This document shows, piece after piece, positions 1 to 64,000 of a stretch of 64,000 bases of DNA. The notes beneath the pieces were generated by a model. It was not told the origin of the DNA and did no database searches. It saw nothing but the letters and a program-made list of their open reading frames with translations. The DNA is taken from assembly GCA_017620525.1 (NCBI GenBank), contig JAGAUY010000011.1, positions 1,902 to 65,901 on the forward strand. The letters run 5' to 3'. Source of the stretch: Oscillospiraceae bacterium (lineage in GTDB: Bacteria; Bacillota; Clostridia; Oscillospirales; Oscillospiraceae). A program made the position numbers and the translations under genes. Within the stretch, counting starts at the first letter, position 1; each line of letters opens with the position of its first letter.

Positions 1-1055
1 ATGTTTTCGCGGATGGGAAGCTTGGTGCACAGGCCGTCCTTCTTCCGATCCTCGGGAGCCAGAACGATACCTGCCCTGATGGCGTCCATGGGGTTGTTGA
101 CGGTGACGGTCTTGCCGTCCACGATCAGCTCACCGGAGGACTTGGGGTCAACGCCGAAGATGGCGCGGGTGGTCTCGGTACGACCGGCGCCCATCAGGCC
201 GGCAAAGCCGACGATCTCGCCTGCGTAGACCTCAAAGTTGATGTCGCGGACCATACGGCCGGCATTCAGATTCTTCACTTCGAAGATCTTCTCGCCCTTC
301 TGGCACTCGACGCGGGGGAACTTCTCCTTGATCTCACGGCCAACCATGTGGGTGATGATCTCATCCATGGTGGCATCCTGGAAATTCATGGAGGTGATGT
401 ACTGACCGTCACGCATAATGGTGACGCGGTCGACAATGTGCTGCAGCTCTTCCAGACGGTGGGAGATATAAACGATGCCGCAGCCATCAGCGCGCAGGCG
501 CTTGATGATGCGGAACAGCTCGTCGATCTCCTTGGCGGTCAGAGCAGAAGTGGGTTCGTCCATGATCAGGACCTTGGCATTGATGGACAGCGCCTTGGCG
601 ATCTCGACCATCTGCTGCTTGGAAACAGGCAGATTGCCAACCATCTCACTGGGGGAGATGTCGATCTTCAGATCGCTCAGAATCTGGGCGGCTTCCGTCT
701 CCATTGCCTTCATGTCGATCATGAAGCCCTTCTTCTTTTCACGGCCCAGGAACATATTCTCCGCAACGGTCAGATGGGGGCACATATTCAGTTCCTGATG
801 GATGATGGCAACGCCCAGTGCCTGGGCCTGCTTGGTGTTCAGGTCGCCGCACTGCTGACCGAAAATCTCGACGGTACCGCTGTCTCTGGTATAGACACCG
901 GAAAGGATCTTCATCAGAGTGGACTTACCTGCGCCGTTTTCTCCGAGCAAGGCCATGACCTCGCCGCTGCGCAGCTCAAAGTGGACGTTGTCCAGAGCCT
1001 TGACACCGGGGAAGCTTTTACAGATACCCTGCATAGAGACAATGGTTTCATTCAT
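1..1055 (-). CDS. Sugar ABC transporter ATP-binding protein (RbsA/MglA type), runs off the left edge
   Basis: Not in the ORF track; read manually as MNETIVSMQGICKSFPGVKALDNVHFELRSGEVMALLGENGAGKSTLMK (Walker A), later LIMDEPT and the second-domain GFAGLMGAGRTE. Confidence 0.93.
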   Translation of the reverse strand, partial: MNETIVSMQGICKSFPGVKALDNVHFELRSGEVMALLGENGAGKSTLMKILSGVYTRDSGTVEIFGQQCGDLNTKQAQALGVAIIHQELNMCPHLTVAENMFLGREKKKGFMIDMKAMETEAAQILSDLKIDISPSEMVGNLPVSKQQMVEIAKALSINAKVLIMDEPTSALTAKEIDELFRIIKRLRADGCGIVYISHRLEELQHIVDRVTIMRDGQYITSMNFQDATMDEIITHMVGREIKEKFPRVECQKGEKIFEVKNLNAGRMVRDINFEVYAGEIVGFAGLMGAGRTETTRAIFGVDPKSSGELIVDGKTVTVNNPMDAIRAGIVLAPEDRKKDGLCTKLPIREN

Positions 1056-1345
1056 TTGCTCACTCACCTATCTTTCCTTGGATTGCGATACGGGAACATA
1101 TCGTCCATATGCCCCCGCAAACTCCTGTCCTTACTTTATCATTATTGACCAATTTTGTCAATCAGTTTAACTTTTGTTTTCAGTCAATATCGATAGAAAG
1201 ATCATTTTTTGCACAATCTACCCAATTCTATTTTCGGAATTTCAGTCATTTTGCCACCACGCAATTGTTGCAGAAATTCTCCAGAAATTATAAAATAAGA
1301 GCATCAAAATCCCAACTCTCATCATATTTCAGGAGGTTTCCCAAC

Positions 1346-2212
1346 ATGCTGCATTACATCGACAACGGCTGTCTCCGGGTCGCCGTTTCCACCGCAGGCG
1401 CTGAGCTCATGTCCATCAAAAGTTCCGACGGCACCGAATACCTGTGGCAGGGCGATCCCAAATACTGGACCGACCGTGCACCCAACATTTTCCCCTACGT
1501 TGCCCGGCTGACCAAAGGATGCTATACCTATCAGGGCAAGACCTATCAGATGCCTATTCACGGCTTTGCACCCACGGCACAGTTCGCTGTCACCGAAGCA
1601 AATGACACTTCCGTCACCTTTGCGCTGGAAAGCACTCCGGAATTCTACCAGATGTATCCCTTCCGTTTCCGCTTCTCCATCCACTACTATCTGGAAGCCG
1701 ACAAGCTCCATGTGGAAATGAAGACGGAGAATCTGGACGACAAGGCCATGTATTTTGGTCTCGGCGGTCATCCCGGTATCAATGTGCCGCTGGAAGAGGG
1801 TCTGACCTTTGAGGACTATTTCCTGGAGTTCCCCCCCTGTGCTCTTCGACGCATCGAGTTCACTCCCGCATGCTTCATCACCGGCCGCGACGACCCCTTC
1901 GCTCTGGAAGACAGCAAGTATCCCCTGCACCACGATATGTTCAACGACGATGCCATCGTCCTGAAAGGCGTTCCCGGTCAGGTGACGCTGCGCAGCGCCA
2001 GGGGTAAGAAGGGCGTTACTCTGATCTCCGATCTGCCCATTTACGGATTCTGGCATATGCCCAGGACCGATGCTCCCTACATCTGCCTGGAACCCTGGTC
2101 CAGTCTCCCCTCCCGCCAGGATGTGGTGGAGGATCTGCAGACTCAGTCTGATCTGATCTGCCTGGATGCCGGTAAGGTGTATTCCACCACCTGGTCCCTG
2201 CATTGCTTCTGA
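1346..2212 (+). CDS. Aldose 1-epimerase family protein (LacX-like)
   Basis: GAELMSIK..EYLWQGDPKYW..RAPNIFP, HGFA, GGHPG and YICLEPW motifs; AGGAGG RBS before the ATG at 1346. Confidence 0.9.
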   Translation: MLHYIDNGCLRVAVSTAGAELMSIKSSDGTEYLWQGDPKYWTDRAPNIFPYVARLTKGCYTYQGKTYQMPIHGFAPTAQFAVTEANDTSVTFALESTPEFYQMYPFRFRFSIHYYLEADKLHVEMKTENLDDKAMYFGLGGHPGINVPLEEGLTFEDYFLEFPPCALRRIEFTPACFITGRDDPFALEDSKYPLHHDMFNDDAIVLKGVPGQVTLRSARGKKGVTLISDLPIYGFWHMPRTDAPYICLEPWSSLPSRQDVVEDLQTQSDLICLDAGKVYSTTWSLHCF

Positions 2213-2337
2213 TGACTCAAAACTGTTCAGCGCCATCCGAAACGGATGGCGCTGTTTTTGTTACGAAAATATGACGTCGCTTCAACTCTGTTATCACCCG
2301 GCCCCCTCAAAAATGAGAAGAGCAATGGGCATCTTCT

Positions 2338-3672
2338 TCATTCTGCCACAACCGCAACTCGTTCAATGCCATAGTACCGAAAACAGTCAGCCGCATGGTC
2401 ATCAATCCGCTCTCCGCAGACCAGGATCGGCACTGCCGGAGGACATCCCACCGATGCGGCAGCCAGAACCTTACCCCGGCTTTGACAGACCGGTAATATC
2501 TGCGCCGCAGACAGCATAGCCTCCCGGATGGACATCACCCGCTCCACCCCCTGAAAACAGGGCGGCCGCCTCTGAATCGGCGGACGCCGGTCTATTGCAA
2601 GCAGCGCTTCTTCCAGACGAACCAGGCCGTGCTTTCCGGTCTCCGGTGTCAGCATCAGAACAAGATAATCCGGATCCGCAAATTCACAAACGATCTCCCG
2701 GGCCAAAAGGTACTCCGCCAGTTCTTTTCCCTCATAGCCGAAGGGCTTCGCGCTGATGGTAACCTTCAGCAGTTCCTCCCCGCAGAGTACAAATCCATGT
2801 TCCCGCAGCCGACGCTTCAGTGCATCGGCTGCCGGCAGAAAACTCCCAAGTTTCCGGGAGTATTCCTCCAAATACGGATTTGCCAGATCGAGCGACTGCA
2901 ATATCAGATACGACGGACTGGTAGAGCCGAAAAGCGCCAGCGCATTCTTCGCGTATGCGGCCAGTTCTTCAACCGCCCCGGACAAATGCAGGTAAGCACC
3001 GCCGGTAAGCACAGGCAGCGTTTTATGGGCGGAAGAACAGCAAATATCCGCGCCCAGATCAACGGGAAACAGCGATTCCGGCAGAAAGCGCAGATAAGCA
3101 CCATGGGCATTGTCCACCAGCAAAAGCGTACCGTGATCATGGCACACCGCAGCCAATCCTGCGATATCCGCCTGATGACCCAGATAATCCGGACTGGTCA
3201 GATAGACTGCCGCCGGCTTTTTCCCAGCACCGGACAGCTGCCGCTCCAGCGCTGCGGGTGTCAGGCAGCAGGACAGATAGGATTCCTGCCTTTCCGGATA
3301 CAGCCACAACACTTCCAGATCCAGCAGCGCTGCCGCGCTGAGAAACGTTTTATGAACGTTCCGCGCCGCTGCGATCACTGGCCTTCGTCCATTCTTTCGC
3401 CCGTGGAGCACCGCCAGATGCAGCATCGCCCGGATGCACTGGGATGAGCCTTCCGTGGAATAAAACGTACTGCAGCCGAACAGCCTGCCTGCGTTGGCCT
3501 CACTCTGGGCAATGATCCCATCGGCTTCGTACAGACTGTCGGCACCGTCAATCTCCGTGATGTCCAGATGCTCCATTCCCAAAAACCCAGTCCCCTTGTG
3601 CCCCGGCATATGCAGCCGCAGCATCTGCTTTTCGGCATAAGCGCGGACATAATCGCAGATGGGTGTCTTCAT
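2338..3672 (-). CDS. PLP-dependent Orn/Lys/Arg decarboxylase family protein
   Basis: HMPGHKG, DITEIDGADSL, LLVDNAHG, SAHKTLP (PLP Lys) and STSPSY motifs. Confidence 0.88.
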   Translation of the reverse strand: MKTPICDYVRAYAEKQMLRLHMPGHKGTGFLGMEHLDITEIDGADSLYEADGIIAQSEANAGRLFGCSTFYSTEGSSQCIRAMLHLAVLHGRKNGRRPVIAAARNVHKTFLSAAALLDLEVLWLYPERQESYLSCCLTPAALERQLSGAGKKPAAVYLTSPDYLGHQADIAGLAAVCHDHGTLLLVDNAHGAYLRFLPESLFPVDLGADICCSSAHKTLPVLTGGAYLHLSGAVEELAAYAKNALALFGSTSPSYLILQSLDLANPYLEEYSRKLGSFLPAADALKRRLREHGFVLCGEELLKVTISAKPFGYEGKELAEYLLAREIVCEFADPDYLVLMLTPETGKHGLVRLEEALLAIDRRPPIQRRPPCFQGVERVMSIREAMLSAAQILPVCQSRGKVLAAASVGCPPAVPILVCGERIDDHAADCFRYYGIERVAVVAE

Positions 3673-3673
3673 C

Positions 3674-5053
3674 TCATTCTCCCAGAGCCCTGGCTATGGC
3701 AACCATGATGGCACATTCCATCCGCTTGCGGAAAAGACGGCAGCCTTTTTCATAGACACCGGTGACAGAACCGGTTGCATGATAAGCATTGGCCGCGCAG
3801 CCGCCGGAGCAATAGAGCCGTGCCCAGCAGTCCCGGCACTCTTCATGGGCATAGACATTGCAGGCAGCGAACTGCCCCTGAATCTCCCGGTTAATAACAC
3901 CTTCCCAGATATCTCCCAGCCGGAACTTCTCATCACCCACAAACTGATGGCACGGATACAGATCACCCCAGGGGGTCACAGCCATATACTCGGTACCGCT
4001 GCCGCAGCCGGAGATCCGCTTATAGATGCAGGGGCCTCCGGTCAGATCGATCATATAGTGGTAGAAGGTAAATGGTCTGCCCTCTTTGTCCCGCTCCAGC
4101 ATCAGCTGCGCCAGCTGCTCGTACTGTTCCATGACGATGGCGAGGTCGTCTTCCGTCAGCTCCGAAGGATCACCGGGAGCACAGACCACCGGCTCCATGC
4201 TCAACTCCGTGAATCCCAGATCCAGCATCTGCCGGATATCCTTCAGAAAATCCGGATTCGCATGGGTAAAGGTGCCGCGCATATAGTATCCCTTACCTTC
4301 CCTTGCTTCCACGAATCTCTGGAATTTGGGAACGATCTTCTCCCAACTGCCGTTTCCGGCATAGTCCACCCGGTAGCGGTCATGGATCTCCTTCCGGCCA
4401 TCCAGACTCAGCACTACATTGTGGCATTCCCGGTTTGCAAAATCGATGACATCCTCATCCACCAGCACGCCGTTGGTCGTCAGCGTAAAGCGGAAGTTTT
4501 TTCCCTTCTCCTTCTCGATGCTCCGGGCATAGGTCACCAGATCCTTTACCACCTGGAAATTCATCAGCGGCTCACCGCCGAAGAAATCCACTTCCAGATT
4601 CCGCCGGGTGCCGGAATTTTCCACCAGGAAATCCAGCGCCCGTTTGCCGACCTCAAAACTCATGACCGCCCGGTCGCCATTGTATTTGCCCTGGCTGGCG
4701 AAACAATAGGCGCAGTTCAGATTGCAGGTGTGGGCCACATGCAGGCACAGCGCCTTGACAACACCGGCCGTCTTTTCCTTCAGCTGACCTGCCATGGGTG
4801 CAAAGGTATCCGGTGCGAAGAGCCTGCCCGCATCCTTCAGACCCGCCACCTGGTCATAGCACTCCTCCAGATCCCCGGGGGTAATGTCATCCCGGCATGC
4901 GTACTTTTCCGCCATTGCCGCCAGCACCGCTTCCCGGCTGCAGGTCTCGAACATTCCGATGATGTCATAGGCGACCTCATCCACCACATGGACGCTGCCG
5001 GAGCAGACATCCAGCACAATATTGAAGCCGCCCAGTTTGTATTGATGTATCAT
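3674..5053 (-). CDS. scfB: Thioether cross-link-forming SCIFF radical SAM/SPASM maturase
   Basis: CNLNCAYC, VDFFGGEP, GPCIYKRISGCGSG and SPASM CxxC..CSGGC; start trimmed to MIHQYK after an AAGGAG RBS. Confidence 0.95.
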   Translation of the reverse strand: MIHQYKLGGFNIVLDVCSGSVHVVDEVAYDIIGMFETCSREAVLAAMAEKYACRDDITPGDLEECYDQVAGLKDAGRLFAPDTFAPMAGQLKEKTAGVVKALCLHVAHTCNLNCAYCFASQGKYNGDRAVMSFEVGKRALDFLVENSGTRRNLEVDFFGGEPLMNFQVVKDLVTYARSIEKEKGKNFRFTLTTNGVLVDEDVIDFANRECHNVVLSLDGRKEIHDRYRVDYAGNGSWEKIVPKFQRFVEAREGKGYYMRGTFTHANPDFLKDIRQMLDLGFTELSMEPVVCAPGDPSELTEDDLAIVMEQYEQLAQLMLERDKEGRPFTFYHYMIDLTGGPCIYKRISGCGSGTEYMAVTPWGDLYPCHQFVGDEKFRLGDIWEGVINREIQGQFAACNVYAHEECRDCWARLYCSGGCAANAYHATGSVTGVYEKGCRLFRKRMECAIMVAIARALGE

Positions 5054-5074
5054 TTTATGATTCTCCTTATTAAG

Positions 5075-5104
5075 AAAAAATGCCGCCGGAGCCGGCGGCA
5101 TTTT
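5075..5104 (-). terminator. Stem-loop with U-tract between scfA and scfB
   Basis: aaaaaatgccgccgg-ag-ccggcggcatttt inverted repeat. Confidence 0.75.
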
Positions 5105-5114
5105 GTTATGGGAA

Positions 5115-5267
5115 TTACTTGCTTTCCTTCTTGCTCTCGCACTGCTGATTGGCAATACCGCAGCTGGTCTTGCAGGCAGACTGGCAGGAGGTCTGGCATT
5201 CGCCGCATCCGCCGTTGCGGGCGCTCTCACACAGATTGCGGGTTTCGATGGTCTTGATGTGTTCCAT
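5115..5267 (-). CDS. scfA: SCIFF ranthipeptide precursor (50 aa)
   Basis: Manual translation MEHIKTIETRNLCESARNGGCGECQTSCQSACKTSCGIANQQCESKKESK carries the canonical GCGECQTSCQSACKTSC; missed by the ORF track. Confidence 0.97.
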   Translation of the reverse strand: MEHIKTIETRNLCESARNGGCGECQTSCQSACKTSCGIANQQCESKKESK

Positions 5268-5366
5268 AGTGTCACCTTCCATGAATAGATTCCGGGTTTA
5301 GTTTAGCATATTCCATTTTTCATGTCAATCACATTTTTCATACTTTTCATATTTCCGGACACAAAG

Positions 5367-5396
5367 AAAACCTGCCGCGAAACGCGGCAGGTTTTT
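5367..5396. terminator. Intrinsic terminator after the sugar ABC operon
   Basis: aaaacctgccgcg-aaa-cgcggcaggttttt. Confidence 0.85.
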
Positions 5397-5411
5397 GAGT
5401 GTTGGAAAGAA

Positions 5412-6263
5412 TCAGCCCTTGACGGAACCTGCGGTCAGGCCTTCGATCATGTACTTCTGGGCAAAGCCGAAGAGGAACATGGTGGGGACCAGAGCCAGAA
5501 CGGTACCGGCAGCCATTTCGCCCCACTTGATGTTGTACTTCAGGATCAGAGAGTTCAGACCGACGGTAATGGTCTTGAACTTGTCCATATCGACAAACAT
5601 AACAGCCATGAACAGTTCGTTCCAGGAGTTCATGAAGGCGAAGATAGCGGTAGCAGCAATGCCGGGCAGCAGCAGGGGCACGATGACGCTGAACAGCGCA
5701 CGAACGTAGCCGCAGCCGTCGATCCAGGCAGCTTCTTCGATGGAGTTGGAGACGCCAGCGTAGAAGCCGCTCATGGTCACAACAGAGAAGGGGATCGTCA
5801 TGTTGGCATACAGAATGGCCAGGGTACCCAGGCTGTTGGTCATGCCTGCCTTGGACAGCATCTGGTACAGAGGAGCCAGCATGATGAAGGAGGGGATCAT
5901 CTGGGTGATCATGAAGAGCAGATACACGGGGGTCTTCATTCTAAAGTTGAAGCGGGAGATAACGTAGCCGGCCAGGATGCCGCAGAAGGTAGCAACCGCA
6001 GCGGCAAAAGTGGAGGAGATCAGAGAGTTCAGCATGTACTTGCCAAAGTTACCCTTGACCAGCATGTTGATATAATTCTCCATGGTCGGATTGTTGGGGA
6101 TGTAGTCAACAGGTCCGTTAATCTCGGAAGAGGGCTTGAAGGAGGTGGTCAGCATCCACAGGAAGGGGAACATAACCACGACCAGGTAGATGAACAGGAA
6201 GACAAACTTCAGAACGGTGAGTGTCTTCTGCTTCGCTTTTCTCGTATTCAGATTATTAGCCAT
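5412..6263 (-). CDS. Carbohydrate ABC transporter permease (MalG type)
   Basis: EEAAWIDGC EAA loop, FMNSWNE, GLTAGSVKG. Confidence 0.93.
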   Translation of the reverse strand: MANNLNTRKAKQKTLTVLKFVFLFIYLVVVMFPFLWMLTTSFKPSSEINGPVDYIPNNPTMENYINMLVKGNFGKYMLNSLISSTFAAAVATFCGILAGYVISRFNFRMKTPVYLLFMITQMIPSFIMLAPLYQMLSKAGMTNSLGTLAILYANMTIPFSVVTMSGFYAGVSNSIEEAAWIDGCGYVRALFSVIVPLLLPGIAATAIFAFMNSWNELFMAVMFVDMDKFKTITVGLNSLILKYNIKWGEMAAGTVLALVPTMFLFGFAQKYMIEGLTAGSVKG

Positions 6264-6267
6264 AGCA

Positions 6268-7170
6268 TTAGTCCTCACTTGTGTACTTGGTCGCGCCCAT
6301 GTAGACCAGAGTGAAAATTGCCAGGAAGGCAATGACCATCAGGCCGACTGCGGAAGCCTTACCGTAATCCATACTGTAGACCAGCGTCATCATGTAGGAC
6401 GTAATGATCTGAGAGGAGTTGGCGGGGCCGCCGGAGGTCATGGAGTAGATCAGGTCGGGGAAGTTGAAGATCCAGATGACACGCATCAGGACAGTCATCA
6501 ACAGGACGGACTTAATGGAGGGAACGGTGACATTGAAGAACTGCTGGATCTTGCTTGCACCGTCCATATCAGCTGCTTCATACAGCTCAGGAGCAACACC
6601 GCGCAGAGCAGCGGTGATCATGATGGTGAAGAAAGGAATGCCGTACCAGACATTGGCGATCATACAAGACAGCAGAGCAGTCTCCTTCTGTGCCAGCCAG
6701 CCGACGTTGGTCTCGATCAGGCCCAGGTTCATCAGCAGATCATTGATAACACCGTTGGAGCCGTTGAACATCCAGCGCCACATAATACCAATCAGGAAGC
6801 CGGAAACAGCATAGGGGAAGAAAATCAGGCCCTGGTAGAGGCCGGCGCCTTTGAACTTCTTCTTCAGCATCAGGGACAGGGCAAAGCCCAGGGTAAACTG
6901 AAGAGCCAGGGAAACGACGACCCAAATCACAGTGTTCTTTGCGATCTGGCCGAAGTCAACACCTGCCTCATTGGACAGGATATTTGCGAAGTTATCGAAG
7001 CCACACCAGGACACGTTCTTGATGTCCATCAGGGTGTAGTTCTGGAATGCCATAACACCGCCCTTGATCAGGGGGTAATAGGTAAAGATCAGAGGCAGCA
7101 GTATAGCAGGGAGCAGCATACAGAAGATAAAAATATTTCTTCTTTGGCCGAGTCTTTTATTAGACTTCAT
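6268..7170 (-). CDS. Carbohydrate ABC transporter permease (MalF type)
   Basis: ELYEAADMDGAS EAA loop, TSGGPANSS. Confidence 0.93.
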   Translation of the reverse strand: MKSNKRLGQRRNIFIFCMLLPAILLPLIFTYYPLIKGGVMAFQNYTLMDIKNVSWCGFDNFANILSNEAGVDFGQIAKNTVIWVVVSLALQFTLGFALSLMLKKKFKGAGLYQGLIFFPYAVSGFLIGIMWRWMFNGSNGVINDLLMNLGLIETNVGWLAQKETALLSCMIANVWYGIPFFTIMITAALRGVAPELYEAADMDGASKIQQFFNVTVPSIKSVLLMTVLMRVIWIFNFPDLIYSMTSGGPANSSQIITSYMMTLVYSMDYGKASAVGLMVIAFLAIFTLVYMGATKYTSED

Positions 7171-7295
7171 TATGAGTTCCTCCTGCAGGTCAGGTCGAAT
7201 AGTTCGTAAACAGAACGCCCATATCGGGCATATCGGGCGGCCGGAATTCCATAAGCATGGATGCCGCGTCAAATTTTGGAATCAATTACTGAACA

Positions 7296-7325
7296 GGGGG
7301 CAAAGTCCGAAGGGACTTTGCCCCC
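7296..7325 (-). promoter_or_regulatory. Stem-loop after the SBP gene (mRNA stabiliser or partial terminator)
   Basis: gggggcaaagtcc-gaag-ggactttgccccc. Confidence 0.6.
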
Positions 7326-7369
7326 GCCATGGGTTAATCAATCAGTGAAATCAGAGAGAATCTCTCAGA

Positions 7370-8671
7370 TTACCACAGCTGGCCTTCAGTCTCGTAAGCC
7401 TCGATCCAGAACTCGTCCAGCCACTGCAGCAGCTCGTCGTCAGTGATCTCGTCCAGCAGGAACTTCTGGTACATAGCATCAGCCTCGGTCTTGAAGGTTG
7501 CGAAAGCAACATACATCTGAGGCTCGGTAGCATGACGGTAAACAGCAGGCTGACCAGCCATCTCGGAGTAGCAAGCGAAGTAGCCATCGGAGAAAGCGTC
7601 GCTGAAGTCGGAAGCGTTGGTGTGGATGGGAACCATTGCGTGGTTAGCAGCGTAGGTAGCGTTGTTCTCGGGGTTGCTCAGGTACAGCAGGAATGCTGCA
7701 GCAGCGTCCTTGTTCTCGCAGTCAGCAGCCATGCCCCAGCCGCCAAAGCCGTTGGGGAAGACAGCCTCACCGGAGGGACCGATGGGGAAGGGAGCGGTAT
7801 TCCAGGTGCCTTCTTCCATGTCGACGGAGCAGTTAGCGATAACTTCAGCGTCCTGGATCAGGAAAGCGGTGGTGCCGCCGATGAAGCCTTCAACCATTTC
7901 GGAGAAAGCCCATGCGATGGAGTCAGAGGGAGAAGCCTGGAACAGTTCCTTGTAGTATGCCAGAGCTTCCTTGCACTCGGGCAGAGTGAAGATGGTAGCG
8001 CCGTTACCGTCCTTCAGGTAGTAGCCGGCATTGGGGTCAGCCAGCTTGTCAACACCGATGTAGGACCAGTAAATGGTGTCGATGTACTGGTAGCCGCTGG
8101 AGCCGCCACGGAAGGAGTAGCCGAAGAAGTTGCTGCCAGCGTCAGTCAGGGTCTGGGAAGCTTCCAGCAGTTCCTGCCAGGTGGTGGGAACAGCAACGCC
8201 AGCGTCAGCCAGAACGTCCTCACGGTAGTACAGGCATCTCTGGTAGAAACCGGAGGGAACCAGATAGCACTTGCCGTCCAGCTGGTGCATGGAGGTCCAG
8301 GAGTCCTCGGACAGGGTGTCCTTGTGCTCCCACTCAGCAACATAGGGATCCAGGTCAGCCAGCCACTCGTTGTTAACGTACTGAGCGATGGTCTGGTCAC
8401 GGACCTCAATGATGTCGGCTTCGCCGTTCATCAGCATCTGAGAGATCTTAGCGTCAGCGTTCTCCAGGGGGGGAGAGATCAGCTCGATGTGGACATTGGG
8501 GTTTTCTGCTTCGTACTTGTCGATGATGCCCTGAATGGTAGCGGTACGCTCAGGGCTGGTCAGAGATTCGACCATGGTGATGGTGACTTTCTCTGCTTCC
8601 TTGCTGCCACAGCCAGCAAAGAGGGTTGCCAGCATTGCGACTGCCAGCAGGATTGCCAGGAATTTTTTCAT
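7370..8671 (-). CDS. Sugar ABC substrate-binding lipoprotein
   Basis: Lipobox LFAGC, LYYREDVL..AGV.VPTTW. Confidence 0.92.
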   Translation of the reverse strand: MKKFLAILLAVAMLATLFAGCGSKEAEKVTITMVESLTSPERTATIQGIIDKYEAENPNVHIELISPPLENADAKISQMLMNGEADIIEVRDQTIAQYVNNEWLADLDPYVAEWEHKDTLSEDSWTSMHQLDGKCYLVPSGFYQRCLYYREDVLADAGVAVPTTWQELLEASQTLTDAGSNFFGYSFRGGSSGYQYIDTIYWSYIGVDKLADPNAGYYLKDGNGATIFTLPECKEALAYYKELFQASPSDSIAWAFSEMVEGFIGGTTAFLIQDAEVIANCSVDMEEGTWNTAPFPIGPSGEAVFPNGFGGWGMAADCENKDAAAAFLLYLSNPENNATYAANHAMVPIHTNASDFSDAFSDGYFACYSEMAGQPAVYRHATEPQMYVAFATFKTEADAMYQKFLLDEITDDELLQWLDEFWIEAYETEGQLW

Positions 8672-8705
8672 CTTGTTTTTCCTCCTCGTTTATTTGGGTC
8701 TTCGC

Positions 8706-9887
8706 TTAAATATTAGCAAGTGCGTCGTCCAGATCGGCAATCAGGGCGTCGACACCTTCTAATCCAATGTGCAGACGGATGGTGTTCTGGTCACCACCCA
8801 TCCACTGGGCCTTCTCGTCGCTCAGGCGAAGCATGGGCATACAGGCCAGGCTCTCGAAGCCGCCCCAGGAAACACCGATCTTAAAGACCTTCAGGCTGTT
8901 GACAATCTGCTTTGCCTGTTCCTTGGTGCCTTCGATTTCGAAGCTCAGCAGGCCGGTGCAGCCGCGCATCTGCTTCTTGTACAGCTCATGCTGGGGGAAG
9001 GATTCCAGTCCGGGATAATTGACTTTGCGAACCTTGGGATGGTTCTCCAGGTACTGTGCAACTTTCAGTGCTGCCGCGCCGTGAGCGGGAACGCGAACGC
9101 TCAGCGTACGCACGCCGCGCAGCGTCAGCCATGCTTCCATGGGTCCGATGATGCCGCCCAGAAGCTCACGCTTGTCCGCAACCACCTTGGCAAAGTCAGG
9201 ATCCTTGACAACCAGAACGCCGCCGATGACGTCGCTGTGGCCGCCCAGATACTTGGAGATGGTGTGCATGACGATATCGGCACCCAGATCCAGAGGATTC
9301 TGGTACACAGGGGTGCAGAAGGTGTTGTCGATGTAGACCTTTGCTCCCACCGCATGGGCCAGTTCTGCCACAGCGGCGATGTCCTGCAGGAAGAAGGTAA
9401 CGGAAGCGGGGCTCTCCAAAATAACCAGCTGGGTATTCTCGGTAATTGCTTCCTTAAACTCCTCCACGCTGTTGCCCTCGACCCAGGTAATGGTGGTGCC
9501 CATGGCAGCGGGGCAATGCTCGGAAACATAGTTTGCCAAAGGACCGTAAGCATTGCGGATACAGACGATGTTACCGCCGGCCTTCACGGTAGCCTGGACT
9601 GCAGTCGTGGCAGCTGCCATGCCGGAGGAGAAGACATAAGATGCGCAGCCATGCTCCAGCGCGGCCAGCTTGTCTTCCAGAATACGGACAGTGGGGTTCT
9701 GCACACGGCCATAAATATAGGTGTGCTTGTCAAACTTGTCAGCATCGAAGTAAGCATCGATGTTGGGGAAAATGTTCAAAGAGTTCATGTAGATGGGGGG
9801 GACGATGGCATTGTAGTAGCGCTCGTATTCCTCGCCATAGTGAGCAGTAATCATTTCAGGACTGCTCTTGTAAAATTCCTGATCCAT
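8706..9887 (-). CDS. Cys/Met metabolism PLP enzyme (cystathionine lyase/synthase or methionine gamma-lyase family)
   Basis: YGRVQNPT, FSSGMAA, IDNTF, HTISKYLGGHSD, SWGGFESL, IRLHIGLE. Confidence 0.9.
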   Translation of the reverse strand: MDQEFYKSSPEMITAHYGEEYERYYNAIVPPIYMNSLNIFPNIDAYFDADKFDKHTYIYGRVQNPTVRILEDKLAALEHGCASYVFSSGMAAATTAVQATVKAGGNIVCIRNAYGPLANYVSEHCPAAMGTTITWVEGNSVEEFKEAITENTQLVILESPASVTFFLQDIAAVAELAHAVGAKVYIDNTFCTPVYQNPLDLGADIVMHTISKYLGGHSDVIGGVLVVKDPDFAKVVADKRELLGGIIGPMEAWLTLRGVRTLSVRVPAHGAAALKVAQYLENHPKVRKVNYPGLESFPQHELYKKQMRGCTGLLSFEIEGTKEQAKQIVNSLKVFKIGVSWGGFESLACMPMLRLSDEKAQWMGGDQNTIRLHIGLEGVDALIADLDDALANI

Positions 9888-9947
9888 TTTTCAATCTCCT
9901 TTATAAAATCTTGATAAACGGTGGCACAGAGCCGCCAAGAATTCACA

Positions 9948-10955
9948 TTATTTATCTGCGGGAATGGTGGACTCCCGTAGTTTCAGATGATGGGGCAGAA
10001 TAATCCGCTCGGACGAAATCTGTTCGCCGGATATCTTCCGGTGGATCAGTTCCATGGCTTTGCGGCCGATCTCCTCAAAGGGCTGGGATACCGTCGTCAG
10101 ATAAGGATGGACCATTTCACCGTAAATCGTGTTGTCCACACCCATGACGGCCAGTTCCTCCGGAACCCGGATGCCCATCTCTCCGGCAACCGTTACAACA
10201 GCCATTGCCAGAATATCTCCGTAGCAGAAAAGTGCTTCCGGTCGGTCCGGCCGGTTCAGCAATTCTCTTGCTGCGCGGCAGCCCTCCCGATAATTCCGGC
10301 TCATGTTGGCATAGTCCACAAATATCTCAGCCGGCTCCAGATTCTCCCGGGCCAGTGCGTCCCGATAGCCTTTCAATCGTTCCGCTGCGGAAGAACAGGA
10401 AACGCTGGAGCCAAGATATCCAATCCGGCGGTGTCCAAGACTCATCAGATACGAAACCGCCTCAAAAGCCACCTGATAGTCGTCCACACCCACACTCAGG
10501 CAGGCGCATTCTTCCACATACTCCGTGCACAGCGCCAGCGGAAGCTTTGCGTCAATCTCAGGCAGCCAACGGTCATCCAGCATCACATTCAGGATGATCG
10601 CGCCGTCCACACGCTGGCTATCCGCCATCTTGTGCAGAACACGTTCCTGTTCCGCCCCCTCGGCATTATTCATCAGCAGCGTATATCCGTATTCCAGCGC
10701 CTTTTCGCTGATGCCTGCCAGTGTCCGGGAGTAGGACAGCTTGGTTACATCGGGGATCATCACCAAAATGGTGTTGCTCTCATTTTTGCGCAGGCTTCTG
10801 GCCTGCTGATTGGGAACGTAGCCCAATTTCTCCACTGCAGCCCTTACAGCCGCGACGGTTGCGGGGGATACCCGGGGAGAGTTGTTCATCACACGGGAGA
10901 CCGTAGCAATCGACACACCGGCTTCCTTAGCCACATCAAAAACTGTTACCAGCAT
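9948..10955 (-). CDS. LacI family transcriptional regulator
   Basis: TVFDVAKEAGVSIATVSRVMN HTH, YVPNQQARSL. Confidence 0.95.
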   Translation of the reverse strand: MLVTVFDVAKEAGVSIATVSRVMNNSPRVSPATVAAVRAAVEKLGYVPNQQARSLRKNESNTILVMIPDVTKLSYSRTLAGISEKALEYGYTLLMNNAEGAEQERVLHKMADSQRVDGAIILNVMLDDRWLPEIDAKLPLALCTEYVEECACLSVGVDDYQVAFEAVSYLMSLGHRRIGYLGSSVSCSSAAERLKGYRDALARENLEPAEIFVDYANMSRNYREGCRAARELLNRPDRPEALFCYGDILAMAVVTVAGEMGIRVPEELAVMGVDNTIYGEMVHPYLTTVSQPFEEIGRKAMELIHRKISGEQISSERIILPHHLKLRESTIPADK

Positions 10956-10982
10956 GTCATCACCTTCTCTCGGGAAGTATTT

Positions 10983-10998
10983 ATGAAAAGGTTTTCAT
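10983..10998. promoter_or_regulatory. LacI-type operator candidate
   Basis: Near-palindrome ATGAAAAGGTTTTCAT upstream of the lacI gene. Confidence 0.55.
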
Positions 10999-11109
10999 AT
11001 ATCAACATTCACAGTATATCAAAATCCAACAGGCTTTTCAATATTCATGTTCACTAAAAATTCACAATCGATTTTAGCATCCCCGACAAACTGTATGTTT
11101 CCAAACTAT

Positions 11110-11125
11110 TTGGAATCGTTTCCAA
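11110..11125. promoter_or_regulatory. LacI/cre-type operator candidate
   Basis: Near-palindrome TTGGAATCGTTTCCAA with central CG in the divergent promoter region. Confidence 0.6.
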
Positions 11126-11238
11126 TCAGCGAACGTTTGTCTTTGCCCCAAAAATCCCCTTCCCGGGTACCGCGGCTTGACATTCCGCAGGTTTCGATTT
11201 ATTATTTAGATATTCCGAATATACGCGAGGTGTCCCCC

Positions 11239-11874
11239 ATGTCCAATCTTTTCTCTCCTGATTCTCAGGAATACCGGTTTCTCGAAACCGTCGGTGAGCT
11301 GTTCTTTCTGAACCTGTTTTACCTGTTCACATGCCTGCCGGTCGTGACCATCGGCATTGCCACCACCGCCCTGTGTCAGAGCATCATCACCATGCTGGAC
11401 GGAGGAAAACCCCTGAAGGTCTATTTCTCCGTATGGAAGACGGACTGGAAGCAGTCCACCTGCGTCTGGCTCCTTCTGCTGGCCCTGCTCGCGGCAGTCC
11501 TGGCCTATATCTATTTGTTCGTCGTGGTCCCTGAATCCCCCTCCTTCTGGGTGACTCTTGTGATCGTTCTGCTGGCCGCAGCGCTGCTGGCTGTCATGGG
11601 CTGGGTATTCCCGCTCATGGCCCAGTTCAACAACACCACCGCCAACCATCTGAAGAACGCAGCTGTCATGGCCTGCGCCCACCCCATCAAGACTCTGATC
11701 ATGATCGCAACGATGCTGGTCCCCATGGCCGTGCTTTTGATCACACCCTACTGGTTCATGCGCCTGGGATTTGTCTGGTGTACGCTGGCGCTGTCCCTGA
11801 TCTGCTACAGCAATATCCGCGTGATCCGCCCCGCCCTGGCCAAGCTGATCGCCAAAGCAGAAAAAGCCGAATGA
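11239..11874 (+). CDS. YesL/DUF624 family membrane protein
   Basis: LNLFYLFTCLPVVTIGIATTAL motif, multiple TM segments, sugar ABC context; GAGGTG RBS. Confidence 0.82.
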   Translation: MSNLFSPDSQEYRFLETVGELFFLNLFYLFTCLPVVTIGIATTALCQSIITMLDGGKPLKVYFSVWKTDWKQSTCVWLLLLALLAAVLAYIYLFVVVPESPSFWVTLVIVLLAAALLAVMGWVFPLMAQFNNTTANHLKNAAVMACAHPIKTLIMIATMLVPMAVLLITPYWFMRLGFVWCTLALSLICYSNIRVIRPALAKLIAKAEKAE

Positions 11875-11888
11875 CCCGGCCGTAAAAC

Positions 11889-11921
11889 AAAAGACCACCG
11901 GTTGTACCGGTGGTCTTTTTT
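11889..11921. terminator. Bidirectional intrinsic terminator
   Basis: aaaagaccaccgg-ttgta-ccggtggtctttttt. Confidence 0.88.
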
Positions 11922-11946
11922 CCTGACATAAATCCCCGCGTCAGGG

Positions 11947-12091
11947 CCATAGACTTTGCCAACATAGGGCCGGAGCTTGCTCCCGCCTGATGTTGGATTT
12001 TGAAAGGTGAAGGATTGGGATATAGAGGATGCAGAGGTAACAATGAAAACCGCGGGAGCAAATTCCCGCCCTGCGTTGGGAAAGTCCATGG
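11947..12091. repeat. 40-bp imperfect inverted repeat pair (REP-doublet/REPIN-like)
   Basis: Arms 11947-11986 and 12052-12091 match at 33/40; each contains a GG(C/G)GGAGC(T/A)TGCTCCCGC-type internal palindrome. Confidence 0.6.
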
Positions 12092-12195
12092 TTATCCCCA
12101 CCTGGAAGCTGACGGCCGCCAATCAGGAAAGGGTCAAGCATTAGCAGCCACTAACCCCAGGGCAGAATAGCAGTTAGCCTTCGCTAACTTCCGTT

Positions 12196-12224
12196 ATAGT
12201 AATACAAAATGTCCGGTTTGTCAA
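12196..12224 (-). promoter_or_regulatory. Sigma-A-type promoter facing a gene-free interval
   Basis: TTGACA-17nt-TACTAT on the minus strand. Confidence 0.6.
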
Positions 12225-12254
12225 GCACTTTTTGCCAAGCCGGACATTTTGATT

Positions 12255-12989
12255 TCAATCCGCCGCAGCCAGAAGCTGGCGGGTATATGGGTGCTGCGGA
12301 TTGCGGAAAAGCTCTTCCACCGTATTCTGCTCCACAATTTCACCGTGCTGCATCACCAGTACCCGGTTGCAGACCTGGTATACCACATTCAAATCATGGC
12401 TGATGAACAGATAGCTCAGCTCATAGCGCTTGCGCAGGTCCACCAGCAGCTGCAGGATCTGGGCCTGAATGGTCACATCCAGTGCACTCACCGGCTCATC
12501 GGCAATAACCAGGGCAGGCCGGGAGATCACAGCGCTGGCAATGGAAACCCGCTGCCGCTGTCCGCCGGATAATTCCCGTGGCCGCCGGCCGTAATACTCC
12601 GCCCCCAGGCCAACCTGCTCCAGTATCTCCAGCACAGCCTGGCGCCGCTGGGCGGCACTGAGCTTTCCCTGGACCCGCAGCGGTTCCTCCAGGATCCAAC
12701 CGATGCAGTGAGCCGGATTCAAGCTGCTGAAGGGATCCTGGAACACCATCTGCGGACGGTCTGAATGATGGATGATCTGGCCGTCATAATCGCTGATCAG
12801 GCCCAGAATTGCCCGGGACAGGGTCGTTTTGCCGCTGCCGCTCTCGCCTACCAGGCCCACGATCTCGCCCCGATGAATATCAAAGGAAACATCCCGCAGT
12901 ACCTGGCGGCGCTGCTCCATGCCGCCGAACAGGGAGCGGCCCTCTGTATAGTAGCTGTTCAGGTTCCGCACTTCCAGTATTGGTTCCAT
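12255..12989 (-). CDS. Peptide/nickel ABC ATP-binding protein (OppF/DppF-like)
   Basis: [26 protein letters not shown]. Confidence 0.93.
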
Positions 12990-13008
12990 GGAGTTTCCCT
13001 TCTTTCTG

Positions 13009-13809
13009 TCAGACCAGCCTGCGGTCCCGGGTTGGGATCGCTGCCAGCAGTTTTTTTGTGTATTCGTGCTGAGGATCCCGGAAGATATCCTCCACCTGAC
13101 GGTCCTCAACCAGTTTTCCCCGCTGCATCACCGCCACCCGGCCGCAGAGCTTGCGCACAACATGCAGATTGTGGCTGATGAGCAGAATCGCCATGCCGTG
13201 TTCCCGGTTCAGCTTTTTCAGCAGTTCCAGAATCTCCGCCTGGATGGTCACATCCAGCGCAGTTGTCGGTTCGTCCGCCAGCAGCAGCTTGGGCTTGCTG
13301 ATAATCGCCGCGGCGATCATCACGCGCTGGAGCATACCGCCGGACAGTTCATGGGGATATTTATCGTAGATCGCCTCCGGATCCGGAAGATCCACCTGCG
13401 CCATTGCCTCCAGTGCCCGGACCTTTCGCTCCGCTTTGGAGAGCTTCGTGTGGATCCGCAGACATTCTTCCACCTGGGGACCGATACGCATGACGGGATT
13501 CATGCTGGTCATCGGCTCCTGAAAGACGATCCCGAGATCATCGCCCAAAATGCGCAGCATTTCTTTGTCCGAACAGCTGAAGATCTCCCGCCCATCCAGC
13601 GTAATGCTGCCGCTGAAATTCGCTTTCTTTCTTGGCAGCAGGCCGCTGATGCTCATGGCAGTGACGGTCTTGCCGCTGCCGCTCTCTCCCACCAGTCCGA
13701 CGATCTCCCCCGCACCAATGCTGAAGTTTAATCCATCCACGGCAAAGCGGTCCGGGGCGGCATCCTTGAAGTGAACCCGCAGGTCCTGTACTTTTAAGAT
13801 ATCTGCCAT
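13009..13809 (-). CDS. Peptide/nickel ABC ATP-binding protein (OppD/DppD-like)
   Basis: [29 protein letters not shown]. Confidence 0.93.
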
Positions 13810-13821
13810 AACGCACCTCCG

Positions 13822-14625
13822 TCAGACCGTCTTGCTGGTTCGCTGCAGGCCTTCCGCCAACAGGCTGAAGCCCAGGATCAGCAGGATGATCGCGCCGCCG
13901 GTGCCAAGGGCATACCAGGGTGCGCTCTTCAGATAGGTCTGGCTGTCGCTGAGCATGGAGCCGAGGCTGGCATGGGGCGGCTGAATACCCAGACCCAGAA
14001 AGCTCATGCTGGCTTCGCTGAGAATGGCATTGTTGAAACCGATGGTAATGGCACTGAGCAGCACGGGCCAGGTATTGGGCAGAATATGGGTAAACATGAT
14101 CCTCCCGCTGCCCACGCCCATGAGCCGGGCGCTCTTGATATAGTTCAGATCACGGCACCGGGCAAATTCTCCCCGGACGATTCTGGCAAAGCTGGGAATA
14201 AACAGAATTCCCAGCGCGATAACGATGTTGTAAGTTCCCTGCCCCATGACGGTGATGATGACCAGCGCCAGCAAAATTGACGGGAACGCGGTGATGGAAT
14301 CACAGATCCGGGTCAGGATCAGGTCCGCCGCACCGCCGTAATAACCACAGAAGCTGCCGATCAGGATGCCAAACACGCATCCGATCAGCACCACGCACAC
14401 CGCAATGAGGAAGGAAGTGCCGGCACCCTGCAGCACACGGCTGAAGATATCCCGGCCGAAATTGTCCGTACCCAGCAGATGCTCCAGAGACGGCGGCAGG
14501 AACTTTCCGGATTCCATGGCGGTGGGGTCATAGGGTGTCCAGAAGTATCCCATGATGATCAGCGCCGTCACAGCTGCACTGATGGTACCGCCGATGCTCA
14601 GGAAGGGATTTGCTTTTTGTTTCAT
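13822..14625 (-). CDS. Peptide ABC permease (OppC/DppC-like)
   Basis: HLLGTDNFGRDIFSR, SFLGLGIQPP; start could be 14631. Confidence 0.92.
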   Translation of the reverse strand: MKQKANPFLSIGGTISAAVTALIIMGYFWTPYDPTAMESGKFLPPSLEHLLGTDNFGRDIFSRVLQGAGTSFLIAVCVVLIGCVFGILIGSFCGYYGGAADLILTRICDSITAFPSILLALVIITVMGQGTYNIVIALGILFIPSFARIVRGEFARCRDLNYIKSARLMGVGSGRIMFTHILPNTWPVLLSAITIGFNNAILSEASMSFLGLGIQPPHASLGSMLSDSQTYLKSAPWYALGTGGAIILLILGFSLLAEGLQRTSKTV

Positions 14626-14638
14626 AGTCATCCCCCTC

Positions 14639-15580
14639 CTACCGCAGCCGGATCCGGGGATCCGCAATTCTGTACAGCAGATCCGCCAGGAAATTGATGA
14701 TCACGATCCAGGCAGCCAGGATCACCACGATGGCCTGCACCACCGGGAAATCACGGCCGGAGATGGCTGCCAGCAGCAGCCGGCTGACACCAGGAATCGC
14801 AAAGACCTGCTCGATGATGATAGAGCCGGTCATAATCTCGGCGGCAGACACCGCCAGGAAGGTAATGACCGGAATGAGGGCATTTTTCAGCACATGGCGG
14901 GAAAGGATCACCCCCCGGGCCGCGCCGCGGCTGCGGGCAGTGCGGACATAGTCCCGCTCCAGCTCAGCGATGATGGAGCTGCGCATCATCCGGACCGTCA
15001 TGGCAATCCGGGGAATGGCGATGGAAAATGCCGGCAGGATCAGATAGCTGATGCATCCGCTGAGGCTTTCCTTGTAGGAAATGAAACCGCCTGTTGAAAA
15101 CACATTCAGAACCGTGCCGAACAGCCAGGTAGCCAGAATGCCGATAAAGAAAGGGGGCACGCTCATGACCATCTGGTCCAGCGCGGAAATGGCCAAATCC
15201 GCCGCCTTGCTCTTCGCGCTGCCTGCCCAGATTCCCAGAGGGATGGAAATCACCACAGTCAGGACAAAGGACATGGCAGACAGCAAAAAGGTAACAGGCA
15301 GCTTGTCGGCCAGCATTTCGCTGACCGGCATCTGATAGCTGTAACTGGTACCCATATCTCCTTTAACGAAGGAGATCAGCCAGTTAAAATACCGGGCGAT
15401 TACCGGTCCGTCCAGACCCAGCTGGGCCCGCAGAGCGGCTTTTGCCTCTTCGGTTGCCTCGGTGCCCAGCATCTTTGTGGTGGGATCACCAGGGATCACC
15501 TGAAAAGCCAGGAAGGCGAGGAGCGAAACGATGAACAATGTAATAATGAGAGTGAGAGATTTCTTTATGGCGTATTTCAT
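14639..15580 (-). CDS. Peptide ABC permease (OppB/DppB-like)
   Basis: PGDP, DYVRTARSRG, RDFPVVQ. Confidence 0.93.
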   Translation of the reverse strand: MKYAIKKSLTLIITLFIVSLLAFLAFQVIPGDPTTKMLGTEATEEAKAALRAQLGLDGPVIARYFNWLISFVKGDMGTSYSYQMPVSEMLADKLPVTFLLSAMSFVLTVVISIPLGIWAGSAKSKAADLAISALDQMVMSVPPFFIGILATWLFGTVLNVFSTGGFISYKESLSGCISYLILPAFSIAIPRIAMTVRMMRSSIIAELERDYVRTARSRGAARGVILSRHVLKNALIPVITFLAVSAAEIMTGSIIIEQVFAIPGVSRLLLAAISGRDFPVVQAIVVILAAWIVIINFLADLLYRIADPRIRLR

Positions 15581-15605
15581 CTCCTCACCTCCTTTCTCAG
15601 GTCAT

Positions 15606-17153
15606 TTACTCAAAATAAAGCGTGGACATATCGATGACATACAGGGGATAGAACCGGAAGCCCTTCAGCTGGGGATGCACCGCCACGAAATCAGCCAGGT
15701 CCTGCAGATACACATTGGCTGCACGTTCGCTGAGGATCTCAAGACAACGCTTGAACAGCTGCGTCTGCTGCGCATCGTCCACCGTTGCCAGCGCCTGGGT
15801 ATAAACCGCATCGTATTCCGCGTCGGAGAACCCGATCATGTTCTTGCTGCTGTCGCTGACCCACCGGGCCAGCAGCGCCGTGGGACTGAGGATACTGGCA
15901 TCAAAGCCGACCACCGTACCTTCAAAGTTCCGGTTTCCGTAGACATCCTCCAGCCAGGTGTTCCAGTCAATCTGCTGGATCTGGGCATTGATGCCCACCT
16001 GCTTCAGCTGTTCTGCCAGCACCACGGTGGTATCAACGTGGGGCTGATAGTTGCTGGGAACCTTGATGGTAAAGCTGAAGCCGTCGGGATAGCCTGCTTC
16101 CGCCAGCAGCTGCATCGCCTTATCCGGGTCGTAGGGGTAGGCATCAGCCACAGACGCGTCAAAATACTTGCCGAAGGCGGGGTACATGGAAGAACCCACC
16201 TTTGTACCGTGGCCGTCCGCAGTCAGATTCAGCATACCGTCCACATCCACCGCATAGCACAGGGCCTGACGGACCAGCTCGTTGTCAAAAGGCGCCACAG
16301 CATTGTTCAGGTAGATGGCCTGGACCAGATTCATGGTGCCTTCCAGAACAGTATACCCATTGGACAGGTTGTTTACCTGATCCATGGTCAGATGCGCCAC
16401 CAGATCCAGACTGCCGCTGTCCAGCGCATTGAACAGAGCGGTGCTGTCCTCATAGATCTTGTAGGTCACCCGGTCCAGCTTTGCACCTTCGCCATAGTAG
16501 GCATCGTGCCGCTCCAGGATCAGATTCTCCTGAATGCTGCGGGAAACATACTTGAACGGACCGGTACCCACAGGCGCGGTTCCGTGGTCGGTATAGCCCT
16601 TCGGCAGGATATACACGCTGGACACCGCACTGAGAAAATCGCTGTTGGGCTCAGACAGTGTGACGGTAATCACATTGCCGTCAACCGTTGTCTCCACAAT
16701 AGCGGAAAGCGCCGCTACCACGTTGGAATAAACGGAAGTAGCAGCGCAGGTTTCGAAAGAATAAAGCACATCGTCCGTGGTGCAGACAGCTCCATTGTGG
16801 AACACCACACCATCACGAAGGGTAAAGGAATAGGTCAGACCGTCGCCGGAGATCTCCACCTTGGAAGCAACCGCCTCCACGAAATCGCCATTAGAATCGG
16901 GCTTGACCAAACCCTCAAAGACGTTGAACATGACCTCTCTAGTTCCTGCTGCGTTTGATACATACGGGTCAAGACTATTATCCAGGTCCTGGGAGATACC
17001 CACGGTGATCTCATTGGCGTGGTAACCCCCGGAAGAATCTGTAGTTTCGTCGCTGGAAACGCCAGCCTGATTCGTGGTTCCTCCGCACGCGCAGAGTGAA
17101 CCCGCCAGCGCTGCCGCCGCCAGGAAAACTGCAAGGATACGTTTTTTCATCAT
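15606..17153 (-). CDS. Peptide ABC substrate-binding lipoprotein (SBP family 5)
   Basis: Lipobox LCAC, YSFTLRDGVVFHNG, PVGTGPF. Confidence 0.93.
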   Translation of the reverse strand: MMKKRILAVFLAAAALAGSLCACGGTTNQAGVSSDETTDSSGGYHANEITVGISQDLDNSLDPYVSNAAGTREVMFNVFEGLVKPDSNGDFVEAVASKVEISGDGLTYSFTLRDGVVFHNGAVCTTDDVLYSFETCAATSVYSNVVAALSAIVETTVDGNVITVTLSEPNSDFLSAVSSVYILPKGYTDHGTAPVGTGPFKYVSRSIQENLILERHDAYYGEGAKLDRVTYKIYEDSTALFNALDSGSLDLVAHLTMDQVNNLSNGYTVLEGTMNLVQAIYLNNAVAPFDNELVRQALCYAVDVDGMLNLTADGHGTKVGSSMYPAFGKYFDASVADAYPYDPDKAMQLLAEAGYPDGFSFTIKVPSNYQPHVDTTVVLAEQLKQVGINAQIQQIDWNTWLEDVYGNRNFEGTVVGFDASILSPTALLARWVSDSSKNMIGFSDAEYDAVYTQALATVDDAQQTQLFKRCLEILSERAANVYLQDLADFVAVHPQLKGFRFYPLYVIDMSTLYFE

Positions 17154-17336
17154 TGCTATTCTCCTTCCGCCGCTGTCAAAGCGGCGTTACAACAAAATAA
17201 CTTCTTCTCCCATTATTAAATTGTCGATATTATTGTAGTACACCCCCGGCGAAAAAACAAGACCGAACCGTCCGAATCGGAAGGTTTTTTGCCTTCTGCG
17301 GACACTCCGGCCATCTGAATTTCGTCCTCATAATTG

Positions 17337-17378
17337 AAAATGCAGTTTACCGGAACAGTCCGGTAAACTGCATTTTTT
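17337..17378. terminator. Intrinsic terminator
   Basis: aaaatgcagtttaccgga-acag-tccggtaaactgcatttt. Confidence 0.85.
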
Positions 17379-17380
17379 CT

Positions 17381-18979
17381 TTATCCGAGGAACTCCAGCA
17401 GCTGCTTGGCGTTCTTCTTGCCGAAACTAACCATTTCTCCGTCGTTGACCACCAGGCACGGAACGCTCATGACCTTGTATCGCTCCCGCAGTTCCGGAAA
17501 GTGGGTCACATCGTAGACCTCCGCGGTGATGTTCTCATTTTCCGCAGCCATCCGCTGGGCTGCCATCACCAGTTCCGGACACATGGAGCAGCTGAGGGTC
17601 ACCAGGATCTTCATATCCAGTTTCCGGTGGATTCCGGCGATTCCGCTCCGCACATCCTCATCCAGAGGCTGACCGGGTCCGGCGGCATTGTAAAGGCCCA
17701 GGACAAAGGAGGTAAACTCATGGCCGCCGGGCACACCGTGGAAGGCCATTCCCGTCCAGCTGCCGTCCGCACGGTGGATCTTCACACAGGGCGCATCGCT
17801 GCCGTTGCCGGCTTCCACGCTCAGCTTATCCGTCAGCGCCGCCAGCGCTTCCACATATTCCTTCAGTTCTGCAGACAGCGGTTTATCGTCCAGGTGCAGC
17901 TTCAGGATCAGGGGATTTGCCATCCGGGAGAATACCCCATTGAGCTGGGCCACGGTATTGGCGTCGAAGAAATCGCTGTTCTGGGCCGCCGGCGCCTCCT
18001 GTTTCGGCTCTGCTTTGGGCATCCTGGGATGCAGACCGGTCTTACGGTGCATTGCCGCCGCATACTTTTCCAGCTCCGTAGCAGCCAGCGCGCCGTCGCC
18101 CACCGCAGTGACCACTTGACGCAGGGCCTTGACGCACACATCACCTGCCGCATACAATCCCTCCACAGAGGTCTTCATGCTCCGGTCGGTGACAATGTAA
18201 CCGTGTTCATTCAGTTCCGCAATGCCCTTCACCAGTCCCGTCGCGGGCGCATAACCGGCAAAGACGAACACACCGATGTTATCGCCCTGCGGATCCCGGT
18301 ATTCGTTCACTTCCCCGGTGCGGTTGTTGCGGTAGCGGATGGCCCGGAGAGAATCATCTCCGAATACTTCCTCCACCTCCGTATTGGGCAGAACCGTGAT
18401 CTTGGGATGGTTCCAGGCTGCATCCGCCACGCTCTGGGCGCAGGAGAAATTATCCTTGCGGATGAGGATGTTCACATGCCGGGCATACTTGGTCAGAAAC
18501 ACCGCTTCCTCCGCCGCGGCGAAGCCGCCGCCCACCACAAACACCTCTTTTCCGGTGAAGAATTCACCGTCGCAGGTGGCGCAGTAGGCCACACCCCGGC
18601 CGCGGAAATCCGCCTCGCCCCTGAATCCCACCATCCTGGGATGGGCGCCGGTGGCAAGCAGAACACCAAAAGCCTTCAGCTCCCCGCGGGAGGTCTTCAC
18701 GGTTTTGATATCCCCGGACAGTTCCAGCGCTTCCACTTCCGCCAGCATAAACTCCGCGCCGAAGGATTCCGCCTGAGCACGCATGGTCTCGGTCAGTTCT
18801 GCGCCGCTGGTGCGGGCTACACCGGGATAGTTGACTACTTCATGAGTAATGGTAATCTGACCGCCGAATTTCTCCTTTTCCAGCACCACAGTGCGGTATT
18901 TGGCTCTGGCCAGATATAATGCGGCCGTCAGGCCCGCGGGGCCTCCGCCGATGATAATCACGTCATATAAATTCTGCAT
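17381..18979 (-). CDS. AhpF-like thioredoxin reductase with C-terminal thioredoxin-fold domains
   Basis: GGGPAG, YCATCDG, GGGFAAAEE, C-terminal CSMCP; lies downstream of ahpC. Confidence 0.88.
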   Translation of the reverse strand: MQNLYDVIIIGGGPAGLTAALYLARAKYRTVVLEKEKFGGQITITHEVVNYPGVARTSGAELTETMRAQAESFGAEFMLAEVEALELSGDIKTVKTSRGELKAFGVLLATGAHPRMVGFRGEADFRGRGVAYCATCDGEFFTGKEVFVVGGGFAAAEEAVFLTKYARHVNILIRKDNFSCAQSVADAAWNHPKITVLPNTEVEEVFGDDSLRAIRYRNNRTGEVNEYRDPQGDNIGVFVFAGYAPATGLVKGIAELNEHGYIVTDRSMKTSVEGLYAAGDVCVKALRQVVTAVGDGALAATELEKYAAAMHRKTGLHPRMPKAEPKQEAPAAQNSDFFDANTVAQLNGVFSRMANPLILKLHLDDKPLSAELKEYVEALAALTDKLSVEAGNGSDAPCVKIHRADGSWTGMAFHGVPGGHEFTSFVLGLYNAAGPGQPLDEDVRSGIAGIHRKLDMKILVTLSCSMCPELVMAAQRMAAENENITAEVYDVTHFPELRERYKVMSVPCLVVNDGEMVSFGKKNAKQLLEFLG

Positions 18980-19050
18980 AGCAGGTTCTCCTTTCCTGTG
19001 TATTGCCTGATGGCCGGCACCGGTTTCTGCGGCGCCGGCCATCGTTATTC

Positions 19051-19614
19051 TTACAGCATTCCCACCAGATCCAGGCTGGGCTTCAGGGTCTCAGCGCCGG
19101 GCTGCCACTTGGCGGGGCAGACCTCATCGCCATGTTCATGAACGAACTGGCAGGCCTGAAGCTTGCGCAGCAGCTCATCCGCGTTGCGGCCCACATTGCC
19201 GGCGCTGACTTCGTAAGACACAATCTTTCCCTCAGGATTGATGATGAAAGTACCCCGCTCCGCCATGCCGTCGGATTCGATCAGCACATCGAAATCCCTG
19301 GAAATGGCATGAGTGGGATCCGCCAGCATGGGATAGCGGATCTTCTTGATCCGGTCGGAGGCATCATGCCAGGCCTTGTGGACAAAGTGGGTGTCGGTGG
19401 ATACGGAGTAGATCTCGCAGCCGGCAGAAACAAACTTGTCGTAAATATCGGCCAGGTCCTCCAGTTCGGTGGGGCAGACGAAGGTGAAGTCGGCGGGATA
19501 GAAGAAGAACACGCTCCACTTGCCCAGGATATCCTCCTTGGTGATGGTTCTGAAGCTGTTGTCGATATAAGCCTGAGCGGCAAAAGCATTGATTTCCTTG
19601 TTGATCATAGACAT
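19051..19614 (-). CDS. ahpC: Alkyl hydroperoxide reductase C (2-Cys peroxiredoxin)
   Basis: FYPADFTFVCPTE and EVCPAKW. Confidence 0.96.
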   Translation of the reverse strand: MSMINKEINAFAAQAYIDNSFRTITKEDILGKWSVFFFYPADFTFVCPTELEDLADIYDKFVSAGCEIYSVSTDTHFVHKAWHDASDRIKKIRYPMLADPTHAISRDFDVLIESDGMAERGTFIINPEGKIVSYEVSAGNVGRNADELLRKLQACQFVHEHGDEVCPAKWQPGAETLKPSLDLVGML

Positions 19615-19672
19615 AATCATTTCTCCTTTTTTAGTTTTCATGATAGTATGGATTGATTTTGATATAATTATT

Positions 19673-19690
19673 AGTTAGCATATGCTAACT
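19673..19690. promoter_or_regulatory. Perfect 18-bp palindrome upstream of ahpC (operator candidate)
   Basis: AGTTAGCATATGCTAACT. Confidence 0.55.
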
Positions 19691-19723
19691 TTTGATTTTT
19701 AAGAATCCGGCTGTACCGGCCGG

Positions 19724-20116
19724 TTAACCGGTACAGTCGGGACAAATGCCTGTAATGGTAAGATCCAGTTTGGTGATCCGGCAGCCTTCTTCCAGCAGCA
19801 CCGCCGAGCGGATGGCCTCTGTGCTGACGTTCTTCACGTCCCTCAGCCGCCCGCAGCAGCCGCACAGGAAATGGACATGATCGCCGCAGATGGCATCGTA
19901 ACGCTCGCTGCCCTGATAAGAGATCACCCGCCGAACCTTCCCCAGTTCCTCCAGAAGCTTCAGATTCCGATAGACGGTACCCAGGCTCAGGTTGGGGATC
20001 TCCGGCCGAAGGTCATTATAAACCATCTCGGCGGAAGGATGTTCCACGCTCTGACACAGGTATTCATAGATCTGATCCCGCTGATGGGACCGGCGCAGCT
20101 TTTTCTCCACCGGCAT
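19724..20116 (-). CDS. Fur/PerR family regulator
   Basis: HPSAE, SLGTVYRNL, HVHFLCGCCG, CPDC; adjacent to ahpC. Confidence 0.9.
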   Translation of the reverse strand: MPVEKKLRRSHQRDQIYEYLCQSVEHPSAEMVYNDLRPEIPNLSLGTVYRNLKLLEELGKVRRVISYQGSERYDAICGDHVHFLCGCCGRLRDVKNVSTEAIRSAVLLEEGCRITKLDLTITGICPDCTG

Positions 20117-20175
20117 CCCCTCCTCCTTTGCCTTTTCTTTGTGGCATCAGTATAACACATCCGTCTTCTCTTGTC

Positions 20176-20197
20176 AATAATAATTATCATTATTATT
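20176..20197. promoter_or_regulatory. Fur/Per box-like site
   Basis: AATAATAATTATCATTATTATT near-palindrome upstream of the fur-family gene. Confidence 0.55.
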
Positions 20198-20321
20198 TAT
20201 ATTTTTCTGTCACATATTCCACCGGAAGAACTGCATTCGGTTTTTCCATACCTTCCGTTGCCAATACCGCCAAAATATGCTACAATGTAATGGAATATCA
20301 CCTTTACAGGAGGTCCATCCC

Positions 20322-21020
20322 ATGTTACACTACATCCCTGAATTTCTCGGCGCGATGGTCATGATCCTTCTGCTGGACGGTGCTGTGGCTAACTGCACCC
20401 TGAACAAATCCGGCATGAAGGGCGCCGGCTCTCTTCAGATCAGCCTGTCCATCGGTCTTTCCCTGCTGGTCCCCTGCTGCATCTTCGGCACCGATTCCGG
20501 CACCTACTACAACTCCGCCCTGACGCTGGCGCTGTTCATCGACGGTACACTGCCTTTTGATCAGGCTCTGAACTGTATCATTGCCCAGTTCGCCGGCGCA
20601 TTTGTGGGCGCGGTTCTGGTCTACATCTGCTTCAAGGACCAGTTCGATGCCACCGAAGACCCCGGCACCAAGCTGGGAGTTTTCTGCACCGGTCCCAGCA
20701 TCCCCAATGCCCCGCGCAACTTTTTCTGCGAAGCAGTTGCTGCCTTTATTTTTGTCCTGACCGTCAAAGGCATCGGTTCCACCGCCCAGCCCGATACCCA
20801 CAAATTCCTGGTTCCCGCCGTTTATGCCGCTCTCACACTCTGCATGGGTGGCCTCACCGGCTGCGCCATGAATCCCGCCCGGGATTTTGCTCCCCGCTTT
20901 GCCCACGCCTTCCTGCCCATTAAGGGTAAGGGTTCCTCCATCTGGGGCTACGCTCTTGTTCCCGTTCTGGGCCCCGTGATCGGCGCTGTACTTGCGGTCC
21001 TTCTTTGGGGTATCATCTGA
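20322..21020 (+). CDS. MIP family channel (GlpF-like)
   Basis: AQFAGAFVGA, LGVFCTGP, AMNPARDFAPR; the first NPA box reads NSA. Confidence 0.9.
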   Translation: MLHYIPEFLGAMVMILLLDGAVANCTLNKSGMKGAGSLQISLSIGLSLLVPCCIFGTDSGTYYNSALTLALFIDGTLPFDQALNCIIAQFAGAFVGAVLVYICFKDQFDATEDPGTKLGVFCTGPSIPNAPRNFFCEAVAAFIFVLTVKGIGSTAQPDTHKFLVPAVYAALTLCMGGLTGCAMNPARDFAPRFAHAFLPIKGKGSSIWGYALVPVLGPVIGAVLAVLLWGII

Positions 21021-21030
21021 TCATCCAATC

Positions 21031-21067
21031 AAAAAGCACCGGATTTCCATGGAAATCCGGTGCTTTA
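21031..21067. terminator. Bidirectional terminator
   Basis: aaaaagcaccggatttccatggaaatccggtgcttt. Confidence 0.85.
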
Positions 21068-21074
21068 TTGCTCT

Positions 21075-23495
21075 TCAGATCACAAAGAAGCTGCCATCTT
21101 TGCGAACCGTCCGGGATTCCCCGTTGACAGTCGCTCCGGTGATCTGCGTACCGGAATAAACGCGGAACCTGTCGGCAGGAACATCCTGCAGTGTAATCTC
21201 GAGAATGCCATTGCAGATAGCCGCGCGGCACATTCCCTCCACACCGTCGTCAAAGTAAGCCTGCTGCAGGGTATCTGTGAGATTCATCACCAGTTCCAGA
21301 TCCCGGAAATTCTCTTCCCCGATGTGATCCGGCGCCTTGATGAGCATCGGCATCATGGTGTTTTCCCGCAGGAACATGGGGATGACATCGATCCTCCGGG
21401 GGTATTCGATCCACCGGCCTCCTTCCATCCGACCGCCGCTCTCCAGATTGATCCAACTTCCCTCAGGCAGATAAACATGGTGCTTTCTCTGGTCAAACAC
21501 GGGCGCAACCAGCAGTGATCCGCCCAGCATATACTGGCTGGAAATGCTGCGCACATTCAGATCCTCCGGGTATTCCAGCAGCATTGCACGCATCATGGGG
21601 ATGCCTTCGCGTACCGTCTCATAGCCGGTACTGTACAGATAAGGCAGCATACGGTAGCGGAGCTTGTTGATCTTCAGGAAGGCTTTCTGCGCGGTTTCCG
21701 AATAGATCCAGGGTTCTCTGGGCGTTGCCTGACCATGGCTGCGGCTCAGAGGACTCATCAGTCCCATCTGAACGGAGCGGATATAGTCCTCGTCCTCAGG
21801 AATCACACGGGCGCCCGTGTAGTCGCAGTTGTAGAACCCACCGATATCAAATCCCCAGAAGGAAACGCCACTGATACCCATATTCAGTCCGCCTGTCAGG
21901 ATTGCATGCAGATTGTTCTTCGATGCGGAGGAGTCGCCCGCCCAGTTGGCGGGGTAATTCTGGCTGCCGGCATAGCCGCTCCGGCCCCAGAGCAGTGCCT
22001 TCTCCCCCATCTCCGCTTTGGCTTCCCGGGATGCCTCATAGATGGTCTTTGCATACAGCAGAGGATATTTGTTGTGGCTTTCCAGTCCCGTGGTCCCGTC
22101 ATAGAATACCGCGTCTTCAGGAATCTCCTCAGAAAAATCCGTCTTGATCACACCGACACCCATGCGCATCAGGCGCCTGATCCGTTCCTTCATATATGCA
22201 GCCACTGCAGGATTCGTAAAGTCCAGCGCCGCGACAGTCCACTCTCCCACGTCGCCTTCGCCGGGGAAGAACAGATACGGCTCTCCCTGCCGGTTCTTCA
22301 CCAGAAAATCCCGCTGTTTCATGGCAATATACTGGCTGGACATATTGCCGCGGCGATCCACCGCCTGGACATAGGGGAACATCCACAGCGACAGATGGAT
22401 TCCCTTCTCCCGCAACTCCCGGATCATCCCCTCCGGGTCCGGAAAACGTTTTTCGTCGAAGCTCAGCAGTTCACCGCCGCCGTCAGGCATCCAGCTGTCC
22501 AGCACATTGGACTGCCATGCGTCAATGTGAATCACGTCGGCGGACATTCCGAACTGCGCCATCTGATCGACAATCTGTTCCAGCTCCCGGCGGCTCATAT
22601 AGCTCATCCGGGACATCCAGAAGCCGAACGCCCATCTGGGAATCATGGCGGACCGTCCGCTCAGGGCGGTGTAATCCCGGATCAGGTCCTTATAGTCCCG
22701 ATTGCAGAACATATAATAGTCCAGATACGGATCTTCCGTTTCCATCGTATAGGAAACACCGGAGGAAGCACCCATATTGAAATGGGTCCTGGTATAGGTG
22801 TTCATCAGGACCGAGTATCCCGCCGAACTCATGAAATAGGGCATTCCCTTATAGGAGATATCGGAGTTGGTGGACTGGGCATCCCGCTGCCAGACCGTCA
22901 CCTTCTGGGCACGTTTGTTGAAGGAATTAAACTTCTCACCGAAGCCATAAAACGCCTCATCGCAATACATATACATGGTTTCAAAGGCATTGATGACCCT
23001 GCCGCTGTCATCCGTCGAGAATCCCACCGGGACCGCTTTGTATTTCTGATCCACATTGTGGTCCCTGATTTGCTCCATGGTCAGAAGCTCGCCGTCCAGT
23101 TCGACCCGCATTTCCCAGGGGCACTTGCGGAAGATCAGCTTCAGCCGGTCCGTTTTTGCCGTAATAAACAGCTCCTCTTCCTCCACCCGAACGCAGTCCA
23201 CAGGCTTGAAGGAGAACACCTCATTGCACCGTGAGGGAATCTCCATATTGGGAAACATCAAAAACCGGAACGCCGCGGGACTGACAAAACGGATCCGAAC
23301 CAGCGCCTTTGCCCCCCGGAAGGTACGCACTTCAAAATCCGCGCCGTCCGGCGCCGGCTGATATGCCTCAACGCAGTCCAGAAAATCCTTTTGACCTTCA
23401 TGGCTGTAATGGGCATATCCCTTTTCAACAGACAGCGGATCTCCATCCATTTCCGGATGATAGCCCTGCAGCCCCGATGTATCGATTCTGATCAT
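21075..23495 (-). CDS. Glycoside hydrolase family 31 (alpha-xylosidase YicI-like)
   Basis: YGFGEKF, PRWAFGFWMS, KTDFSE nucleophile, WAGD acid/base, DIGGF, SRSHG. Confidence 0.92.
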   Translation of the reverse strand: MIRIDTSGLQGYHPEMDGDPLSVEKGYAHYSHEGQKDFLDCVEAYQPAPDGADFEVRTFRGAKALVRIRFVSPAAFRFLMFPNMEIPSRCNEVFSFKPVDCVRVEEEELFITAKTDRLKLIFRKCPWEMRVELDGELLTMEQIRDHNVDQKYKAVPVGFSTDDSGRVINAFETMYMYCDEAFYGFGEKFNSFNKRAQKVTVWQRDAQSTNSDISYKGMPYFMSSAGYSVLMNTYTRTHFNMGASSGVSYTMETEDPYLDYYMFCNRDYKDLIRDYTALSGRSAMIPRWAFGFWMSRMSYMSRRELEQIVDQMAQFGMSADVIHIDAWQSNVLDSWMPDGGGELLSFDEKRFPDPEGMIRELREKGIHLSLWMFPYVQAVDRRGNMSSQYIAMKQRDFLVKNRQGEPYLFFPGEGDVGEWTVAALDFTNPAVAAYMKERIRRLMRMGVGVIKTDFSEEIPEDAVFYDGTTGLESHNKYPLLYAKTIYEASREAKAEMGEKALLWGRSGYAGSQNYPANWAGDSSASKNNLHAILTGGLNMGISGVSFWGFDIGGFYNCDYTGARVIPEDEDYIRSVQMGLMSPLSRSHGQATPREPWIYSETAQKAFLKINKLRYRMLPYLYSTGYETVREGIPMMRAMLLEYPEDLNVRSISSQYMLGGSLLVAPVFDQRKHHVYLPEGSWINLESGGRMEGGRWIEYPRRIDVIPMFLRENTMMPMLIKAPDHIGEENFRDLELVMNLTDTLQQAYFDDGVEGMCRAAICNGILEITLQDVPADRFRVYSGTQITGATVNGESRTVRKDGSFFVI

Positions 23496-23645
23496 GGCAA
23501 TTGCCTCCTTTTTGATGGGAACATTTCCTGCAAATGATGCGTCAATTATACCATTCGCCCATTCGTTTGGCAATCTTGCCCCATAAAAATACCTGACTTG
23601 AATCCCTTTCAAGTCAGGTATCCGTTAATTCGACACAGCCTCAGA

Positions 23646-24065
23646 TCACTCCGGTATCTGTCCTTCTCTGCCGCTGAGCAGATTGATCAGGGACGCAGCG
23701 GTAACGACAGCTGCCGCACCCATCCCCCAAAGCTTGGTGATATTGCAGCGCATCTGCTCATTGGCGCACACCCCGATCAGGCTGGTAAAAACCAGGAACA
23801 GCACAATACCGGCAACTGCAGTGACCACCATCAGCCCCTTGTACTCCTTCTTCGCCAGCAGCGCCATGACCGCTGCTGCCAGAATGATGACCGCAACGGC
23901 AATGGCTGCCTGACCAGCCCAGTGACACTTCATAGGAACCTGATTACCGGCGGCCAGCTCCAGCATTTTCCCGCATACCGGCGCCCAGATTCTGACTGCC
24001 CCGATCAGGCACAGTGCGCTGAGAGCCTGCAGAATGATCAGGATCCTGTTCATTGTGGTTTTCAT
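23646..24065 (-). CDS. DUF4418-like membrane protein
   Basis: APVC..PMKCHW..IGVC..MRC pattern, ABC operon context. Confidence 0.7.
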   Translation of the reverse strand: MKTTMNRILIILQALSALCLIGAVRIWAPVCGKMLELAAGNQVPMKCHWAGQAAIAVAVIILAAAVMALLAKKEYKGLMVVTAVAGIVLFLVFTSLIGVCANEQMRCNITKLWGMGAAAVVTAASLINLLSGREGQIPE

Positions 24066-24745
24066 GTATGTTTCCTCCCGTATTCGTCAATGTCAGTCAG
24101 GATGCCGTCTTCCAGCCGCATGCGGCGGGTAGCAACAGCGGCCCACCGGCTATTGTGGGTGACCATGATGACCGCAGTCCCCTTTTCCGTCTGTTCTTTC
24201 AGAATCCGGATAACCGCTTCGGACCAGTGTTCATCCAGATCATTGGTAGGTTCGTCCGCCAGAATCAGGCTTGGATGATGAATCAACGCCCGTGCAGCCA
24301 TGGCGCGGCGGCGCTGACCGCCGGACAGCTGATGGGGAAAAAAATCCGCCCGATCTTCCAGTCCGAATTGATACAGCAGCTCGTCCACTTTTCGGGGATC
24401 CTTTTTGCCTCCCACCCCCTGGGTAAAGATCAGGTTCTCCCGGAGGGTCAGCGCCTGTATCATGGTGCTGTCCTGAAACAGAAAGCCGATCTTTTTCGCC
24501 CGGAATTCGGACTTTTCCGCGTCAGAAAATCCGGATACGTCTTTGCCGCCGAAGGTGTAGGTTCCCTCGTCGCTTTGCAGCAGCGTGCCCATGACGTAAA
24601 GCAGTGTGCTTTTGCCGATACCCGAAGGACCTTCTATGGCGATAAAATCACCAGAATTGACGCTCAGACAGACATCCTTCAGGGGTGTTACAATCTCGCC
24701 CATCCGGTAATCCTTATGAATATGTTCCAGCTTGCATATTTCCAT
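24062..24745 (-). CDS. ABC ATP-binding protein (LolD/MacB type)
   Basis: GPSGIGKST, LSGGQRRR, ADEPT. Confidence 0.92.
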   Translation of the reverse strand: MEICKLEHIHKDYRMGEIVTPLKDVCLSVNSGDFIAIEGPSGIGKSTLLYVMGTLLQSDEGTYTFGGKDVSGFSDAEKSEFRAKKIGFLFQDSTMIQALTLRENLIFTQGVGGKKDPRKVDELLYQFGLEDRADFFPHQLSGGQRRRAMAARALIHHPSLILADEPTNDLDEHWSEAVIRILKEQTEKGTAVIMVTHNSRWAAVATRRMRLEDGILTDIDEYGRKHT

Positions 24746-24746
24746 T

Positions 24747-25952
24747 TCAGTTCACCTCTCCTTGTGTGATGGCTGCCTGGGGATCCATGGATGCGCTTTT
24801 CCAGGCAGGATTAACCGCAGCCGCAAATCCCAGCACCCCTGCCAGAGCCACACCCGCGCCACCGCACAGTAGCGCCAGAGTGGTATCCCAGACAGAAGGA
24901 GACAGCTTAAACGCATCTTTCAGCATCTCGATCACGGGGTTCATGGCAAGCAGCGCCAGGGCGCTGCCGAAGAAGCCGCCCATCAGAGCCATGGTGCAGG
25001 TCTCACCGATGATCAGTCCGAAAACCTGGCCTTTTTTCAGACCAATGGCCCGAAGCAGACCAATTTCCTTCTTTCGTTCCTTCGCCAGGGCATTGAACCG
25101 TCCCACCAGAGACAGAATCGCAATCAGCAGCGATGCCAGCCACAGCGCAAACATCACCTGCATGGTCACCTCCAGCTGACTCTGCAGTGATGCGATGGTT
25201 TCACCGGTCAGAAGACATTTTGCTTCCATGCCGGACTCCTCCACCTGCTGCACAAAGGCTTCCGGATCCACGCCATCTGCGAATTTGATCATAATAACGG
25301 ATATGTAATCGTGGGGATCCCGCCTGGTCCAGCTCTGGCTCAGCACCTCGGATTCCAGACACATATCCTGCGCCGTGTTCAGATCCATGAAAAAGGTGCT
25401 GTCCATACCGCTGCCGGTGGGCTGGAGCATACTGACAACCTGAAACACCCGCCCCAGAATCATGTAATTGTACCCCACCAGATCGTCATCCTCAAAATTG
25501 CTGCCGACGATCAGCTGTCCCCCATCTATGCCATTCTGGCTTCCTTCGTCCAGGTATGGCTTCAGCAGAAAGTCCGTTTCCGAATCGTAACCGATGATAC
25601 GGACAGCCTCGCCGGGTTCGCAGCAACCCAGTTCCAGGGTCTGGCAGTAAAACTGGGGCGTCATGGCCGCCACACCCTCCAGCAGTTTTGCCTGCTCCAC
25701 CGTTTCCACAGGCATATAAATGTTCTCAGGCATGGCGGTAAAGAGCAGGTCGTCACCCTTGGCTGCAGAGTATTTGGGAATCAACACCGCATCCGCGCCC
25801 AAACGCTCCCGGCTCAGGGCAAGACCCTGATTCACCGTCTGGAAAATGCCCAGCACCATGACAAAAACCAGCACCGTCAGCATGGTGATGGTCACCGTCA
25901 GTGTCGACTGGGTTCTCCGCCGGGAAATATTCTTCCAAATCAACATCAGCAT
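24747..25952 (-). CDS. ABC permease (FtsX/MacB type)
   Basis: RLGAD, ERKKEIGLLRAIG, SMDP. Confidence 0.9.
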   Translation of the reverse strand: MLMLIWKNISRRRTQSTLTVTITMLTVLVFVMVLGIFQTVNQGLALSRERLGADAVLIPKYSAAKGDDLLFTAMPENIYMPVETVEQAKLLEGVAAMTPQFYCQTLELGCCEPGEAVRIIGYDSETDFLLKPYLDEGSQNGIDGGQLIVGSNFEDDDLVGYNYMILGRVFQVVSMLQPTGSGMDSTFFMDLNTAQDMCLESEVLSQSWTRRDPHDYISVIMIKFADGVDPEAFVQQVEESGMEAKCLLTGETIASLQSQLEVTMQVMFALWLASLLIAILSLVGRFNALAKERKKEIGLLRAIGLKKGQVFGLIIGETCTMALMGGFFGSALALLAMNPVIEMLKDAFKLSPSVWDTTLALLCGGAGVALAGVLGFAAAVNPAWKSASMDPQAAITQGEVN

Positions 25953-25970
25953 TTTCGTTCCTCTTTTCTG

Positions 25971-26669
25971 TTACTCCCCGCAGGGATTTTCCATCACGTC
26001 CATCTGAACCATCTGATGGATCTCTTCTTTCGGAATCTTCTTCACATCCTCCGCCGTAATGGCCGGGTCCTCCCGAAGCAGCTGCTGCCAGGCCAGATAC
26101 CGTGGAATACACAATCCCGCCGCCTGCGCCGCCCGTACCGTTTCCCAGTCCACCTGGTAGTATATCACATTTTCTTCCTCGGCGATGTTGTAAGCCCGGC
26201 AAAGAACTTTGCTCAGCATTTCCTCACCATGGGCATCATTTCCTCCCACCACTGTAATGGTGATCGTACTGCCCCGCTCCAGATACGGTTCCAGACCGTG
26301 GCTGAGCAGGATCCGCTGCATGGCATCATCGTAAGACATTCCCGCAACGTCCAGTTCCTCCGCCAGCGCCATCCCGTCGGAATTTCTGCCTTTCAGCGAG
26401 ATTACCCGGTCCAGAGCATTGACCTTCAGCTCAACGGAGGGATTAACATCCATCCCGATGCTCGTAGTCGGGAAAAACCAAATTCCCGCACCTGTAAGCA
26501 CAGCTGAAAGCATCAGCACACCTGCGGCAATCCGGCTGCGGAATCTTCGGATCCGGAGCAAGTTGCGCCCATAGTCGAAGGTCTTTTTCCGCAAATAAGC
26601 CTTTGCTTTCCGTTTCAGCCTCTCCGGTGTCTGAATTCCATCAAAAGCCTTTCTGATTCGCTCATCCAT
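25971..26669 (-). CDS. Anti-sigma factor with RsgI-like extracytoplasmic domain
   Basis: Single TM followed by SIGMDVNPSVELKVN; overlaps the sigma factor gene. Confidence 0.72.
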   Translation of the reverse strand: MDERIRKAFDGIQTPERLKRKAKAYLRKKTFDYGRNLLRIRRFRSRIAAGVLMLSAVLTGAGIWFFPTTSIGMDVNPSVELKVNALDRVISLKGRNSDGMALAEELDVAGMSYDDAMQRILLSHGLEPYLERGSTITITVVGGNDAHGEEMLSKVLCRAYNIAEEENVIYYQVDWETVRAAQAAGLCIPRYLAWQQLLREDPAITAEDVKKIPKEEIHQMVQMDVMENPCGE

Positions 26670-27144
26670 CCATAACACCTCCAAGAATTTCCCTCAGCAG
26701 CTGCGTCCCCTTGTACAGATGGGTGTAAACGGTATTGGGGTTCCGCTTCAGGATCCCCGCAATCTCCGGTGCGGAATAACCTTCATAATAATGCAGGTAA
26801 ATTACATCCCGGTATTGCTTCGGCAGCGACCAGACCGCTTCCATCACCACATACTGCTCCACAGTCACCTCCGGAGCATAAACCGTCAGTTCCTCCATAG
26901 CAATGGTACGGCTTCGGAAAAAACTTTTCAGCAGATCCTTGCAGGCATTGATCGTGACCCGAATGAGCCATGCCTTTTCATGCTCCTCGTTTTCAAAAGC
27001 TTTTCTATAGAGAGCATATTTGAGAAATACCGTCTGAAATATGTCTTCCGCATCCGCCCCGTTTTTCAGGTAAACCATGCACAGCCTCAGAATCATATCC
27101 GAATACCGCTCCATGGCCTCATTCACTTCCTGTTCGCTGCGCAC
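26662..27144 (-). CDS. ECF sigma-70 factor
   Basis: DAEDIFQTVF, KAWLIRVTIN, LHYYEGYSAPEIA; probable GTG start. Confidence 0.92.
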   Translation of the reverse strand: MRSEQEVNEAMERYSDMILRLCMVYLKNGADAEDIFQTVFLKYALYRKAFENEEHEKAWLIRVTINACKDLLKSFFRSRTIAMEELTVYAPEVTVEQYVVMEAVWSLPKQYRDVIYLHYYEGYSAPEIAGILKRNPNTVYTHLYKGTQLLREILGGVMDG

Positions 27145-27370
27145 AGACTCACCCCGCTTTCCCGAAATCACTGTCTTATATTATATACGACCGAAAACAG
27201 CAAATCCATTTCATCAATCCCTTTATTTCAGCTTATTATTGGCTATATTGCGATCTGAATAACAACCCAGTCATCACCCACTGCCGCAACATTCCCACAT
27301 ACAGAGCGCACAAAAGCAAAAGTTGGAATCATCCCATTTCCAGGCACAATTCCAACTTTTCTCACGATAT

Positions 27371-27412
27371 AAAAAGAAGAACCTGATTTGACTTTGTATC
27401 AAATCAGGTTCT
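27371..27412 (-). terminator. Terminator downstream of the tRNA 3' fragment
   Basis: agaacctgatttga...tcaaatcaggttct followed by a U-rich tail on the minus strand. Confidence 0.75.
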
Positions 27413-27417
27413 GTTTC

Positions 27418-27462
27418 TGGTTGCGGAGGCAGGACTCGAACCTACGACCTCCGGGTTATGAG
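27418..27462 (-). mobile_element. att site: 3' half of tRNA-fMet(CAT), from the anticodon loop to CCA
   Basis: Minus strand CTCATAACCCGGAGGTCGTAGGTTCGAGTCCTGCCTCCGCAACCA; the upstream sequence has no D-arm or 5' acceptor strand. Confidence 0.85.
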
Positions 27463-27754
27463 GATTTCGGCATCCTTCGCGAGTAGCTAAAAAGTGCGTG
27501 AGTAACTGTAAAAGGCACAAAATCTTAGAACTAATTTGGCGAGAAAAATCGAGTAATATCGAGTGCCAGCAAAGTGCGTGAACTCAATAAACCCCAAATA
27601 AACCCCAAAGCATATTTCCAAAAAGTTCGGTCTTTTTTTCGCCTAACTTTTTTCAGAAAAACTATACGACCTCTGGGTTACTCCAAATCGGGAAATTATA
27701 CATTTGCCTATTCGGTAATTGACAGATAAAATGGAAGAAAAAGGAGTGATGACC

Positions 27755-27925
27755 ATGTTCAACAAAAAGCGTTACCTGTATCTGAATGATGAGGATTTCA
27801 GCATTTTGGTTCAGGCACTCGTCCAGTTTCGAAACTCCCTGATTGCCCAAAGCCGGTACACTGACTGCGTAGATGAACTGATCATCAAGATCCTGGATTC
27901 TCCCATCAAGAAAATGGGTGCATAA
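27755..27925 (+). CDS. Small hypothetical protein at the ICE leading end
   Basis: AAGGAG RBS; TTGCCT-17-TAAAAT promoter at 27704-27732; hairpin and T-tract downstream. Confidence 0.65.
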   Translation: MFNKKRYLYLNDEDFSILVQALVQFRNSLIAQSRYTDCVDELIIKILDSPIKKMGA

Positions 27926-28038
27926 CAAATCGTTACATAGGCCGCTTATTCTACAAGGAATAGGCGGCTTTTTTATTCCCATACATAGCCGTCAATTTCA
28001 CCGTGGGCGGCTAAATCTATGAAAGGAGGAAATCAGCT

Positions 28039-28860
28039 ATGGCGAAAGCAAAGGTGATTGCCGTTGCGAACCAGAAAGGCGGTGTCGGAAAAAGCACCAC
28101 GGTGTTCAATCTCGGCGCTGGACTGGCGATGGATGGCAAGAAGGTATTGCTGGTAGATGTTGACCCTCAGGGTGATCTTACCAAGATGTTGGGGCAGCGA
28201 AAGCCCCATGACCTGCCCCTGACCCTGGGCAATGTCATGAATGATGTTGTCGGCGGTTCCATCGATCAGGCCCACCCGGAGGTCATGCACCACCATGAGG
28301 GCTTCGACTTTGTTCCTGGCAACCGTACCCTGTCCGCCGTAGAGGTTGGATTGGTGAATGTTATGAGCCGGGAAACCGTACTCAGACAGTACATCGACAG
28401 CATCAAAGGCAACTATGACTATGTGCTGCTAGATTGCCGTCCCTCTCTGGGTATGCTGGTCATCAATGCGCTGTCAGCTTCGGACTATGTTCTGATCCCC
28501 GTACAGGCCGACTATCTGGCTGCGGAGGATATGACGGAACTGATCGGCACGGTGCAGAGCATCAAGCGGCAGATCAATCCCCGGCTGAAGGTAGGCGGCG
28601 TGTTTCTGACCATGGCGAATGACACCAATTTCCGTAAGGATGTTGTCGCCGCCGTCCGGGAGAACTGTGGCAAGAGTCTGCCTGTTTTCCAGACCGTCAT
28701 TCCGGCCACGGTACGGCTTGCAGAGGTCAGCACAGCAGACAAGAGCATCTTCAAGCATGAACCAAGGGGCAAGGCGGCAGCAGCTTACCGCAATCTTGTA
28801 CGGGAGGTGACGGACATTGGCACAAAACAGCGCCAGAAATCTGCTGACATCAGTAGATAA
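28039..28860 (+). CDS. parA: ParA/Soj family ATPase
   Basis: [25 protein letters not shown]. Confidence 0.93.
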
Positions 28861-29770
28861 CCTGTTCACCACCCAAGCAGAACGGGACGAGGCTCAATGT
28901 GAACGGGTCATCACCATCCCCACGGAGCAGATCAGCAGCTTCCCCGGTCATCCATTTCATGTCCACATAGACGATAAAATGTGGGAAATGGTGGACAGTG
29001 TAAAGCAGCACGGCATTCTTGTTCCCACACTTGTCAGGCCGAAACCGGATGGCGGCTATCAGATGGTGGCAGGCCACAGGCGAAAACTGGCAAGTGAACT
29101 GGCAGGCGTTCCGTTACCCTGTATCGTCCGGGACTTGACCGACGACGAAGCGACCATTATCATGGTTGACTCCAACTTGCAGCGTGAAAACATCCTGCCT
29201 TCGGAGAAAGCATTTGCTTATAAGATGAAGCTGGATGCCATGAAGCGGCAAGGAAAACGCACGGATTTAACTTCCGACCCACTGGGTTGGAAGTATGATG
29301 GGGTGGAATCTGCAAGCGTTGTAGGCAAGGATGGCGGCGATAGTCAGACTCAAGTACGTCGGTATATCCGTCTGACCTATCTTCTGCCTGAACTTCTGGA
29401 AATGGTGGACAACTCTGTACTGAAAGATAAGGAAATGAAGCAGATCGCCATGCGGCCTGCGGTGGAACTGTCCTATCTGTCCGAAAGTGAACAACGCACA
29501 TTGGTTGAAACAATGGAGTGCGAGGATTGTACCCCCTCCCATGCCCAGGCTATCAAAATGCGTGAGTTTTCCAAGGCCGGGAAGCTGACCCCAGAAGTCA
29601 TCCTGTCCATCATGCAGGAGGAAAAGCCTAATCAAAAGGAACAGTTCAGAATACCCAAAGAGCGTATCAGCAAGTATTTTGCGCCGGGGACGCCCGCACA
29701 GAAAATGGAGGACACTATCGTGAAAGCTCTGGAACTCTACCGAAAGCGCCAGCGTGAACAGGCAAGGTAG
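28817..29770 (+). CDS. parB: ParB family partition protein
   Basis: [26 protein letters not shown]. Confidence 0.9.
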
Positions 29771-29971
29771 CATCTCACTACCAAGGGGATAGTCTGCCCA
29801 TTTGACTGGGTAGGGAATCCTCGCTCCCCCTCTCCACACCTCACCCCCTCAGTTACTGCCTGAACTACCTGAAAAGAAGATACTCTCATACCCGCAAATT
29901 CAAATCATCCACCCATGCAGACGTATCCAAAACGGTGCGTCTCTTTTTTATGTCCAAAGGAGGATTAAGAA

Positions 29972-32900
29972 ATGAAAAACAACACTTTCATGAAAGGCGT
30001 GTCGCTGGTTCTGGCATTGGCGATGTGCTTTTCCGTGTTTCTGGGCATCGGCCCGACCACCGCCCATGCTGCCGGTGAAGAATCCGACGTCTACCTGATT
30101 GCCTATCCCCGCGAAGGTGATTCCAATTTCAGCGGCGATTGGGGCCATCCCGACCTGCACTATATGAACGGCTGGGATTCCGGCGAAGCGAGTACCACCA
30201 TCGTCCGTGCCATGGATTCCTACGAAGGCACGGCCTGCTACTGCATCGAACCCGGCGTCCATCAGAACACCGGTGACACCTACGGGAGCCGCGGCGAAGA
30301 TTATTGGGATAACTACCCCTCCAATCTGAACAGCACTATCGACGGTCCCACCATCAAGCTGCTGATTGGCCGTATTCTCCAGTATGGCTATACTGGGCAG
30401 ATCAGCCTGGGCTGGCGTTCCCAGAACTCCCCTGATGCTGACAATCTGGCTCATCTGGTTGCTACCCAGCTTCTGATCTGGGAAACCGTGGTTGGTGAGC
30501 GTGATGCCGACTTCAATCATGTTTCTGTCCCGGCTGGCTATGAGTCCGTAAAGGAAGTCATCTCCGACACCCACCCTCTCCGGGATCAGATCTTCGCCTA
30601 CTATGACAGCATGGTGGCCAGCGTCAAGACCCACACCACGGTTCCCAGCTTTTGCGGGCAGACGGTAGAACTGGAGTGGGATGGCAGTCAGTATATCGCT
30701 ACCCTGACTGATGTCAACGGGGTCCTCTTCCATTTCTCTTTTTCGGCCAGTAAACCCGGCATCCAGTTTTCTGTCATCGGCAATGAGCTGACCGTCACCG
30801 CTGCTGAAGCCCCCGCTGAAACCGTGACCATCACCGCATCCAAGAACAACTCCATGCGCCGTGGTGTTGTGACCTGGACGGATGGCACCTATGGCCCGAA
30901 TGGCGGCATCCAAGATGTTGTGTCCTATACCCAGTCCGTCAGCGACCCTGTTACCAGCTACCTGAATGTCAAGGTCAGCTATGGCAGCGCAAAGATCGTC
31001 AAGACCTCCGAGGATAGCAATGTGGCTGGAATAGCCTTCACCATCACCGGCAACGGCATCAACAAGACCGTCACCACAGACAAGAACGGTGAGATCCTGA
31101 TTGAGAATCTTATGCCCGGTATCTACACCGTGACCGAGCAGAGCTATGACATTTACGAAACACAGGAGTCCCAGCAGATCACGGTGGTCAGCGGTCATAC
31201 GGCAGCGGTCAACTTCAATAACACTCTAAAGCGTGGTGATCTGGCTGTCATCAAGAACTCCGAGGATGGTCTGAACGAGGGTATGACCTTCCATCTCTAC
31301 GGCACTTCTCTCAGCGGACAGACCATTGATGAGTATGCCATCACCGACAGCGACGGCATCGCTTATTTTAACGATGTCCCCATCGGCTCCGGCTATATTC
31401 TGGAGGAAGTGGACACCCCTGACCGCTATGTGGTTCCTGAAGCTCAGACTGCCGCCATCGAATGGAACACCGTGACCAACAAGAGCGTCACCAACACCCT
31501 GAAGAAGTGGAACGCTACCGTTACCAAGACGGATGCAGCCACCGGCACAGCCCAGGGCGACGGTTCCCTTTCCGGTGCGGTCTACGGTGTGTATGACGGC
31601 GAGGAACTGGTGGACACCTACACCACCGACGCCAATGGTCAGTTTACCACCGTCTATTACACCTGCGGCAAAAACTGGTCCATCCGGGAAATCACCCCCT
31701 CCGAGGGTTATCTGCTGGATAGCACCACCTATCATGTAGGCGCAGAACCTAGGAACTACACCGTGGAATTGAACAGCATCACCCTGGATGTGGTGGAAAC
31801 CGCAAAGATGGGCAGCATCGCCATCATCAAGCACAGCGACAACGGCGACACGCAGATTGAAACGCCCGAAGAAGGGGCTGAATTTGCCGTCTATCTGAAA
31901 TCCGCTGGCAGCTATGATGCCGCAAAGGAATCCGAACGTGACTACCTGACCTGTGATGAGAACAGCTTTGCCCAGACCAAGGACCTGCCCTATGGTGTCT
32001 ACACCGTCCATCAGGTGTCCGGCTGGGATGGCCGGGAGCTGATGGATGACTTTGATGTGTTCATCACCGAGGACGGCGAGGTCTACCGCTATCTCATCAA
32101 CAACGCCGCCTTTGAATCCTTCCTGAAAATCATCAAGGTGGATGCAGAAACCGGCGACACCATTCCCTATGCAGGCGCAGCGTTCCAGATCTACCGCCCT
32201 GACGGTTCTCTGGTAACGCAAACCTTCACCTATCCCGAAATCACCACCATCGATACTTTCTACACCAACGATCAGGGTTATCTGGTTACGCCCGATTCTC
32301 TGGAATACGGCACCGGTTATTCTCTGGTTGAAGTCCAGGCCCCCTACGGCTATGTCATCAATACCGAGCCTGTTTATTTTGATGTGACTGAGGACAGTTC
32401 CACCGAGGAGGGCGGCGTCACCGTCATTGAAGTGACCAAGGCCAACACCGCCCAGAAGGGTGTCATCAAGGTCTACAAGAGCGGTGAAGTATTTGCCTCC
32501 GCTGTGGTGGCAGATGCGGTGTACCAGCCCGTCTTTGCAACGCAGGGTTTGCCCGGTGCGGTCTATGAGATCACCGCCGCCGAGGACATCTACACCCTGG
32601 ACGGTACGCTGCGCTATTCCGCTGGGGAAGTGGTCGATACCATCACCACCGACGAAACCGGCTATGCAACCAGCAAGGCACTGTACCTGGGCAAGTTCAA
32701 TATTCAGGAGATCTCCGCCCCCGATGGCATGGTGCTGAACAGCGAGGTTAATACCGTCGAGCTGGTCTATGCCGGTCAGGAAATCGAAATCACCGAAACC
32801 TCTGCCAACTTCACCAACGAACGCCAGAAGGTATCTGTTTCTCTGGGCAAGGCGATGGAGCAGAATGAGCAGTTTTGCATCGGTATGAACGGTGAAGTCA

Positions 32901-33901
32901 CCGCCGTTACCTTTGGCCTGTACGCAGCAGAGGAAATGATTGCCGCTGACGGCTGCACCATTCCTGCTGACGGTCTGCTGGAGATCGTATCTGTCAACGA
33001 AAACGGTTCTGCCACCTGCAAGACCGACCTGCCCATTGGCAGTTACTATCTGAAAGAGATGACCACCGATGGCCACTACATCATCTCTGATGAAACCTAT
33101 CCCTTCACCTTTGAATATGCCGGTCAGGAAACCGCTGTGGTGGAGATCCTGGTGAATGACGGCATCGCCATCTACAACCAGCTGATTTATGGCAGCATCC
33201 ACGGCATGAAGAAGGATGACAGCGGCAATGCCCTTGCCGGTGCGGTCATTGGCCTGTTCTGTGATGATACCACGGAGTTTACCGCAGGCACGGCTATCCT
33301 GACCACCACTTCTGCTGAGGACGGCAGCTTCTCTTTCACCCAGGTTCCCTATGGCAACTGGATCGTCCGGGAAATTGAAGCTCCCACCGGGTATGTGCTT
33401 TCCGACGAAGCCTACTCCGTGACCATCGACGGGGACGGTGCTGTGATTGAAGTGGAGATTGCCAACACCCTGATTCTGGGTGCGGTGCAGCTGACCAAGG
33501 TGGATGCGGAATATCCCGACAACAAGCTGACCGGCGCAGAGTTCCAGATTTACCGGGACAGCAACGGCAACAAGGAGCTGGATCAGGATGACGAATCCCT
33601 TGGCACCCTGACCGAGATCAGCACCGGCATCTACCAGATGGAAAAGCTGGTGTACGCCATTTTGTTTATCCGTGGTGAGCGGCCCATCATCGACGATAAG
33701 TATGACATTCACAAGCACCCCAATGTGGGTCTGACCACCCACGGCGGGGCTGAACCCTACGAGCATGGCCGTACCGACCATGTTGTTGCATCGGTTTCAC
33801 TGACCAAGGCCACCGGCGCACCGGTTCCTGAACTGGAAGAAATCGAATCCATGTATGTGCTTCAGTCCAATGAGGACATTGAAGAAGAATTTTCTATTTA
33901 A
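29972..33901 (+). CDS. Thioester-domain/SpaA-repeat adhesin, C-terminally fused to a VirD4-like tail (chimeric)
   Basis: Signal peptide, YCIEPG..ATQLLIWE thioester domain, repeated KxD..GA.F..E..AP.GY units; ends YAILFIRGERPIIDDKYDIHKHPN with no LPXTG/TM. Confidence 0.8.
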   Translation: MKNNTFMKGVSLVLALAMCFSVFLGIGPTTAHAAGEESDVYLIAYPREGDSNFSGDWGHPDLHYMNGWDSGEASTTIVRAMDSYEGTACYCIEPGVHQNTGDTYGSRGEDYWDNYPSNLNSTIDGPTIKLLIGRILQYGYTGQISLGWRSQNSPDADNLAHLVATQLLIWETVVGERDADFNHVSVPAGYESVKEVISDTHPLRDQIFAYYDSMVASVKTHTTVPSFCGQTVELEWDGSQYIATLTDVNGVLFHFSFSASKPGIQFSVIGNELTVTAAEAPAETVTITASKNNSMRRGVVTWTDGTYGPNGGIQDVVSYTQSVSDPVTSYLNVKVSYGSAKIVKTSEDSNVAGIAFTITGNGINKTVTTDKNGEILIENLMPGIYTVTEQSYDIYETQESQQITVVSGHTAAVNFNNTLKRGDLAVIKNSEDGLNEGMTFHLYGTSLSGQTIDEYAITDSDGIAYFNDVPIGSGYILEEVDTPDRYVVPEAQTAAIEWNTVTNKSVTNTLKKWNATVTKTDAATGTAQGDGSLSGAVYGVYDGEELVDTYTTDANGQFTTVYYTCGKNWSIREITPSEGYLLDSTTYHVGAEPRNYTVELNSITLDVVETAKMGSIAIIKHSDNGDTQIETPEEGAEFAVYLKSAGSYDAAKESERDYLTCDENSFAQTKDLPYGVYTVHQVSGWDGRELMDDFDVFITEDGEVYRYLINNAAFESFLKIIKVDAETGDTIPYAGAAFQIYRPDGSLVTQTFTYPEITTIDTFYTNDQGYLVTPDSLEYGTGYSLVEVQAPYGYVINTEPVYFDVTEDSSTEEGGVTVIEVTKANTAQKGVIKVYKSGEVFASAVVADAVYQPVFATQGLPGAVYEITAAEDIYTLDGTLRYSAGEVVDTITTDETGYATSKALYLGKFNIQEISAPDGMVLNSEVNTVELVYAGQEIEITETSANFTNERQKVSVSLGKAMEQNEQFCIGMNGEVTAVTFGLYAAEEMIAADGCTIPADGLLEIVSVNENGSATCKTDLPIGSYYLKEMTTDGHYIISDETYPFTFEYAGQETAVVEILVNDGIAIYNQLIYGSIHGMKKDDSGNALAGAVIGLFCDDTTEFTAGTAILTTTSAEDGSFSFTQVPYGNWIVREIEAPTGYVLSDEAYSVTIDGDGAVIEVEIANTLILGAVQLTKVDAEYPDNKLTGAEFQIYRDSNGNKELDQDDESLGTLTEISTGIYQMEKLVYAILFIRGERPIIDDKYDIHKHPNVGLTTHGGAEPYEHGRTDHVVASVSLTKATGAPVPELEEIESMYVLQSNEDIEEEFSI

Positions 33902-33916
33902 CAGGAGGATATTACC

Positions 33917-34297
33917 ATGAAGAACATCATCAAGAACATCATCAAGAAAACCAACAAGAACGAGAAGAACACCAACCGTATGCCCATGCCCCCCAAGATC
34001 AAGCGTGGCTTCAGCTTCTACTGCTCCACCATTCTGGCCCTGACTCTGGTTATGGGTCTGGCTATGCCTGCATCCGCTACCGGCGGTGATCCCCTGACCG
34101 TGGTCAACAACCTGTCCGACTTCATCTTCGGCCTGATCCGTGCGGTAGGCATGATCCTGCTGGGCTGGGGTATCGTCCAGGTGGGCCTGTCCTTGCAGTC
34201 CCATGATCCCTCCCAGCGTTCCAACGGCTTCCTGACCCTCGCCGGTGGTATCGTCATCACCTTCGCAAAGGAGATCCTGACTCTGATTACCGGCTAA
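33917..34297 (+). CDS. VirB2/Maff2-like conjugative pilin
   Basis: GDPLTVVNNLSDFIFGLIRAVG..SHDPSQR with two TM segments; sits before the VirB6-like gene. Confidence 0.72.
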   Translation: MKNIIKNIIKKTNKNEKNTNRMPMPPKIKRGFSFYCSTILALTLVMGLAMPASATGGDPLTVVNNLSDFIFGLIRAVGMILLGWGIVQVGLSLQSHDPSQRSNGFLTLAGGIVITFAKEILTLITG

Positions 34298-34366
34298 TTC
34301 AGCACAGAAAGGCGGCAGGGTGGAAAAACAGCCCTGCCGCTGATCTCAAAGAAAGGAGGAAGCTGA

Positions 34367-35203
34367 ATGTCTGATAACTGGGTCATACAGAACCTCGAAA
34401 ACGCCCTGAATACCTGGAATGAGAAGCTGGCAGAGATCTGGACGCTCATCACCCAATCTCCGCAGCAGTTCAAAGGCGGCACCATCTGGAATGTGATGGT
34501 AAGCATCCACGGCGCAATTCAGGCCATCGGCATTGCGCTGCTTGTGCTGTTCTTTGTTGTTGGTGTGATGAAAACCTGCGGCAGCTTTGCCGAGGTGAAG
34601 AAACCGGAACACGCATTGAAGCTGTTTATCCGATTTGCACTGGCCAAGGGAGCAGTCACCTACAGTCTGGAGCTGATGCTCGCACTACTCAGCATCGTCC
34701 AAGGCGTGATCTCTACCATCATGAACGCATCCGGGTATGGAGCACCGCAGGATACCGTCCTGCCGACGGAAATCGTCACCGCCGTGGAAGAATGCGGCTT
34801 TTTTGAAAGCATCCCCTTGTGGGCAGTGACGCTGATCGGAAGTCTGTTCATTACGGTGTTGTCTTTTGTGATGATTATGACGGTGTACGGACGGTTCTTT
34901 AAGCTCTATCTGTACGCTGCCATTGCCCCCATTCCGCTGTCCACCTTTGCCGGTGAACCCAGCCAGAGTGTGGGCAAAAGTTTTATCAAGTCCTATGCAG
35001 CCGTGTGTCTGGAAGGTGCGATTATCGTACTGGCCTGCATTATCTTCTCCCTGTTTGCCGCATCGCCGCCTGTGGTCGATCCCGACGCCTCAGCGGTGTC
35101 TATGGTATGGACCTATGTGGGAGAACTGATCTTCAATATGCTGGTGCTTGTCGGTACCGTCAAAATGGCAGACCGGGTGGTGCGTGAAATGATGGGCCTG
35201 TAA
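34367..35203 (+). CDS. VirB6/TrbL-like conjugal transfer membrane protein
   Basis: Polytopic; VYGRFFKLYLYAAIAPIPLST motif. Confidence 0.78.
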   Translation: MSDNWVIQNLENALNTWNEKLAEIWTLITQSPQQFKGGTIWNVMVSIHGAIQAIGIALLVLFFVVGVMKTCGSFAEVKKPEHALKLFIRFALAKGAVTYSLELMLALLSIVQGVISTIMNASGYGAPQDTVLPTEIVTAVEECGFFESIPLWAVTLIGSLFITVLSFVMIMTVYGRFFKLYLYAAIAPIPLSTFAGEPSQSVGKSFIKSYAAVCLEGAIIVLACIIFSLFAASPPVVDPDASAVSMVWTYVGELIFNMLVLVGTVKMADRVVREMMGL

Positions 35204-35215
35204 GGAGGGAAAACA

Positions 35216-35578
35216 TTGGAAGTCAAAATCAACAAGGAAATTCGTAACTATCAGGAGAGTATGTTCTTTGGACTGTCCATGCGGCAGTTCATTTTTTCTG
35301 TCCTGGCGATCATCGTTGCGGTGGTACTGTACTTTGTGTTAAAGCCCTATGTGGGAACGGAAACCGTGTCCTGGATGTGTGTTCTGGGCGCGGCTCCCTT
35401 CGCCGCAATGGGCTTTTTCACTTATCATGGCATGACCGCCGAGCAATTCATCATCAACTGGGTCCGCACCGAACTGATTGAACCCCGCTATTACAAGTTT
35501 GAATCCAAAAGCCTTTACTACCAGCTGATGGAAACTGCACCCAAGCCTAAGAGAAAGGAGAAGAAAGCCCATGATTAA
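35216..35578 (+). CDS. PrgI family protein (VirB3-like)
   Basis: EVKINKEIRNYQESMFFGLSMRQ. Confidence 0.85.
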   Translation: MEVKINKEIRNYQESMFFGLSMRQFIFSVLAIIVAVVLYFVLKPYVGTETVSWMCVLGAAPFAAMGFFTYHGMTAEQFIINWVRTELIEPRYYKFESKSLYYQLMETAPKPKRKEKKAHD

Positions 35579-37925
35579 ATCCATCACCCGGTTTCTGAAA
35601 CAACGCAAGGAACGCTACCGCATCCCCAAACGGGTTCAAGACCTGATCCCCATCAACTGCATCTGGGAGGATGGCATCTTCCGCAGCTGCGGTCAATATT
35701 CCAAGACCTTCCGCTTTACGGACATCAATTACAAAGTTGCATCCGATGAGGACCAGCGCGGGATGTTTCTGGGATATTCCAGCATCCTGAATGGCCTTGA
35801 CAGCGGCGGCACCGCCCAGATCCTGGTCAATAACCACCGGATGAACCGCTGGAACTTTTCCGAATCCGTCCTCATGACTATGAAGCAGGATTACCGGGAT
35901 GAATACCGCCAGGAGTACAACGATATTGTGTCCGGCAAATCCCGAAGCGGCACCGGGTTTATTCAGGAGAAGTACGTTACCATCGCTGCCAGCAAGAAGA
36001 ATATCGATGAAGCACGGATGTACTTTGACCGTGTCGGCACGGAGCTTCAGACCCGTTTCGGTGCTGTCGGTTCCCGCTGCACGGAAATGGATGTCCAGGA
36101 GCGGCTGCGAATTCTGCACGGCTTCTACCGCCCCAAGGAAAGCAATGCCTTTGCGTTTGATATGAAAAAGCGGATACGCTGGGGCCATGATTTCAAGGAC
36201 TATATCTGCCCGGACAGCATCAAAAAGCACAGCGATTATCTGAAAATCGGAGACCGCTATGCCAGAGTGCTGTTTCTGAAGGAACTGGCGTCCTTTATCA
36301 AGGATGACTTCATCGACGAACTGATTACCCGGAATCAGGATATGATGGTTTCCATCAACATCCTGCCCATTCCTATGGACGAAGCCATCCGGGAGGTGGA
36401 AAACCGCCTGCTGGGTATCGAAACCAACATTACCAACTGGCAGCGCCGCCAGAATGCCAACAACAATTTCTCTGCTACCGTTCCCTATGAGATGGAGCTG
36501 CAGAGAAAGGAAGCAAAGGAATTCCTGGAGGACCTGATGACCCGCGACCAGCGTATGATGCAGACCTGCATCACGATGGTCATCACCGCTGACACCAAGG
36601 AAGAATTAGAAAGCGAGACTGACGGCATTCTTTCCTTTGCAATCAACCGTATGTGTCAGATTGCCCCGTTGACCTTCCAGCAGATGGATGGTCTAAATAC
36701 GGTACTGCCCATCGGCACATGGAAGATCAATATTTTCCGCACCCTGACCACCGAATCTCTGGCTGTGTTCATGCCCTTTAAGGTGCAGGAGATTCAGGAC
36801 CGAGGTGGACTGTATTATGGTGAAAACGCCATTTCCCATAACATGATCCTCTGTAACAAGGAACAGCTTTTGAACCAGTCCTCGTTCATCTTGGGTGTTC
36901 CCGGTTCTGGCAAGTCCTTTATCACGAAATTACAGATCATGATTTTGATTCTGACCACGGATGATGACATTCTGATCTGTGACCCCGAAGGCGAGTATGT
37001 GCCGCTGGTGGAAGCCCTGGGAAAAGAAATGGCATCCATTATTCGCCTCCACGCCGGTGGCCGGGATCGGCTGAATGCCATGTTCATGGTTGCCGGTTAT
37101 GGTGAGGACAATCCTCTGGTGTCCAAGTCCCAGTTTGTCATGTCCCTGGTGGAACAGATCGATAAGAAGGGTGTAGGCCCTCAGCACAAGTCTATTATTG
37201 ACCGCTGTGTTGCCGCTGTCTACCGGGAGAGCGAACAGAACGGTACCGTTGCCACTCTGTCTATTCTTCGTGAGAAGCTGATGGAGCAGCCGGAACCCCA
37301 GGCAAAGGAAGTTGCCCTGGCTCTGGAACTGTTCACAGCCGGTTCTCTGGACATCTTCGGTCATGGCAGCAATGTGGACCTAACCAAGCGCATCACCGTA
37401 TTTGACATTCACAAGCTGGGTCCTCAGTTGAAGCCCCCCGGAATGTTGGTCATCACGGACACGATGCTGAACCGTGTTTCCATGAACTGGGCACAGGGTA
37501 AGCGTACCCATGTGTTCATCGACGAGTTTCATGTTGCCTTTGAGAATGAAGCGTCCGCAACCTTCTTCAATTCCGCATGGCGTCAGTTCCGCAAGCGCAA
37601 TGCGTTCCCCACGGCCATCACCCAGAATGTGGAGTATCTACTGGATTCCGTTCAGGCCAGCACCATGCTCAGTAACTCCGAGTTCATTGTGATGTTGAAT
37701 CAGGCAGCGTCTGACCGTGAGAAGTTGGCAAAGCTGCTGAACATCTCCGACGAGCAGATGAGCTATGTTACCAACGCGGATGCAGGCTGCGGCCTTATCA
37801 AATACGGTTCTGCGTTGGTTCCGTTCGTTAACCGATTCCCCAAGAATACCAAGCTGTATCAGCTGATGACCACGAAACCCGGCGAGGGCATCTTCGGCGG
37901 TGATGCGGCAAACGTCTACAACTAA
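35571..37925 (+). CDS. VirB4-like conjugative transfer ATPase
   Basis: GVPGSGKS, CDPEGEY, FIDEFH, RKRN, ITQN. Confidence 0.92.
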   Translation: MIKSITRFLKQRKERYRIPKRVQDLIPINCIWEDGIFRSCGQYSKTFRFTDINYKVASDEDQRGMFLGYSSILNGLDSGGTAQILVNNHRMNRWNFSESVLMTMKQDYRDEYRQEYNDIVSGKSRSGTGFIQEKYVTIAASKKNIDEARMYFDRVGTELQTRFGAVGSRCTEMDVQERLRILHGFYRPKESNAFAFDMKKRIRWGHDFKDYICPDSIKKHSDYLKIGDRYARVLFLKELASFIKDDFIDELITRNQDMMVSINILPIPMDEAIREVENRLLGIETNITNWQRRQNANNNFSATVPYEMELQRKEAKEFLEDLMTRDQRMMQTCITMVITADTKEELESETDGILSFAINRMCQIAPLTFQQMDGLNTVLPIGTWKINIFRTLTTESLAVFMPFKVQEIQDRGGLYYGENAISHNMILCNKEQLLNQSSFILGVPGSGKSFITKLQIMILILTTDDDILICDPEGEYVPLVEALGKEMASIIRLHAGGRDRLNAMFMVAGYGEDNPLVSKSQFVMSLVEQIDKKGVGPQHKSIIDRCVAAVYRESEQNGTVATLSILREKLMEQPEPQAKEVALALELFTAGSLDIFGHGSNVDLTKRITVFDIHKLGPQLKPPGMLVITDTMLNRVSMNWAQGKRTHVFIDEFHVAFENEASATFFNSAWRQFRKRNAFPTAITQNVEYLLDSVQASTMLSNSEFIVMLNQAASDREKLAKLLNISDEQMSYVTNADAGCGLIKYGSALVPFVNRFPKNTKLYQLMTTKPGEGIFGGDAANVYN

Positions 37926-37939
37926 ATGGAGGTACAACT

Positions 37940-38761
37940 ATGAAGCGTAATATCTGGATTAGTCTGGCGGCAGTATTTGCCGCCATTTTCCTTTTCTCCG
38001 CCGTGATGCTCTGGCATCACTATGCCGATCAGAAGCAGAGCGCGGAAGTGTTCAATAATATCACCAGTCTGGTGCAGGAGGAAACGCAGTCCACCCAGCC
38101 CACTGATTCTGCCGAGCCCAGCGGTGAGGCGGGAACCGAACCCACGGAGCCTGCCATGACTGCCTACGAGAAGTACGCCGAGGTCTATGCCCAGAACAAT
38201 GATTTTGTGGGCTGGCTCTCTATCGACGGCACCGACATCAACTATCCCGTCATGCAGACCGTGGACAATCCCAATTATTACCTGAAGCGTGGTTTTGACA
38301 AGGCATACAGCGATTACGGTGTGCCCTATGTTCAGGAGAACTGTATGCTGGGTATCTCCGACAATGTGGTGATCTACGGTCACAACATGAAGAACGGCTC
38401 CATGTTCGCAGATCTGTGCAAGTATCAGGACGCGGACTTCTATCAGGAACACAAAACCATCCACTTTGATACGCTGTCCAGCTTTGGAGCGTATGAGATT
38501 GTCGCCGTGTTTAAGACCGTGGCTTATTCTCAGGACGGATTCAAATACTACCATTTCGTCAATGCCGAGGATGAAGCCGCCTTTGATGCGTTCATTGCTG
38601 AGTGTAAGGAGTTGTCCCTGTATGACACCGGTGTTTCTGCGATATATGGCGATAAGCTGATTACGCTGTCTACCTGCGAATACAGCCAGACCAACGGCAG
38701 AATGGTTATTGTCGCAAAGCTGATTGAGCCTCCCACCGGGGAAGTGAGCGGCGATGCCTGA
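37940..38761 (+). CDS. srtB: Class B sortase
   Basis: IYGHNMKNGSMF, ITLSTC and downstream catalytic R. Confidence 0.9.
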   Translation: MKRNIWISLAAVFAAIFLFSAVMLWHHYADQKQSAEVFNNITSLVQEETQSTQPTDSAEPSGEAGTEPTEPAMTAYEKYAEVYAQNNDFVGWLSIDGTDINYPVMQTVDNPNYYLKRGFDKAYSDYGVPYVQENCMLGISDNVVIYGHNMKNGSMFADLCKYQDADFYQEHKTIHFDTLSSFGAYEIVAVFKTVAYSQDGFKYYHFVNAEDEAAFDAFIAECKELSLYDTGVSAIYGDKLITLSTCEYSQTNGRMVIVAKLIEPPTGEVSGDA

Positions 38762-40577
38762 TATTAAGACCAGGGATGTGGTCAAAGGGACAATCAAGAC
38801 CGTTGAAAAAACTGCTGTTGCCGGGGAACGGATGAAGGATGCCTATGTCCGCATGAAGGAAAAGGGCGAAAACAGCGTTTATTCTTCTGAGAGTTCTTCC
38901 AATGAATATGCCGCCGATCATTTGACCGGCGGCATTGAAGCCTTGACCCATGAGGGAATCCATCAAATTGAGAAGCAGGGACAGAAAGGGCTTGATGCCA
39001 CGAAAGCGAATGTTTCCAAGGCGAAGGCTGATTTTCAGAAAAAACGCACAGCCAACCAGCCGAAAGAACAGCATCACGCACCGCAGGCGGATTCCCCGGT
39101 GCAGCCTGCGGTGTCCGGCGAGTCTGCCCCTGCTCCAAAAATAGAAAGCCCTCCTCAGTCTGTGAAGTATCAGACGGTTCCTCGCCAAGCTGCACCCCAT
39201 ACGCAGGCTAAAACGATCAAACAACGAAGCCCTGACAGAACCATCCGTCAGGAAGGTAAGGCAGTCGATACTGCTACGAAGCCGGTACGCAGGTCCGTAA
39301 AAACTGCCGTCAGGACAGTCAAAACAGCAGACACCACTGCCCAAGTTTCCACCAAGACTGCTCAATCAGCTGCCACCTCAGCACAAAAGGCGGCAGTCGC
39401 AGCAGAAAGAACGGCTCAGGCTGCGGTTCAGTCTTTCCGGGCAACCGCCAAAGCTGCCGCCGCAAACGCTAAGGTTGCGGCCAAGGCGGTGGCATCCGCT
39501 GTTAAGGGTATCATCGAAGGTACGAAAGCCCTGATCTCCGCCATCGCCGCTGGCGCCTGGGTGGCAATTCTGGTAGTCGTTGTTATTTGCCTGATTGGCC
39601 TGATCGCTGGCTCCGGCTTCGGTATCTTCTTCTCCAGCGAGGACACCGACAGTTCTCAGACCATGCAGGAGGTCGTCTGGGAGATCAATGACGAATACCT
39701 TGCAAGGCTGGATGAAATTAAGGCATCCACCGCTTATGATGAACTGGAAATGTCCGGTTCCCGTGCTGTCTGGCCCGAAGTTCTGGCAATCTATGCTGTA
39801 AAAACCACTACCGATCCCGATAATCCCCAGGAAGTGGCGTCCATTACCGATGAAAAGAAGGAACTGCTGAGGGACATCTTCTGGCAGATGAATGAAATCA
39901 GCCATGAAACGGATACGGTGTCTGAAACAGAGATTGTCGAAAGCGATGACGGAAACGGCAATATTGTAGAGGAAGAAGTGCCGGTTACGAACACCTATCT
40001 GTATATCACCGTTGACCACAAGACTGCTGAGGAAATGGCGGGGGAACTGAACTTCAATGATGACCAAATAGCCCAGCTTGAAGCCCTTCTGGCTGACGAA
40101 AACGATTCTCTCTGGACCGCCGTTCTGTATGGCATCACCACGAGCGATGGCCAGATCGTAGCGGTTGCCCAGTCCCAGATCGGCAACATCGGTGGTGAGC
40201 CTTACTGGTCCTGGTACGGTTTTAATAGCCGGGTGGAGTGGTGTGCTTGCTTTGTTTCCTGGTGTGCCAATGAATGTGGCTATATTGAAGCCGGTGTTAT
40301 TCCGAAATTCGCAGGCTGTATCAACGGCGTTCAGTGGTTCAAGGATCGTGCCCAGTGGGCAGATAACAGCGCCGAACCCACACCCGGAATGATTATCTTC
40401 TTTGACTGGGACGATGATGAAGGTCAGGACGGTTTGGCTGACCATGTTGGTATTGTTGAAAAGGTTGATAATGGCAGGGTGTATACCATTGAAGGCAATA
40501 CAAGCGACAGTTGCCGCGAACGCAGCTATCCGCTTGGGTATTACGAAATTCTTGGATATGGTATTCCTGCTTATTAA
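38754..40577 (+). CDS. Conjugation peptidoglycan hydrolase with C-terminal CHAP domain
   Basis: [23 protein letters not shown]; Ala/Lys-rich N-terminus and TM. Confidence 0.88.
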
Positions 40578-40621
40578 ACCGCAAAAACCACCGCTTGGCA
40601 AATAAAACACACCATAAACAC

Positions 40622-40663
40622 AAAAAGAGGAATCGCTACAAATCGTAAGCGATTCCTCTTTTT
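40622..40663. terminator. Bidirectional terminator between the tra operon and the cob operon
   Basis: aaaaagaggaatcgct...agcgattcctcttttt. Confidence 0.85.
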
Positions 40664-41202
40664 CATGGAATATACCTATAGTTCCGATTCGCAATGACAT
40701 AGCCACTGCCGTTCTTTGGCTGCCATTCATAGCGGTTCTTATTTTCGTCTGGGAACAGATGCTCCATTATAGCGGCAATGCAGCCGCCGTGGGTGATGAT
40801 GCAGGCGTCCTCCCGGATTTCGGAGAATGCAGCCAGCACACGCTGGCGCATCTGCACACCGCTTTCGCCATTGGGCGGTACATTGGCGTCGTTGTCACCA
40901 GTGAGCCATGCCTGATAAGCTGGGGTGTCTTTCAGTTCCTCGTAGCTGTGCATCTCAAAAATGCCGAAATCCACTTCCTGGAATCGAGGATCGATGTCAA
41001 AAGGCACATCGCCAAACAGAACACGCAAGGTTTCATTCGTCCGCTCCATACCGCTGGTGAGGAATCGGACATTTTTGATGTCATAATGGAACTGGTGCAG
41101 TTCTTCTCTGCCTGCATCGGACAGGGGCAAGTCGCTACTGCCGCAGTAGAGATGGCGCTCGTTGGCTTCCGTCTTACCGTGGCGAATTAAGTAGATGGTC
41201 AT
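40663..41202 (-). CDS. cobC: Histidine phosphatase, CobC-like
   Basis: LIRHGKT, ITHGG; cob operon context. Confidence 0.75.
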   Translation of the reverse strand: MTIYLIRHGKTEANERHLYCGSSDLPLSDAGREELHQFHYDIKNVRFLTSGMERTNETLRVLFGDVPFDIDPRFQEVDFGIFEMHSYEELKDTPAYQAWLTGDNDANVPPNGESGVQMRQRVLAAFSEIREDACIITHGGCIAAIMEHLFPDENKNRYEWQPKNGSGYVIANRNYRYIP

Positions 41203-41561
41203 TTCAATCTCTGCTCCAATCCGCAGAAAATTCGGCTGACCTGTGTGGCTTCCTTGCTCAGATATTGGGCCAGCCGCCCGGTGTTCTGCCGCCATGCCCG
41301 GTTTTCAGCACCCATGGGAACCACACCGCAGAAAATATCCTGTAAAATCAGAATGCTATTCTGCCATTCCTCACGGTGGGTCTGAAAATAGCCGATGGGG
41401 TTGGGATGGCCATAGGTAAATTCTTCGATTTTATAGATGCAACGCTTGGAAAAGTCAATCTCCCCACCGTTGCAGATGAACACATCCTCATCAGAGATAT
41501 TAAAAGCGGATTTTGCGTAGTCCAGTTTTCCCTGGTACGCTCCGCCGATAATCAGAATCAT
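41199..41561 (-). CDS. Short CobU-like P-loop protein
   Basis: MILIIGGAYQGK, DIFCGVVPM..RAWR..GRL, VSRIFCG. Confidence 0.75.
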   Translation of the reverse strand: MILIIGGAYQGKLDYAKSAFNISDEDVFICNGGEIDFSKRCIYKIEEFTYGHPNPIGYFQTHREEWQNSILILQDIFCGVVPMGAENRAWRQNTGRLAQYLSKEATQVSRIFCGLEQRLK

Positions 41562-41571
41562 ATTGGCCTCC

Positions 41572-42309
41572 TTAAATGAGCACATACACCGCCACGGCAC
41601 ACAGTTCGCCAATGGTCAGTGCGTAGCCAGAAATGTCGCCGTTCATGCCGTCCAGGGATTTGTAGGCACGCCGAAGTGCAAGTCCATAGCCAGCCAGGCA
41701 GCCAACGAGAACAAATCCATACTTTCTGCAAAGCAGGAAACCTGCGGCAAGGAAGATGCAGAGCATGACCGTCAGTGCTACTATGTGGGACTTTGGTTTC
41801 TTTTGGTCGGCATATTGGCTGGTGGACATGGGGTTCAGCCCGGTCACCGCCAAAGCGGAACAGCACCGACTTACTGCCGGAATAAAAAACAGGATCAGGT
41901 AGTTGGCATCATTGGGTGCAGATGCGAATACCGCAAACTGCGCCAGCATCAGCAGTACGATACCGATAACCGCAAAGCTGCCAACATGGGAATCCTTCAA
42001 AATCTCCCGGCGGCGCTCCAGGTCACGCCAGGACTTGACTGCATCGGTCACATCCATGTAGCCATCCAGATGGATGAACCCAGTGACGATGTAGGGATAG
42101 GCACTTAGAACCAGCCCTGTGACCAGCGCGGGCAAATCCAGCAGTCTGCACAGCCAAGCCAGCACCGCCCAGATCGCGCCGATCTCCAAACCCACAACAG
42201 GCAGGAACAGGAGCATTTTATCTTTGGCTTTCTCGTCCCAAACCTGCGGTGCCGGGATGGAACAGAACATACTCTGGCACATGATAAAAGCGTGGAGAAA
42301 TTTTTTCAT
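41572..42309 (-). CDS. cobS: Adenosylcobinamide-GDP ribazoletransferase
   Basis: TGFIHLDGYMD, ILKDSHVGSF, GMNGDISG. Confidence 0.93.
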   Translation of the reverse strand: MKKFLHAFIMCQSMFCSIPAPQVWDEKAKDKMLLFLPVVGLEIGAIWAVLAWLCRLLDLPALVTGLVLSAYPYIVTGFIHLDGYMDVTDAVKSWRDLERRREILKDSHVGSFAVIGIVLLMLAQFAVFASAPNDANYLILFFIPAVSRCCSALAVTGLNPMSTSQYADQKKPKSHIVALTVMLCIFLAAGFLLCRKYGFVLVGCLAGYGLALRRAYKSLDGMNGDISGYALTIGELCAVAVYVLI

Positions 42310-42851
42310 ATACATAAATCTCCCTTGTGGATAGTCAGTTGCCCTGCGGATACCTCGATAACCGCATCGCACACTGCGGCCAGTCTGCGGTCAATATCCG
42401 CAAGACACTTGCGGTACATTTCGGTGCTTTCGGAATACCGTTCCGCATCCGAATAAATGTAATCGCTGACGATCACCGCATGGCGGACGGTCTTTGCAAA
42501 CCTGATCAGTTCATCGGCACAGCGGTGAGCTGCTTCCATATCCATCTCATAGTTTTTCTCCACCGGGAACAGAGCATTTTGCAGCAGTGCCGTTGCACTG
42601 TCCACCAGGAAAGTGCCATCCTTATCGGCCACCTCCAGACAGGACATAACATTCTTACTGCACTCCACAGTCTCAAAGCCCATGCCGTCCCGGTCGGCAA
42701 TATGGCGGCGGATGCGGTCATCATCTTCCTCGCCGGTGGAGATCATAGTGGCTACATAGTAATGCTTTCCGCCCTTGGCGAGTGCCACGGTCAGGTCTTG
42801 TGCCAGGGTGGATTTTCCATTCTTGGCACCGCCGGAGATGAAATAAGTCAT
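42306..42851 (-). CDS. cobU: Adenosylcobinamide kinase/guanylyltransferase
   Basis: SGGAKNGKS, YVATM, RIRRH, LVDS. Confidence 0.88.
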   Translation of the reverse strand: MTYFISGGAKNGKSTLAQDLTVALAKGGKHYYVATMISTGEEDDDRIRRHIADRDGMGFETVECSKNVMSCLEVADKDGTFLVDSATALLQNALFPVEKNYEMDMEAAHRCADELIRFAKTVRHAVIVSDYIYSDAERYSESTEMYRKCLADIDRRLAAVCDAVIEVSAGQLTIHKGDLCI

Positions 42852-43936
42852 TTGGCTCCCTCCACAGTGAATTTGTCGCCCTCACGAATTTCATCCAGAT
42901 AGCCATCGTCGATGCCTGCCTGGTCAAAGGTCGCCATATCATTGATGATGGTACAGGCGGCATCCAAAATCTCGAATGCCAGCGGACATCCGCTTCCTTC
43001 GCCCAACCGCATTCCCAGCAGGAAAAGCGGGCTTAATTCCATGGCATCCATCGCCAGCTTGTAGCCAATTTCATAAGAAGCATGGCTGGGGATAAGATAG
43101 CCCTTCACATTGGGACACAGTTTGTAAGCGCATAGGGCGGCAACGGCGGAAATAAAACCGTCGATCACCACCGGACAGCGGGTAACTGCTGCACCGATGA
43201 ATGCGCCGCACATGGCGGCAATATCGAAGCCGCCCACCTTGGAGAGCACATCGATCACATCGTTTTTATCGGGCTGATTTACAGCGATAGCGGTTTTGAT
43301 AACTTCCTTTTTCTTTCGGAAGCTGTCGTCGGTGATACCGCCTCCCCGGCCTGTCACATCTTCCACGGATGCGTCCAGCAGAACGGACAGCACAGCGGAA
43401 GACGTGGTGGTGTTGCCGATACCCATTTCCCCGACGCCCAGCGCATCAGCATGGGTGGACTTCGCCAGCTCAATGCCTGTCAAGATAGCTTGGATTGCCT
43501 GCTCTCTCGTCATGGCAGGGCCGCTCACGATGTTCTGAGTTCCATAGGCGATCTTGCGGTTCAGCACCGCAGGCTCCTTGATATCCGCATTGACGCCCAC
43601 ATCACAAACGGTGATACCACATCCGAAGTGCTTGCACAGGGTAGAAGCGCCGGTCTTGTGCCGGGTCAGGTTGATGGTCTGCATCTGAGTCACGGATTGG
43701 GGCGCACTGGACACGCCCTCTGCCACCACGCCATTGTCGGCAGCGAATACCAGCAGATGCTTTTTCTCGATTTTGTTATGTACCAGCCCGGTGATGCCTG
43801 CCAGCTGGACGGACAAGTCCTCCAGCCGTCCCAGACTTCCGGGAGGTTTCGCAAGCTGGTCCTGCCGCTCACGGGCTTCATTCATAGCGAACTCGTCCAA
43901 AGGACGGATCGCATTGAGATATGCTTCTAAGTACAT
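42848..43936 (-). CDS. cobT: Nicotinate-nucleotide-dimethylbenzimidazole phosphoribosyltransferase
   Basis: KPPGSLGRLE, FAADNG, GEMGIGNTT, MRLGEGSG. Confidence 0.96.
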   Translation of the reverse strand: MYLEAYLNAIRPLDEFAMNEARERQDQLAKPPGSLGRLEDLSVQLAGITGLVHNKIEKKHLLVFAADNGVVAEGVSSAPQSVTQMQTINLTRHKTGASTLCKHFGCGITVCDVGVNADIKEPAVLNRKIAYGTQNIVSGPAMTREQAIQAILTGIELAKSTHADALGVGEMGIGNTTTSSAVLSVLLDASVEDVTGRGGGITDDSFRKKKEVIKTAIAVNQPDKNDVIDVLSKVGGFDIAAMCGAFIGAAVTRCPVVIDGFISAVAALCAYKLCPNVKGYLIPSHASYEIGYKLAMDAMELSPLFLLGMRLGEGSGCPLAFEILDAACTIINDMATFDQAGIDDGYLDEIREGDKFTVEGAK

Positions 43937-43940
43937 GGTT

Positions 43941-44207
43941 TCAGCCCTCTTTCTTCTTCGCCAGCTGCGCGATCTGGCTGTACTTTGAAAGCACATAATC
44001 ATAACCACCTGCGCTGTGAGGGATCAGGCAGTTGGAGCAATCCTTGATGCCATTTTCCGTATAAGCACAGTTGCCGCCGCACTTATCACCCAAAGCATAC
44101 AATGGGCAATAACAGAACAGGCAGTTGAAGTTGCCGTCATCCCTTACTTTGTGGCAAGGAAAATATTCGCAGCTACGGTTTTGAAAGAAGCTATGGGAGT
44201 TTTCCAT
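43941..44207 (-). CDS. Cysteine-rich small metal-binding protein
   Basis: CEYFPCH..FNCLFCYCPLY..CGG..KDCSNCLIPH. Confidence 0.85.
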   Translation of the reverse strand: MENSHSFFQNRSCEYFPCHKVRDDGNFNCLFCYCPLYALGDKCGGNCAYTENGIKDCSNCLIPHSAGGYDYVLSKYSQIAQLAKKKEG

Positions 44208-44216
44208 TGGGTTACC

Positions 44217-44966
44217 TCAAATCAGGTTATTTTCTACCATCCATTCGATAGAAGGTGCGTCCTTCATCAGCTCCATGGTAAAGGTTGCATTCGGGCAGAT
44301 TTCTTCTGCCCGAAGAAGAAATTCTTTCATGGGGATTGTGCCATCGTTCAGGGCATTATGCTGATCTCGCGTTCCATCGTTGTTATGGACGTGGAAATGG
44401 CTGATGTAAGGCGCACAGATTTCCAGCCACTCCATGACAGAGATATTGGAATAGGCATTTACATGGCCAATGTCCAGACACATCTTTAGCCTCGGATCAT
44501 CCACGCCCTTCACAATATCCAGAAGCCAGGCAGGATCGGTTTCCAGCACATTTTCCAGCACGATCTGAATACCGGGATCTTCCTCCAGAAACTCCTTCCA
44601 GAACTTGATCGATTCGGCAGTGTACCACACCGGGAAATAGATCCATGGGTTAAAGCCGCCGTGGATGATGACCTTGGTGCTGCCGTAGCGTTTCGCAAGG
44701 TCGATTGCCTGCCAGTAGCGGGAAGCGGCCAGTTCTCTGGCCTTGGGATCAATGGCACAGGGGAACAGCTCGTTGTAGGGTGCGTGGAGAACGCTGCGGG
44801 CAATGCCATCCAGCTTCTTTTTGACCACACCGTCCACACCGGCGAATTTCTCATCCATGTTCCAAGCGGTGCAGTATTCCGCAATCTCAATGCCGCAGCC
44901 GTATTCCTTTGTAACGCGCACCGCGTCGGTGGCAATGGTAGAAAGGTAGATTTTTTCTCTGTTCAA
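44217..44966 (-). CDS. AP-endonuclease-2/TIM-barrel metalloenzyme, candidate CbiR-type cobamide remodelling hydrolase
   Basis: LHAP, IHGG, LENV, CLDIGH, HFHVHNNDG..DQH and ME metal ligands; TTG start overlaps the ecfT stop, GAGGTG RBS. Confidence 0.7.
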   Translation of the reverse strand: MNREKIYLSTIATDAVRVTKEYGCGIEIAEYCTAWNMDEKFAGVDGVVKKKLDGIARSVLHAPYNELFPCAIDPKARELAASRYWQAIDLAKRYGSTKVIIHGGFNPWIYFPVWYTAESIKFWKEFLEEDPGIQIVLENVLETDPAWLLDIVKGVDDPRLKMCLDIGHVNAYSNISVMEWLEICAPYISHFHVHNNDGTRDQHNALNDGTIPMKEFLLRAEEICPNATFTMELMKDAPSIEWMVENNLI

Positions 44967-45850
44967 AGCTGACACCTCGTTTTCTTGAATCGAAACTCCG
45001 TCCACAGTTCCATTATCAGCGGCAGCAAACACAAAACTGCGAAACCCATATAAAACACAAAGGAAATGGGGGTAATAGGATTCATGACGATTTTGGGATC
45101 ATACCAAATGACAGTCTGGCCCAGTAAATATCCCATAAGCGCCACCGTCAGGCAGGCAAACAAGCTAATCACCAGGCTCCGGTCCCGGTTGTCAAAGCGG
45201 TAAATGGAAAAGGCGGTGCGGCCTTTCAGCGCATATCCCCTGCTCCGCATAGAATCGGAACTCGTAGTGAAAGATTCCAACAACCATGTCAGGAGCATGG
45301 AGAAAATGCAGACAGCGTTGACAATCCTCTGAAAAACATTGCCTTGGTTGACGCCCCGTCCTACTGCTCTCCGGGCTGTGGATATCTTCTTTGCCTGGGC
45401 TTTTAGTCTTGGCACAGTTCGCAGAATAATAGAGAGGAACAGCGACAGTTTTGGACTGACCCGGCCAAAGAGATATACCACCTTATCAGCGGTAAAAACG
45501 GAAAACACGCAGCTCAGCCACATGAAAACCGTTGCCACAATCATGCCCAAGGTCACACCGTACAGCAAAGATTCCACGGTCATGTTGTTGCCGATGAAAT
45601 TCTGCCGCATGACGGTGACGCCAAAGTGGTTGTAGCTGGAGTAATACATGGCAAAAATAACGATCAGCGGGATCAGGCAAAGGTTGAAGATTACCGCCCG
45701 CTTTCCGTTGCGCTTTACGGAATAGGCAAAGGCGCTGAGATAGGAGATCAGCAAGAAAACAGGCTGCTTAAAAAGGATCGCTGCGGCGATGGTGCTGACG
45801 AAATAGAACAGGTTGATGGCAGGATGGTAACTCTCAAACCCCATCGTCAT
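44963..45850 (-). CDS. ECF transporter T component
   Basis: HPAINL.YF, RTVPR, SMRSRGY..RTAFS. Confidence 0.88.
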   Translation of the reverse strand: MTMGFESYHPAINLFYFVSTIAAAILFKQPVFLLISYLSAFAYSVKRNGKRAVIFNLCLIPLIVIFAMYYSSYNHFGVTVMRQNFIGNNMTVESLLYGVTLGMIVATVFMWLSCVFSVFTADKVVYLFGRVSPKLSLFLSIILRTVPRLKAQAKKISTARRAVGRGVNQGNVFQRIVNAVCIFSMLLTWLLESFTTSSDSMRSRGYALKGRTAFSIYRFDNRDRSLVISLFACLTVALMGYLLGQTVIWYDPKIVMNPITPISFVFYMGFAVLCLLPLIMELWTEFRFKKTRCQL

Positions 45851-46541
45851 GCGCCTCCATCATGCCGTACTTCACCTTCAGCCGGTCCAGCTTCTCCAGA
45901 AGGGGCTTGCCCAGCAGGAGCAGCACCAGGAAGGTGCAGATGCCCTGGCTCACATTCACGCTGAAGCCAGAAATATACAGCGGCCACGCCGTCCCCCAGG
46001 AGATGGCAGGCAGAGTCAGAAATACACTGCTGGTATCCAGCACCGGGCCGACGATCAGCACTACACTGATGAATCCGAAAACAGCCATGACCAGGGGCTT
46101 CCGGGGAAGCCGTTTTTTCGCAAATGAGAAGCCCGCGATCAGGCCGGCGACACCGTAACCCAGCATCTGCCAGGGAGTGTAGGGACCCTGGCCGTAGAAA
46201 AAGTTACTGGCAAAGGCAGAGATGGCGCCAACCAGGAAACCGGTCTCCGCCCCAAAGGCGATACCGGAGATCATAATAACGGCGAAGATGGCCTTGAAAT
46301 TGGGAATGGGAATGGCGGCACGGGCCGCAACAGCCAGCGCGCACATCACCGCAATGGTCACCAACTCCCGCGCCTGGGGCTTTCGCCCCTCAAAGGCCAT
46401 AAAGAATGGGATCAGCAATTCGATCACAATGAGTGTTCCAGTGAAATAATAGGAACGGCCCGGCAAAATCGTGCCAAAATACAAAGTTGCGGGAATCAGT
46501 GCAAACAGAACAATGAGCGTAGCAATGTTAGATTTCTTCAT
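45834..46541 (-). CDS. ECF transporter S component (CbrT-like)
   Basis: ARELV..A, PNFK, SNFFYGQGPYTPWQM. Confidence 0.85.
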   Translation of the reverse strand: MKKSNIATLIVLFALIPATLYFGTILPGRSYYFTGTLIVIELLIPFFMAFEGRKPQARELVTIAVMCALAVAARAAIPIPNFKAIFAVIMISGIAFGAETGFLVGAISAFASNFFYGQGPYTPWQMLGYGVAGLIAGFSFAKKRLPRKPLVMAVFGFISVVLIVGPVLDTSSVFLTLPAISWGTAWPLYISGFSVNVSQGICTFLVLLLLGKPLLEKLDRLKVKYGMMEAHDDGV

Positions 46542-46545
46542 AACA

Positions 46546-48201
46546 TCAGCCCTCCTTGTTCTGCTTATAGAGGTCAATCATATTCTCCGCCGTGACCGCA
46601 TTCTGAAACACATGGCGGCTCATACGGTTGGCGGCAGTGGTATAGAAGCTGTTGGAGCCAAAGAAGCGGCGGGGCGTATCGGTAGTCAGGATCTGACCAT
46701 CGAAGAACATGGAAACCATGTCCGCGTACTTTGCGCAGAACTCCACGTCATGGGACACCATCACGATGGTGATGCCCTGGATCTTGAGCTGGGCAAGGAT
46801 GGTGGCAAAGGTTTCCTTGAAGAAGCTGTCGATGCCCTTGGTGGGCTCGTCCAGCAGTAAAAGTTTCGGTTCCGTCAGCAGGACTTTTGCCAGGGCGGCA
46901 CGCTGCTGTTCACCGCCGGACAGATCGTAAGGGTGGTTGTCCAGCAGAGCGGTCACCTGACAAAGCTCCGCAACCTCAGCAATCTTCTGTTCATTCCTAC
47001 ACATCTCGGTCAAATCCTCCCGGACGGTTTTCTTAACGAACAGGCTCTTGGGATCCTGTGGCAGCATGGACAGGCAATTCTTGAACAGTTCCGCAGACTT
47101 ATATTTCTCCACCCGTTTCCCGAAAACCTTTACCTTACCCCGGTAGGGCTTGCAGATACCACAGATGGCTTTCAGGGTGGTGGATTTTCCGGCACCGTTG
47201 CCGCCTACGATGGCATACAAACTGCCCGCAGGCACCTCAGCGCTGACGCCTCGAAGGATATCGGGGCTGTCCTTTTCGTACCGGAACCACAGCTCTTTCA
47301 TAGAAAGAGCGGGGTTTTCAATTTCGTCCGCCAACGGCTCTGCCGGGAAGGTGGATACCTTGGGCGCTTCCGGGAATGCCTTGCTCAGCCAGTTGCGGCC
47401 CTCCCGGACGGTCAGGGGGCAGTCGCCCTCGCCCTGGGCCCCGTAGAACACCCGGACCGGGGTGGGCATGGCGGCGAACATATCATTGCCCTGCTCATAC
47501 AGGAGCTTGCCGATATTCCGGGGCGTGTCGTCCGCAATGACCCGGCCGCTGTCCATGACGATGGCACGGTCCGCATAGGGGAAGATATCCTCCATACGAT
47601 GCTCTGTGATGATGACAGTAGTGCCCAACTCAATATTGATTTTCCGCACGGTATTCAGAAAATCCGATGCCGCGATTGGGTCAAGCTGACTGGTGGGTTC
47701 ATCCAGGATCAGCACCTCCGGCTGCATGGCCATGATGGACGCCAGATTCAGAAGCTGTTTCTGTCCACCGGACAGGTTCGCCACATCCCGATGGAACCAG
47801 TCCTGGATGCCGAAATAGCAGGCCATTTCCGCAACACGGGCGCGCATGGTTTTCTGATCAGTTCCCAGGCTCTCCAGGCCAAAGGCCAGCTCATGCCAGA
47901 CCTTATCCGTGACGATCTGATCATCCGGGTTCTGCATCACATATCCGATTTTAGCGGACTGATCCCGCTGGCTCACCTTGTCCATGGGAATGTCGTTGAA
48001 CAGGATCTCTCCGCTGTGCTTGCCATGGGGTGCCAGCACGGATTTCAGATGCCGCAGAAGCGTGGTCTTGCCGCTGCCGGATTTGCCGCAGAGGACAACG
48101 TATTCGCCCTTTTCGATTGACAGTGTCACATCTTCCAGAGAGTGCTTCCCCTTTGCGGTGGGATAGGAAAAGGTCAGATTTTTGATCTCGAAATGTGCCA
48201 T
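46546..48201 (-). CDS. ECF transporter fused double ATPase
   Basis: Two ABC domains (GKSGSGKT and GGNGAGKS, LSGG, DEPT). Confidence 0.92.
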   Translation of the reverse strand: MAHFEIKNLTFSYPTAKGKHSLEDVTLSIEKGEYVVLCGKSGSGKTTLLRHLKSVLAPHGKHSGEILFNDIPMDKVSQRDQSAKIGYVMQNPDDQIVTDKVWHELAFGLESLGTDQKTMRARVAEMACYFGIQDWFHRDVANLSGGQKQLLNLASIMAMQPEVLILDEPTSQLDPIAASDFLNTVRKINIELGTTVIITEHRMEDIFPYADRAIVMDSGRVIADDTPRNIGKLLYEQGNDMFAAMPTPVRVFYGAQGEGDCPLTVREGRNWLSKAFPEAPKVSTFPAEPLADEIENPALSMKELWFRYEKDSPDILRGVSAEVPAGSLYAIVGGNGAGKSTTLKAICGICKPYRGKVKVFGKRVEKYKSAELFKNCLSMLPQDPKSLFVKKTVREDLTEMCRNEQKIAEVAELCQVTALLDNHPYDLSGGEQQRAALAKVLLTEPKLLLLDEPTKGIDSFFKETFATILAQLKIQGITIVMVSHDVEFCAKYADMVSMFFDGQILTTDTPRRFFGSNSFYTTAANRMSRHVFQNAVTAENMIDLYKQNKEG

Positions 48202-49073
48202 TGAATGGCCTCCTTTATGTGTAAAGCGGTAGGGATCAGCAAAAATGCGCAGTAAGCGATAAATCCCAAAGTGTTCAGCCCGGTAATGGGCGCGATATAC
48301 AGATCAGGGGTGAAGGTTGCGGTCATACTTCCATTTGCGCCGCAGGCTATCACCACAAATAACAGAGTAACGATCATCCCCATCAAGGTCCAGTCCATGG
48401 CGGTCATGCGGTAGATCTGGAAGCTGGTGCGTTTGGCGGTGCCATAGCCACGGGCGCGCATGGAATCGCCGGTGATAACGCTGCCCTCCAGCGCCCAATC
48501 GGTTAAAGCAGAGAGGACGGTCATGCCGTCGTTCACCTTCTCCTTGGTGGTGCTTTCGTCCCCGGCACCCTTGCCAATAGACTTTCTGGCTCCGATGATC
48601 TGCTTTGCCTTGCGGATAAAGTTGGGGATCATGCGAAGCACCATCACCAGCAGCAGTGACAGCGCCGGGATGAGATTTCCGAACAGGCTGGTGAACTTAT
48701 CGCTGGTCAGGACGGCATTGTAGCAGCCGAACCACAGCAGCATCACTACGAATACGCCTGCAATGGCCGCACCATACATCAACGCTTCCAGGGTATAGGG
48801 TCTCCCGAACAGGTGAAACAGCACTGTAACACCATAGGCATTAAGCAGTGGGTTAATAACGGTGAGAATGACAAACATGGGAAGCATCCCAAGGATCATC
48901 TTCCAGCCCTTTTTACCATTTAGGAGCAGATAATAGGTTCCTCCGCCCATCACTCCGGCGATCAGGTAGGCAGGGTGCTGGATCACCACGCCGCAGCCGA
49001 TGGCCCCGATGAAGAACAAGAAGTTTACCAGCGGGTGCCGTTTGGAAAAAGCATCATATTTTGAAGTGTTCAT
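48174..49073 (-). CDS. ECF transporter T component (second copy)
   Basis: HPLVNF.FF, RMIP, SMRARGY..RTSF. Confidence 0.88.
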   Translation of the reverse strand: MNTSKYDAFSKRHPLVNFLFFIGAIGCGVVIQHPAYLIAGVMGGGTYYLLLNGKKGWKMILGMLPMFVILTVINPLLNAYGVTVLFHLFGRPYTLEALMYGAAIAGVFVVMLLWFGCYNAVLTSDKFTSLFGNLIPALSLLLVMVLRMIPNFIRKAKQIIGARKSIGKGAGDESTTKEKVNDGMTVLSALTDWALEGSVITGDSMRARGYGTAKRTSFQIYRMTAMDWTLMGMIVTLLFVVIACGANGSMTATFTPDLYIAPITGLNTLGFIAYCAFLLIPTALHIKEAIQWHISRSKI

Positions 49074-49648
49074 TCCATTTTCGCTCCAACATCCGTGCCC
49101 AGCCCCTCGCAGGTATAGCACCAGACGATCTCATCTCCATGTTGAACCTCATAGCTGGAACAGCCATAATTGGGGAATTCTCCATTGACTTTATACATCC
49201 AGCCAGACTGATTGCCGCAGTCAAACTCGTAAAGATGGTTGATTCCCTCGATATAGTAGCTGTCATAAATCGGGGTCCAGCTGTATTCCAGCTGGATATC
49301 ACAGGCAGTACATACCCGCTGCAGTACATCAAAAACAGTTTCGCCCTCGTTAAATTCAACGACAGTTTCTCTAAGTATCACACCATCTGCCGGAACATAG
49401 GCGATCTTCGCCGGGTCCAACTTCTCCTGATTGCTTAGAATCGTGTCGCAGACAATGGTGATCTTACACAGATTCTCCGGTTCCTCCGAAAGAAGGATCG
49501 CATCGTTCGGAATTGAACCGGTCTGGAATTCAGAGCCTAATTCATTTCCTCCCTGCTTCCGAAAATGCAGCGCAGCCAGCACACCGGAGCATACCATTGC
49601 CACGATCACAACAACCATGACGATATTCGCTAACTTCTTTTTCTTCAT
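49070..49648 (-). CDS. Membrane-anchored DUF4430 (transcobalamin C-terminal-like) protein
   Basis: GETVFDVL, YIEGINHLYEFDCG..SGWMYKVNG.FPNYG..GDEIVWCYT. Confidence 0.88.
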   Translation of the reverse strand: MKKKKLANIVMVVVIVAMVCSGVLAALHFRKQGGNELGSEFQTGSIPNDAILLSEEPENLCKITIVCDTILSNQEKLDPAKIAYVPADGVILRETVVEFNEGETVFDVLQRVCTACDIQLEYSWTPIYDSYYIEGINHLYEFDCGNQSGWMYKVNGEFPNYGCSSYEVQHGDEIVWCYTCEGLGTDVGAKME

Positions 49649-49662
49649 CAGCATGACCTCCC

Positions 49663-49692
49663 AAAAAGAAAAAGTCCCCAAATTGGGGACTT
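49663..49692 (-). terminator. Riboswitch expression-platform terminator
   Basis: aagtccccaa-t-ttggggactt followed by tttctttttg on the minus strand, just before the RBS. Confidence 0.8.
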
Positions 49693-49739
49693 CAGTGCAA
49701 CGAAAAACAACCAGCAGGCACCCCCAAGAGCCTCCCGGA

Positions 49740-49888
49740 TCAAAGTCAAAGCTCGTATTCCGGCTCTGGACGCCCTGTGCTCAGCAACTTCTCAGATTGC
49801 TCCAATGTTCCTGCGCGGCATAATGTCCATCTACGGCGGCTTGGTACCGCTGGGATTAACCCATTCCAATGTCTGCCCTGACTTTTGA
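49740..49888 (-). ncRNA. Cobalamin riboswitch
   Basis: Minus strand: P1 AAAGTCAGGGC/GCTTTGACTTT, GGAAtGGG-TTAA-TCCC, GCGG..CCGCCGTA, CATTGG..TGAGAAG, B12 box AGCCGGAATAC; upstream of the ECF/cob operon. Confidence 0.8.
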
Positions 49889-49910
49889 TATTCATTTCAT
49901 CATACCTGAT

Positions 49911-49939
49911 AGTTTATCATATTATCCTCAAAAGTTCAA
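49911..49939 (-). promoter_or_regulatory. Promoter of the riboswitch transcript
   Basis: TTGAAC-17nt-TAAACT with an extended -10 TG. Confidence 0.55.
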
Positions 49940-49993
49940 TGCCTTTTGGTAAGATAGGAAAACCGCCTGCGTTGCTGCAGGCGGTCATTTGGG

Positions 49994-51058
49994 TTATTGG
50001 ACATCTGTCATATCGTAAAGGGAATTTTCGCCCCGCTCCATGCGCTCCAGAGCGACCAGCGCATAAAACGCCTGCTCCGTTGCCATCAGATCAGACTCTC
50101 CATCCAGGATATGGCGGAACCCGCCGTCCTCCGTCAGGAAATCCAGCAGCCGGTCTTTCAGCGTGTTCCCGTTCTTCACGAACCGCGAATCATCGATGCT
50201 GATCCCCAACTCTGCCAGCGCGGTGATCACCTGAGAAATGGACTCACTGCTCTCAGAACCATAGGCGGAAAATCCACCCTCGTCGTTCTGAAGCTCAGAC
50301 AGCACTGTTAGTGCGCGGTCAATGGCCTCGGACACGTCCTGACGATCCTGATACTTCGCAAGGGCTTGCAGTGCCATGGCGGTAATGTCCACATCCGCTT
50401 CACTGCCTGCCAAAGTCCATCCACCGGCAGGACACTCCGCATCCAGAATGTATTCCAGATAAAGCTCCCGGGTCGCCTGGGTCGTGCCGGCCACATTTTC
50501 AGGGATCTCATAACTGCCGCTGTCCAGCGCCAGCAGCGCAAAGATGGGACCATTGATGCCCTGGAAGATGGTCTGCTCATAGTCTGCCAGCGGAACCAAC
50601 AGATTATAGCCTCCCACATCGGTGGGATCCTTGCCGATGGCCGTCAGCGCCAGGATCACACGGGAATACTCCGTGTATTTCCTTTCGTTCAGGAGGCCTT
50701 CACAATTGATAACATATTCTTCCGCCTGTTCGTAGTAGCTGTCGAACCATTCCTGGGGCACTTCTCCACCCCAACGGGCAAGGCCGAAGGCTACCCACTC
50801 GCCGCCGACAGAACCGTAAGTCGGTTCGGGAATCGATTCCTGCAGCATCGCAGCGCAGTCATCCAGAGAGAATTCTGCCCTTTCCTTTTCTCCGTCCTCA
50901 GAGCCGCTGCTGGGTTCCAAAGCTACATCCGTCTGGGTTGTCGTGCTGTCATCCAGAGAAGATTCCTTCTTTTCCCCGGCGCAAGCTGTCACAGTCAGCG
51001 TCATCACCAAGGCAATAACAACAGCAAGTATTTTTTTGAACATGATTTTATCTTTCAA
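49994..51058 (-). CDS. Lipoprotein with prenyltransferase/squalene-oxidase alpha-barrel repeats
   Basis: Lipobox VTAC, GGEW..FGLAR, QGINGPIFALLALD, DVDITAMALQAL, LQNDEGGF, MATEQA. Confidence 0.82.
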   Translation of the reverse strand: MKDKIMFKKILAVVIALVMTLTVTACAGEKKESSLDDSTTTQTDVALEPSSGSEDGEKERAEFSLDDCAAMLQESIPEPTYGSVGGEWVAFGLARWGGEVPQEWFDSYYEQAEEYVINCEGLLNERKYTEYSRVILALTAIGKDPTDVGGYNLLVPLADYEQTIFQGINGPIFALLALDSGSYEIPENVAGTTQATRELYLEYILDAECPAGGWTLAGSEADVDITAMALQALAKYQDRQDVSEAIDRALTVLSELQNDEGGFSAYGSESSESISQVITALAELGISIDDSRFVKNGNTLKDRLLDFLTEDGGFRHILDGESDLMATEQAFYALVALERMERGENSLYDMTDVQ

Positions 51059-51079
51059 TTTTCACTCACTCCCGCTTTC

Positions 51080-54000
51080 TCAGCTTTCCGCAGGAAAGGT
51101 ATCAATCGTTCCATAGTAATAGGAAACGATCAGGTTGGCGTCTTGGGTGTCAATCGTACCGTTGCCATCCACATCTGCAAGTTTCAGCTGCTGCTCGGTC
51201 AGTTCCTCGCTGCCATAGTAGTAAGAAACCACCAGATTTGCGTCCTGTGTATCGATGGTGCCATCCATGTTGACATCACCAATCAGCAGATCTGCCTCTT
51301 CCTCACCAATGGTCAGTTCCAGCGTTACAGAGGGTGTAGTCGTTGCGACGCCTGCTGTCATGGCAGTTCCATCCTCTGCGTTGTGGTACATGACATATTC
51401 AAAAGAAATTGTAACAGCGCAATTTCCTTCTGTCAATGCATCCGCAGAATAAGTCACATATTTGGTGATATCTCTGGTCATGCCATTAGCGTAAGTGGCC
51501 GTCACCACCATGCCAGTGGGGTCGAAGGTCTCCCCTTCTGCGTAGGTCATCTTGTCCGGCAGAGTGGTCACTTCAATGGTTACATTGCTGCCAAAGGCCA
51601 TCAGGTAAGCAGAGTCATTCTTGAAATAAATGGTGCCGTACTCGTCCACAATGGGGCTGCAAATAGCATACTGCGCCTGGTCGCCGGTGGGCGTGAACAG
51701 CGCGTAAGCGGTGGTGTAACTGCCCTCGGTGGTCACATAATCGGCACTGGTCTGGCCTGCCTTATCCCGCAGAACCCGAAACTTGCCAGGGGTCATGTTG
51801 TCAAAGAAATAGACATAGACATAACCACTTTCAGCTTCATAAGCCGTGGTCAGCAAACCGCTGGTCTGGGGATAGCCCTGGGTCTGAACGCTGTAGGCAA
51901 TGGCCTTTTTACTTAGATCGATGACTGTGATATTATGCCCGGAGTATGCGGCAAACTGGCCGGAACCAGACACGCCCACATAGGCCCTGCCATTGTAAAC
52001 CACGGGAGAACAGGTACTCATGGGCGTATTGCTGCTGCCATTGACAAGTACAACACTCCACATATTTGTCAGCTTCCGGTCAGCGGTGACCTGAACGCAG
52101 TAGAAGCCGCCGCCCTTGGAGGTGAAATAGTAAGCGTCGGTGACGCTGTCATAGACAACCGTGCTGCGAATATCGCCGTTGAGACCATCCCAGCTGTCCA
52201 GCAGCGCGCCAGACTTAGGATCCAGTAGCAGAAGCCGGGAGGTCTGGCTGGTGCAGGTATTGGTTCCGTCATCGGTGCCTACCAGCACAAAGTCATCGCA
52301 GGCATAAGCACCGGCCCAGTAGTAGCCGCCCTTGGCGGTATAATACCAGCAGGCGCATTTGCTTTCCTTCGTCTGAGTGGGGTCTTCATCCGTGATGGAC
52401 AGGCATACAAAGTTGGCGTCGCCGGTTTCGCTGTTCCAGAAGCCGGTATACAGATAACCATTTTTCACCGTCAGCGGGCAGTTGGGCTGGCCGCCCAGCG
52501 GATCGGTATAAATCCACAGAGATTCCAGCGTGACTGCATTGAACGCCTGTACGGTACCATTGGACAACGCCACAAAAACCATGCCTTCTGCGTAGGTGGG
52601 CGGGGTGATGGAGAAGCTGGACTTATGATCCATCGTGCCTGTTGCCACAACTTCACCCGTAACCGTATCAACGCGGTAGATCTTATCGCTTGCGTAGGTG
52701 ATCAGATATCCATCCACAATAATGGGGCTGCCGACCGCGTCAGAGTCGATGCCGCTGCCGATCTGGTTTGCCCAGTAAAGGGTACCATCTTCTGCGGCAG
52801 TCGGAATCCTGGCATCGGTCACGCCGTTGTTGGATTCATCACCACGGAAATTGGACCATTCCGATGTCAGGCTTGTATTGATGGTACTGTTGATCGCCGC
52901 CTGATCCAGCTTCCAGGTGATGGTCACAGTTCCGCCGCCTGCCTCGGTTTCTGTCACAGCATAACTCTCGGTTCCATTCGTCACCACCAGATTGTTATCT
53001 TCATCCCGTGTCACGCTGATGGTGCCGGACTTGCTCACATAGCCGTACTCCGTCAGCGTGAAGTCGTAGCTGTATCCTTCGCAAAGCTGGAATGCTCCAT
53101 TTTCATCAGGCCACAGCCGCTCGCCGGACATGGTTTCGTTCAGATTCAGAAGTGCATTCTCCGGTGTGATCTCAAAGATCGCCTCCACCGGGGGAGATTT
53201 CAGGATATGCAGTACATAATCAGAGCTGCCATTAGGCGCCTTATCATTTTCTACGGTGATGGTCACATTCTGGGTCTCTATGGTACCGTCCAGTTCGATT
53301 GCCGCCACCCCAGACCCGGTCACATCAGTTCCGTCCACCTTGACCCGGTAGCCAACTTCATCTTCGCCATAGCAGGTATTGCCTGCGTGGGGCGCTACGA
53401 AAAGATCCAGGGTCTCGGCGGCCATGGAAACCGTTACGAAATACTCCTTCACATCCGAGCTGAAGCCGGTGCTTCCGTTTTCCTGTACCAAAGATGCCGT
53501 AATGCCGTCGCATTTTGCAGTCATATCTTCCAGGGTCAGCATTCTGCCAAAGTCAACGATATAGTCCTGATAATAGGTTGCGCCGTCTGCTTCCTTCGTC
53601 AGGCGGATGGTCACCGCATTTTCAATGGGGTTTTCATCCATCAGGAAACGGTTCAGCTGAACGCCAGTCGTTGCGCCAGAAGTCAGTTCTTTGGTCTGTT
53701 CCTTACCGTGGTACAATGCAGACGCAAATACCTGATCGTAAATTGCCTGAATGGTCACACCGCTTTCTTCCGTAGAAACCCACACATATGCCAGATGCTC
53801 TGTGTCCACATATTCCACCTGATAGCTGTGGTTGGACACAGAGAATTCCGAATTAAGAGGAAGGGTATTCTTGTATTTACTGCTGCTCTTTGTACCAAAA
53901 GCCAGCTCTTTCAGCCAATCTTCCGTGGGAACATCCAATTCAATGGTGCTGTCGGCCACATCTTCCATGGTGAATTCATCCGCGATGTGGTAATAGGTAT

Positions 54001-55624
54001 CGGCAGTAGCCACATAGCTGTAGGTTTCACCGGGAACCAGGATATACTGATAACGGTTTCCGGAAGTCCCCTCCTTGAACCGCTCAAAGGGCATCACTTC
54101 CCCATTGCTGTTGACCACCTCCACCGTCACATCCGCAGATGTAGTAACGAAAGACAGTGCCTTACCCTCACCGGGACAAATGATCAGCGTATATGTATTG
54201 GAGTAGCCGTTTGCGGATACGGTCACAACAACGGAAGTCTCCTCTGCGTCTGCCAGTTCCACTGTCACTCCGCTTGCAGCGTCCTGACCGTTCACTGTGA
54301 CCTTGTAGCTATCATCCAGGGGCTTTGCAGTAACCGTGACCGCAGTAACCGTATCCACGACCTTGTACACATATTCCGTCACATCACCGCTGAAAGGCGT
54401 CATAGCGGTCTGATCCACACCGTTCTGATCCGCAACGGAAATTGCCATCAGAGAGGGAATTCTCGCAAATTCCACAGTGTAATCCTGAGAATAGGTGTAG
54501 TCATTCTCTGCCGTACAGCTGACCCGGTAGATGACCGTGTTCCCGGAAGCACCCTTCTTCAAAACATTTGCCGCACCGCTGGTCAGGGATTCAAAGGGGA
54601 TCGTCTGTTCCACACTGCTGCCGTTCTGGGCATTCCTGTACACAGCCGTTAGCACCGGTGTTCCGGGAACCAGGTCAGCATCATACTCTGCATAGGTATA
54701 GACAGTGCCCGTAAAGGTATCGCTCACAGGCACTACTACCTGCCGGTCACTCCATGTACCCAGGGCAAATTCATCGTCGCTGAACTTGTTGTCTGTGCTG
54801 TCCTCAGCACCATAACTGCCGGACAGTCGGAAAGCATCCAGCTCCAGCCACAGATTCTGGGGCAATGCCGCCTGCACAGTCATTGTGTCTGCCACCGTGG
54901 TACTGCCCTCTACGGCCAGTCCATTCTGACTGACACGGAAAGCATAGCTTCCTGCCGGCAGCTCCAGCACACCGTCACCATCGTCGGTCCACACCTTGCC
55001 ATAGGCATTTTCCGCTGTAATAGCTACATTGGAATATACGCTGCTTCCGTTGGCGAAGGTCACTTTGTACTGTACCCCGGTCTGGCTCTGCTCATAATCG
55101 CTGATGGCCTTATTCAGGTTTTCTGCAAGAACCGCTGCGGAATCACTGTCAATACCAACAAACTGGATGTATGCCGTGTCGTAAGCATCCTTTGCCGCAG
55201 TCCGAACATCGGTTTCCTTTAACTGATAATCTGCCATGGCTGTCATCAACTGCTGAAGACCAGTGCTGGGTTGGCTGTTGGCATCCTCGCTGAAACGGAA
55301 GAATCCCACCTCAGATGCCTGCTTGTCCAGCGCAAAGTCACCATCCTCATCGCTGCGGGTGAAGTTCCCCACTGCACCGTCGATGGCAGAAACCATGCCC
55401 TCTTCCAGTCCGGTAAATTCATGCCCGCTGGCAATCAACGCCTCCTGCACTGTCTGACCTTCCGTATAGGTAACATACTCCGGAGCGATCACCAGCGTTC
55501 CGTTTGCTTCCGCAACCAGCACAAAGGTGTTCTCTGTCACTGCCATGACGCCTGTCGGTAACATTCCAACCAGCATCATCACGGTAAGAAGCAAACAGAG
55601 CACTCTCTTTCCCATTTTCTTCAT
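51080..55624 (-). CDS. Secreted multidomain protein: cadherin-like sandwiches, PQQ-like beta-propeller, Ig-like domain, C-terminal dockerin
   Basis: Signal peptide; EWSNFRG..LYW propeller start; TLPDKMTYAEGETFDPTGM; twin GDVNMDGTIDTQDA/ADVDGNGTIDTQDA Ca-binding loops. Confidence 0.85.
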   Translation of the reverse strand: MKKMGKRVLCLLLTVMMLVGMLPTGVMAVTENTFVLVAEANGTLVIAPEYVTYTEGQTVQEALIASGHEFTGLEEGMVSAIDGAVGNFTRSDEDGDFALDKQASEVGFFRFSEDANSQPSTGLQQLMTAMADYQLKETDVRTAAKDAYDTAYIQFVGIDSDSAAVLAENLNKAISDYEQSQTGVQYKVTFANGSSVYSNVAITAENAYGKVWTDDGDGVLELPAGSYAFRVSQNGLAVEGSTTVADTMTVQAALPQNLWLELDAFRLSGSYGAEDSTDNKFSDDEFALGTWSDRQVVVPVSDTFTGTVYTYAEYDADLVPGTPVLTAVYRNAQNGSSVEQTIPFESLTSGAANVLKKGASGNTVIYRVSCTAENDYTYSQDYTVEFARIPSLMAISVADQNGVDQTAMTPFSGDVTEYVYKVVDTVTAVTVTAKPLDDSYKVTVNGQDAASGVTVELADAEETSVVVTVSANGYSNTYTLIICPGEGKALSFVTTSADVTVEVVNSNGEVMPFERFKEGTSGNRYQYILVPGETYSYVATADTYYHIADEFTMEDVADSTIELDVPTEDWLKELAFGTKSSSKYKNTLPLNSEFSVSNHSYQVEYVDTEHLAYVWVSTEESGVTIQAIYDQVFASALYHGKEQTKELTSGATTGVQLNRFLMDENPIENAVTIRLTKEADGATYYQDYIVDFGRMLTLEDMTAKCDGITASLVQENGSTGFSSDVKEYFVTVSMAAETLDLFVAPHAGNTCYGEDEVGYRVKVDGTDVTGSGVAAIELDGTIETQNVTITVENDKAPNGSSDYVLHILKSPPVEAIFEITPENALLNLNETMSGERLWPDENGAFQLCEGYSYDFTLTEYGYVSKSGTISVTRDEDNNLVVTNGTESYAVTETEAGGGTVTITWKLDQAAINSTINTSLTSEWSNFRGDESNNGVTDARIPTAAEDGTLYWANQIGSGIDSDAVGSPIIVDGYLITYASDKIYRVDTVTGEVVATGTMDHKSSFSITPPTYAEGMVFVALSNGTVQAFNAVTLESLWIYTDPLGGQPNCPLTVKNGYLYTGFWNSETGDANFVCLSITDEDPTQTKESKCACWYYTAKGGYYWAGAYACDDFVLVGTDDGTNTCTSQTSRLLLLDPKSGALLDSWDGLNGDIRSTVVYDSVTDAYYFTSKGGGFYCVQVTADRKLTNMWSVVLVNGSSNTPMSTCSPVVYNGRAYVGVSGSGQFAAYSGHNITVIDLSKKAIAYSVQTQGYPQTSGLLTTAYEAESGYVYVYFFDNMTPGKFRVLRDKAGQTSADYVTTEGSYTTAYALFTPTGDQAQYAICSPIVDEYGTIYFKNDSAYLMAFGSNVTIEVTTLPDKMTYAEGETFDPTGMVVTATYANGMTRDITKYVTYSADALTEGNCAVTISFEYVMYHNAEDGTAMTAGVATTTPSVTLELTIGEEEADLLIGDVNMDGTIDTQDANLVVSYYYGSEELTEQQLKLADVDGNGTIDTQDANLIVSYYYGTIDTFPAES

Positions 55625-55639
55625 TGGTCATACTCCTTC

Positions 55640-57931
55640 CTAGTATCGACATTCGATCCACTTCATCCACAGCCGTTTGTTCCATCTTGTCCAGGACAGC
55701 AGATGATGGAGCGTTTTATTTCGGAACTCCAACATGGCATCTCTCTGTTCCTCCGTCATTTCACGGCTGCTGAACAGCGCCATGGAATTCAGATCGATCA
55801 TATTCCAAAATTCTGCCGCATACCCATCGCCAAAACGAATTCTGACGGGCTCGCGCAAATCCTGCATTGAACCATTGCCCCGATCAAAACCCAGCTTTTC
55901 CAGCAGCGTTGTGGTATCCGCAAAAATCCATGCAATAGCTCCCCTGCAATTCTCATCCCGGAACTTCTTCTCTTTCGCAGACAGAATGATCTTTCTTCTG
56001 ACCATCAAAATCACAGCCAACAGCAGGATTATGAGCACGATCAGAATACCACCCCAGGCAATTGCTTTCGGAACATTGGTCATATAACCGCCGTCAGGTT
56101 CTTCCGTTTCCTGGTTATCCTCAGGATTCTCTTCCAGCTCCTGCCCCTCTTTGGGATTCAGACTTTCGGAATTCGGATCCTTTGCCGTATCGGAGTTGTC
56201 AATTCTGTCCCCAGACTCCTGCTCATCCATTCCGGCAGTCAGATTCAGCGGAATCCAGCCAATGCCGTCCTGATATACTTCCACCCAAGCCTGCCCGCAG
56301 ATGCTGTCCACCTCTATGGAAGCCCCGCTTTCTGCTTCCGCCGCCATTTCCTCTGTAATCACATAGCCTTCCGCATAGCGGGCAGGAATACCAAAGTAGC
56401 GCAGGGTCAGCGCTGCGACGGTGGCGTACTGATAGCTGCTCCCCTGTACCTGGCTCAAGGGCAATTCAACCTCACTGTCATCACCAAAGCATTGATTCAA
56501 AAAGTCCAGCACACAAGCCTGCGCCTGTTCAGAAGTCAGCTTGTCCGAAGCACCATACCGATTCGCGGCAGAATCCCATTTCTGCTCCAGCATATCCAAC
56601 ACTTCCTGTGGAATTTGCAGATAGCATCTGTACACAAAGTCCCGATACGCACTTTCCGCTTTTCTGTAGTTCATCACCGCTTCGTCATCTGATGCCTGAA
56701 GATTTTCCAGCACCTGACCGACCAACCCGGAGCCGCTGGAAACAACCGAAAACATATAGATTCTTTCGCCGTCGGAGGCGGTGCTTTCCGCGTTCAGATT
56801 CTCCGCATGCAGCAGTTCATCCGACGAAAGGCTGAACGGAAGACAATAAAACCTGCTGCAGGCACCGATATTCTGCACCGTAATCTGATTGCGCTCTGTC
56901 TCCATATTGAAAATGGCACTTTCAAATTGCCGGTTTGGATTGAATTCATTCAGATTGAGCCAATAAAGCAGATCTTCATACTCTGCGAGAATTTCCGTAT
57001 CCAATGGATTCCAGGCGTTGTTTTCATATACCGCCCCCGTGAATCCACGCAGATACATTTGCTCCGGCTTTTCCATGGTGACGATCAGCGCCGGTTTGGC
57101 ATCTTCTCCAGCGTCCCGGTAATCGGTAAAAACGCCTTCGGGAAGAGTCGTATATTTTGTTTCATATTTGCGCGCATGTAGGTTTTCATGCAGCAGCAGA
57201 CTGAATCCCGATGCCCAGCTTTCCACTGCCGGAAGCGCCGCCGCTGATACAAGCATACAGGCAACCAGCACAAAGGCAACCCAGTTTATCAGAATTCCCA
57301 GCGATGCTTTTTTCTTTCCCCAGCCGCTATACAGTAGAAGCAGCACTGCGGTCATCATCACAAGCATCAGATACCCACCTGAAATCTGTTCTCCAAAGAC
57401 GGTTGTTCCAATCAGAACCAAACCGGGAAGCGCAGCCGCGAGAACAGGTGCAGCGACAGAAACCATCATACTACACAGAAGCGATCCAATACCGCCTGTC
57501 AGCAGGGAGAACAGTAGTAAGCAGGCACTACGCTCCTGCGGTCCGCACTGGGTTTCCAATTCAGGCAGTACCCAGCCGGTGGATGCAGTCCAGGTATCCC
57601 CCAGTTGGTTCCAAAACAGCCCAATCCCATCCATCATCTGCTGTCTGAAGAATATCACAAGCAGCAGCAAAAGCATCAGCACACCAGGATAGAATACTCC
57701 CTGCCGCTGAAAGGCCAACAGAATGCCATGAAGCGCACAAAGACAGATACCGATGAGAAGCATCCACAGAACGGGATAAATCTGATCAAATCCCGTCATT
57801 TCTGTAAACGCCAGTATCAGCGCTGTGTATGTCAAAAGGCCCGTAACGGTATGCAAAATCCAGTCGCTATTTTTCCTTTGTGTTCGCTCCGCCGGGCGGA
57901 GCCACATTCCCTTTTTATTTACCTGGGTCAA
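55640..57931 (-). CDS. Polytopic membrane protein with transglutaminase-like domain (catalytic residues substituted)
   Basis: YLRGFTG, LRYFGIPARYAEGY, AWVEVY..GIGW. Confidence 0.82.
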   Translation of the reverse strand: MTQVNKKGMWLRPAERTQRKNSDWILHTVTGLLTYTALILAFTEMTGFDQIYPVLWMLLIGICLCALHGILLAFQRQGVFYPGVLMLLLLLVIFFRQQMMDGIGLFWNQLGDTWTASTGWVLPELETQCGPQERSACLLLFSLLTGGIGSLLCSMMVSVAAPVLAAALPGLVLIGTTVFGEQISGGYLMLVMMTAVLLLLYSGWGKKKASLGILINWVAFVLVACMLVSAAALPAVESWASGFSLLLHENLHARKYETKYTTLPEGVFTDYRDAGEDAKPALIVTMEKPEQMYLRGFTGAVYENNAWNPLDTEILAEYEDLLYWLNLNEFNPNRQFESAIFNMETERNQITVQNIGACSRFYCLPFSLSSDELLHAENLNAESTASDGERIYMFSVVSSGSGLVGQVLENLQASDDEAVMNYRKAESAYRDFVYRCYLQIPQEVLDMLEQKWDSAANRYGASDKLTSEQAQACVLDFLNQCFGDDSEVELPLSQVQGSSYQYATVAALTLRYFGIPARYAEGYVITEEMAAEAESGASIEVDSICGQAWVEVYQDGIGWIPLNLTAGMDEQESGDRIDNSDTAKDPNSESLNPKEGQELEENPEDNQETEEPDGGYMTNVPKAIAWGGILIVLIILLLAVILMVRRKIILSAKEKKFRDENCRGAIAWIFADTTTLLEKLGFDRGNGSMQDLREPVRIRFGDGYAAEFWNMIDLNSMALFSSREMTEEQRDAMLEFRNKTLHHLLSWTRWNKRLWMKWIECRY

Positions 57932-57945
57932 GGCTTCCGCCTCCC

Positions 57946-59082
57946 TTACAGATCAATTTGTGATAATTGCTCCTGATAGTGCTCCGGGTCAAACATGACC
58001 GCACTATCCAGAGATGTTTTTCCGCACAGCAGCATCGTTACATGTCCAAACCGTTGCAGCTCCATAACCTCACTCTGGGGTTCCTCCGCAATGTAGACCA
58101 TGTGTGCGCACAGTGGCGCTCCACCGGTCTGCAGTAGTAAGCCTGCTCCGCTGACGCTTTCCTTGACGCCTGTTGCTCGCATCAGTCTGGGAATGATGCC
58201 CACCAGCTCATCCATATCCCGGATTTCGTGGAGGATGCACAGATTTCTGTCCGTATCATTCCAGCCGATGGTAAACTGGATACCGCTATCCAACAGGCTC
58301 CGGCACAGAGAAACAACCGTTTCCGCCTGGGCATCGATGATTTCCCGGTTCCCTGACTCTCCCGTCCGCTCCCAGAACACCAACACATTTCTGGTAATGG
58401 GCAACGCAGGATCACGGACGATCAGCTTGTCAAATTTACCGGTCAATTTCCAGTGAATCTGCCGTGGGCTGTCTCCGGGAACATATTCCCGAATCTGATA
58501 TGTTTCCGTCAAATCGGAACCGGGCCTGTCCTGAGAATATACATCGCTTTCGTCCATGCTGTGAGGGCTTGGGATCAATGTGATGTTCGGCTCAAAGGTA
58601 TCCGGCTGAACTGTTATATGCGTCACTGCGCTGCACTTACAGCGTATTCCGATCAATGCGAAGCAGTCATACAGCACGGCCTGCTGAACGGATACACGCA
58701 ACCGTCCACAGTAGTCACTGCCAGTTGTCAAAGCTGCTTCACGCCCCTTTTTCGGTGGCATCCAGGTCATCATATGGATCGTTTCACATTCCCGGTTCAG
58801 CTGATTTTGCGCCAGCAGTTTGCAGCGGACACGCATCGCGGGAAAGATCGTAGGGTTGTCAAGGGCAACCGAAAAGCTGCCGCTTTCACCCTTTCGGATG
58901 TTGGGAGCCGCATTCAGACTGACACTGAGATTTTTTCTTATATACAGGTTCACCGGGATACTGCCCAGTGGGATCAGCACAAGCAATACAGCCAATGCCA
59001 ATGCCATGCTGCTGCCAAAATACCCGAAGAAACCTAAACAAATCCCTTCCAGTACCAGCCAGCATATTTTCATTGCGATCAT
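57946..59082 (-). CDS. DUF58 domain protein
   Basis: IREYVPGDSPRQIHWKLTGK..LIVR; follows moxR. Confidence 0.88.
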   Translation of the reverse strand: MIAMKICWLVLEGICLGFFGYFGSSMALALAVLLVLIPLGSIPVNLYIRKNLSVSLNAAPNIRKGESGSFSVALDNPTIFPAMRVRCKLLAQNQLNRECETIHMMTWMPPKKGREAALTTGSDYCGRLRVSVQQAVLYDCFALIGIRCKCSAVTHITVQPDTFEPNITLIPSPHSMDESDVYSQDRPGSDLTETYQIREYVPGDSPRQIHWKLTGKFDKLIVRDPALPITRNVLVFWERTGESGNREIIDAQAETVVSLCRSLLDSGIQFTIGWNDTDRNLCILHEIRDMDELVGIIPRLMRATGVKESVSGAGLLLQTGGAPLCAHMVYIAEEPQSEVMELQRFGHVTMLLCGKTSLDSAVMFDPEHYQEQLSQIDL

Positions 59083-59100
59083 AAGCAGTACCTGCTTCCC

Positions 59101-60048
59101 TTATTTTTTCACAACCGGCATTTTCACAGAGTCCAGAACGCTGCGGATAATATTCTCAGGCCGTTCCTCCATCATTCTGGCCTTCGTTGCGAGCACCAAA
59201 CGGTGGGCACAGACATCAGGGAAGACTGACGCTACATCCTCCGGGATCACAAAATCACGGCCATTCAGATAGGCATAGGCTTTTGCCATACGGCAAACCG
59301 CCAGCGCGCCGCGGGGGCTGATGCCCAACTGCACCATGGGGTGTTCTCTGGTTGCCACAGTAAGTCTGGTTACATACTCATACACAGTGTCTTTGATTTC
59401 TACCGCTCCGGTTTCCTTGACCAGTTCCTGAAGCTGGGCAATATTCACCACAGGTGCGATCTTATTCAACGGATTCTCTGTATGTCGGTCCCGAAGAATG
59501 CTGACCTGGCTTTGAAAATCCGGATAACCCATGCTGATTTTGATCATAAAGCGATCCAGCTGAGAATTGGGCAGCATTTGGGTGCCGGCAGAGCCAATAG
59601 GATTCTGGGTAGCCAGGACCACGAAGGGCTTCGGCAGATCATAGGTCTGCCCATCCACCGTCACATGGAGTTCTTCCATCGCTTCCAGCAATGCGGACTG
59701 GGTCTTGCTGGAGGTACGGTTGATCTCGTCCGCCAGCAGCAGGTTCGTCATAACCGCACCCGGCTTATAGGCGAACCCGTCGCTCTCCTTATCATAGACC
59801 GAGTAGCCGATGATGTCGGAGGGCACCGTATCGGAGGTGAACTGAACACGGCGGGTGTCCAGTCCCAGCACCTTCGCGAAGGTCATAGCTGTCGTCGTTT
59901 TACCGACGCCGGGAACATCCTCCATCAGTACATGACCGCCTGCCAACACAGCCATCAATATCTTCTCGACAATCTCATTTTTACCTACAACGACCTTTTC
60001 AATTTCTTGCAGGATTTCGTTAATCTTTTGATTCATATTCTCCTCCAA
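59101..60048 (-). CDS. MoxR family AAA+ ATPase
   Basis: GHVLMEDVPGVGKT, LADEINR, QSALLEAMEE, ATQNP, SPRG. Confidence 0.95.
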   Translation of the reverse strand: MEENMNQKINEILQEIEKVVVGKNEIVEKILMAVLAGGHVLMEDVPGVGKTTTAMTFAKVLGLDTRRVQFTSDTVPSDIIGYSVYDKESDGFAYKPGAVMTNLLLADEINRTSSKTQSALLEAMEELHVTVDGQTYDLPKPFVVLATQNPIGSAGTQMLPNSQLDRFMIKISMGYPDFQSQVSILRDRHTENPLNKIAPVVNIAQLQELVKETGAVEIKDTVYEYVTRLTVATREHPMVQLGISPRGALAVCRMAKAYAYLNGRDFVIPEDVASVFPDVCAHRLVLATKARMMEERPENIIRSVLDSVKMPVVKK

Positions 60049-60063
60049 TGTATCCTATGGAAA

Positions 60064-63000
60064 TCATTCTTCTGTATCCGGAGATTCCTCTTCCGGGGGT
60101 TCTGTTACAGGTGGGTCTGTTTCAGGCGGATCGGTAACGGGAGGATCCGTTTCCGGGGGTTCTGTCTCAGGCGGATCGGTAACAGGAGGATCCGTTTCCG
60201 GGGGTTCTGTCTCAGGCGGCGTATAGTTCGGGTCCTGCGCTCCACAATGGATACAGGATCCATCCGTATAAGAATGGTACTCCTCGAAAGTTCCCTCCCA
60301 GATCAGATCCAGACCACATCCATCGCAATGGTATACGATCTTCTTGCAAGTGGCTTCCTTCATTGTCAGCGTCCCGCTGCACCCCACATCCCAATCGTGG
60401 AGAACACCGCATACACTGCATTCGTAGTCCTCCCAACCTTCATTGTAAACATACTTGTGCTGGCCCCGGTTCAGTTCTTCGCCGCAGGTGGAGCACTTCT
60501 GATAATGCTCCGAATCTGTGTAATTCCATCTGCTGTTCAGTGTATGACCCTTGGCAGGGCTTTCTTCTTCTCTGACCATTTCACATACGGTGCAGCAAAC
60601 CGTCCTGGTGCCGGGCTCGGTACAGGTTGCTGTGTTGCTGCCCTCAACTTCCCTCCAGCTGTGTGTCTCAGAAATGCCGCAGGAGGAGCAGGTATGGGAT
60701 TCATCGGAGTTATCCCAGACATGCGCCTGTGGATCGCCAATGGTCGTCTTACAGTCGTCACAGAACTGGATATGGGTACCGTCTTCCAGATCCATGTAGG
60801 TCAGATGCTCGTGGGCACAATCTTCCACCAGACCACAGCAGCGGCAGACATAGCGAATGGATCCATCCGTATTCTCCACCTGTTCCATCTGATGGTTGAT
60901 GTAGTAACTGCCATTTACCGCAGTCACGCAATAACCGATGGTATTGCCATAACCGGCAGTACCGCCGCCAACATCCCAGCCATAAGCCAGCGTGTAACGC
61001 AGGGTCAGCACATCGCCATCCTGCAAGTAGTATTGGGACATAGACTGTCCGGGATAGTAGGTGCCATCCAGAGAGAACAGCCAGCCGGAACCGCTGGTAT
61101 AATCAAATTCGCTGAATGTACCGCTCCCACCGCTGCTCTTATTCAGTCCGTTGCGGTAAATGCACCGCCACAGCGTTGCAAGGCCCGTTCCCTCTCCAAA
61201 GTAGCTGTCAATAGCTTGCAGGATTTCTTCCTCGGAAGAACCATACTGGGACCAACTGCTGCCGCTCAGAGCATTCGCGCTGTATCCGGGGGACAAGCTT
61301 TGCAGATAGAATCCGCTGTCCAGGGTTCCGGAATACCGTCCGCTCCATCCCAAAGAATTGGACGCAGCGCCAAAGGGTTCTCCGGTATCCATACCCATAA
61401 CAGCCTTAGCAACCGCATAGGAGATCGGCTCATCCGCCAAGACTTCATAGGATACGGAATCCACAACACCCAGGCCAAGCACGGACAGATCAATGTAGAT
61501 CGTTGCATTACCGGTCTTCTGGCCTGCCTGGTTGCGCTGTCCTTGCAGTGTCAATGTCAGCTCACCGTAGTTACCATAGGCATCTTCCGCGTAGATATAA
61601 AGCGTATGTGTATTGGTGTCTCCCGTTTCCGGGTTGCCCGGATACAGAGAATATTCCGATGCAGAACCGGAGGAACTAGTGTAGGATATTTCCTCACCAT
61701 CCAATTTCACGATCAGTTTTGTATCCGTACCGTTGGCAGGAATATAACTGATCACATTTCCGTCCGCATCCTCACTCCAGGCATTGACACTCAGGTTCGT
61801 ATTCGTTTCATTGATAACGACCTGTCCATCGGTGAGATTTGTCGTGATCTTTACCGTATTCTCACCCCTGTGCTTGTAGGGGATATTGATTTTGAATTCG
61901 TACACAGTTCCAGCGCTGTCTTCCGCTGTAATGGTAAAGGCATTTTCACCCGTCTTACCATTTTTCAGAAGCATCTGAATATCATCAGCATAAGCCAGCG
62001 AAAGCGCTCTTCCGCTTCCGGACTGATAGCAGGTTACGGAACTGATTTCAAGATCGGAGCTATCTGTACCTACGATAGACATCGCATAGGAAAGGATGCC
62101 GTCCATCAGCTGATCGTCATAGATCGCTTCCGCGGTTTTGGACTTTCCATTCTCGCAAGTGACTGTTCGGTCCACCTGCTCCCCGTTATCATTCACGGTA
62201 TAACGCATTTCCAAATACACATCCATAGAGTAGTTCAGCACGACTTCAAATGTCATCTGCTGACCGCCCGCAAGGACAACGACTGTAATGGTATAAGCGT
62301 TTGATGTATAGCCATCCGGTAACGCCATGGTCAAAGCGCCGCTCTGCTCCAGGTTGCCGCCACCGGATCCCTCCGATGTGTAAGAAATATTCAGGATCCG
62401 TGCACTTTCGCTGTCAGCGCCAGCAAGTGCCAGCTCATACTTCACAGCACCGGCGGAGAGCTGATTATTCTTCACATCCGTAGAAACACGGCTGCCCGGT
62501 TGACAGGTCAGGGTTCGGCGGGTCGTACCTTTTTCCAGCCATGTGAAAGAAAGCTCAATGTCCAAAGTATCTGCAAAGAGGATGGTAAAATGATAGCGGA
62601 CTGTCTGGTAACTGTCATCCTCATCCGGTACCTGAACTTCAAAAGTCAGATAGTATGTTTCTTCCTCGGAACCATTTGCTGTCTGGAAAATCAGCGAACC
62701 ACCATCCGGATTCAGCATACCGCTACCTCCGGAAGCCGTGGTATACTCCGCCTTTACGATCTGTGCATCTTCTGCCAACGCACCAATCAGCTTGGGAGTA
62801 TAAGCAAAAACATTTTCCGTCAGCTCATTGCTCTCTATCGTCCTGGCTGCAGAACCATCTGCGGCGCAGGTAATCGTGGCAGTAGAATCACCATTTTTCC
62901 TCCAACCGAGTTCCAGCTCCACATCCAGCGTGTAACAGCAATGAAGTACATAAGAAAAAGTAATGTCCTGCTCCACCAGATTTCCCTGAGAATCCCGCTT

Positions 63001-63777
63001 TTCGAGATGGGCATTGATTTGGAACGTGTAATCACGCTCTGCATTTGCATTGGGCAGCTCGATTGTTGTTTCGCCGCTTGCGGCAACTTCAGCGTATTGT
63101 CCATCTCCCTCTTTCAGATAAACGGAAATGATTTCAACATGATCCGCTTCCGTGCCAGTCAAGGAGAAGGAATATTTCAGTTCGTTGTTTACGAGCTGCG
63201 CAGTGTTCATCGTCTTGGACACCGCCTCGGACGGTCCGCATACAATGGTTTTCGGCTGAGTTCCGTACTTATACCAGGTCATGACCATCGCCAGATCCAG
63301 GTCAGATTCCTCGCCGCCTTCTTCACCCTGATCTCCGTCTTCCTGACCCTCATCGCCATCGCCGGTATCCGGGTCATCATTTTCAGAGTCTTCCGGCTGA
63401 GTTTCTTCAGGCGTTGTTTCATCCGGCTCTGTTTGCTCCGGTTTAGACTCTTCGGGTTCCGTTTCCTCTGGCTGCGTTGTCTCTGTTTCTTCCGGCTCTG
63501 TCTCCTCCGGCTCGGTTTCCTCTGGTTCCGTTTCGTCCGGTTCCGTTGGCTCCGTCGAATCATCATTTGAGTTCTCGCCTAGATTGGGATCTTCTTTGTT
63601 CTCGCCCATTTGAAGTTCCGTGATCCCTCTGATCTCTTCATCCTCCAGAGGATTCTGTGGCTTTACGGTTGTCAGTGCCATTCCAGAATAGAATAGCCCC
63701 AGCAAAATAGCCATTGTCAAAAGCAGACAAATGCCCACCTTTACTTTTTTGCTATGTAACAGCGAATTCCAATCCAT
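60064..63777 (-). CDS. N-terminally anchored surface protein: acidic stalk, 4 tandem ~115-aa repeats, DUF4430-like domain, His/Cys-rich repeats, Pro/Thr tail
   Basis: N-terminal TM; EPEET repeats; EFDY.SGSGWLFSLDG.YPG..LQDGDVLTLRYT; multiple H..CxxCG; PPETDPPVTD tail. Confidence 0.8.
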   Translation of the reverse strand: MDWNSLLHSKKVKVGICLLLTMAILLGLFYSGMALTTVKPQNPLEDEEIRGITELQMGENKEDPNLGENSNDDSTEPTEPDETEPEETEPEETEPEETETTQPEETEPEESKPEQTEPDETTPEETQPEDSENDDPDTGDGDEGQEDGDQGEEGGEESDLDLAMVMTWYKYGTQPKTIVCGPSEAVSKTMNTAQLVNNELKYSFSLTGTEADHVEIISVYLKEGDGQYAEVAASGETTIELPNANAERDYTFQINAHLEKRDSQGNLVEQDITFSYVLHCCYTLDVELELGWRKNGDSTATITCAADGSAARTIESNELTENVFAYTPKLIGALAEDAQIVKAEYTTASGGSGMLNPDGGSLIFQTANGSEEETYYLTFEVQVPDEDDSYQTVRYHFTILFADTLDIELSFTWLEKGTTRRTLTCQPGSRVSTDVKNNQLSAGAVKYELALAGADSESARILNISYTSEGSGGGNLEQSGALTMALPDGYTSNAYTITVVVLAGGQQMTFEVVLNYSMDVYLEMRYTVNDNGEQVDRTVTCENGKSKTAEAIYDDQLMDGILSYAMSIVGTDSSDLEISSVTCYQSGSGRALSLAYADDIQMLLKNGKTGENAFTITAEDSAGTVYEFKINIPYKHRGENTVKITTNLTDGQVVINETNTNLSVNAWSEDADGNVISYIPANGTDTKLIVKLDGEEISYTSSSGSASEYSLYPGNPETGDTNTHTLYIYAEDAYGNYGELTLTLQGQRNQAGQKTGNATIYIDLSVLGLGVVDSVSYEVLADEPISYAVAKAVMGMDTGEPFGAASNSLGWSGRYSGTLDSGFYLQSLSPGYSANALSGSSWSQYGSSEEEILQAIDSYFGEGTGLATLWRCIYRNGLNKSSGGSGTFSEFDYTSGSGWLFSLDGTYYPGQSMSQYYLQDGDVLTLRYTLAYGWDVGGGTAGYGNTIGYCVTAVNGSYYINHQMEQVENTDGSIRYVCRCCGLVEDCAHEHLTYMDLEDGTHIQFCDDCKTTIGDPQAHVWDNSDESHTCSSCGISETHSWREVEGSNTATCTEPGTRTVCCTVCEMVREEESPAKGHTLNSRWNYTDSEHYQKCSTCGEELNRGQHKYVYNEGWEDYECSVCGVLHDWDVGCSGTLTMKEATCKKIVYHCDGCGLDLIWEGTFEEYHSYTDGSCIHCGAQDPNYTPPETEPPETDPPVTDPPETEPPETDPPVTDPPETDPPVTEPPEEESPDTEE
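60085..60220 (-). repeat. Coding 15-nt-period tandem repeat (PPETE/PPETD/PPVTD)
   Basis: Near-exact duplications such as ggatccgtttccgggggttctgtctcaggcgg. Confidence 0.85.
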
Positions 63778-63885
63778 AGTATAGTCCTCTCAAAGCAAAT
63801 TGATTGTGCCAGCTTTCCTTTGCAGACTTATATCAAGTCAACAAAGGAAAACTCACAATTCCGAAGCAAAACTGTGTTCTGAATG

Positions 63886-63914
63886 AAGGCGGGGCATGGG
63901 CTATGCCCCGCCTT
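63886..63914. terminator. Stem-loop between the dockerin gene and the 1237-aa gene
   Basis: aaggcggggcat-gggct-atgccccgcctt; the T-tract is on the plus strand only. Confidence 0.55.
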
Positions 63915-63952
63915 ATTTTTTACGAAGCAATAATCCTCGTAATCAAGTCAAG

Positions 63953-64000
63953 TTATCCCTCCACTGGAAAAGCATCGATTGTTCCATAGTAGTAGGAAAC
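63953..64000 (-). CDS. C-terminal end of a second dockerin-bearing protein (enters from the right edge)
   Basis: Translates VSYYYGTIDAFPVEG*, nearly identical to the VSYYYGTIDTFPAES* end of 51080-55624. Confidence 0.8.
   Translation of the reverse strand, partial: VSYYYGTIDAFPVEG

Follow-up and report, generated by a model that had tools for sequence, protein, structure and literature searches.

Genes for large surface proteins precede genes for an ECF importer and cofactor remodelling in a 64,000-nt stretch of DNA (the window; contig C7 of genome G000, a 68%-complete MAG of an uncultured gut Oscillospiraceae bacterium), raising the question of whether they form, as the initial annotation proposed, one system that captures, imports and remodels corrinoids. 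The co-oriented string is real, with every gene on the minus strand in the order claimed (Table 1), and most of its domain calls were upheld by Pfam or NCBIfam; the corrections concern the riboswitch, which Rfam does not detect, and the DUF4430 of the 1237-aa protein, which Pfam does not call. We find that the window probably represents the downstream two-thirds of a corrinoid (vitamin B12) scavenging regulon of ~45 kb, in which capture, import and remodelling would be combined.

Table 1. Features of the window, by position
Feature	Position	Strand	Evidence or remark
tRNA-Met gene 3' half, 45 nt, att-like	27418..27462	+	First of three direct repeats
ICE-type genes convergent on the island	28039..40577	+	ParA, ParB, TED/SpaA adhesin, VirB4-like ATPase, sortase, CHAP hydrolase
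CobC-type phosphatase	40663..41205	-	His_Phos_1 114 bits
120-aa CobU C-terminus paralogue	41199..41561	-	PF02283 35 bits, profile positions 112-167
CobS	41572..42312	-	PF02654 144 bits
CobU	42306..42851	-	PF02283 91 bits
CobT, lower-ligand phosphoribosyltransferase	42848..43936	-	PF02277 436 bits
Cys-rich small protein, zf-like	43941..44207	-	PF04071 106 bits; kept in G025
CbiR-like AP-endonuclease-2 fold protein	44217..44966	-	PF01261 (AP_endonuc_2) 78 bits
EcfT paralogue 2	44963..45850	-	28% identical to paralogue 1
ECF S component, CbrT-like	45834..46541	-	PF07155 59 bits
Fused EcfA-EcfA' ATPase	46546..48201	-	TIGR04520 356 bits, TIGR04521 332 bits, each above cut-off
EcfT paralogue 1	48174..49076	-	Profile match to EcfT 5d3m_D/6fnp
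Membrane-anchored DUF4430 (transcobalamin beta-like) protein	49070..49654	-	PF14478 73 bits
Terminator hairpin and U-run	49671..49693	-	Directly before RBS; likely riboswitch expression platform
Divergent cobalamin-riboswitch aptamer	49721..49890	-	Leader homology; no Rfam match in this copy
Intrinsic terminator ending surface-protein unit	49962..49985	-	Followed by promoter-like TTGAAC-17-TAAACT
(alpha/alpha)6-toroid lipoprotein	49994..51043	-	Lipobox VTAC; AF2 pLDDT 88
1514-aa secreted propeller-dockerin protein	51080..55624	-	Cadherin-like, PQQ/BamB-type beta-propeller, Big_3, C-terminal type-I Dockerin_1
Polytopic transglutaminase-like protein, dead catalytic triad	55640..57931	-	Transglut_core 44 bits
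DUF58 (vWA-like) membrane protein	57946..59082	-	PF01882 24.4 bits (cut-off 23.4)
MoxR-type AAA+ ATPase	59101..60048	-	AAA_3 188 bits, AAA_lid_2 91 bits
1237-aa membrane-anchored giant surface protein	60064..63777	-	DUF4430-type domain at ~aa 760-940
GC-rich hairpin between dockerin and 1237-aa genes	63886..63914	.	No U-tail on transcribed (minus) strand
1236-aa dockerin protein, 3' end (dockerin tail)	63953..64000	-	Remainder at G000:C77:1-3486

Importer and remodelling genes

The ecfT-ecfAA'-S-ecfT module was identified correctly. Neither ecfT gene has a Pfam match, and a profile built from both paralogues retrieves EcfT chains from the PDB (E 3.7e-13), while the fused ATPase is recognized by NCBIfam and the S component by PF07155. 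The top PDB match of the S component is 6fnp_A (E 3e-7), from the ECF-CbrT complex (6FNP; PMC5997447); because its identity to CbrT is low, we call it CbrT-like rather than a CbrT orthologue. EcfT paralogue 2 also occurs in G088 and is missing from G025, G121, G168 and G301; the small DUF4430 gene ahead of the module holds the equivalent position in G168 and G301. The CbiR-like protein scores 41.5 bits against the NCBIfam CbiR model (NF041277), well under its cut-off of 105, and is therefore a distant CbiR relative of putative activity. Its gene lies between ECF and cobT genes in G025 and G301 as well, and both genomes keep the 120-aa CobU paralogue at 59-81% identity.

The cobalamin riboswitch that the initial annotation placed before these genes escapes Rfam, which finds none throughout the window, even at E<=10 on 351 nt. 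The leader is nevertheless 74-79% identical to leaders in four other genera, and homologues there score 35.4, 30.6 and 26.2 bits on RF00174, the 35.4 bits of G025 exceeding the gathering cut-off; since a 79%-identical homologue from another genus passes Rfam, we regard the window copy as a divergent cobalamin riboswitch. Compensatory changes affect 10 of 35 predicted pairs, our own model (R1) scores 163 bits on this leader, and variants akin to it lie ahead of the gene for a BtuF-like binding protein in G023 and of one for a giant DUF4430 protein in G074. The terminator and promoter-like site between the toroid gene and the leader form a boundary between surface and ECF/cob genes, and the window accordingly contains at least two transcription units. 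Because this terminator and the hairpin after the dockerin gene interrupt the string, transcription of the giant-to-toroid genes by read-through from a riboswitch farther upstream is putative.

Surface proteins and the adjoining contig

The 1237-aa protein comprises an N-terminal TM segment, an acidic linker, tandem beta repeats, the DUF4430-type domain, a Cys-rich region and a Pro/Thr/Glu tail. Its designation as a giant DUF4430 surface protein stands, although Pfam calls no DUF4430 in it: hhalign pairs it with DUF4430 proteins (97.1% probability, E 5e-11, 51 columns), BLASTP matches it to a DUF4430 protein, and the homologue in the congener G168 carries DUF4430 above the Pfam cut-off. Homologues 58-79% identical occur in G110, G201, G301 and G302. 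The DUF58 gene adjoins moxR in every relative compared, and the transglutaminase, as first described, is inactive, its triad residues all replaced (Cys to Ser, His to Gln, Asp to Asn); the catalytic Cys is missing from all five aligned homologues. For the 1514-aa protein, homologues (38-82% identity) hold the equivalent position in five other genomes, and no relation was found between its N-terminus and DUF4430.

The reading of the last product of this unit as an alpha-barrel lipoprotein is borne out by its lipobox and by an (alpha/alpha)6 barrel in the AF2 model; in Pfam and NCBIfam, prenyltransferase/SQHop repeats fall slightly under the cut-off. The predicted fold (VIA) matches terpene cyclases at Z 22 and intrinsic factor, transcobalamin and haptocorrin at Z ~18, and with terpene cyclases outscoring intrinsic factor and transcobalamin the match of the model is generic. 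Homologues fused to DUF4430 (P0201, P0231, P0261; 59-66% identity) are known, and the lipoprotein is a candidate for the alpha half of a transcobalamin-like binder encoded as two proteins.

The dockerin gene cut off at the window's edge continues on contig C77, whose start shares an exact and unique 141-nt overlap with the end of C7. The joined ORF encodes, in frame, a 1236-aa protein with signal peptide and dockerin, and single contigs of G301 and G302 show the same succession of cohesin, dockerin protein and giant protein. A search of this adjacent sequence for a cohesin gene and a second riboswitch found both. Upstream, and in the same orientation, it encodes two additional dockerin proteins and a cohesin anchor of the sortase type whose C-terminus resembles a sorting signal, together with a canonical cobalamin riboswitch. 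Four places on C77 match RF00174, three at 53.7, 54.1 and 38.9 bits and one, below threshold, at 24.8, and they stand ahead of the dockerin/cohesin string, a sortase gene and the gene for a DUF4430x2 lipoprotein. The dockerins are type-I (31-41 bits) and the cohesin module scores 42-45 bits; the whole assembly encodes four dockerins and two cohesins, of which three and one, respectively, belong to the island.

Residues 577-910 of the 1236-aa protein are homologous to the N-domain of the dockerin proteins, a 290-aa family that Pfam does not recognize. Its model is confident (pLDDT 90), and its top four matches among 48,161 chains are haptocorrin (Z 9.8), transcobalamin (9.3), intrinsic factor (9.3) and the transcobalamin beta domain (9.0), with a DUF4430 structure fifth (8.4); the domain is thus predicted to share its fold with the beta domain by which haptocorrin, transcobalamin and intrinsic factor bind B12. 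RF00174 lies within 1.5 kb upstream of N-domain homologues at 4 of 10 other loci, and the wider region around three of the other six contains riboswitches at two more (G195, G201).

Recurrence and alternative readings

The giant-MoxR-DUF58-transglutaminase-propeller(-toroid) string is present in six genomes (the window genome, G301, G302, G110, G201 and G168), in five of which it is headed by cobalamin riboswitches; alongside the surface string, G302 encodes an additional adaptor cohesin protein bearing its own dockerin, and it has no RF00174 match genome-wide. G301 has no riboswitch between the toroid gene and the DUF4430-ECF-cob genes. In G168 a 93-bit riboswitch is directly followed by DUF4430, EcfT, EcfAA', S, giant-like, toroid, moxR, DUF58, transglutaminase and propeller-dockerin genes, which places the ECF genes inside the string. 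Riboswitch linkage, N-domain fold, recurrence in six genomes and this arrangement in the congener make corrinoid capture, import and remodelling a well-supported predicted role; the original interpretation is likewise supported by the adjoining cohesin and riboswitches, by the co-conservation of the surface genes and by the transcobalamin-beta-like domain of the dockerin proteins. CbiD was sought and not found in G000, G301, G110 and G201; G168 has it, so carriers are not all auxotrophs.

The strongest alternative, which we nonetheless consider unlikely, is that the surface complex is B12-repressed and does not itself bind corrinoids, B12 being handled only by the small DUF4430 proteins and the ECF importer; under B12 scarcity it might, for instance, attach the cell to host material or to neighbours that produce B12, or liberate cofactors by lysis or proteolysis. 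Adhesin-type modules (Ig-like, cadherin-like, propeller) dominate the big proteins, the riboswitch-led string of G195 starts with an NlpC/P60-CHAP dockerin protein, and no link between the MoxR trio and ligand transfer is known. Yet a transcobalamin-beta/DUF4430-type module is present in the dockerin proteins and in the giant, and it is this module, not the adhesin-like parts, that recurs behind riboswitches in other genera.

That the binders and importer take up haem or another tetrapyrrole appears decidedly improbable. An ECF-like operon of Lactobacillus sakei with split transcobalamin-like alpha and beta proteins (lsa1836-1840) is reported to aid haem uptake (bioRxiv 10.1101/864751), but in five of the six genomes compared here the genes follow cobalamin riboswitches, the S component resembles CbrT most closely, and cobT/U/S/C and a CbiR-like gene share the string.

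The island may also be mobile. Further copies of the tRNA-Met half-repeat lie at C77:24768-24812, just past an integrase gene, and at C77:42739-42788; because these 45-nt repeats and the integrase flank the island, its suggested carriage as ICE cargo is plausible in this genome, but only here, as it is not conserved in the syntenic relative G301, whose island contig has none of the att-like repeats and shows no ICE-type genes in the 7.8 kb examined downstream of cobC. Chance juxtaposition of an unrelated giant/MoxR/dockerin envelope operon and a B12 salvage operon as mobile-element cargo, to which the terminator and promoter between the window's two units, the ICE genes between att-like repeats and the riboswitch-less G302 would lend themselves, is very improbable and largely refuted by the association in three different gene orders across at least three genera, with ECF genes embedded in the G168 string, and by its persistence on the repeat-free G301 contig.

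Relation to known systems and proposed mechanism

The core of the corrinoid-scavenging reading is already an in silico prediction of 2007, when Burroughs, Balaji, Iyer and Aravind (PMC1796856) predicted extracellular transcobalamin-like SLBB (DUF4430) proteins in low-GC Gram-positives, associated with alpha/alpha toroids and CbiO/CbiQ operons, for B12 scavenging and surface complexes; the claim that no such Firmicute system had been described missed both this prediction and L. sakei lsa1836-1840 (bioRxiv 10.1101/864751). The island shares with the 2007 system secreted or wall-anchored SLBB/DUF4430 proteins in several paralogues per operon, toroid fusion or pairing, beta-propeller fusions, ECF-type ATPase and T genes, and hosts without B12 synthesis. 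That paper does not mention cohesin or dockerin ('dockerin' occurs 0 times), MoxR/DUF58/transglutaminase, riboswitch control or remodelling genes, and the island's N-domain family is a further difference. The L. sakei operon likewise has separate secreted alpha-toroid and beta (DUF4430) proteins beside S, A-A' and T genes, without riboswitch, cohesin-dockerin, MoxR trio or cob genes. The combination of riboswitch, cohesin-dockerin, transcobalamin-like, importer and remodelling parts had been only partly predicted.

Like the ECF-CbrT B12 importer of Lactobacillus delbrueckii (Santos et al. 2018, PMC5997447), whose EcfT the island's EcfT profile matches, the module has EcfT, two ATPase domains and an S component; it differs in being dedicated, with fused A-A' and two divergent EcfT paralogues, and in following a DUF4430 protein within a large surface-protein regulon. 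CbiR of Akkermansia muciniphila is a cobamide-remodelling phosphodiesterase, and most of its homologues are encoded near cobamide lower-ligand attachment genes and a transporter (Mok et al. 2020, PMC7733943), a setting that the CbiR-like gene shares along with membership of the AP endonuclease 2 superfamily.

MoxR-DUF58-TgpA-like transglutaminase trios have the identical three-gene order with 14-18 nt gaps; the island's differs in the clade-wide loss of the catalytic Cys, the window copy lacking the full triad, and in being embedded among corrinoid-linked surface proteins. With cellulosomes and amylosomes the island has in common type-I dockerins, a cohesin module and an anchor with a sorting-signal-like C-terminus, whereas it lacks carbohydrate-active enzymes, has a single cohesin per anchor, is under B12 riboswitches and carries transcobalamin-like modules as cargo. 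In Bacteroides, riboswitch-controlled surface accessory proteins of the BtuB-BtuG/BtuH systems, including a beta-propeller, capture corrinoids ahead of the transporter; they are Gram-negative outer-membrane lipoproteins on a TonB-dependent receptor, and the window propeller matches only BamB-type propellers.

Taken as a corrinoid-scavenging regulon, the island would respond to corrinoid scarcity through cobalamin riboswitches that permit transcription of several units. One would supply a sortase and another a double-DUF4430 lipoprotein; the third, long unit would provide two dockerin proteins with transcobalamin-beta-like domains, the cohesin anchor with its sortase-type sorting signal, the membrane-anchored giant, the MoxR/DUF58/dead-transglutaminase membrane trio, the dockerin-bearing propeller protein and the toroid lipoprotein; and the fourth, behind the divergent riboswitch, the DUF4430 protein, the ECF-CbrT-like importer, the CbiR-like hydrolase and CobT/U/S/C. 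Wall-anchored cohesin would receive the dockerin proteins, displaying putative corrinoid-binding modules on the cell surface, and captured corrinoids would pass, possibly via the toroid and DUF4430 pair, to the ECF S component for import. Once inside, they may undergo cleavage to cobinamide phosphate, to which the bacterium's preferred lower ligand would then be attached.

Gene content of the island

All open reading frames of the island that fall in the window lie on the minus strand, in the order listed by the initial annotation, and most of the domains assigned there were confirmed by Pfam or NCBIfam; both ecfT genes and the DUF4430 module of the 1237-aa giant surface protein proved invisible to Pfam and were recovered by profiles. 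Pfam places the MoxR (AAA_3, 188 bits), DUF58 (24.4 bits against a cut-off of 23.4) and transglutaminase (core, 44 bits) families in that order, as a trio tightly embedded in the string with gaps of 14–18 nt. The transglutaminase-like protein had been called inactive, and in the window copy the catalytic Cys, His and Asp are indeed replaced by Ser, Gln and Asn; none of the five aligned homologues retains the Cys. The neighbouring 1514-aa protein combines Cadherin-like, PQQ/BamB-type propeller, Big_3 and Dockerin_1 modules (Pfam/NCBIfam); by sequence, its propeller matches BamB only. Its N-terminus was also considered as another DUF4430, a reading abandoned because hhalign against DUF4430 gave a probability of 0.6%. 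The lipoprotein that follows, hereafter the toroid, has weak prenyltransferase/squalene-cyclase repeats in Pfam.

Behind the leader lie the importer and remodelling genes. Neither ecfT product matches Pfam CbiQ, and a PDB sequence search with the EcfT proteins returned nothing; a profile of seven homologues matches the PDB EcfT chains 5d3m_D/6fnp (E 3.7e-13). The fused EcfA-A' (551 aa) passes both TIGR04520 (355.8 bits, cut-off 315) and TIGR04521 (332.3 bits, cut-off 330), and the S component passes PF07155 and S-component Pfam families, with its best PDB match, weak at E 3e-7, to 6fnp_A (CbrT), 6FNP being the ECF-CbrT B12 importer (PMC5997447). The two EcfT proteins of the module are divergent paralogues (28% identical); such a pair is also found in genome G088, and a single EcfT in G025, G121, G168 and G301. 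The AP_endonuc_2 protein (PF01261, 78.5 bits) fails the CbiR cut-off, its best NCBIfam match, NF041277, reaching 41.5 bits against 105; the position of this CbiR-like gene, between S/EcfT and cobT, is kept in G025 and G301, and a CbiR-like gene beside cobamide lower-ligand genes is a context described in PMC7733943. The Cys-rich protein matches PF04071 at 106 bits, and the CobT, CobU, CobS and CobC calls are upheld by Pfam/NCBIfam. A further 120-aa protein matches the C-terminal third of CobU only, as a paralogue of that end; it is kept as a gene of its own between cobS and cobC in G025 and G301 (59–81% identity) and is therefore no decayed fragment. All island components are single-copy in the assembly.

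Cohesin, sortase and riboswitches on the upstream contig

The window is C7:1902-65901 of an assembly of 103 contigs that is 68% complete. Contig C7 ends in the same 141 nt with which contig C77 begins, a sequence found nowhere else in the assembly. Joining the two contigs yields an uninterrupted 1236-aa reading frame at the window edge, with a signal peptide and a dockerin tail, and the join is corroborated by two other MAGs in which cohesin and dockerin genes directly precede the giant homologue on single contigs. Adjacent sequence had been named as the place to look for a cohesin gene and a second riboswitch, and C77 holds both. Upstream of the 1236-aa frame and on the same strand, it encodes a cohesin-bearing protein of 543 aa, which also has about ten Cys-rich repeats and whose C-terminus (SAQTGD, a hydrophobic stretch and KKRK; SVQTGD in G301) looks like a sorting signal, together with a 1377-aa Big_2 and dockerin protein whose gene has an RF00174 match of 53.7 bits 126 nt before it. 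No minus-strand terminators were predicted in the ~100-nt gaps among the upstream dockerin and cohesin genes. Other RF00174 matches on C77 lie ahead of a sortase gene (54.1 bits), ahead of a small ORF (38.9 bits) and, below threshold at 24.8 bits, immediately ahead of the gene for a lipoprotein that carries two DUF4430 domains.

The assembly has four dockerins and two cohesins, of which three dockerins (Dockerin_1 at 35.7, 31.4 and 39.6 bits; 72–79% mutual identity) and one cohesin (42–45 bits on the joined contig) belong to the island. The remaining dockerin and cohesin lie side by side elsewhere, the dockerin ending a 973-aa ORF that is followed by a 276-aa cohesin ORF, with no RF00174 match at that locus. 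Also among the cobalamin riboswitches, on C77 and in G201, are genes for DUF2284 'metal-binding' proteins, which adjoin the lipoprotein with two DUF4430 domains in both genomes; in the window's genome, the two DUF2284 genes are separated by genes for a MatE exporter and a LysR regulator.

DUF4430 proteins, an unannotated domain and the toroid

The 194-aa protein first behind the leader is a clear DUF4430 member (PF14478, 73 bits). For the giant, the DUF4430 claimed initially is missed by Pfam on the window copy but found by BLASTP, in which residues ~887–938 match DUF4430 proteins, and by hhalign (97.1% probability, E 5e-11), the latter over the C-terminal 51 columns only; its shorter homologue in the congener G168 scores 24.2 bits on Pfam's DUF4430, barely above cut-off.

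A second candidate module came from the dockerin proteins on C77, where the first ~300 residues of the 1377-aa protein recur at residues 577–910 of the 1236-aa one. Pfam has no model for this N-terminal domain (N-domain). Its family, ~290 aa in length, comprises at least 523 clusters at 50% identity; of 30 short members, 19 consist of the N-domain and a dockerin, with nothing more. Among ten loci from other genera, four have RF00174 within 1.5 kb upstream of the N-domain homologue, and wider sequence for three of the other six revealed riboswitches at two more (G195 and G201). The AF2 model of the domain is confident (pLDDT 90, pTM 0.89); Foldseek against the PDB gave nothing significant. An exhaustive VIA-align wide comparison with 48,161 PDB representatives ranked haptocorrin first (Z 9.8, rmsd 2.3, 94 aligned), followed by bovine transcobalamin (9.3), intrinsic factor (9.3), the isolated transcobalamin beta domain (9.0) and the DUF4430 structure 3u7z from Ruminococcus gnavus (8.4), with generic beta-grasp folds (MoaD/SAMP) below these at Z ≤7. 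The fold joins a beta-grasp like that of transcobalamin beta, interrupted by a large insert, to an Ig-like sandwich in the C-terminal half; the modelled N-domain looks like a B12-binding module.

The toroid model (pLDDT 88) is a generic (alpha/alpha)6 barrel, scoring Z 22 against terpene cyclases, 19–20 against epimerases, and 18.2, 17.9 and 17.8 against intrinsic factor, transcobalamin and haptocorrin. With terpene cyclases outscoring all three B12 carriers, the fold search lends no specificity to the idea of the toroid as one part of a 'split transcobalamin'. PDB sequence searches returned only terpene-cyclase repeats for the toroid and noise for the DUF4430 protein, and the ESM Atlas yielded only a weak DUF4430 lead (0.87). 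A candidate link of the toroid to B12 is supported instead by close homologues (59–66% identity) fused to DUF4430, by its kept position, and by the toroid and SLBB architecture discussed in PMC1796856.

A divergent riboswitch in the window

The initial annotation placed a cobalamin riboswitch ahead of the DUF4430 and ECF genes, a call on which Rfam is silent for the window copy: searches for RF00174 were negative across the window at the gathering cut-off (31.5 bits), across 24 kb at E≤1, and across the 351 nt between the genes at E≤10. The region nevertheless has the anatomy of a regulatory leader, in which a terminator closes the upstream unit and is followed by a promoter-like site, ~200 nt of leader, a second terminator and, directly after it, a ribosome-binding site. 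When 300 genomes of the family were searched by BLAST, leaders homologous to it turned up in four other genera, and these do score on RF00174: that of G025, 79% identical to the window leader, reaches 35.4 bits, above the gathering cut-off, and those of G121 and G074 reach 30.6 and 26.2 bits. Leaders of the five genera share long invariant blocks, including ATCCCAGCGGTACCAAGCCGCCGTAGA and the B12-box-like GAGCCGGAATAC, and 10 of 35 RNAalifold pairs show compensatory changes, although from five sequences only; the minimum-free-energy fold is undistinctive (z -1.3). Because homologous leaders score on RF00174, and because of the invariant blocks and compensatory changes, we regard the window riboswitch as real and, from comparative sequence evidence, as a divergent cobalamin-riboswitch sub-type.

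A covariance model of this sub-type (R1) detected it in 8 of 151 family genomes. On Rfam's model the sub-type lies at the cut-off or beneath it, and the window copy escapes detection altogether. The genes behind the sub-type are those for import and remodelling, for a giant DUF4430 protein (>2343 aa, in G074) or for a BtuF-like binding protein (in G023). Its ligand selectivity may differ from that of canonical copies.

Recurrence in other genomes

The string of giant, MoxR, DUF58, dead transglutaminase and propeller-dockerin protein recurs in five other genomes, accompanied by the toroid wherever the locus sequence examined extends far enough: G301, an Oscillospiraceae MAG from roe deer colon (55–88% identity); G302, a MAG labelled Lachnospiraceae; G110 and G201, two species of one other genus; and the congener G168, in rearranged form. 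Relatives of the locus span at least three further genera of the family and two more MAGs. In G301, a riboswitch lies directly ahead of the first dockerin gene, and none was found from the toroid to the DUF4430-ECF-CbiR-like-cob genes; in G110 and G201, three tandem cobalamin riboswitch aptamers head the string. G168 has one riboswitch ahead of a 3107-aa mosaic surface protein and a second, at 93 bits, followed by DUF4430, EcfT, EcfAA', S, a giant-like gene, toroid, moxR, DUF58, transglutaminase and propeller-dockerin genes. The gene orders of G168 and G301 bear out the proposed co-conservation of the surface genes with the ECF genes and riboswitches. RF00174 was not found in the genome of G302, where two cohesin genes precede the giant gene, one dockerin-ended (an adaptor) and the other TM-anchored, a two-tier arrangement.

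Two further genomes hold parts of the system. G195 has a riboswitch followed by genes for an NlpC/P60-dockerin protein, a 2303-aa dockerin protein and a cohesin protein, and G025 has the variant riboswitch followed by EcfT, AA', S, CbiR-like, zf and cobTUSU'C genes, together with a strong divergent riboswitch ahead of a DUF4430 protein. CbiD, a marker of corrin ring synthesis, was found in G168 and not in G301, G110, G201 or the window's genome, the last being weak evidence because that assembly is only 68% complete; B12-binding-domain proteins are present in the relatives.

Possible integrative-element carriage

The island had been proposed as cargo of an integrative and conjugative element. 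Convergent on cobC are genes for ParA, ParB, a TED/SpaA adhesin, a VirB4-like ATPase, a sortase and a CHAP hydrolase, and C77 beyond the island encodes HTH regulators, MazF, a tyrosine integrase and, further on, a MobL relaxase. A 45-nt 3' half of tRNA-Met in the window has direct repeats at two sites on C77, the first ~190 nt after the integrase gene; because of this first pair, the island lies inside a ~62-kb repeat-bounded interval with an integrase at one end. Against conjugative carriage, this interval contains no relaxase, MobL lying only in the next repeat interval, and the arrangement is not kept in G301, whose syntenic island sits on a 137-kb contig without the repeat and with the 7.8 kb examined downstream of cobC free of ICE-type genes. 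No tRNA genes were found in the window or on C77, and an intact tRNA-Met is absent from the assembled contigs. The three half copies of tRNA-Met point to a single tRNA gene at which at least two integrative elements are stacked. Integrative-element carriage is plausible in this genome; it is no property of the system itself.

Coordinates of features in the window, on the joined contig C77 and at loci fetched from this and other genomes (L numbers)
Feature	Sequence	Position	Strand
ECF/cob genes	window	40663-49654	minus
120-aa CobU-like gene	window	41199-41561	minus
EcfT paralogues	window	44963-45850; 48174-49076	minus
194-aa DUF4430 protein	window	49070-49654	minus
Terminator after leader	window	49671-49693	
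Riboswitch sub-type	window	49721-49890	
Riboswitch sub-type	L011	1497-1660	
Riboswitch sub-type	L012	1479-1653	
Riboswitch sub-type	L013	1483-1650	
Riboswitch sub-type	L014	1469-1635	
Terminator of upstream unit	window	49962-49985	
Toroid lipoprotein	window	49994-51043	minus
Propeller-dockerin protein (1514 aa)	window	51080-55624	minus
Giant surface protein	window	60064-63777	minus
tRNA-Met 3' half	window	27418-27462	
tRNA-Met 3' half, first and second repeat	C77	24768-24812; 42739-42788	
N-domain, 1377-aa protein	C77 (L007)	8496-9383	minus
N-domain, 1236-aa protein	C77 (L007)	757-1758	minus
DUF2284 genes	C77 (L007)	11576-12163; 14574-14972	
DUF2284 gene	L074 (G201)	1044-1604	
Other dockerin and cohesin	L006 (G000:C3)	23010-23736	
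Tandem riboswitch aptamers	L087 (G110:C3)	334-1721	
Tandem riboswitch aptamers	L074 (G201)	1697-3084	
Two cohesin genes	L076 (G302)	8001-9584	

Discussion

The well-studied surface capture proteins BtuG and BtuH are those of Bacteroides; to our knowledge, corrinoid competition among Gram-positive gut anaerobes is largely unexplained, and we know of no functional solution for the widespread MoxR/DUF58/transglutaminase trio. Taken together, our results make it likely that the locus is a B12-repressed corrinoid scavenging regulon. In such a regulon, dockerin proteins bearing transcobalamin-beta-like modules would be held at the surface by a cohesin protein that sortase anchors, with membrane-anchored DUF4430 proteins and the toroid lipoprotein nearer the membrane; an ECF-CbrT-like importer would take the cofactor into the cell, where the CbiR-like enzyme and CobT/U/S/C would carry out salvage or lower-ligand exchange. 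We infer, in this scheme, the binding, hand-over and remodelling of corrinoids. The tight embedding of the trio suggests that it may act in complex assembly or ATP-driven ligand release.

Three other explanations bear on the same genes. The surface complex might be B12-repressed and yet have an adhesive or lytic role, or its ligand might be haem rather than a corrinoid, for which a report on L. sakei (bioRxiv 10.1101/864751) can be cited. Mere juxtaposition of surface and B12 genes is unlikely, since the same parts are kept behind B12 riboswitches in three different gene orders.

Within the corrinoid scavenging reading, a bolder version, which we hold to be improbable, is that MoxR, DUF58 and the dead transglutaminase form an ATP-driven device that either strips corrinoids from the very tightly binding transcobalamin-like surface proteins, or from host or competitor carriers, for delivery to the S component, or assembles the cohesin-dockerin complex, while the divergent riboswitch may discriminate among cobamides, leaving the remodelling genes on when only the 'wrong' one is present. 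If it were true, the widespread trio would gain its first defined client.

The initial annotation knew of no described Firmicute system of this composition, a statement that holds in part. Burroughs et al. (2007) predicted Gram-positive B12 scavengers comprising surface transcobalamin-like SLBB proteins, toroids, propellers and CbiO/CbiQ (PMC1796856), and the locus is a variant of this already predicted kind; neither 'dockerin' nor 'MoxR' occurs in that paper, and a full-text literature search brought up no publication that connects cobalamin riboswitches with dockerin/cohesin or with MoxR. What the present analysis adds is the joining of two contigs, a sortase under riboswitch control, a riboswitch variant that Rfam does not see, a fold assigned to an unannotated domain of 290 aa, and the att-like repeats.

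These findings suggest that Oscillospiraceae mount transcobalamin-like binders on the wall via cellulosome-type connectors, regulate them by B12 riboswitches, and couple them to a dedicated ECF importer and lower-ligand remodelling. The locus offers a possible non-carbohydrate role for cohesin-dockerin pairs and a defined ligand context for the MoxR/DUF58/pseudo-transglutaminase trio, and it points to an unannotated 290-aa family as a candidate B12-binding module and to a riboswitch variant that Rfam misses.

Follow-up and report, generated by a model that had tools for sequence, protein, structure and literature searches.

A candidate CbiR-like cobamide phosphodiesterase encoded beside cob and ECF transporter genes in Oscillospiraceae

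Background

The form of B12 that a cell can use shapes competition and cross-feeding among gut bacteria, and remodelling turns another organism's cobamide into the cell's own. To our knowledge, remodelling has been assigned to CbiZ, CbiR and one CobS. Together with an importer, CobU, CobS, CobT and CobC form the classical CbiB-independent set for cobinamide salvage, which needs no extra enzyme. CbiR cleaves AdoCbl to AdoCbi-P and alpha-ribazole, bypassing the rebuilding of the linker (PMC7733943). Its activity is sensitive to oxygen and to EDTA.

The DNA analysed here, a stretch of 64,000 nucleotides from an Oscillospiraceae bacterium (the window), carries such a salvage set downstream of ECF transporter genes. 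Between the two lies a gene for a protein of the AP-endonuclease-2 (AP_endonuc_2) superfamily, publicly annotated as a sugar phosphate isomerase/epimerase. What is this protein doing among cobamide genes? The original prediction made it a mislabelled remodelling hydrolase, similar to CbiR, that completes a minimal remodelling route.

The gene and its operon

The gene belongs to a tightly packed run of minus-strand genes reaching from about 49.7 kb to 40.66 kb. From the first gene of the operon to the last, the features are as follows.

49070..49681, minus strand: DUF4430 protein, likely corrinoid binder, first operon gene (PF14478, E 2.4e-20)
48174..49121, minus strand: putative first EcfT-like component, paralogue of the product of 44963-45850 (no Pfam match; syntenic in related loci)
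46546..48201, minus strand: fused EcfA-A' double ATPase (two ABC_tran domains; TIGR04520 and TIGR04521 above their cut-offs)
45834..46577, minus strand: ECF substrate-specific (S) component (PF07155, E 8.7e-16; PF12822, E 7e-9)
44963..45850, minus strand: divergent EcfT-like transmembrane component, second of two, 295 aa (nearest Atlas clusters EcfT)
44217..44966, minus strand: candidate cobamide phosphodiesterase gene (249-aa AP_endonuc_2 TIM barrel, PF01261)
43941..44207, minus strand: small Cys-rich (zf-like) protein (PF04071, E 9.7e-31)
42848..43936, minus strand: cobT, lower-ligand phosphoribosyltransferase, likely ATG at 43936 (PF02277, E 1e-130; TIGR03160, 427.7 bits against 319)
42306..42851, minus strand: cobU, cobinamide kinase/Cbi-P guanylyltransferase (PF02283, E 9e-26)
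41572..42315, minus strand: cobS, cobamide-5'-phosphate synthase, start approximate (PF02654, E 1e-41)
41199..41561, minus strand: CobU-like fragment of about 120 aa (PF02283, E 2.6e-8, profile positions 112-167)
40663..41202, minus strand: cobC-type histidine phosphatase, start approximate (PF00300, His_Phos_1, E 1e-32)

The open reading frame of interest has 249 codons and a TGA stop. It starts not with ATG but with TTG (44966-44964); this codon and the TGA that ends the preceding 295-aa gene (44965-44963) overlap as TTGA, and GAGG sits 8 nt upstream of the TTG. The same start position is found in the database copy (P0001) and in its 249-aa homologues. The nearest Atlas clusters of the upstream product are EcfT (score 0.96-0.98, structural TM 0.91-0.95), although it has no Pfam CbiQ match, and the coupling to ecfT in the original prediction is seen. 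So is the position directly upstream of the Cys-rich gene and cobT/U/S/C, which the domain matches bear out; the Cys-rich gene begins 9 nt past the stop codon.

Several features of the operon deserve description in their own right. It includes two paralogous EcfT-like genes, whose products have the motif MR(A/S)RGY in common; Pfam CbiQ and NCBIfam miss both, and both are also present in many related loci. The CobU-like fragment matches CobU over the C-terminal third alone, and its own N-terminus is P-loop-like but degenerate. As 60 of 80 related loci (defined below) keep it at this place, between cobS and cobC, it probably has a function and is no remnant; the cobC-type phosphatase gene is syntenic in 54.

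Upstream of the ECF genes is a gene for a lipoprotein with an alpha/alpha-toroid (prenyltransferase/squalene-cyclase-like) domain (49994-51058, minus strand), and its pairing with the DUF4430 gene (49070-49681) recurs in related loci. We take the two products together to be reminiscent of transcobalamin, with each of its two domains encoded by a separate gene; neither found a transcobalamin match when compared with PDB sequences. DUF4430 has been reported from the C-terminal region of transcobalamin (TCN) proteins (PMC4350170). Between the two genes there is a hairpin with a T-run (49693-49671). Further upstream, a gene for a secreted protein of 1514 aa (51080-55624, minus strand), with a signal peptide and two C-terminal dockerin-like repeats (DVNMDGTIDTQDANL, twice), terminates 22 nt ahead of the lipoprotein gene. 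A search for cobalamin riboswitches gave none at gathering scores for the window and none at E<=1 across 49-58 kb, which is unusual for an operon of cobamide uptake and salvage. A promoter and terminator scan gave sites no commoner than expected by chance.

Structure and predicted metal ligands

The protein is a clear member of PF01261 (78.8 bits against a gathering score of 31.1, E 6.8e-22). Its AF2 model (pLDDT 98.3) is a TIM barrel in which strands and helices alternate, and the best PDB neighbours of the model are all barrels of the PF01261 type. The closest solved structures are MJ1311 (3wqo) and TTHB071 (3ayt/3ayv), with a TM score of 0.80 each, ahead of epimerases and of endonuclease IV (EndoIV). 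Their PDB titles assign no function and neither is a proven epimerase. The fold search fails to separate phosphodiesterase from epimerase neighbours.

In the alignment used for the tree, nine positions (H61, H102, E138, D165, H168, H192, D201, H203 and E232) are conserved in 31 or 32 of the 32 rows from the family, and the same columns are kept in all EndoIV rows and in all rows of the sister clade described below. We take these columns to be the three-metal ligands of endonuclease IV. The AP-endonuclease-2 fold and the intact metal ligands of the original prediction are confirmed in this respect. CbiR keeps eight of the nine positions in register, its Asp being one position nearer the His. 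Residues invariant in all 20 CbiR rows align with H61, H102, E138, D165, H168, H192, H194, H203 and E232; H194, the second His of the HxH motif, is present in 30 of 32 family rows and 20 of 20 CbiR rows, while EndoIV has Asn. Ten paralogues of the isomerase/epimerase type keep E138 (with the exception of one row), D165, H192 and E232 but mostly lack H61 and H102.

Distribution and gene linkage

The family is large. A collection clustered at 90% identity contains 2103 matching proteins at E<=0.001, and those seen with an annotation are named sugar phosphate isomerase/epimerase; a library clustered at 50% identity gave 319 clusters at E<=1e-30. A search of GTDB species genomes with a 20-row family alignment found at least 534 matching loci. 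The carriers are mostly Oscillospiraceae (Faecousia and relatives), together with a few Synergistaceae, one Christensenellaceae MAG, one Oliverpabstia MAG and the isolate Pseudoflavonifractor sp. MSJ-30. Distribution is patchy: when 301 genomes of the order were sampled evenly, a clear orthologue was present in just two, the genome of the window and G109.

Linkage was counted by mapping the operon proteins of the window onto 80 loci from GTDB species genomes. In 75 of these, cob genes (cobT/U/S/C) or their ECF transporter adjoin the family gene, in several arrangements.

cobT/cobU/zf directly downstream on the same strand: 64 of 80 loci, 29 of these with ECF genes directly upstream
Within an ECF operon only, in some cases flanked by ecfAA' and the S gene: 10 of 80 loci
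Divergent from cobT: 1 of 80 loci
Contig end beside the gene: 1 of 80 loci
Without a cob or ECF neighbour: 4 of 80 loci

Since downstream, divergent and ECF-only arrangements all occur, the linkage survives rearrangement. For example, in G109, which belongs to another genus and whose protein has 45% identity, the gene is divergent from cobT-cobU-cobS-x-cobC-cobA. There is also a natural fusion, a single 619-aa AP_endonuc_2-CobT protein (P0175, L151:4328-6187) on one metagenomic contig, followed by genes for CobU, CobS and a CobU-like protein. Persistence of the linkage across different arrangements, together with this fusion, gives a role in nucleotide-loop metabolism its strongest support.

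Two further observations concern individual loci. In G109, whose genome encodes CbiZ, CbiB and CbiC, a gene of the Amidohydro_1 family (L015:10460-11308) overlaps the end of the AP_endonuc_2 gene. A second fusion, an 886-aa AP_endonuc_2-RecQ protein (P0129, L152:1853-4513), was treated as a one-off because it occurs on a single 4.6-kb contig and RecQ is absent from all 80 related loci; no other hint suggests a different role.

Content of the host assembly

The source genome (G000) is a metagenome-assembled genome of 2.09 Mb in 103 contigs and is 68% complete. Sequencing runs of two studies contain 0.88 or more of the words of this DNA, and one of the studies (P1) includes samples marked as its possible source; no RNA runs containing it were listed. 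The original prediction noted that the operon has no cbiZ, cbiB or ring-synthesis genes. This holds for the operon, but the genome-wide absence of these genes rests on the 68%-complete assembly, across which PF01955 (CbiZ), PF03186 (CbiB) and PF02570 (CbiC) have no match. Curated CbiR was not found in this 68%-complete assembly either, nor was a B12-binding domain protein above the cut-off. A bona fide nfo gene (endonuclease IV, 281.8 bits) is present on another contig. Another genome of this genus, 99% complete, has no CbiZ, CbiB or CbiC match either, but cobT and the AP_endonuc_2 gene are also missing from it, and the whole cassette is therefore accessory.

Other carriers provide a wider view. 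CbiB is present in 17 of 30 other genomes carrying the family, so that the enzyme also occurs outside minimal routes, and this part of the original prediction needs correcting. CbiZ occurs in none of the 30, which is uninformative given its background in the order (3 of 301 genomes). In Oscillospirales, both CbiZ and curated CbiR are all but absent (3 and 0, respectively, of the 301 genomes sampled). In Synergistota, the family was found in 3 and CbiR in 45 of 201 genomes with no overlap, numbers too small to carry meaning.

Relation to CbiR

Is the protein simply a CbiR? Against the NCBIfam model for CbiR (NF041277) it scores 41.8 bits (E 8.6e-11), well below the cut-off of 105, and it lies outside the curated CbiR family. 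CbiR is the top NCBIfam match for 93 of 94 diverse family members, and none of the 94 listed reaches the cut-off (best E 5.4e-24). The CbiR sequences used for comparison were 20 from Synergistota above the NCBIfam cut-off, a set that does not include A. muciniphila CbiR itself; Synergistota CbiR sequences score 110-276 bits against the model.

The sub-threshold score was considered as a sign of kinship and rejected, since other AP_endonuc_2 proteins of the order reach 65-83 bits. Examples are G229:C28:1080-1805 and G091:C45:45624-46358 (similar cases: L156-L164), which match the CbiR model over nearly its full length at 65-83 bits. The nine such loci examined have no cob genes nearby.

A maximum-likelihood tree was constructed from 32 family rows, 20 CbiR rows, five endonuclease IV rows and 16 rows of other paralogues. 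The family forms one clade (support 97/91) and CbiR a separate one (100/100); the sister of the family is a third clade (95/84) and not CbiR. CbiR is likewise a single clade in the superfamily tree of Mok et al. (Fig. 6A). The backbone is weak: CbiR pairs with EndoIV at only 80/83, and the family falls, with weak support, on the side of the other AP_endonuc_2 paralogues. In an AU test, a topology holding family and CbiR together was not rejected (p 0.20). Profile comparison with hhalign gave, for the family, E values of 1.8e-47 with the sister clade, 1e-19 with mixed paralogues, 4.4e-14 with EndoIV and 3e-13 with CbiR. For CbiR, the values were 4e-10 with the sister clade, 4e-8 with mixed paralogues and 2e-6 with EndoIV; as seen from CbiR, the closest partner is this family. 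Because the clade is separate from curated CbiR, any correspondence between them is one of functional analogy and not of orthology.

The neighbouring clade in the tree

Members of the sister clade were identified in four genomes of the same order (L016:9478-10263, L019:9644-10414, L017:3277-4059 and L018:9615-10391, from G085, G045, G171 and G285, respectively). They have 23-26% identity to the family and all nine EndoIV ligand positions. In each of the four loci examined, a gene for an adenylate/guanylate cyclase (linked to CHASE2 or PAS) abuts the sister-clade gene, and in two of them a gene for a cNMP-binding protein also adjoins it. Gene order differs between the two bacterial families concerned.

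This context suggests that the sister clade is a candidate new class of cyclic-nucleotide phosphodiesterase and, through the position beside nucleotide cyclases, suggests phosphodiesterase chemistry for the family of the window as well. If the sister clade does have this activity, the wider branch acts on nucleotide 3'-phosphodiesters. The cobamide loop contains a bond of this type, a phosphodiester to the 3'-oxygen of the alpha-riboside.

Proposed function and alternatives

Taken together, these results make it fairly probable that the gene encodes a CbiR-like cobamide phosphodiesterase yielding cobinamide-phosphate (Cbi-P) for CobU, CobS, CobT and CobC. The analysis shows the fold, the conserved ligand positions, the organisation of the operon, the linkage across the family and the CobT fusion; the substrate, the bond that is cut and the part in remodelling are inferred. 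According to this proposal, the DUF4430 binder and the ECF transporter would import a corrinoid, and the enzyme would hydrolyse the bond that links the phosphate to the 3'-oxygen of the lower-ligand riboside, matching endonuclease IV and CbiR in bond polarity. The products would be an alpha-riboside and Cbi-P. CobU could then guanylylate Cbi-P, CobT would activate the preferred base, CobS would join the two and, finally, CobC would remove the 5'-phosphate. In the source genome, as far as its 68%-complete assembly covers it, there is no CbiZ, CbiB or curated CbiR to fill the role, and the separate genuine nfo gene means that the protein is not the housekeeping nuclease.

The original prediction argued from the presence of the genes required by a CbiR route, but this argument does not discriminate. 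Plain cobinamide salvage is served by the same CobU/S/T/C set, so that the gene set alone is no proof of remodelling. As to the enzyme, a remodelling hydrolase mislabelled as an isomerase is still the best-supported reading, through the strong and varied linkage to cobT/U/S/C and a corrinoid-type ECF transporter, the CobT fusion and a metal site of the endonuclease IV/CbiR kind, although it has to be separated from membership of CbiR. Several observations count against it: the sub-threshold CbiR score, the placement in the tree on the side of the paralogues, the four of 80 loci without linkage, the RecQ fusion, the lack of a riboswitch and, in the 68%-complete assembly, that of a B12-binding domain protein above the cut-off.

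The same evidence from context and metal site would also fit a phosphoesterase that serves nucleotide-loop salvage in another way, which we consider improbable, though by no means negligible. Such an enzyme might cut the other side of the diester (giving cobinamide and alpha-riboside 3'-phosphate), dephosphorylate cobamide-5'-P or alpha-ribazole-P, or trim an imported corrinoid or alpha-riboside conjugate ahead of CobU and CobS. Sites of the endonuclease IV type also act as 3'-phosphatases and 3'-diesterases, and ten loci tie the gene to the ECF importer alone. Moreover, the CobU of the operon is of the bifunctional kinase/guanylyltransferase family (NF004469, below cut-off), and its kinase could re-phosphorylate free cobinamide. 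We know of no such extra phosphoesterase step that the pathway needs, however, and a CobC phosphatase is already present in the 54 loci mentioned above. In addition, the only characterised member of the superfamily from cob loci cuts the ribosyl-phosphate bond (PMC7733943).

The public annotation itself, a sugar or sugar-phosphate isomerase/epimerase that merely travels with cob genes, appears very unlikely. Many structural neighbours are indeed ketose 3-epimerases (TM about 0.7) and the tree sets the clade nearer to such paralogues, with weak support, and there is a weak match to fructoselysine 3-epimerase. This match is the best to any ketose or sugar-phosphate 3-epimerase/isomerase model, but it has 27.5 bits where 305 are required. 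H61 and H102, the two extra N-terminal His that a single-metal epimerase site would not have, are kept by the family and mostly missing from the isomerase-type paralogues; the operon has no sugar-metabolism genes; the family gene is linked to cob or ECF genes in 75 of 80 loci and is fused to cobT in one case; and the closest structures, MJ1311 and TTHB071, are not themselves established epimerases. Least likely of all, with hardly any weight left to it, is a DNA-repair nuclease paralogous to endonuclease IV. The nine ligand positions, weak matches to deoxyribonuclease IV models in 60 of 94 members and the single contig with the RecQ fusion speak for it. However, the protein does not belong to endonuclease IV as defined by TIGR00587 or PRK01060, its sole deoxyribonuclease IV match (NF002196) has an E value of 0.0095 and 15.3 bits against 333, the genome already has a true nfo, RecQ occurs in none of the 80 loci and the context is one of cobamide genes.

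Implications

If the clade does remodel cobamides, as the preferred phosphodiesterase reading would have it, remodelling would be widespread among Clostridia of the gut and rumen, with the clade present in at least 534 species genomes, and an entire branch of functional equivalents would escape the NCBIfam CbiR model. One carrier, Pseudoflavonifractor sp. MSJ-30, whose orthologue lies at L074:10001-10750, is in culture. A broader scenario, which we put forward tentatively and regard as doubtful, is that the clade was recruited to remodelling independently of CbiR, one arm of the branch acting on the cobamide nucleotide loop in hundreds of species of gut Clostridia and the other constituting a new class of cyclic-nucleotide phosphodiesterases.

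Comparison with known systems

Remodelling by way of CbiZ needs CbiB afterwards. CbiZ (adenosylcobinamide amidohydrolase, PF01955), named as the other remodelling enzyme that opens cobamides, has an unrelated fold and cuts a different bond (PMC7733943). Endonuclease IV (Nfo; TIGR00587) resembles the protein of the window in its nine aligned metal-ligand positions, and cleavage of a 3'-O-P bond is the presumed common chemistry; the window protein is shorter and its context is not DNA repair. Among solved structures, MJ1311 (PDB 3wqo, 'D-tagatose 3-epimerase-like protein') is the nearer in sequence (profile E 6.6e-25, 26% identity), aligning through the HAP, H-G, LEN, DIGH, HxHxxNNG..D.H and E motifs, and TTHB071 (PDB 3ayt/3ayv) is more distant (profile E 1.6e-6, 19% identity).

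A literature search found no description of CbiR-like enzymes in Clostridia. The CbiR set of Mok et al. (2020) is mostly from Chlorobi, Chloroflexi and Proteobacteria (PMC7733943). In their Table S1, Firmicutes are named only four times, two of these entries being weak homologues that are not beside cob genes (PMC7733943).

CbiR of Akkermansia muciniphila (Amuc_1679; NF041277) is the closest functional parallel that we propose. It belongs to the same superfamily (PF01261), is of similar size (249 profile positions) and has a locus of the same type, where it runs in one direction with cobT/U/S, as the family gene does in the window and in 64 of the 80 loci. The two differ in sequence, CbiR and the window protein having about 20% identity over 182 aligned columns with only the C-terminal three quarters aligning, and in the active-site motif, which is DxH in the family and DH in CbiR. 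They also differ in range, the family being one of gut Clostridia and often joined to an ECF importer.
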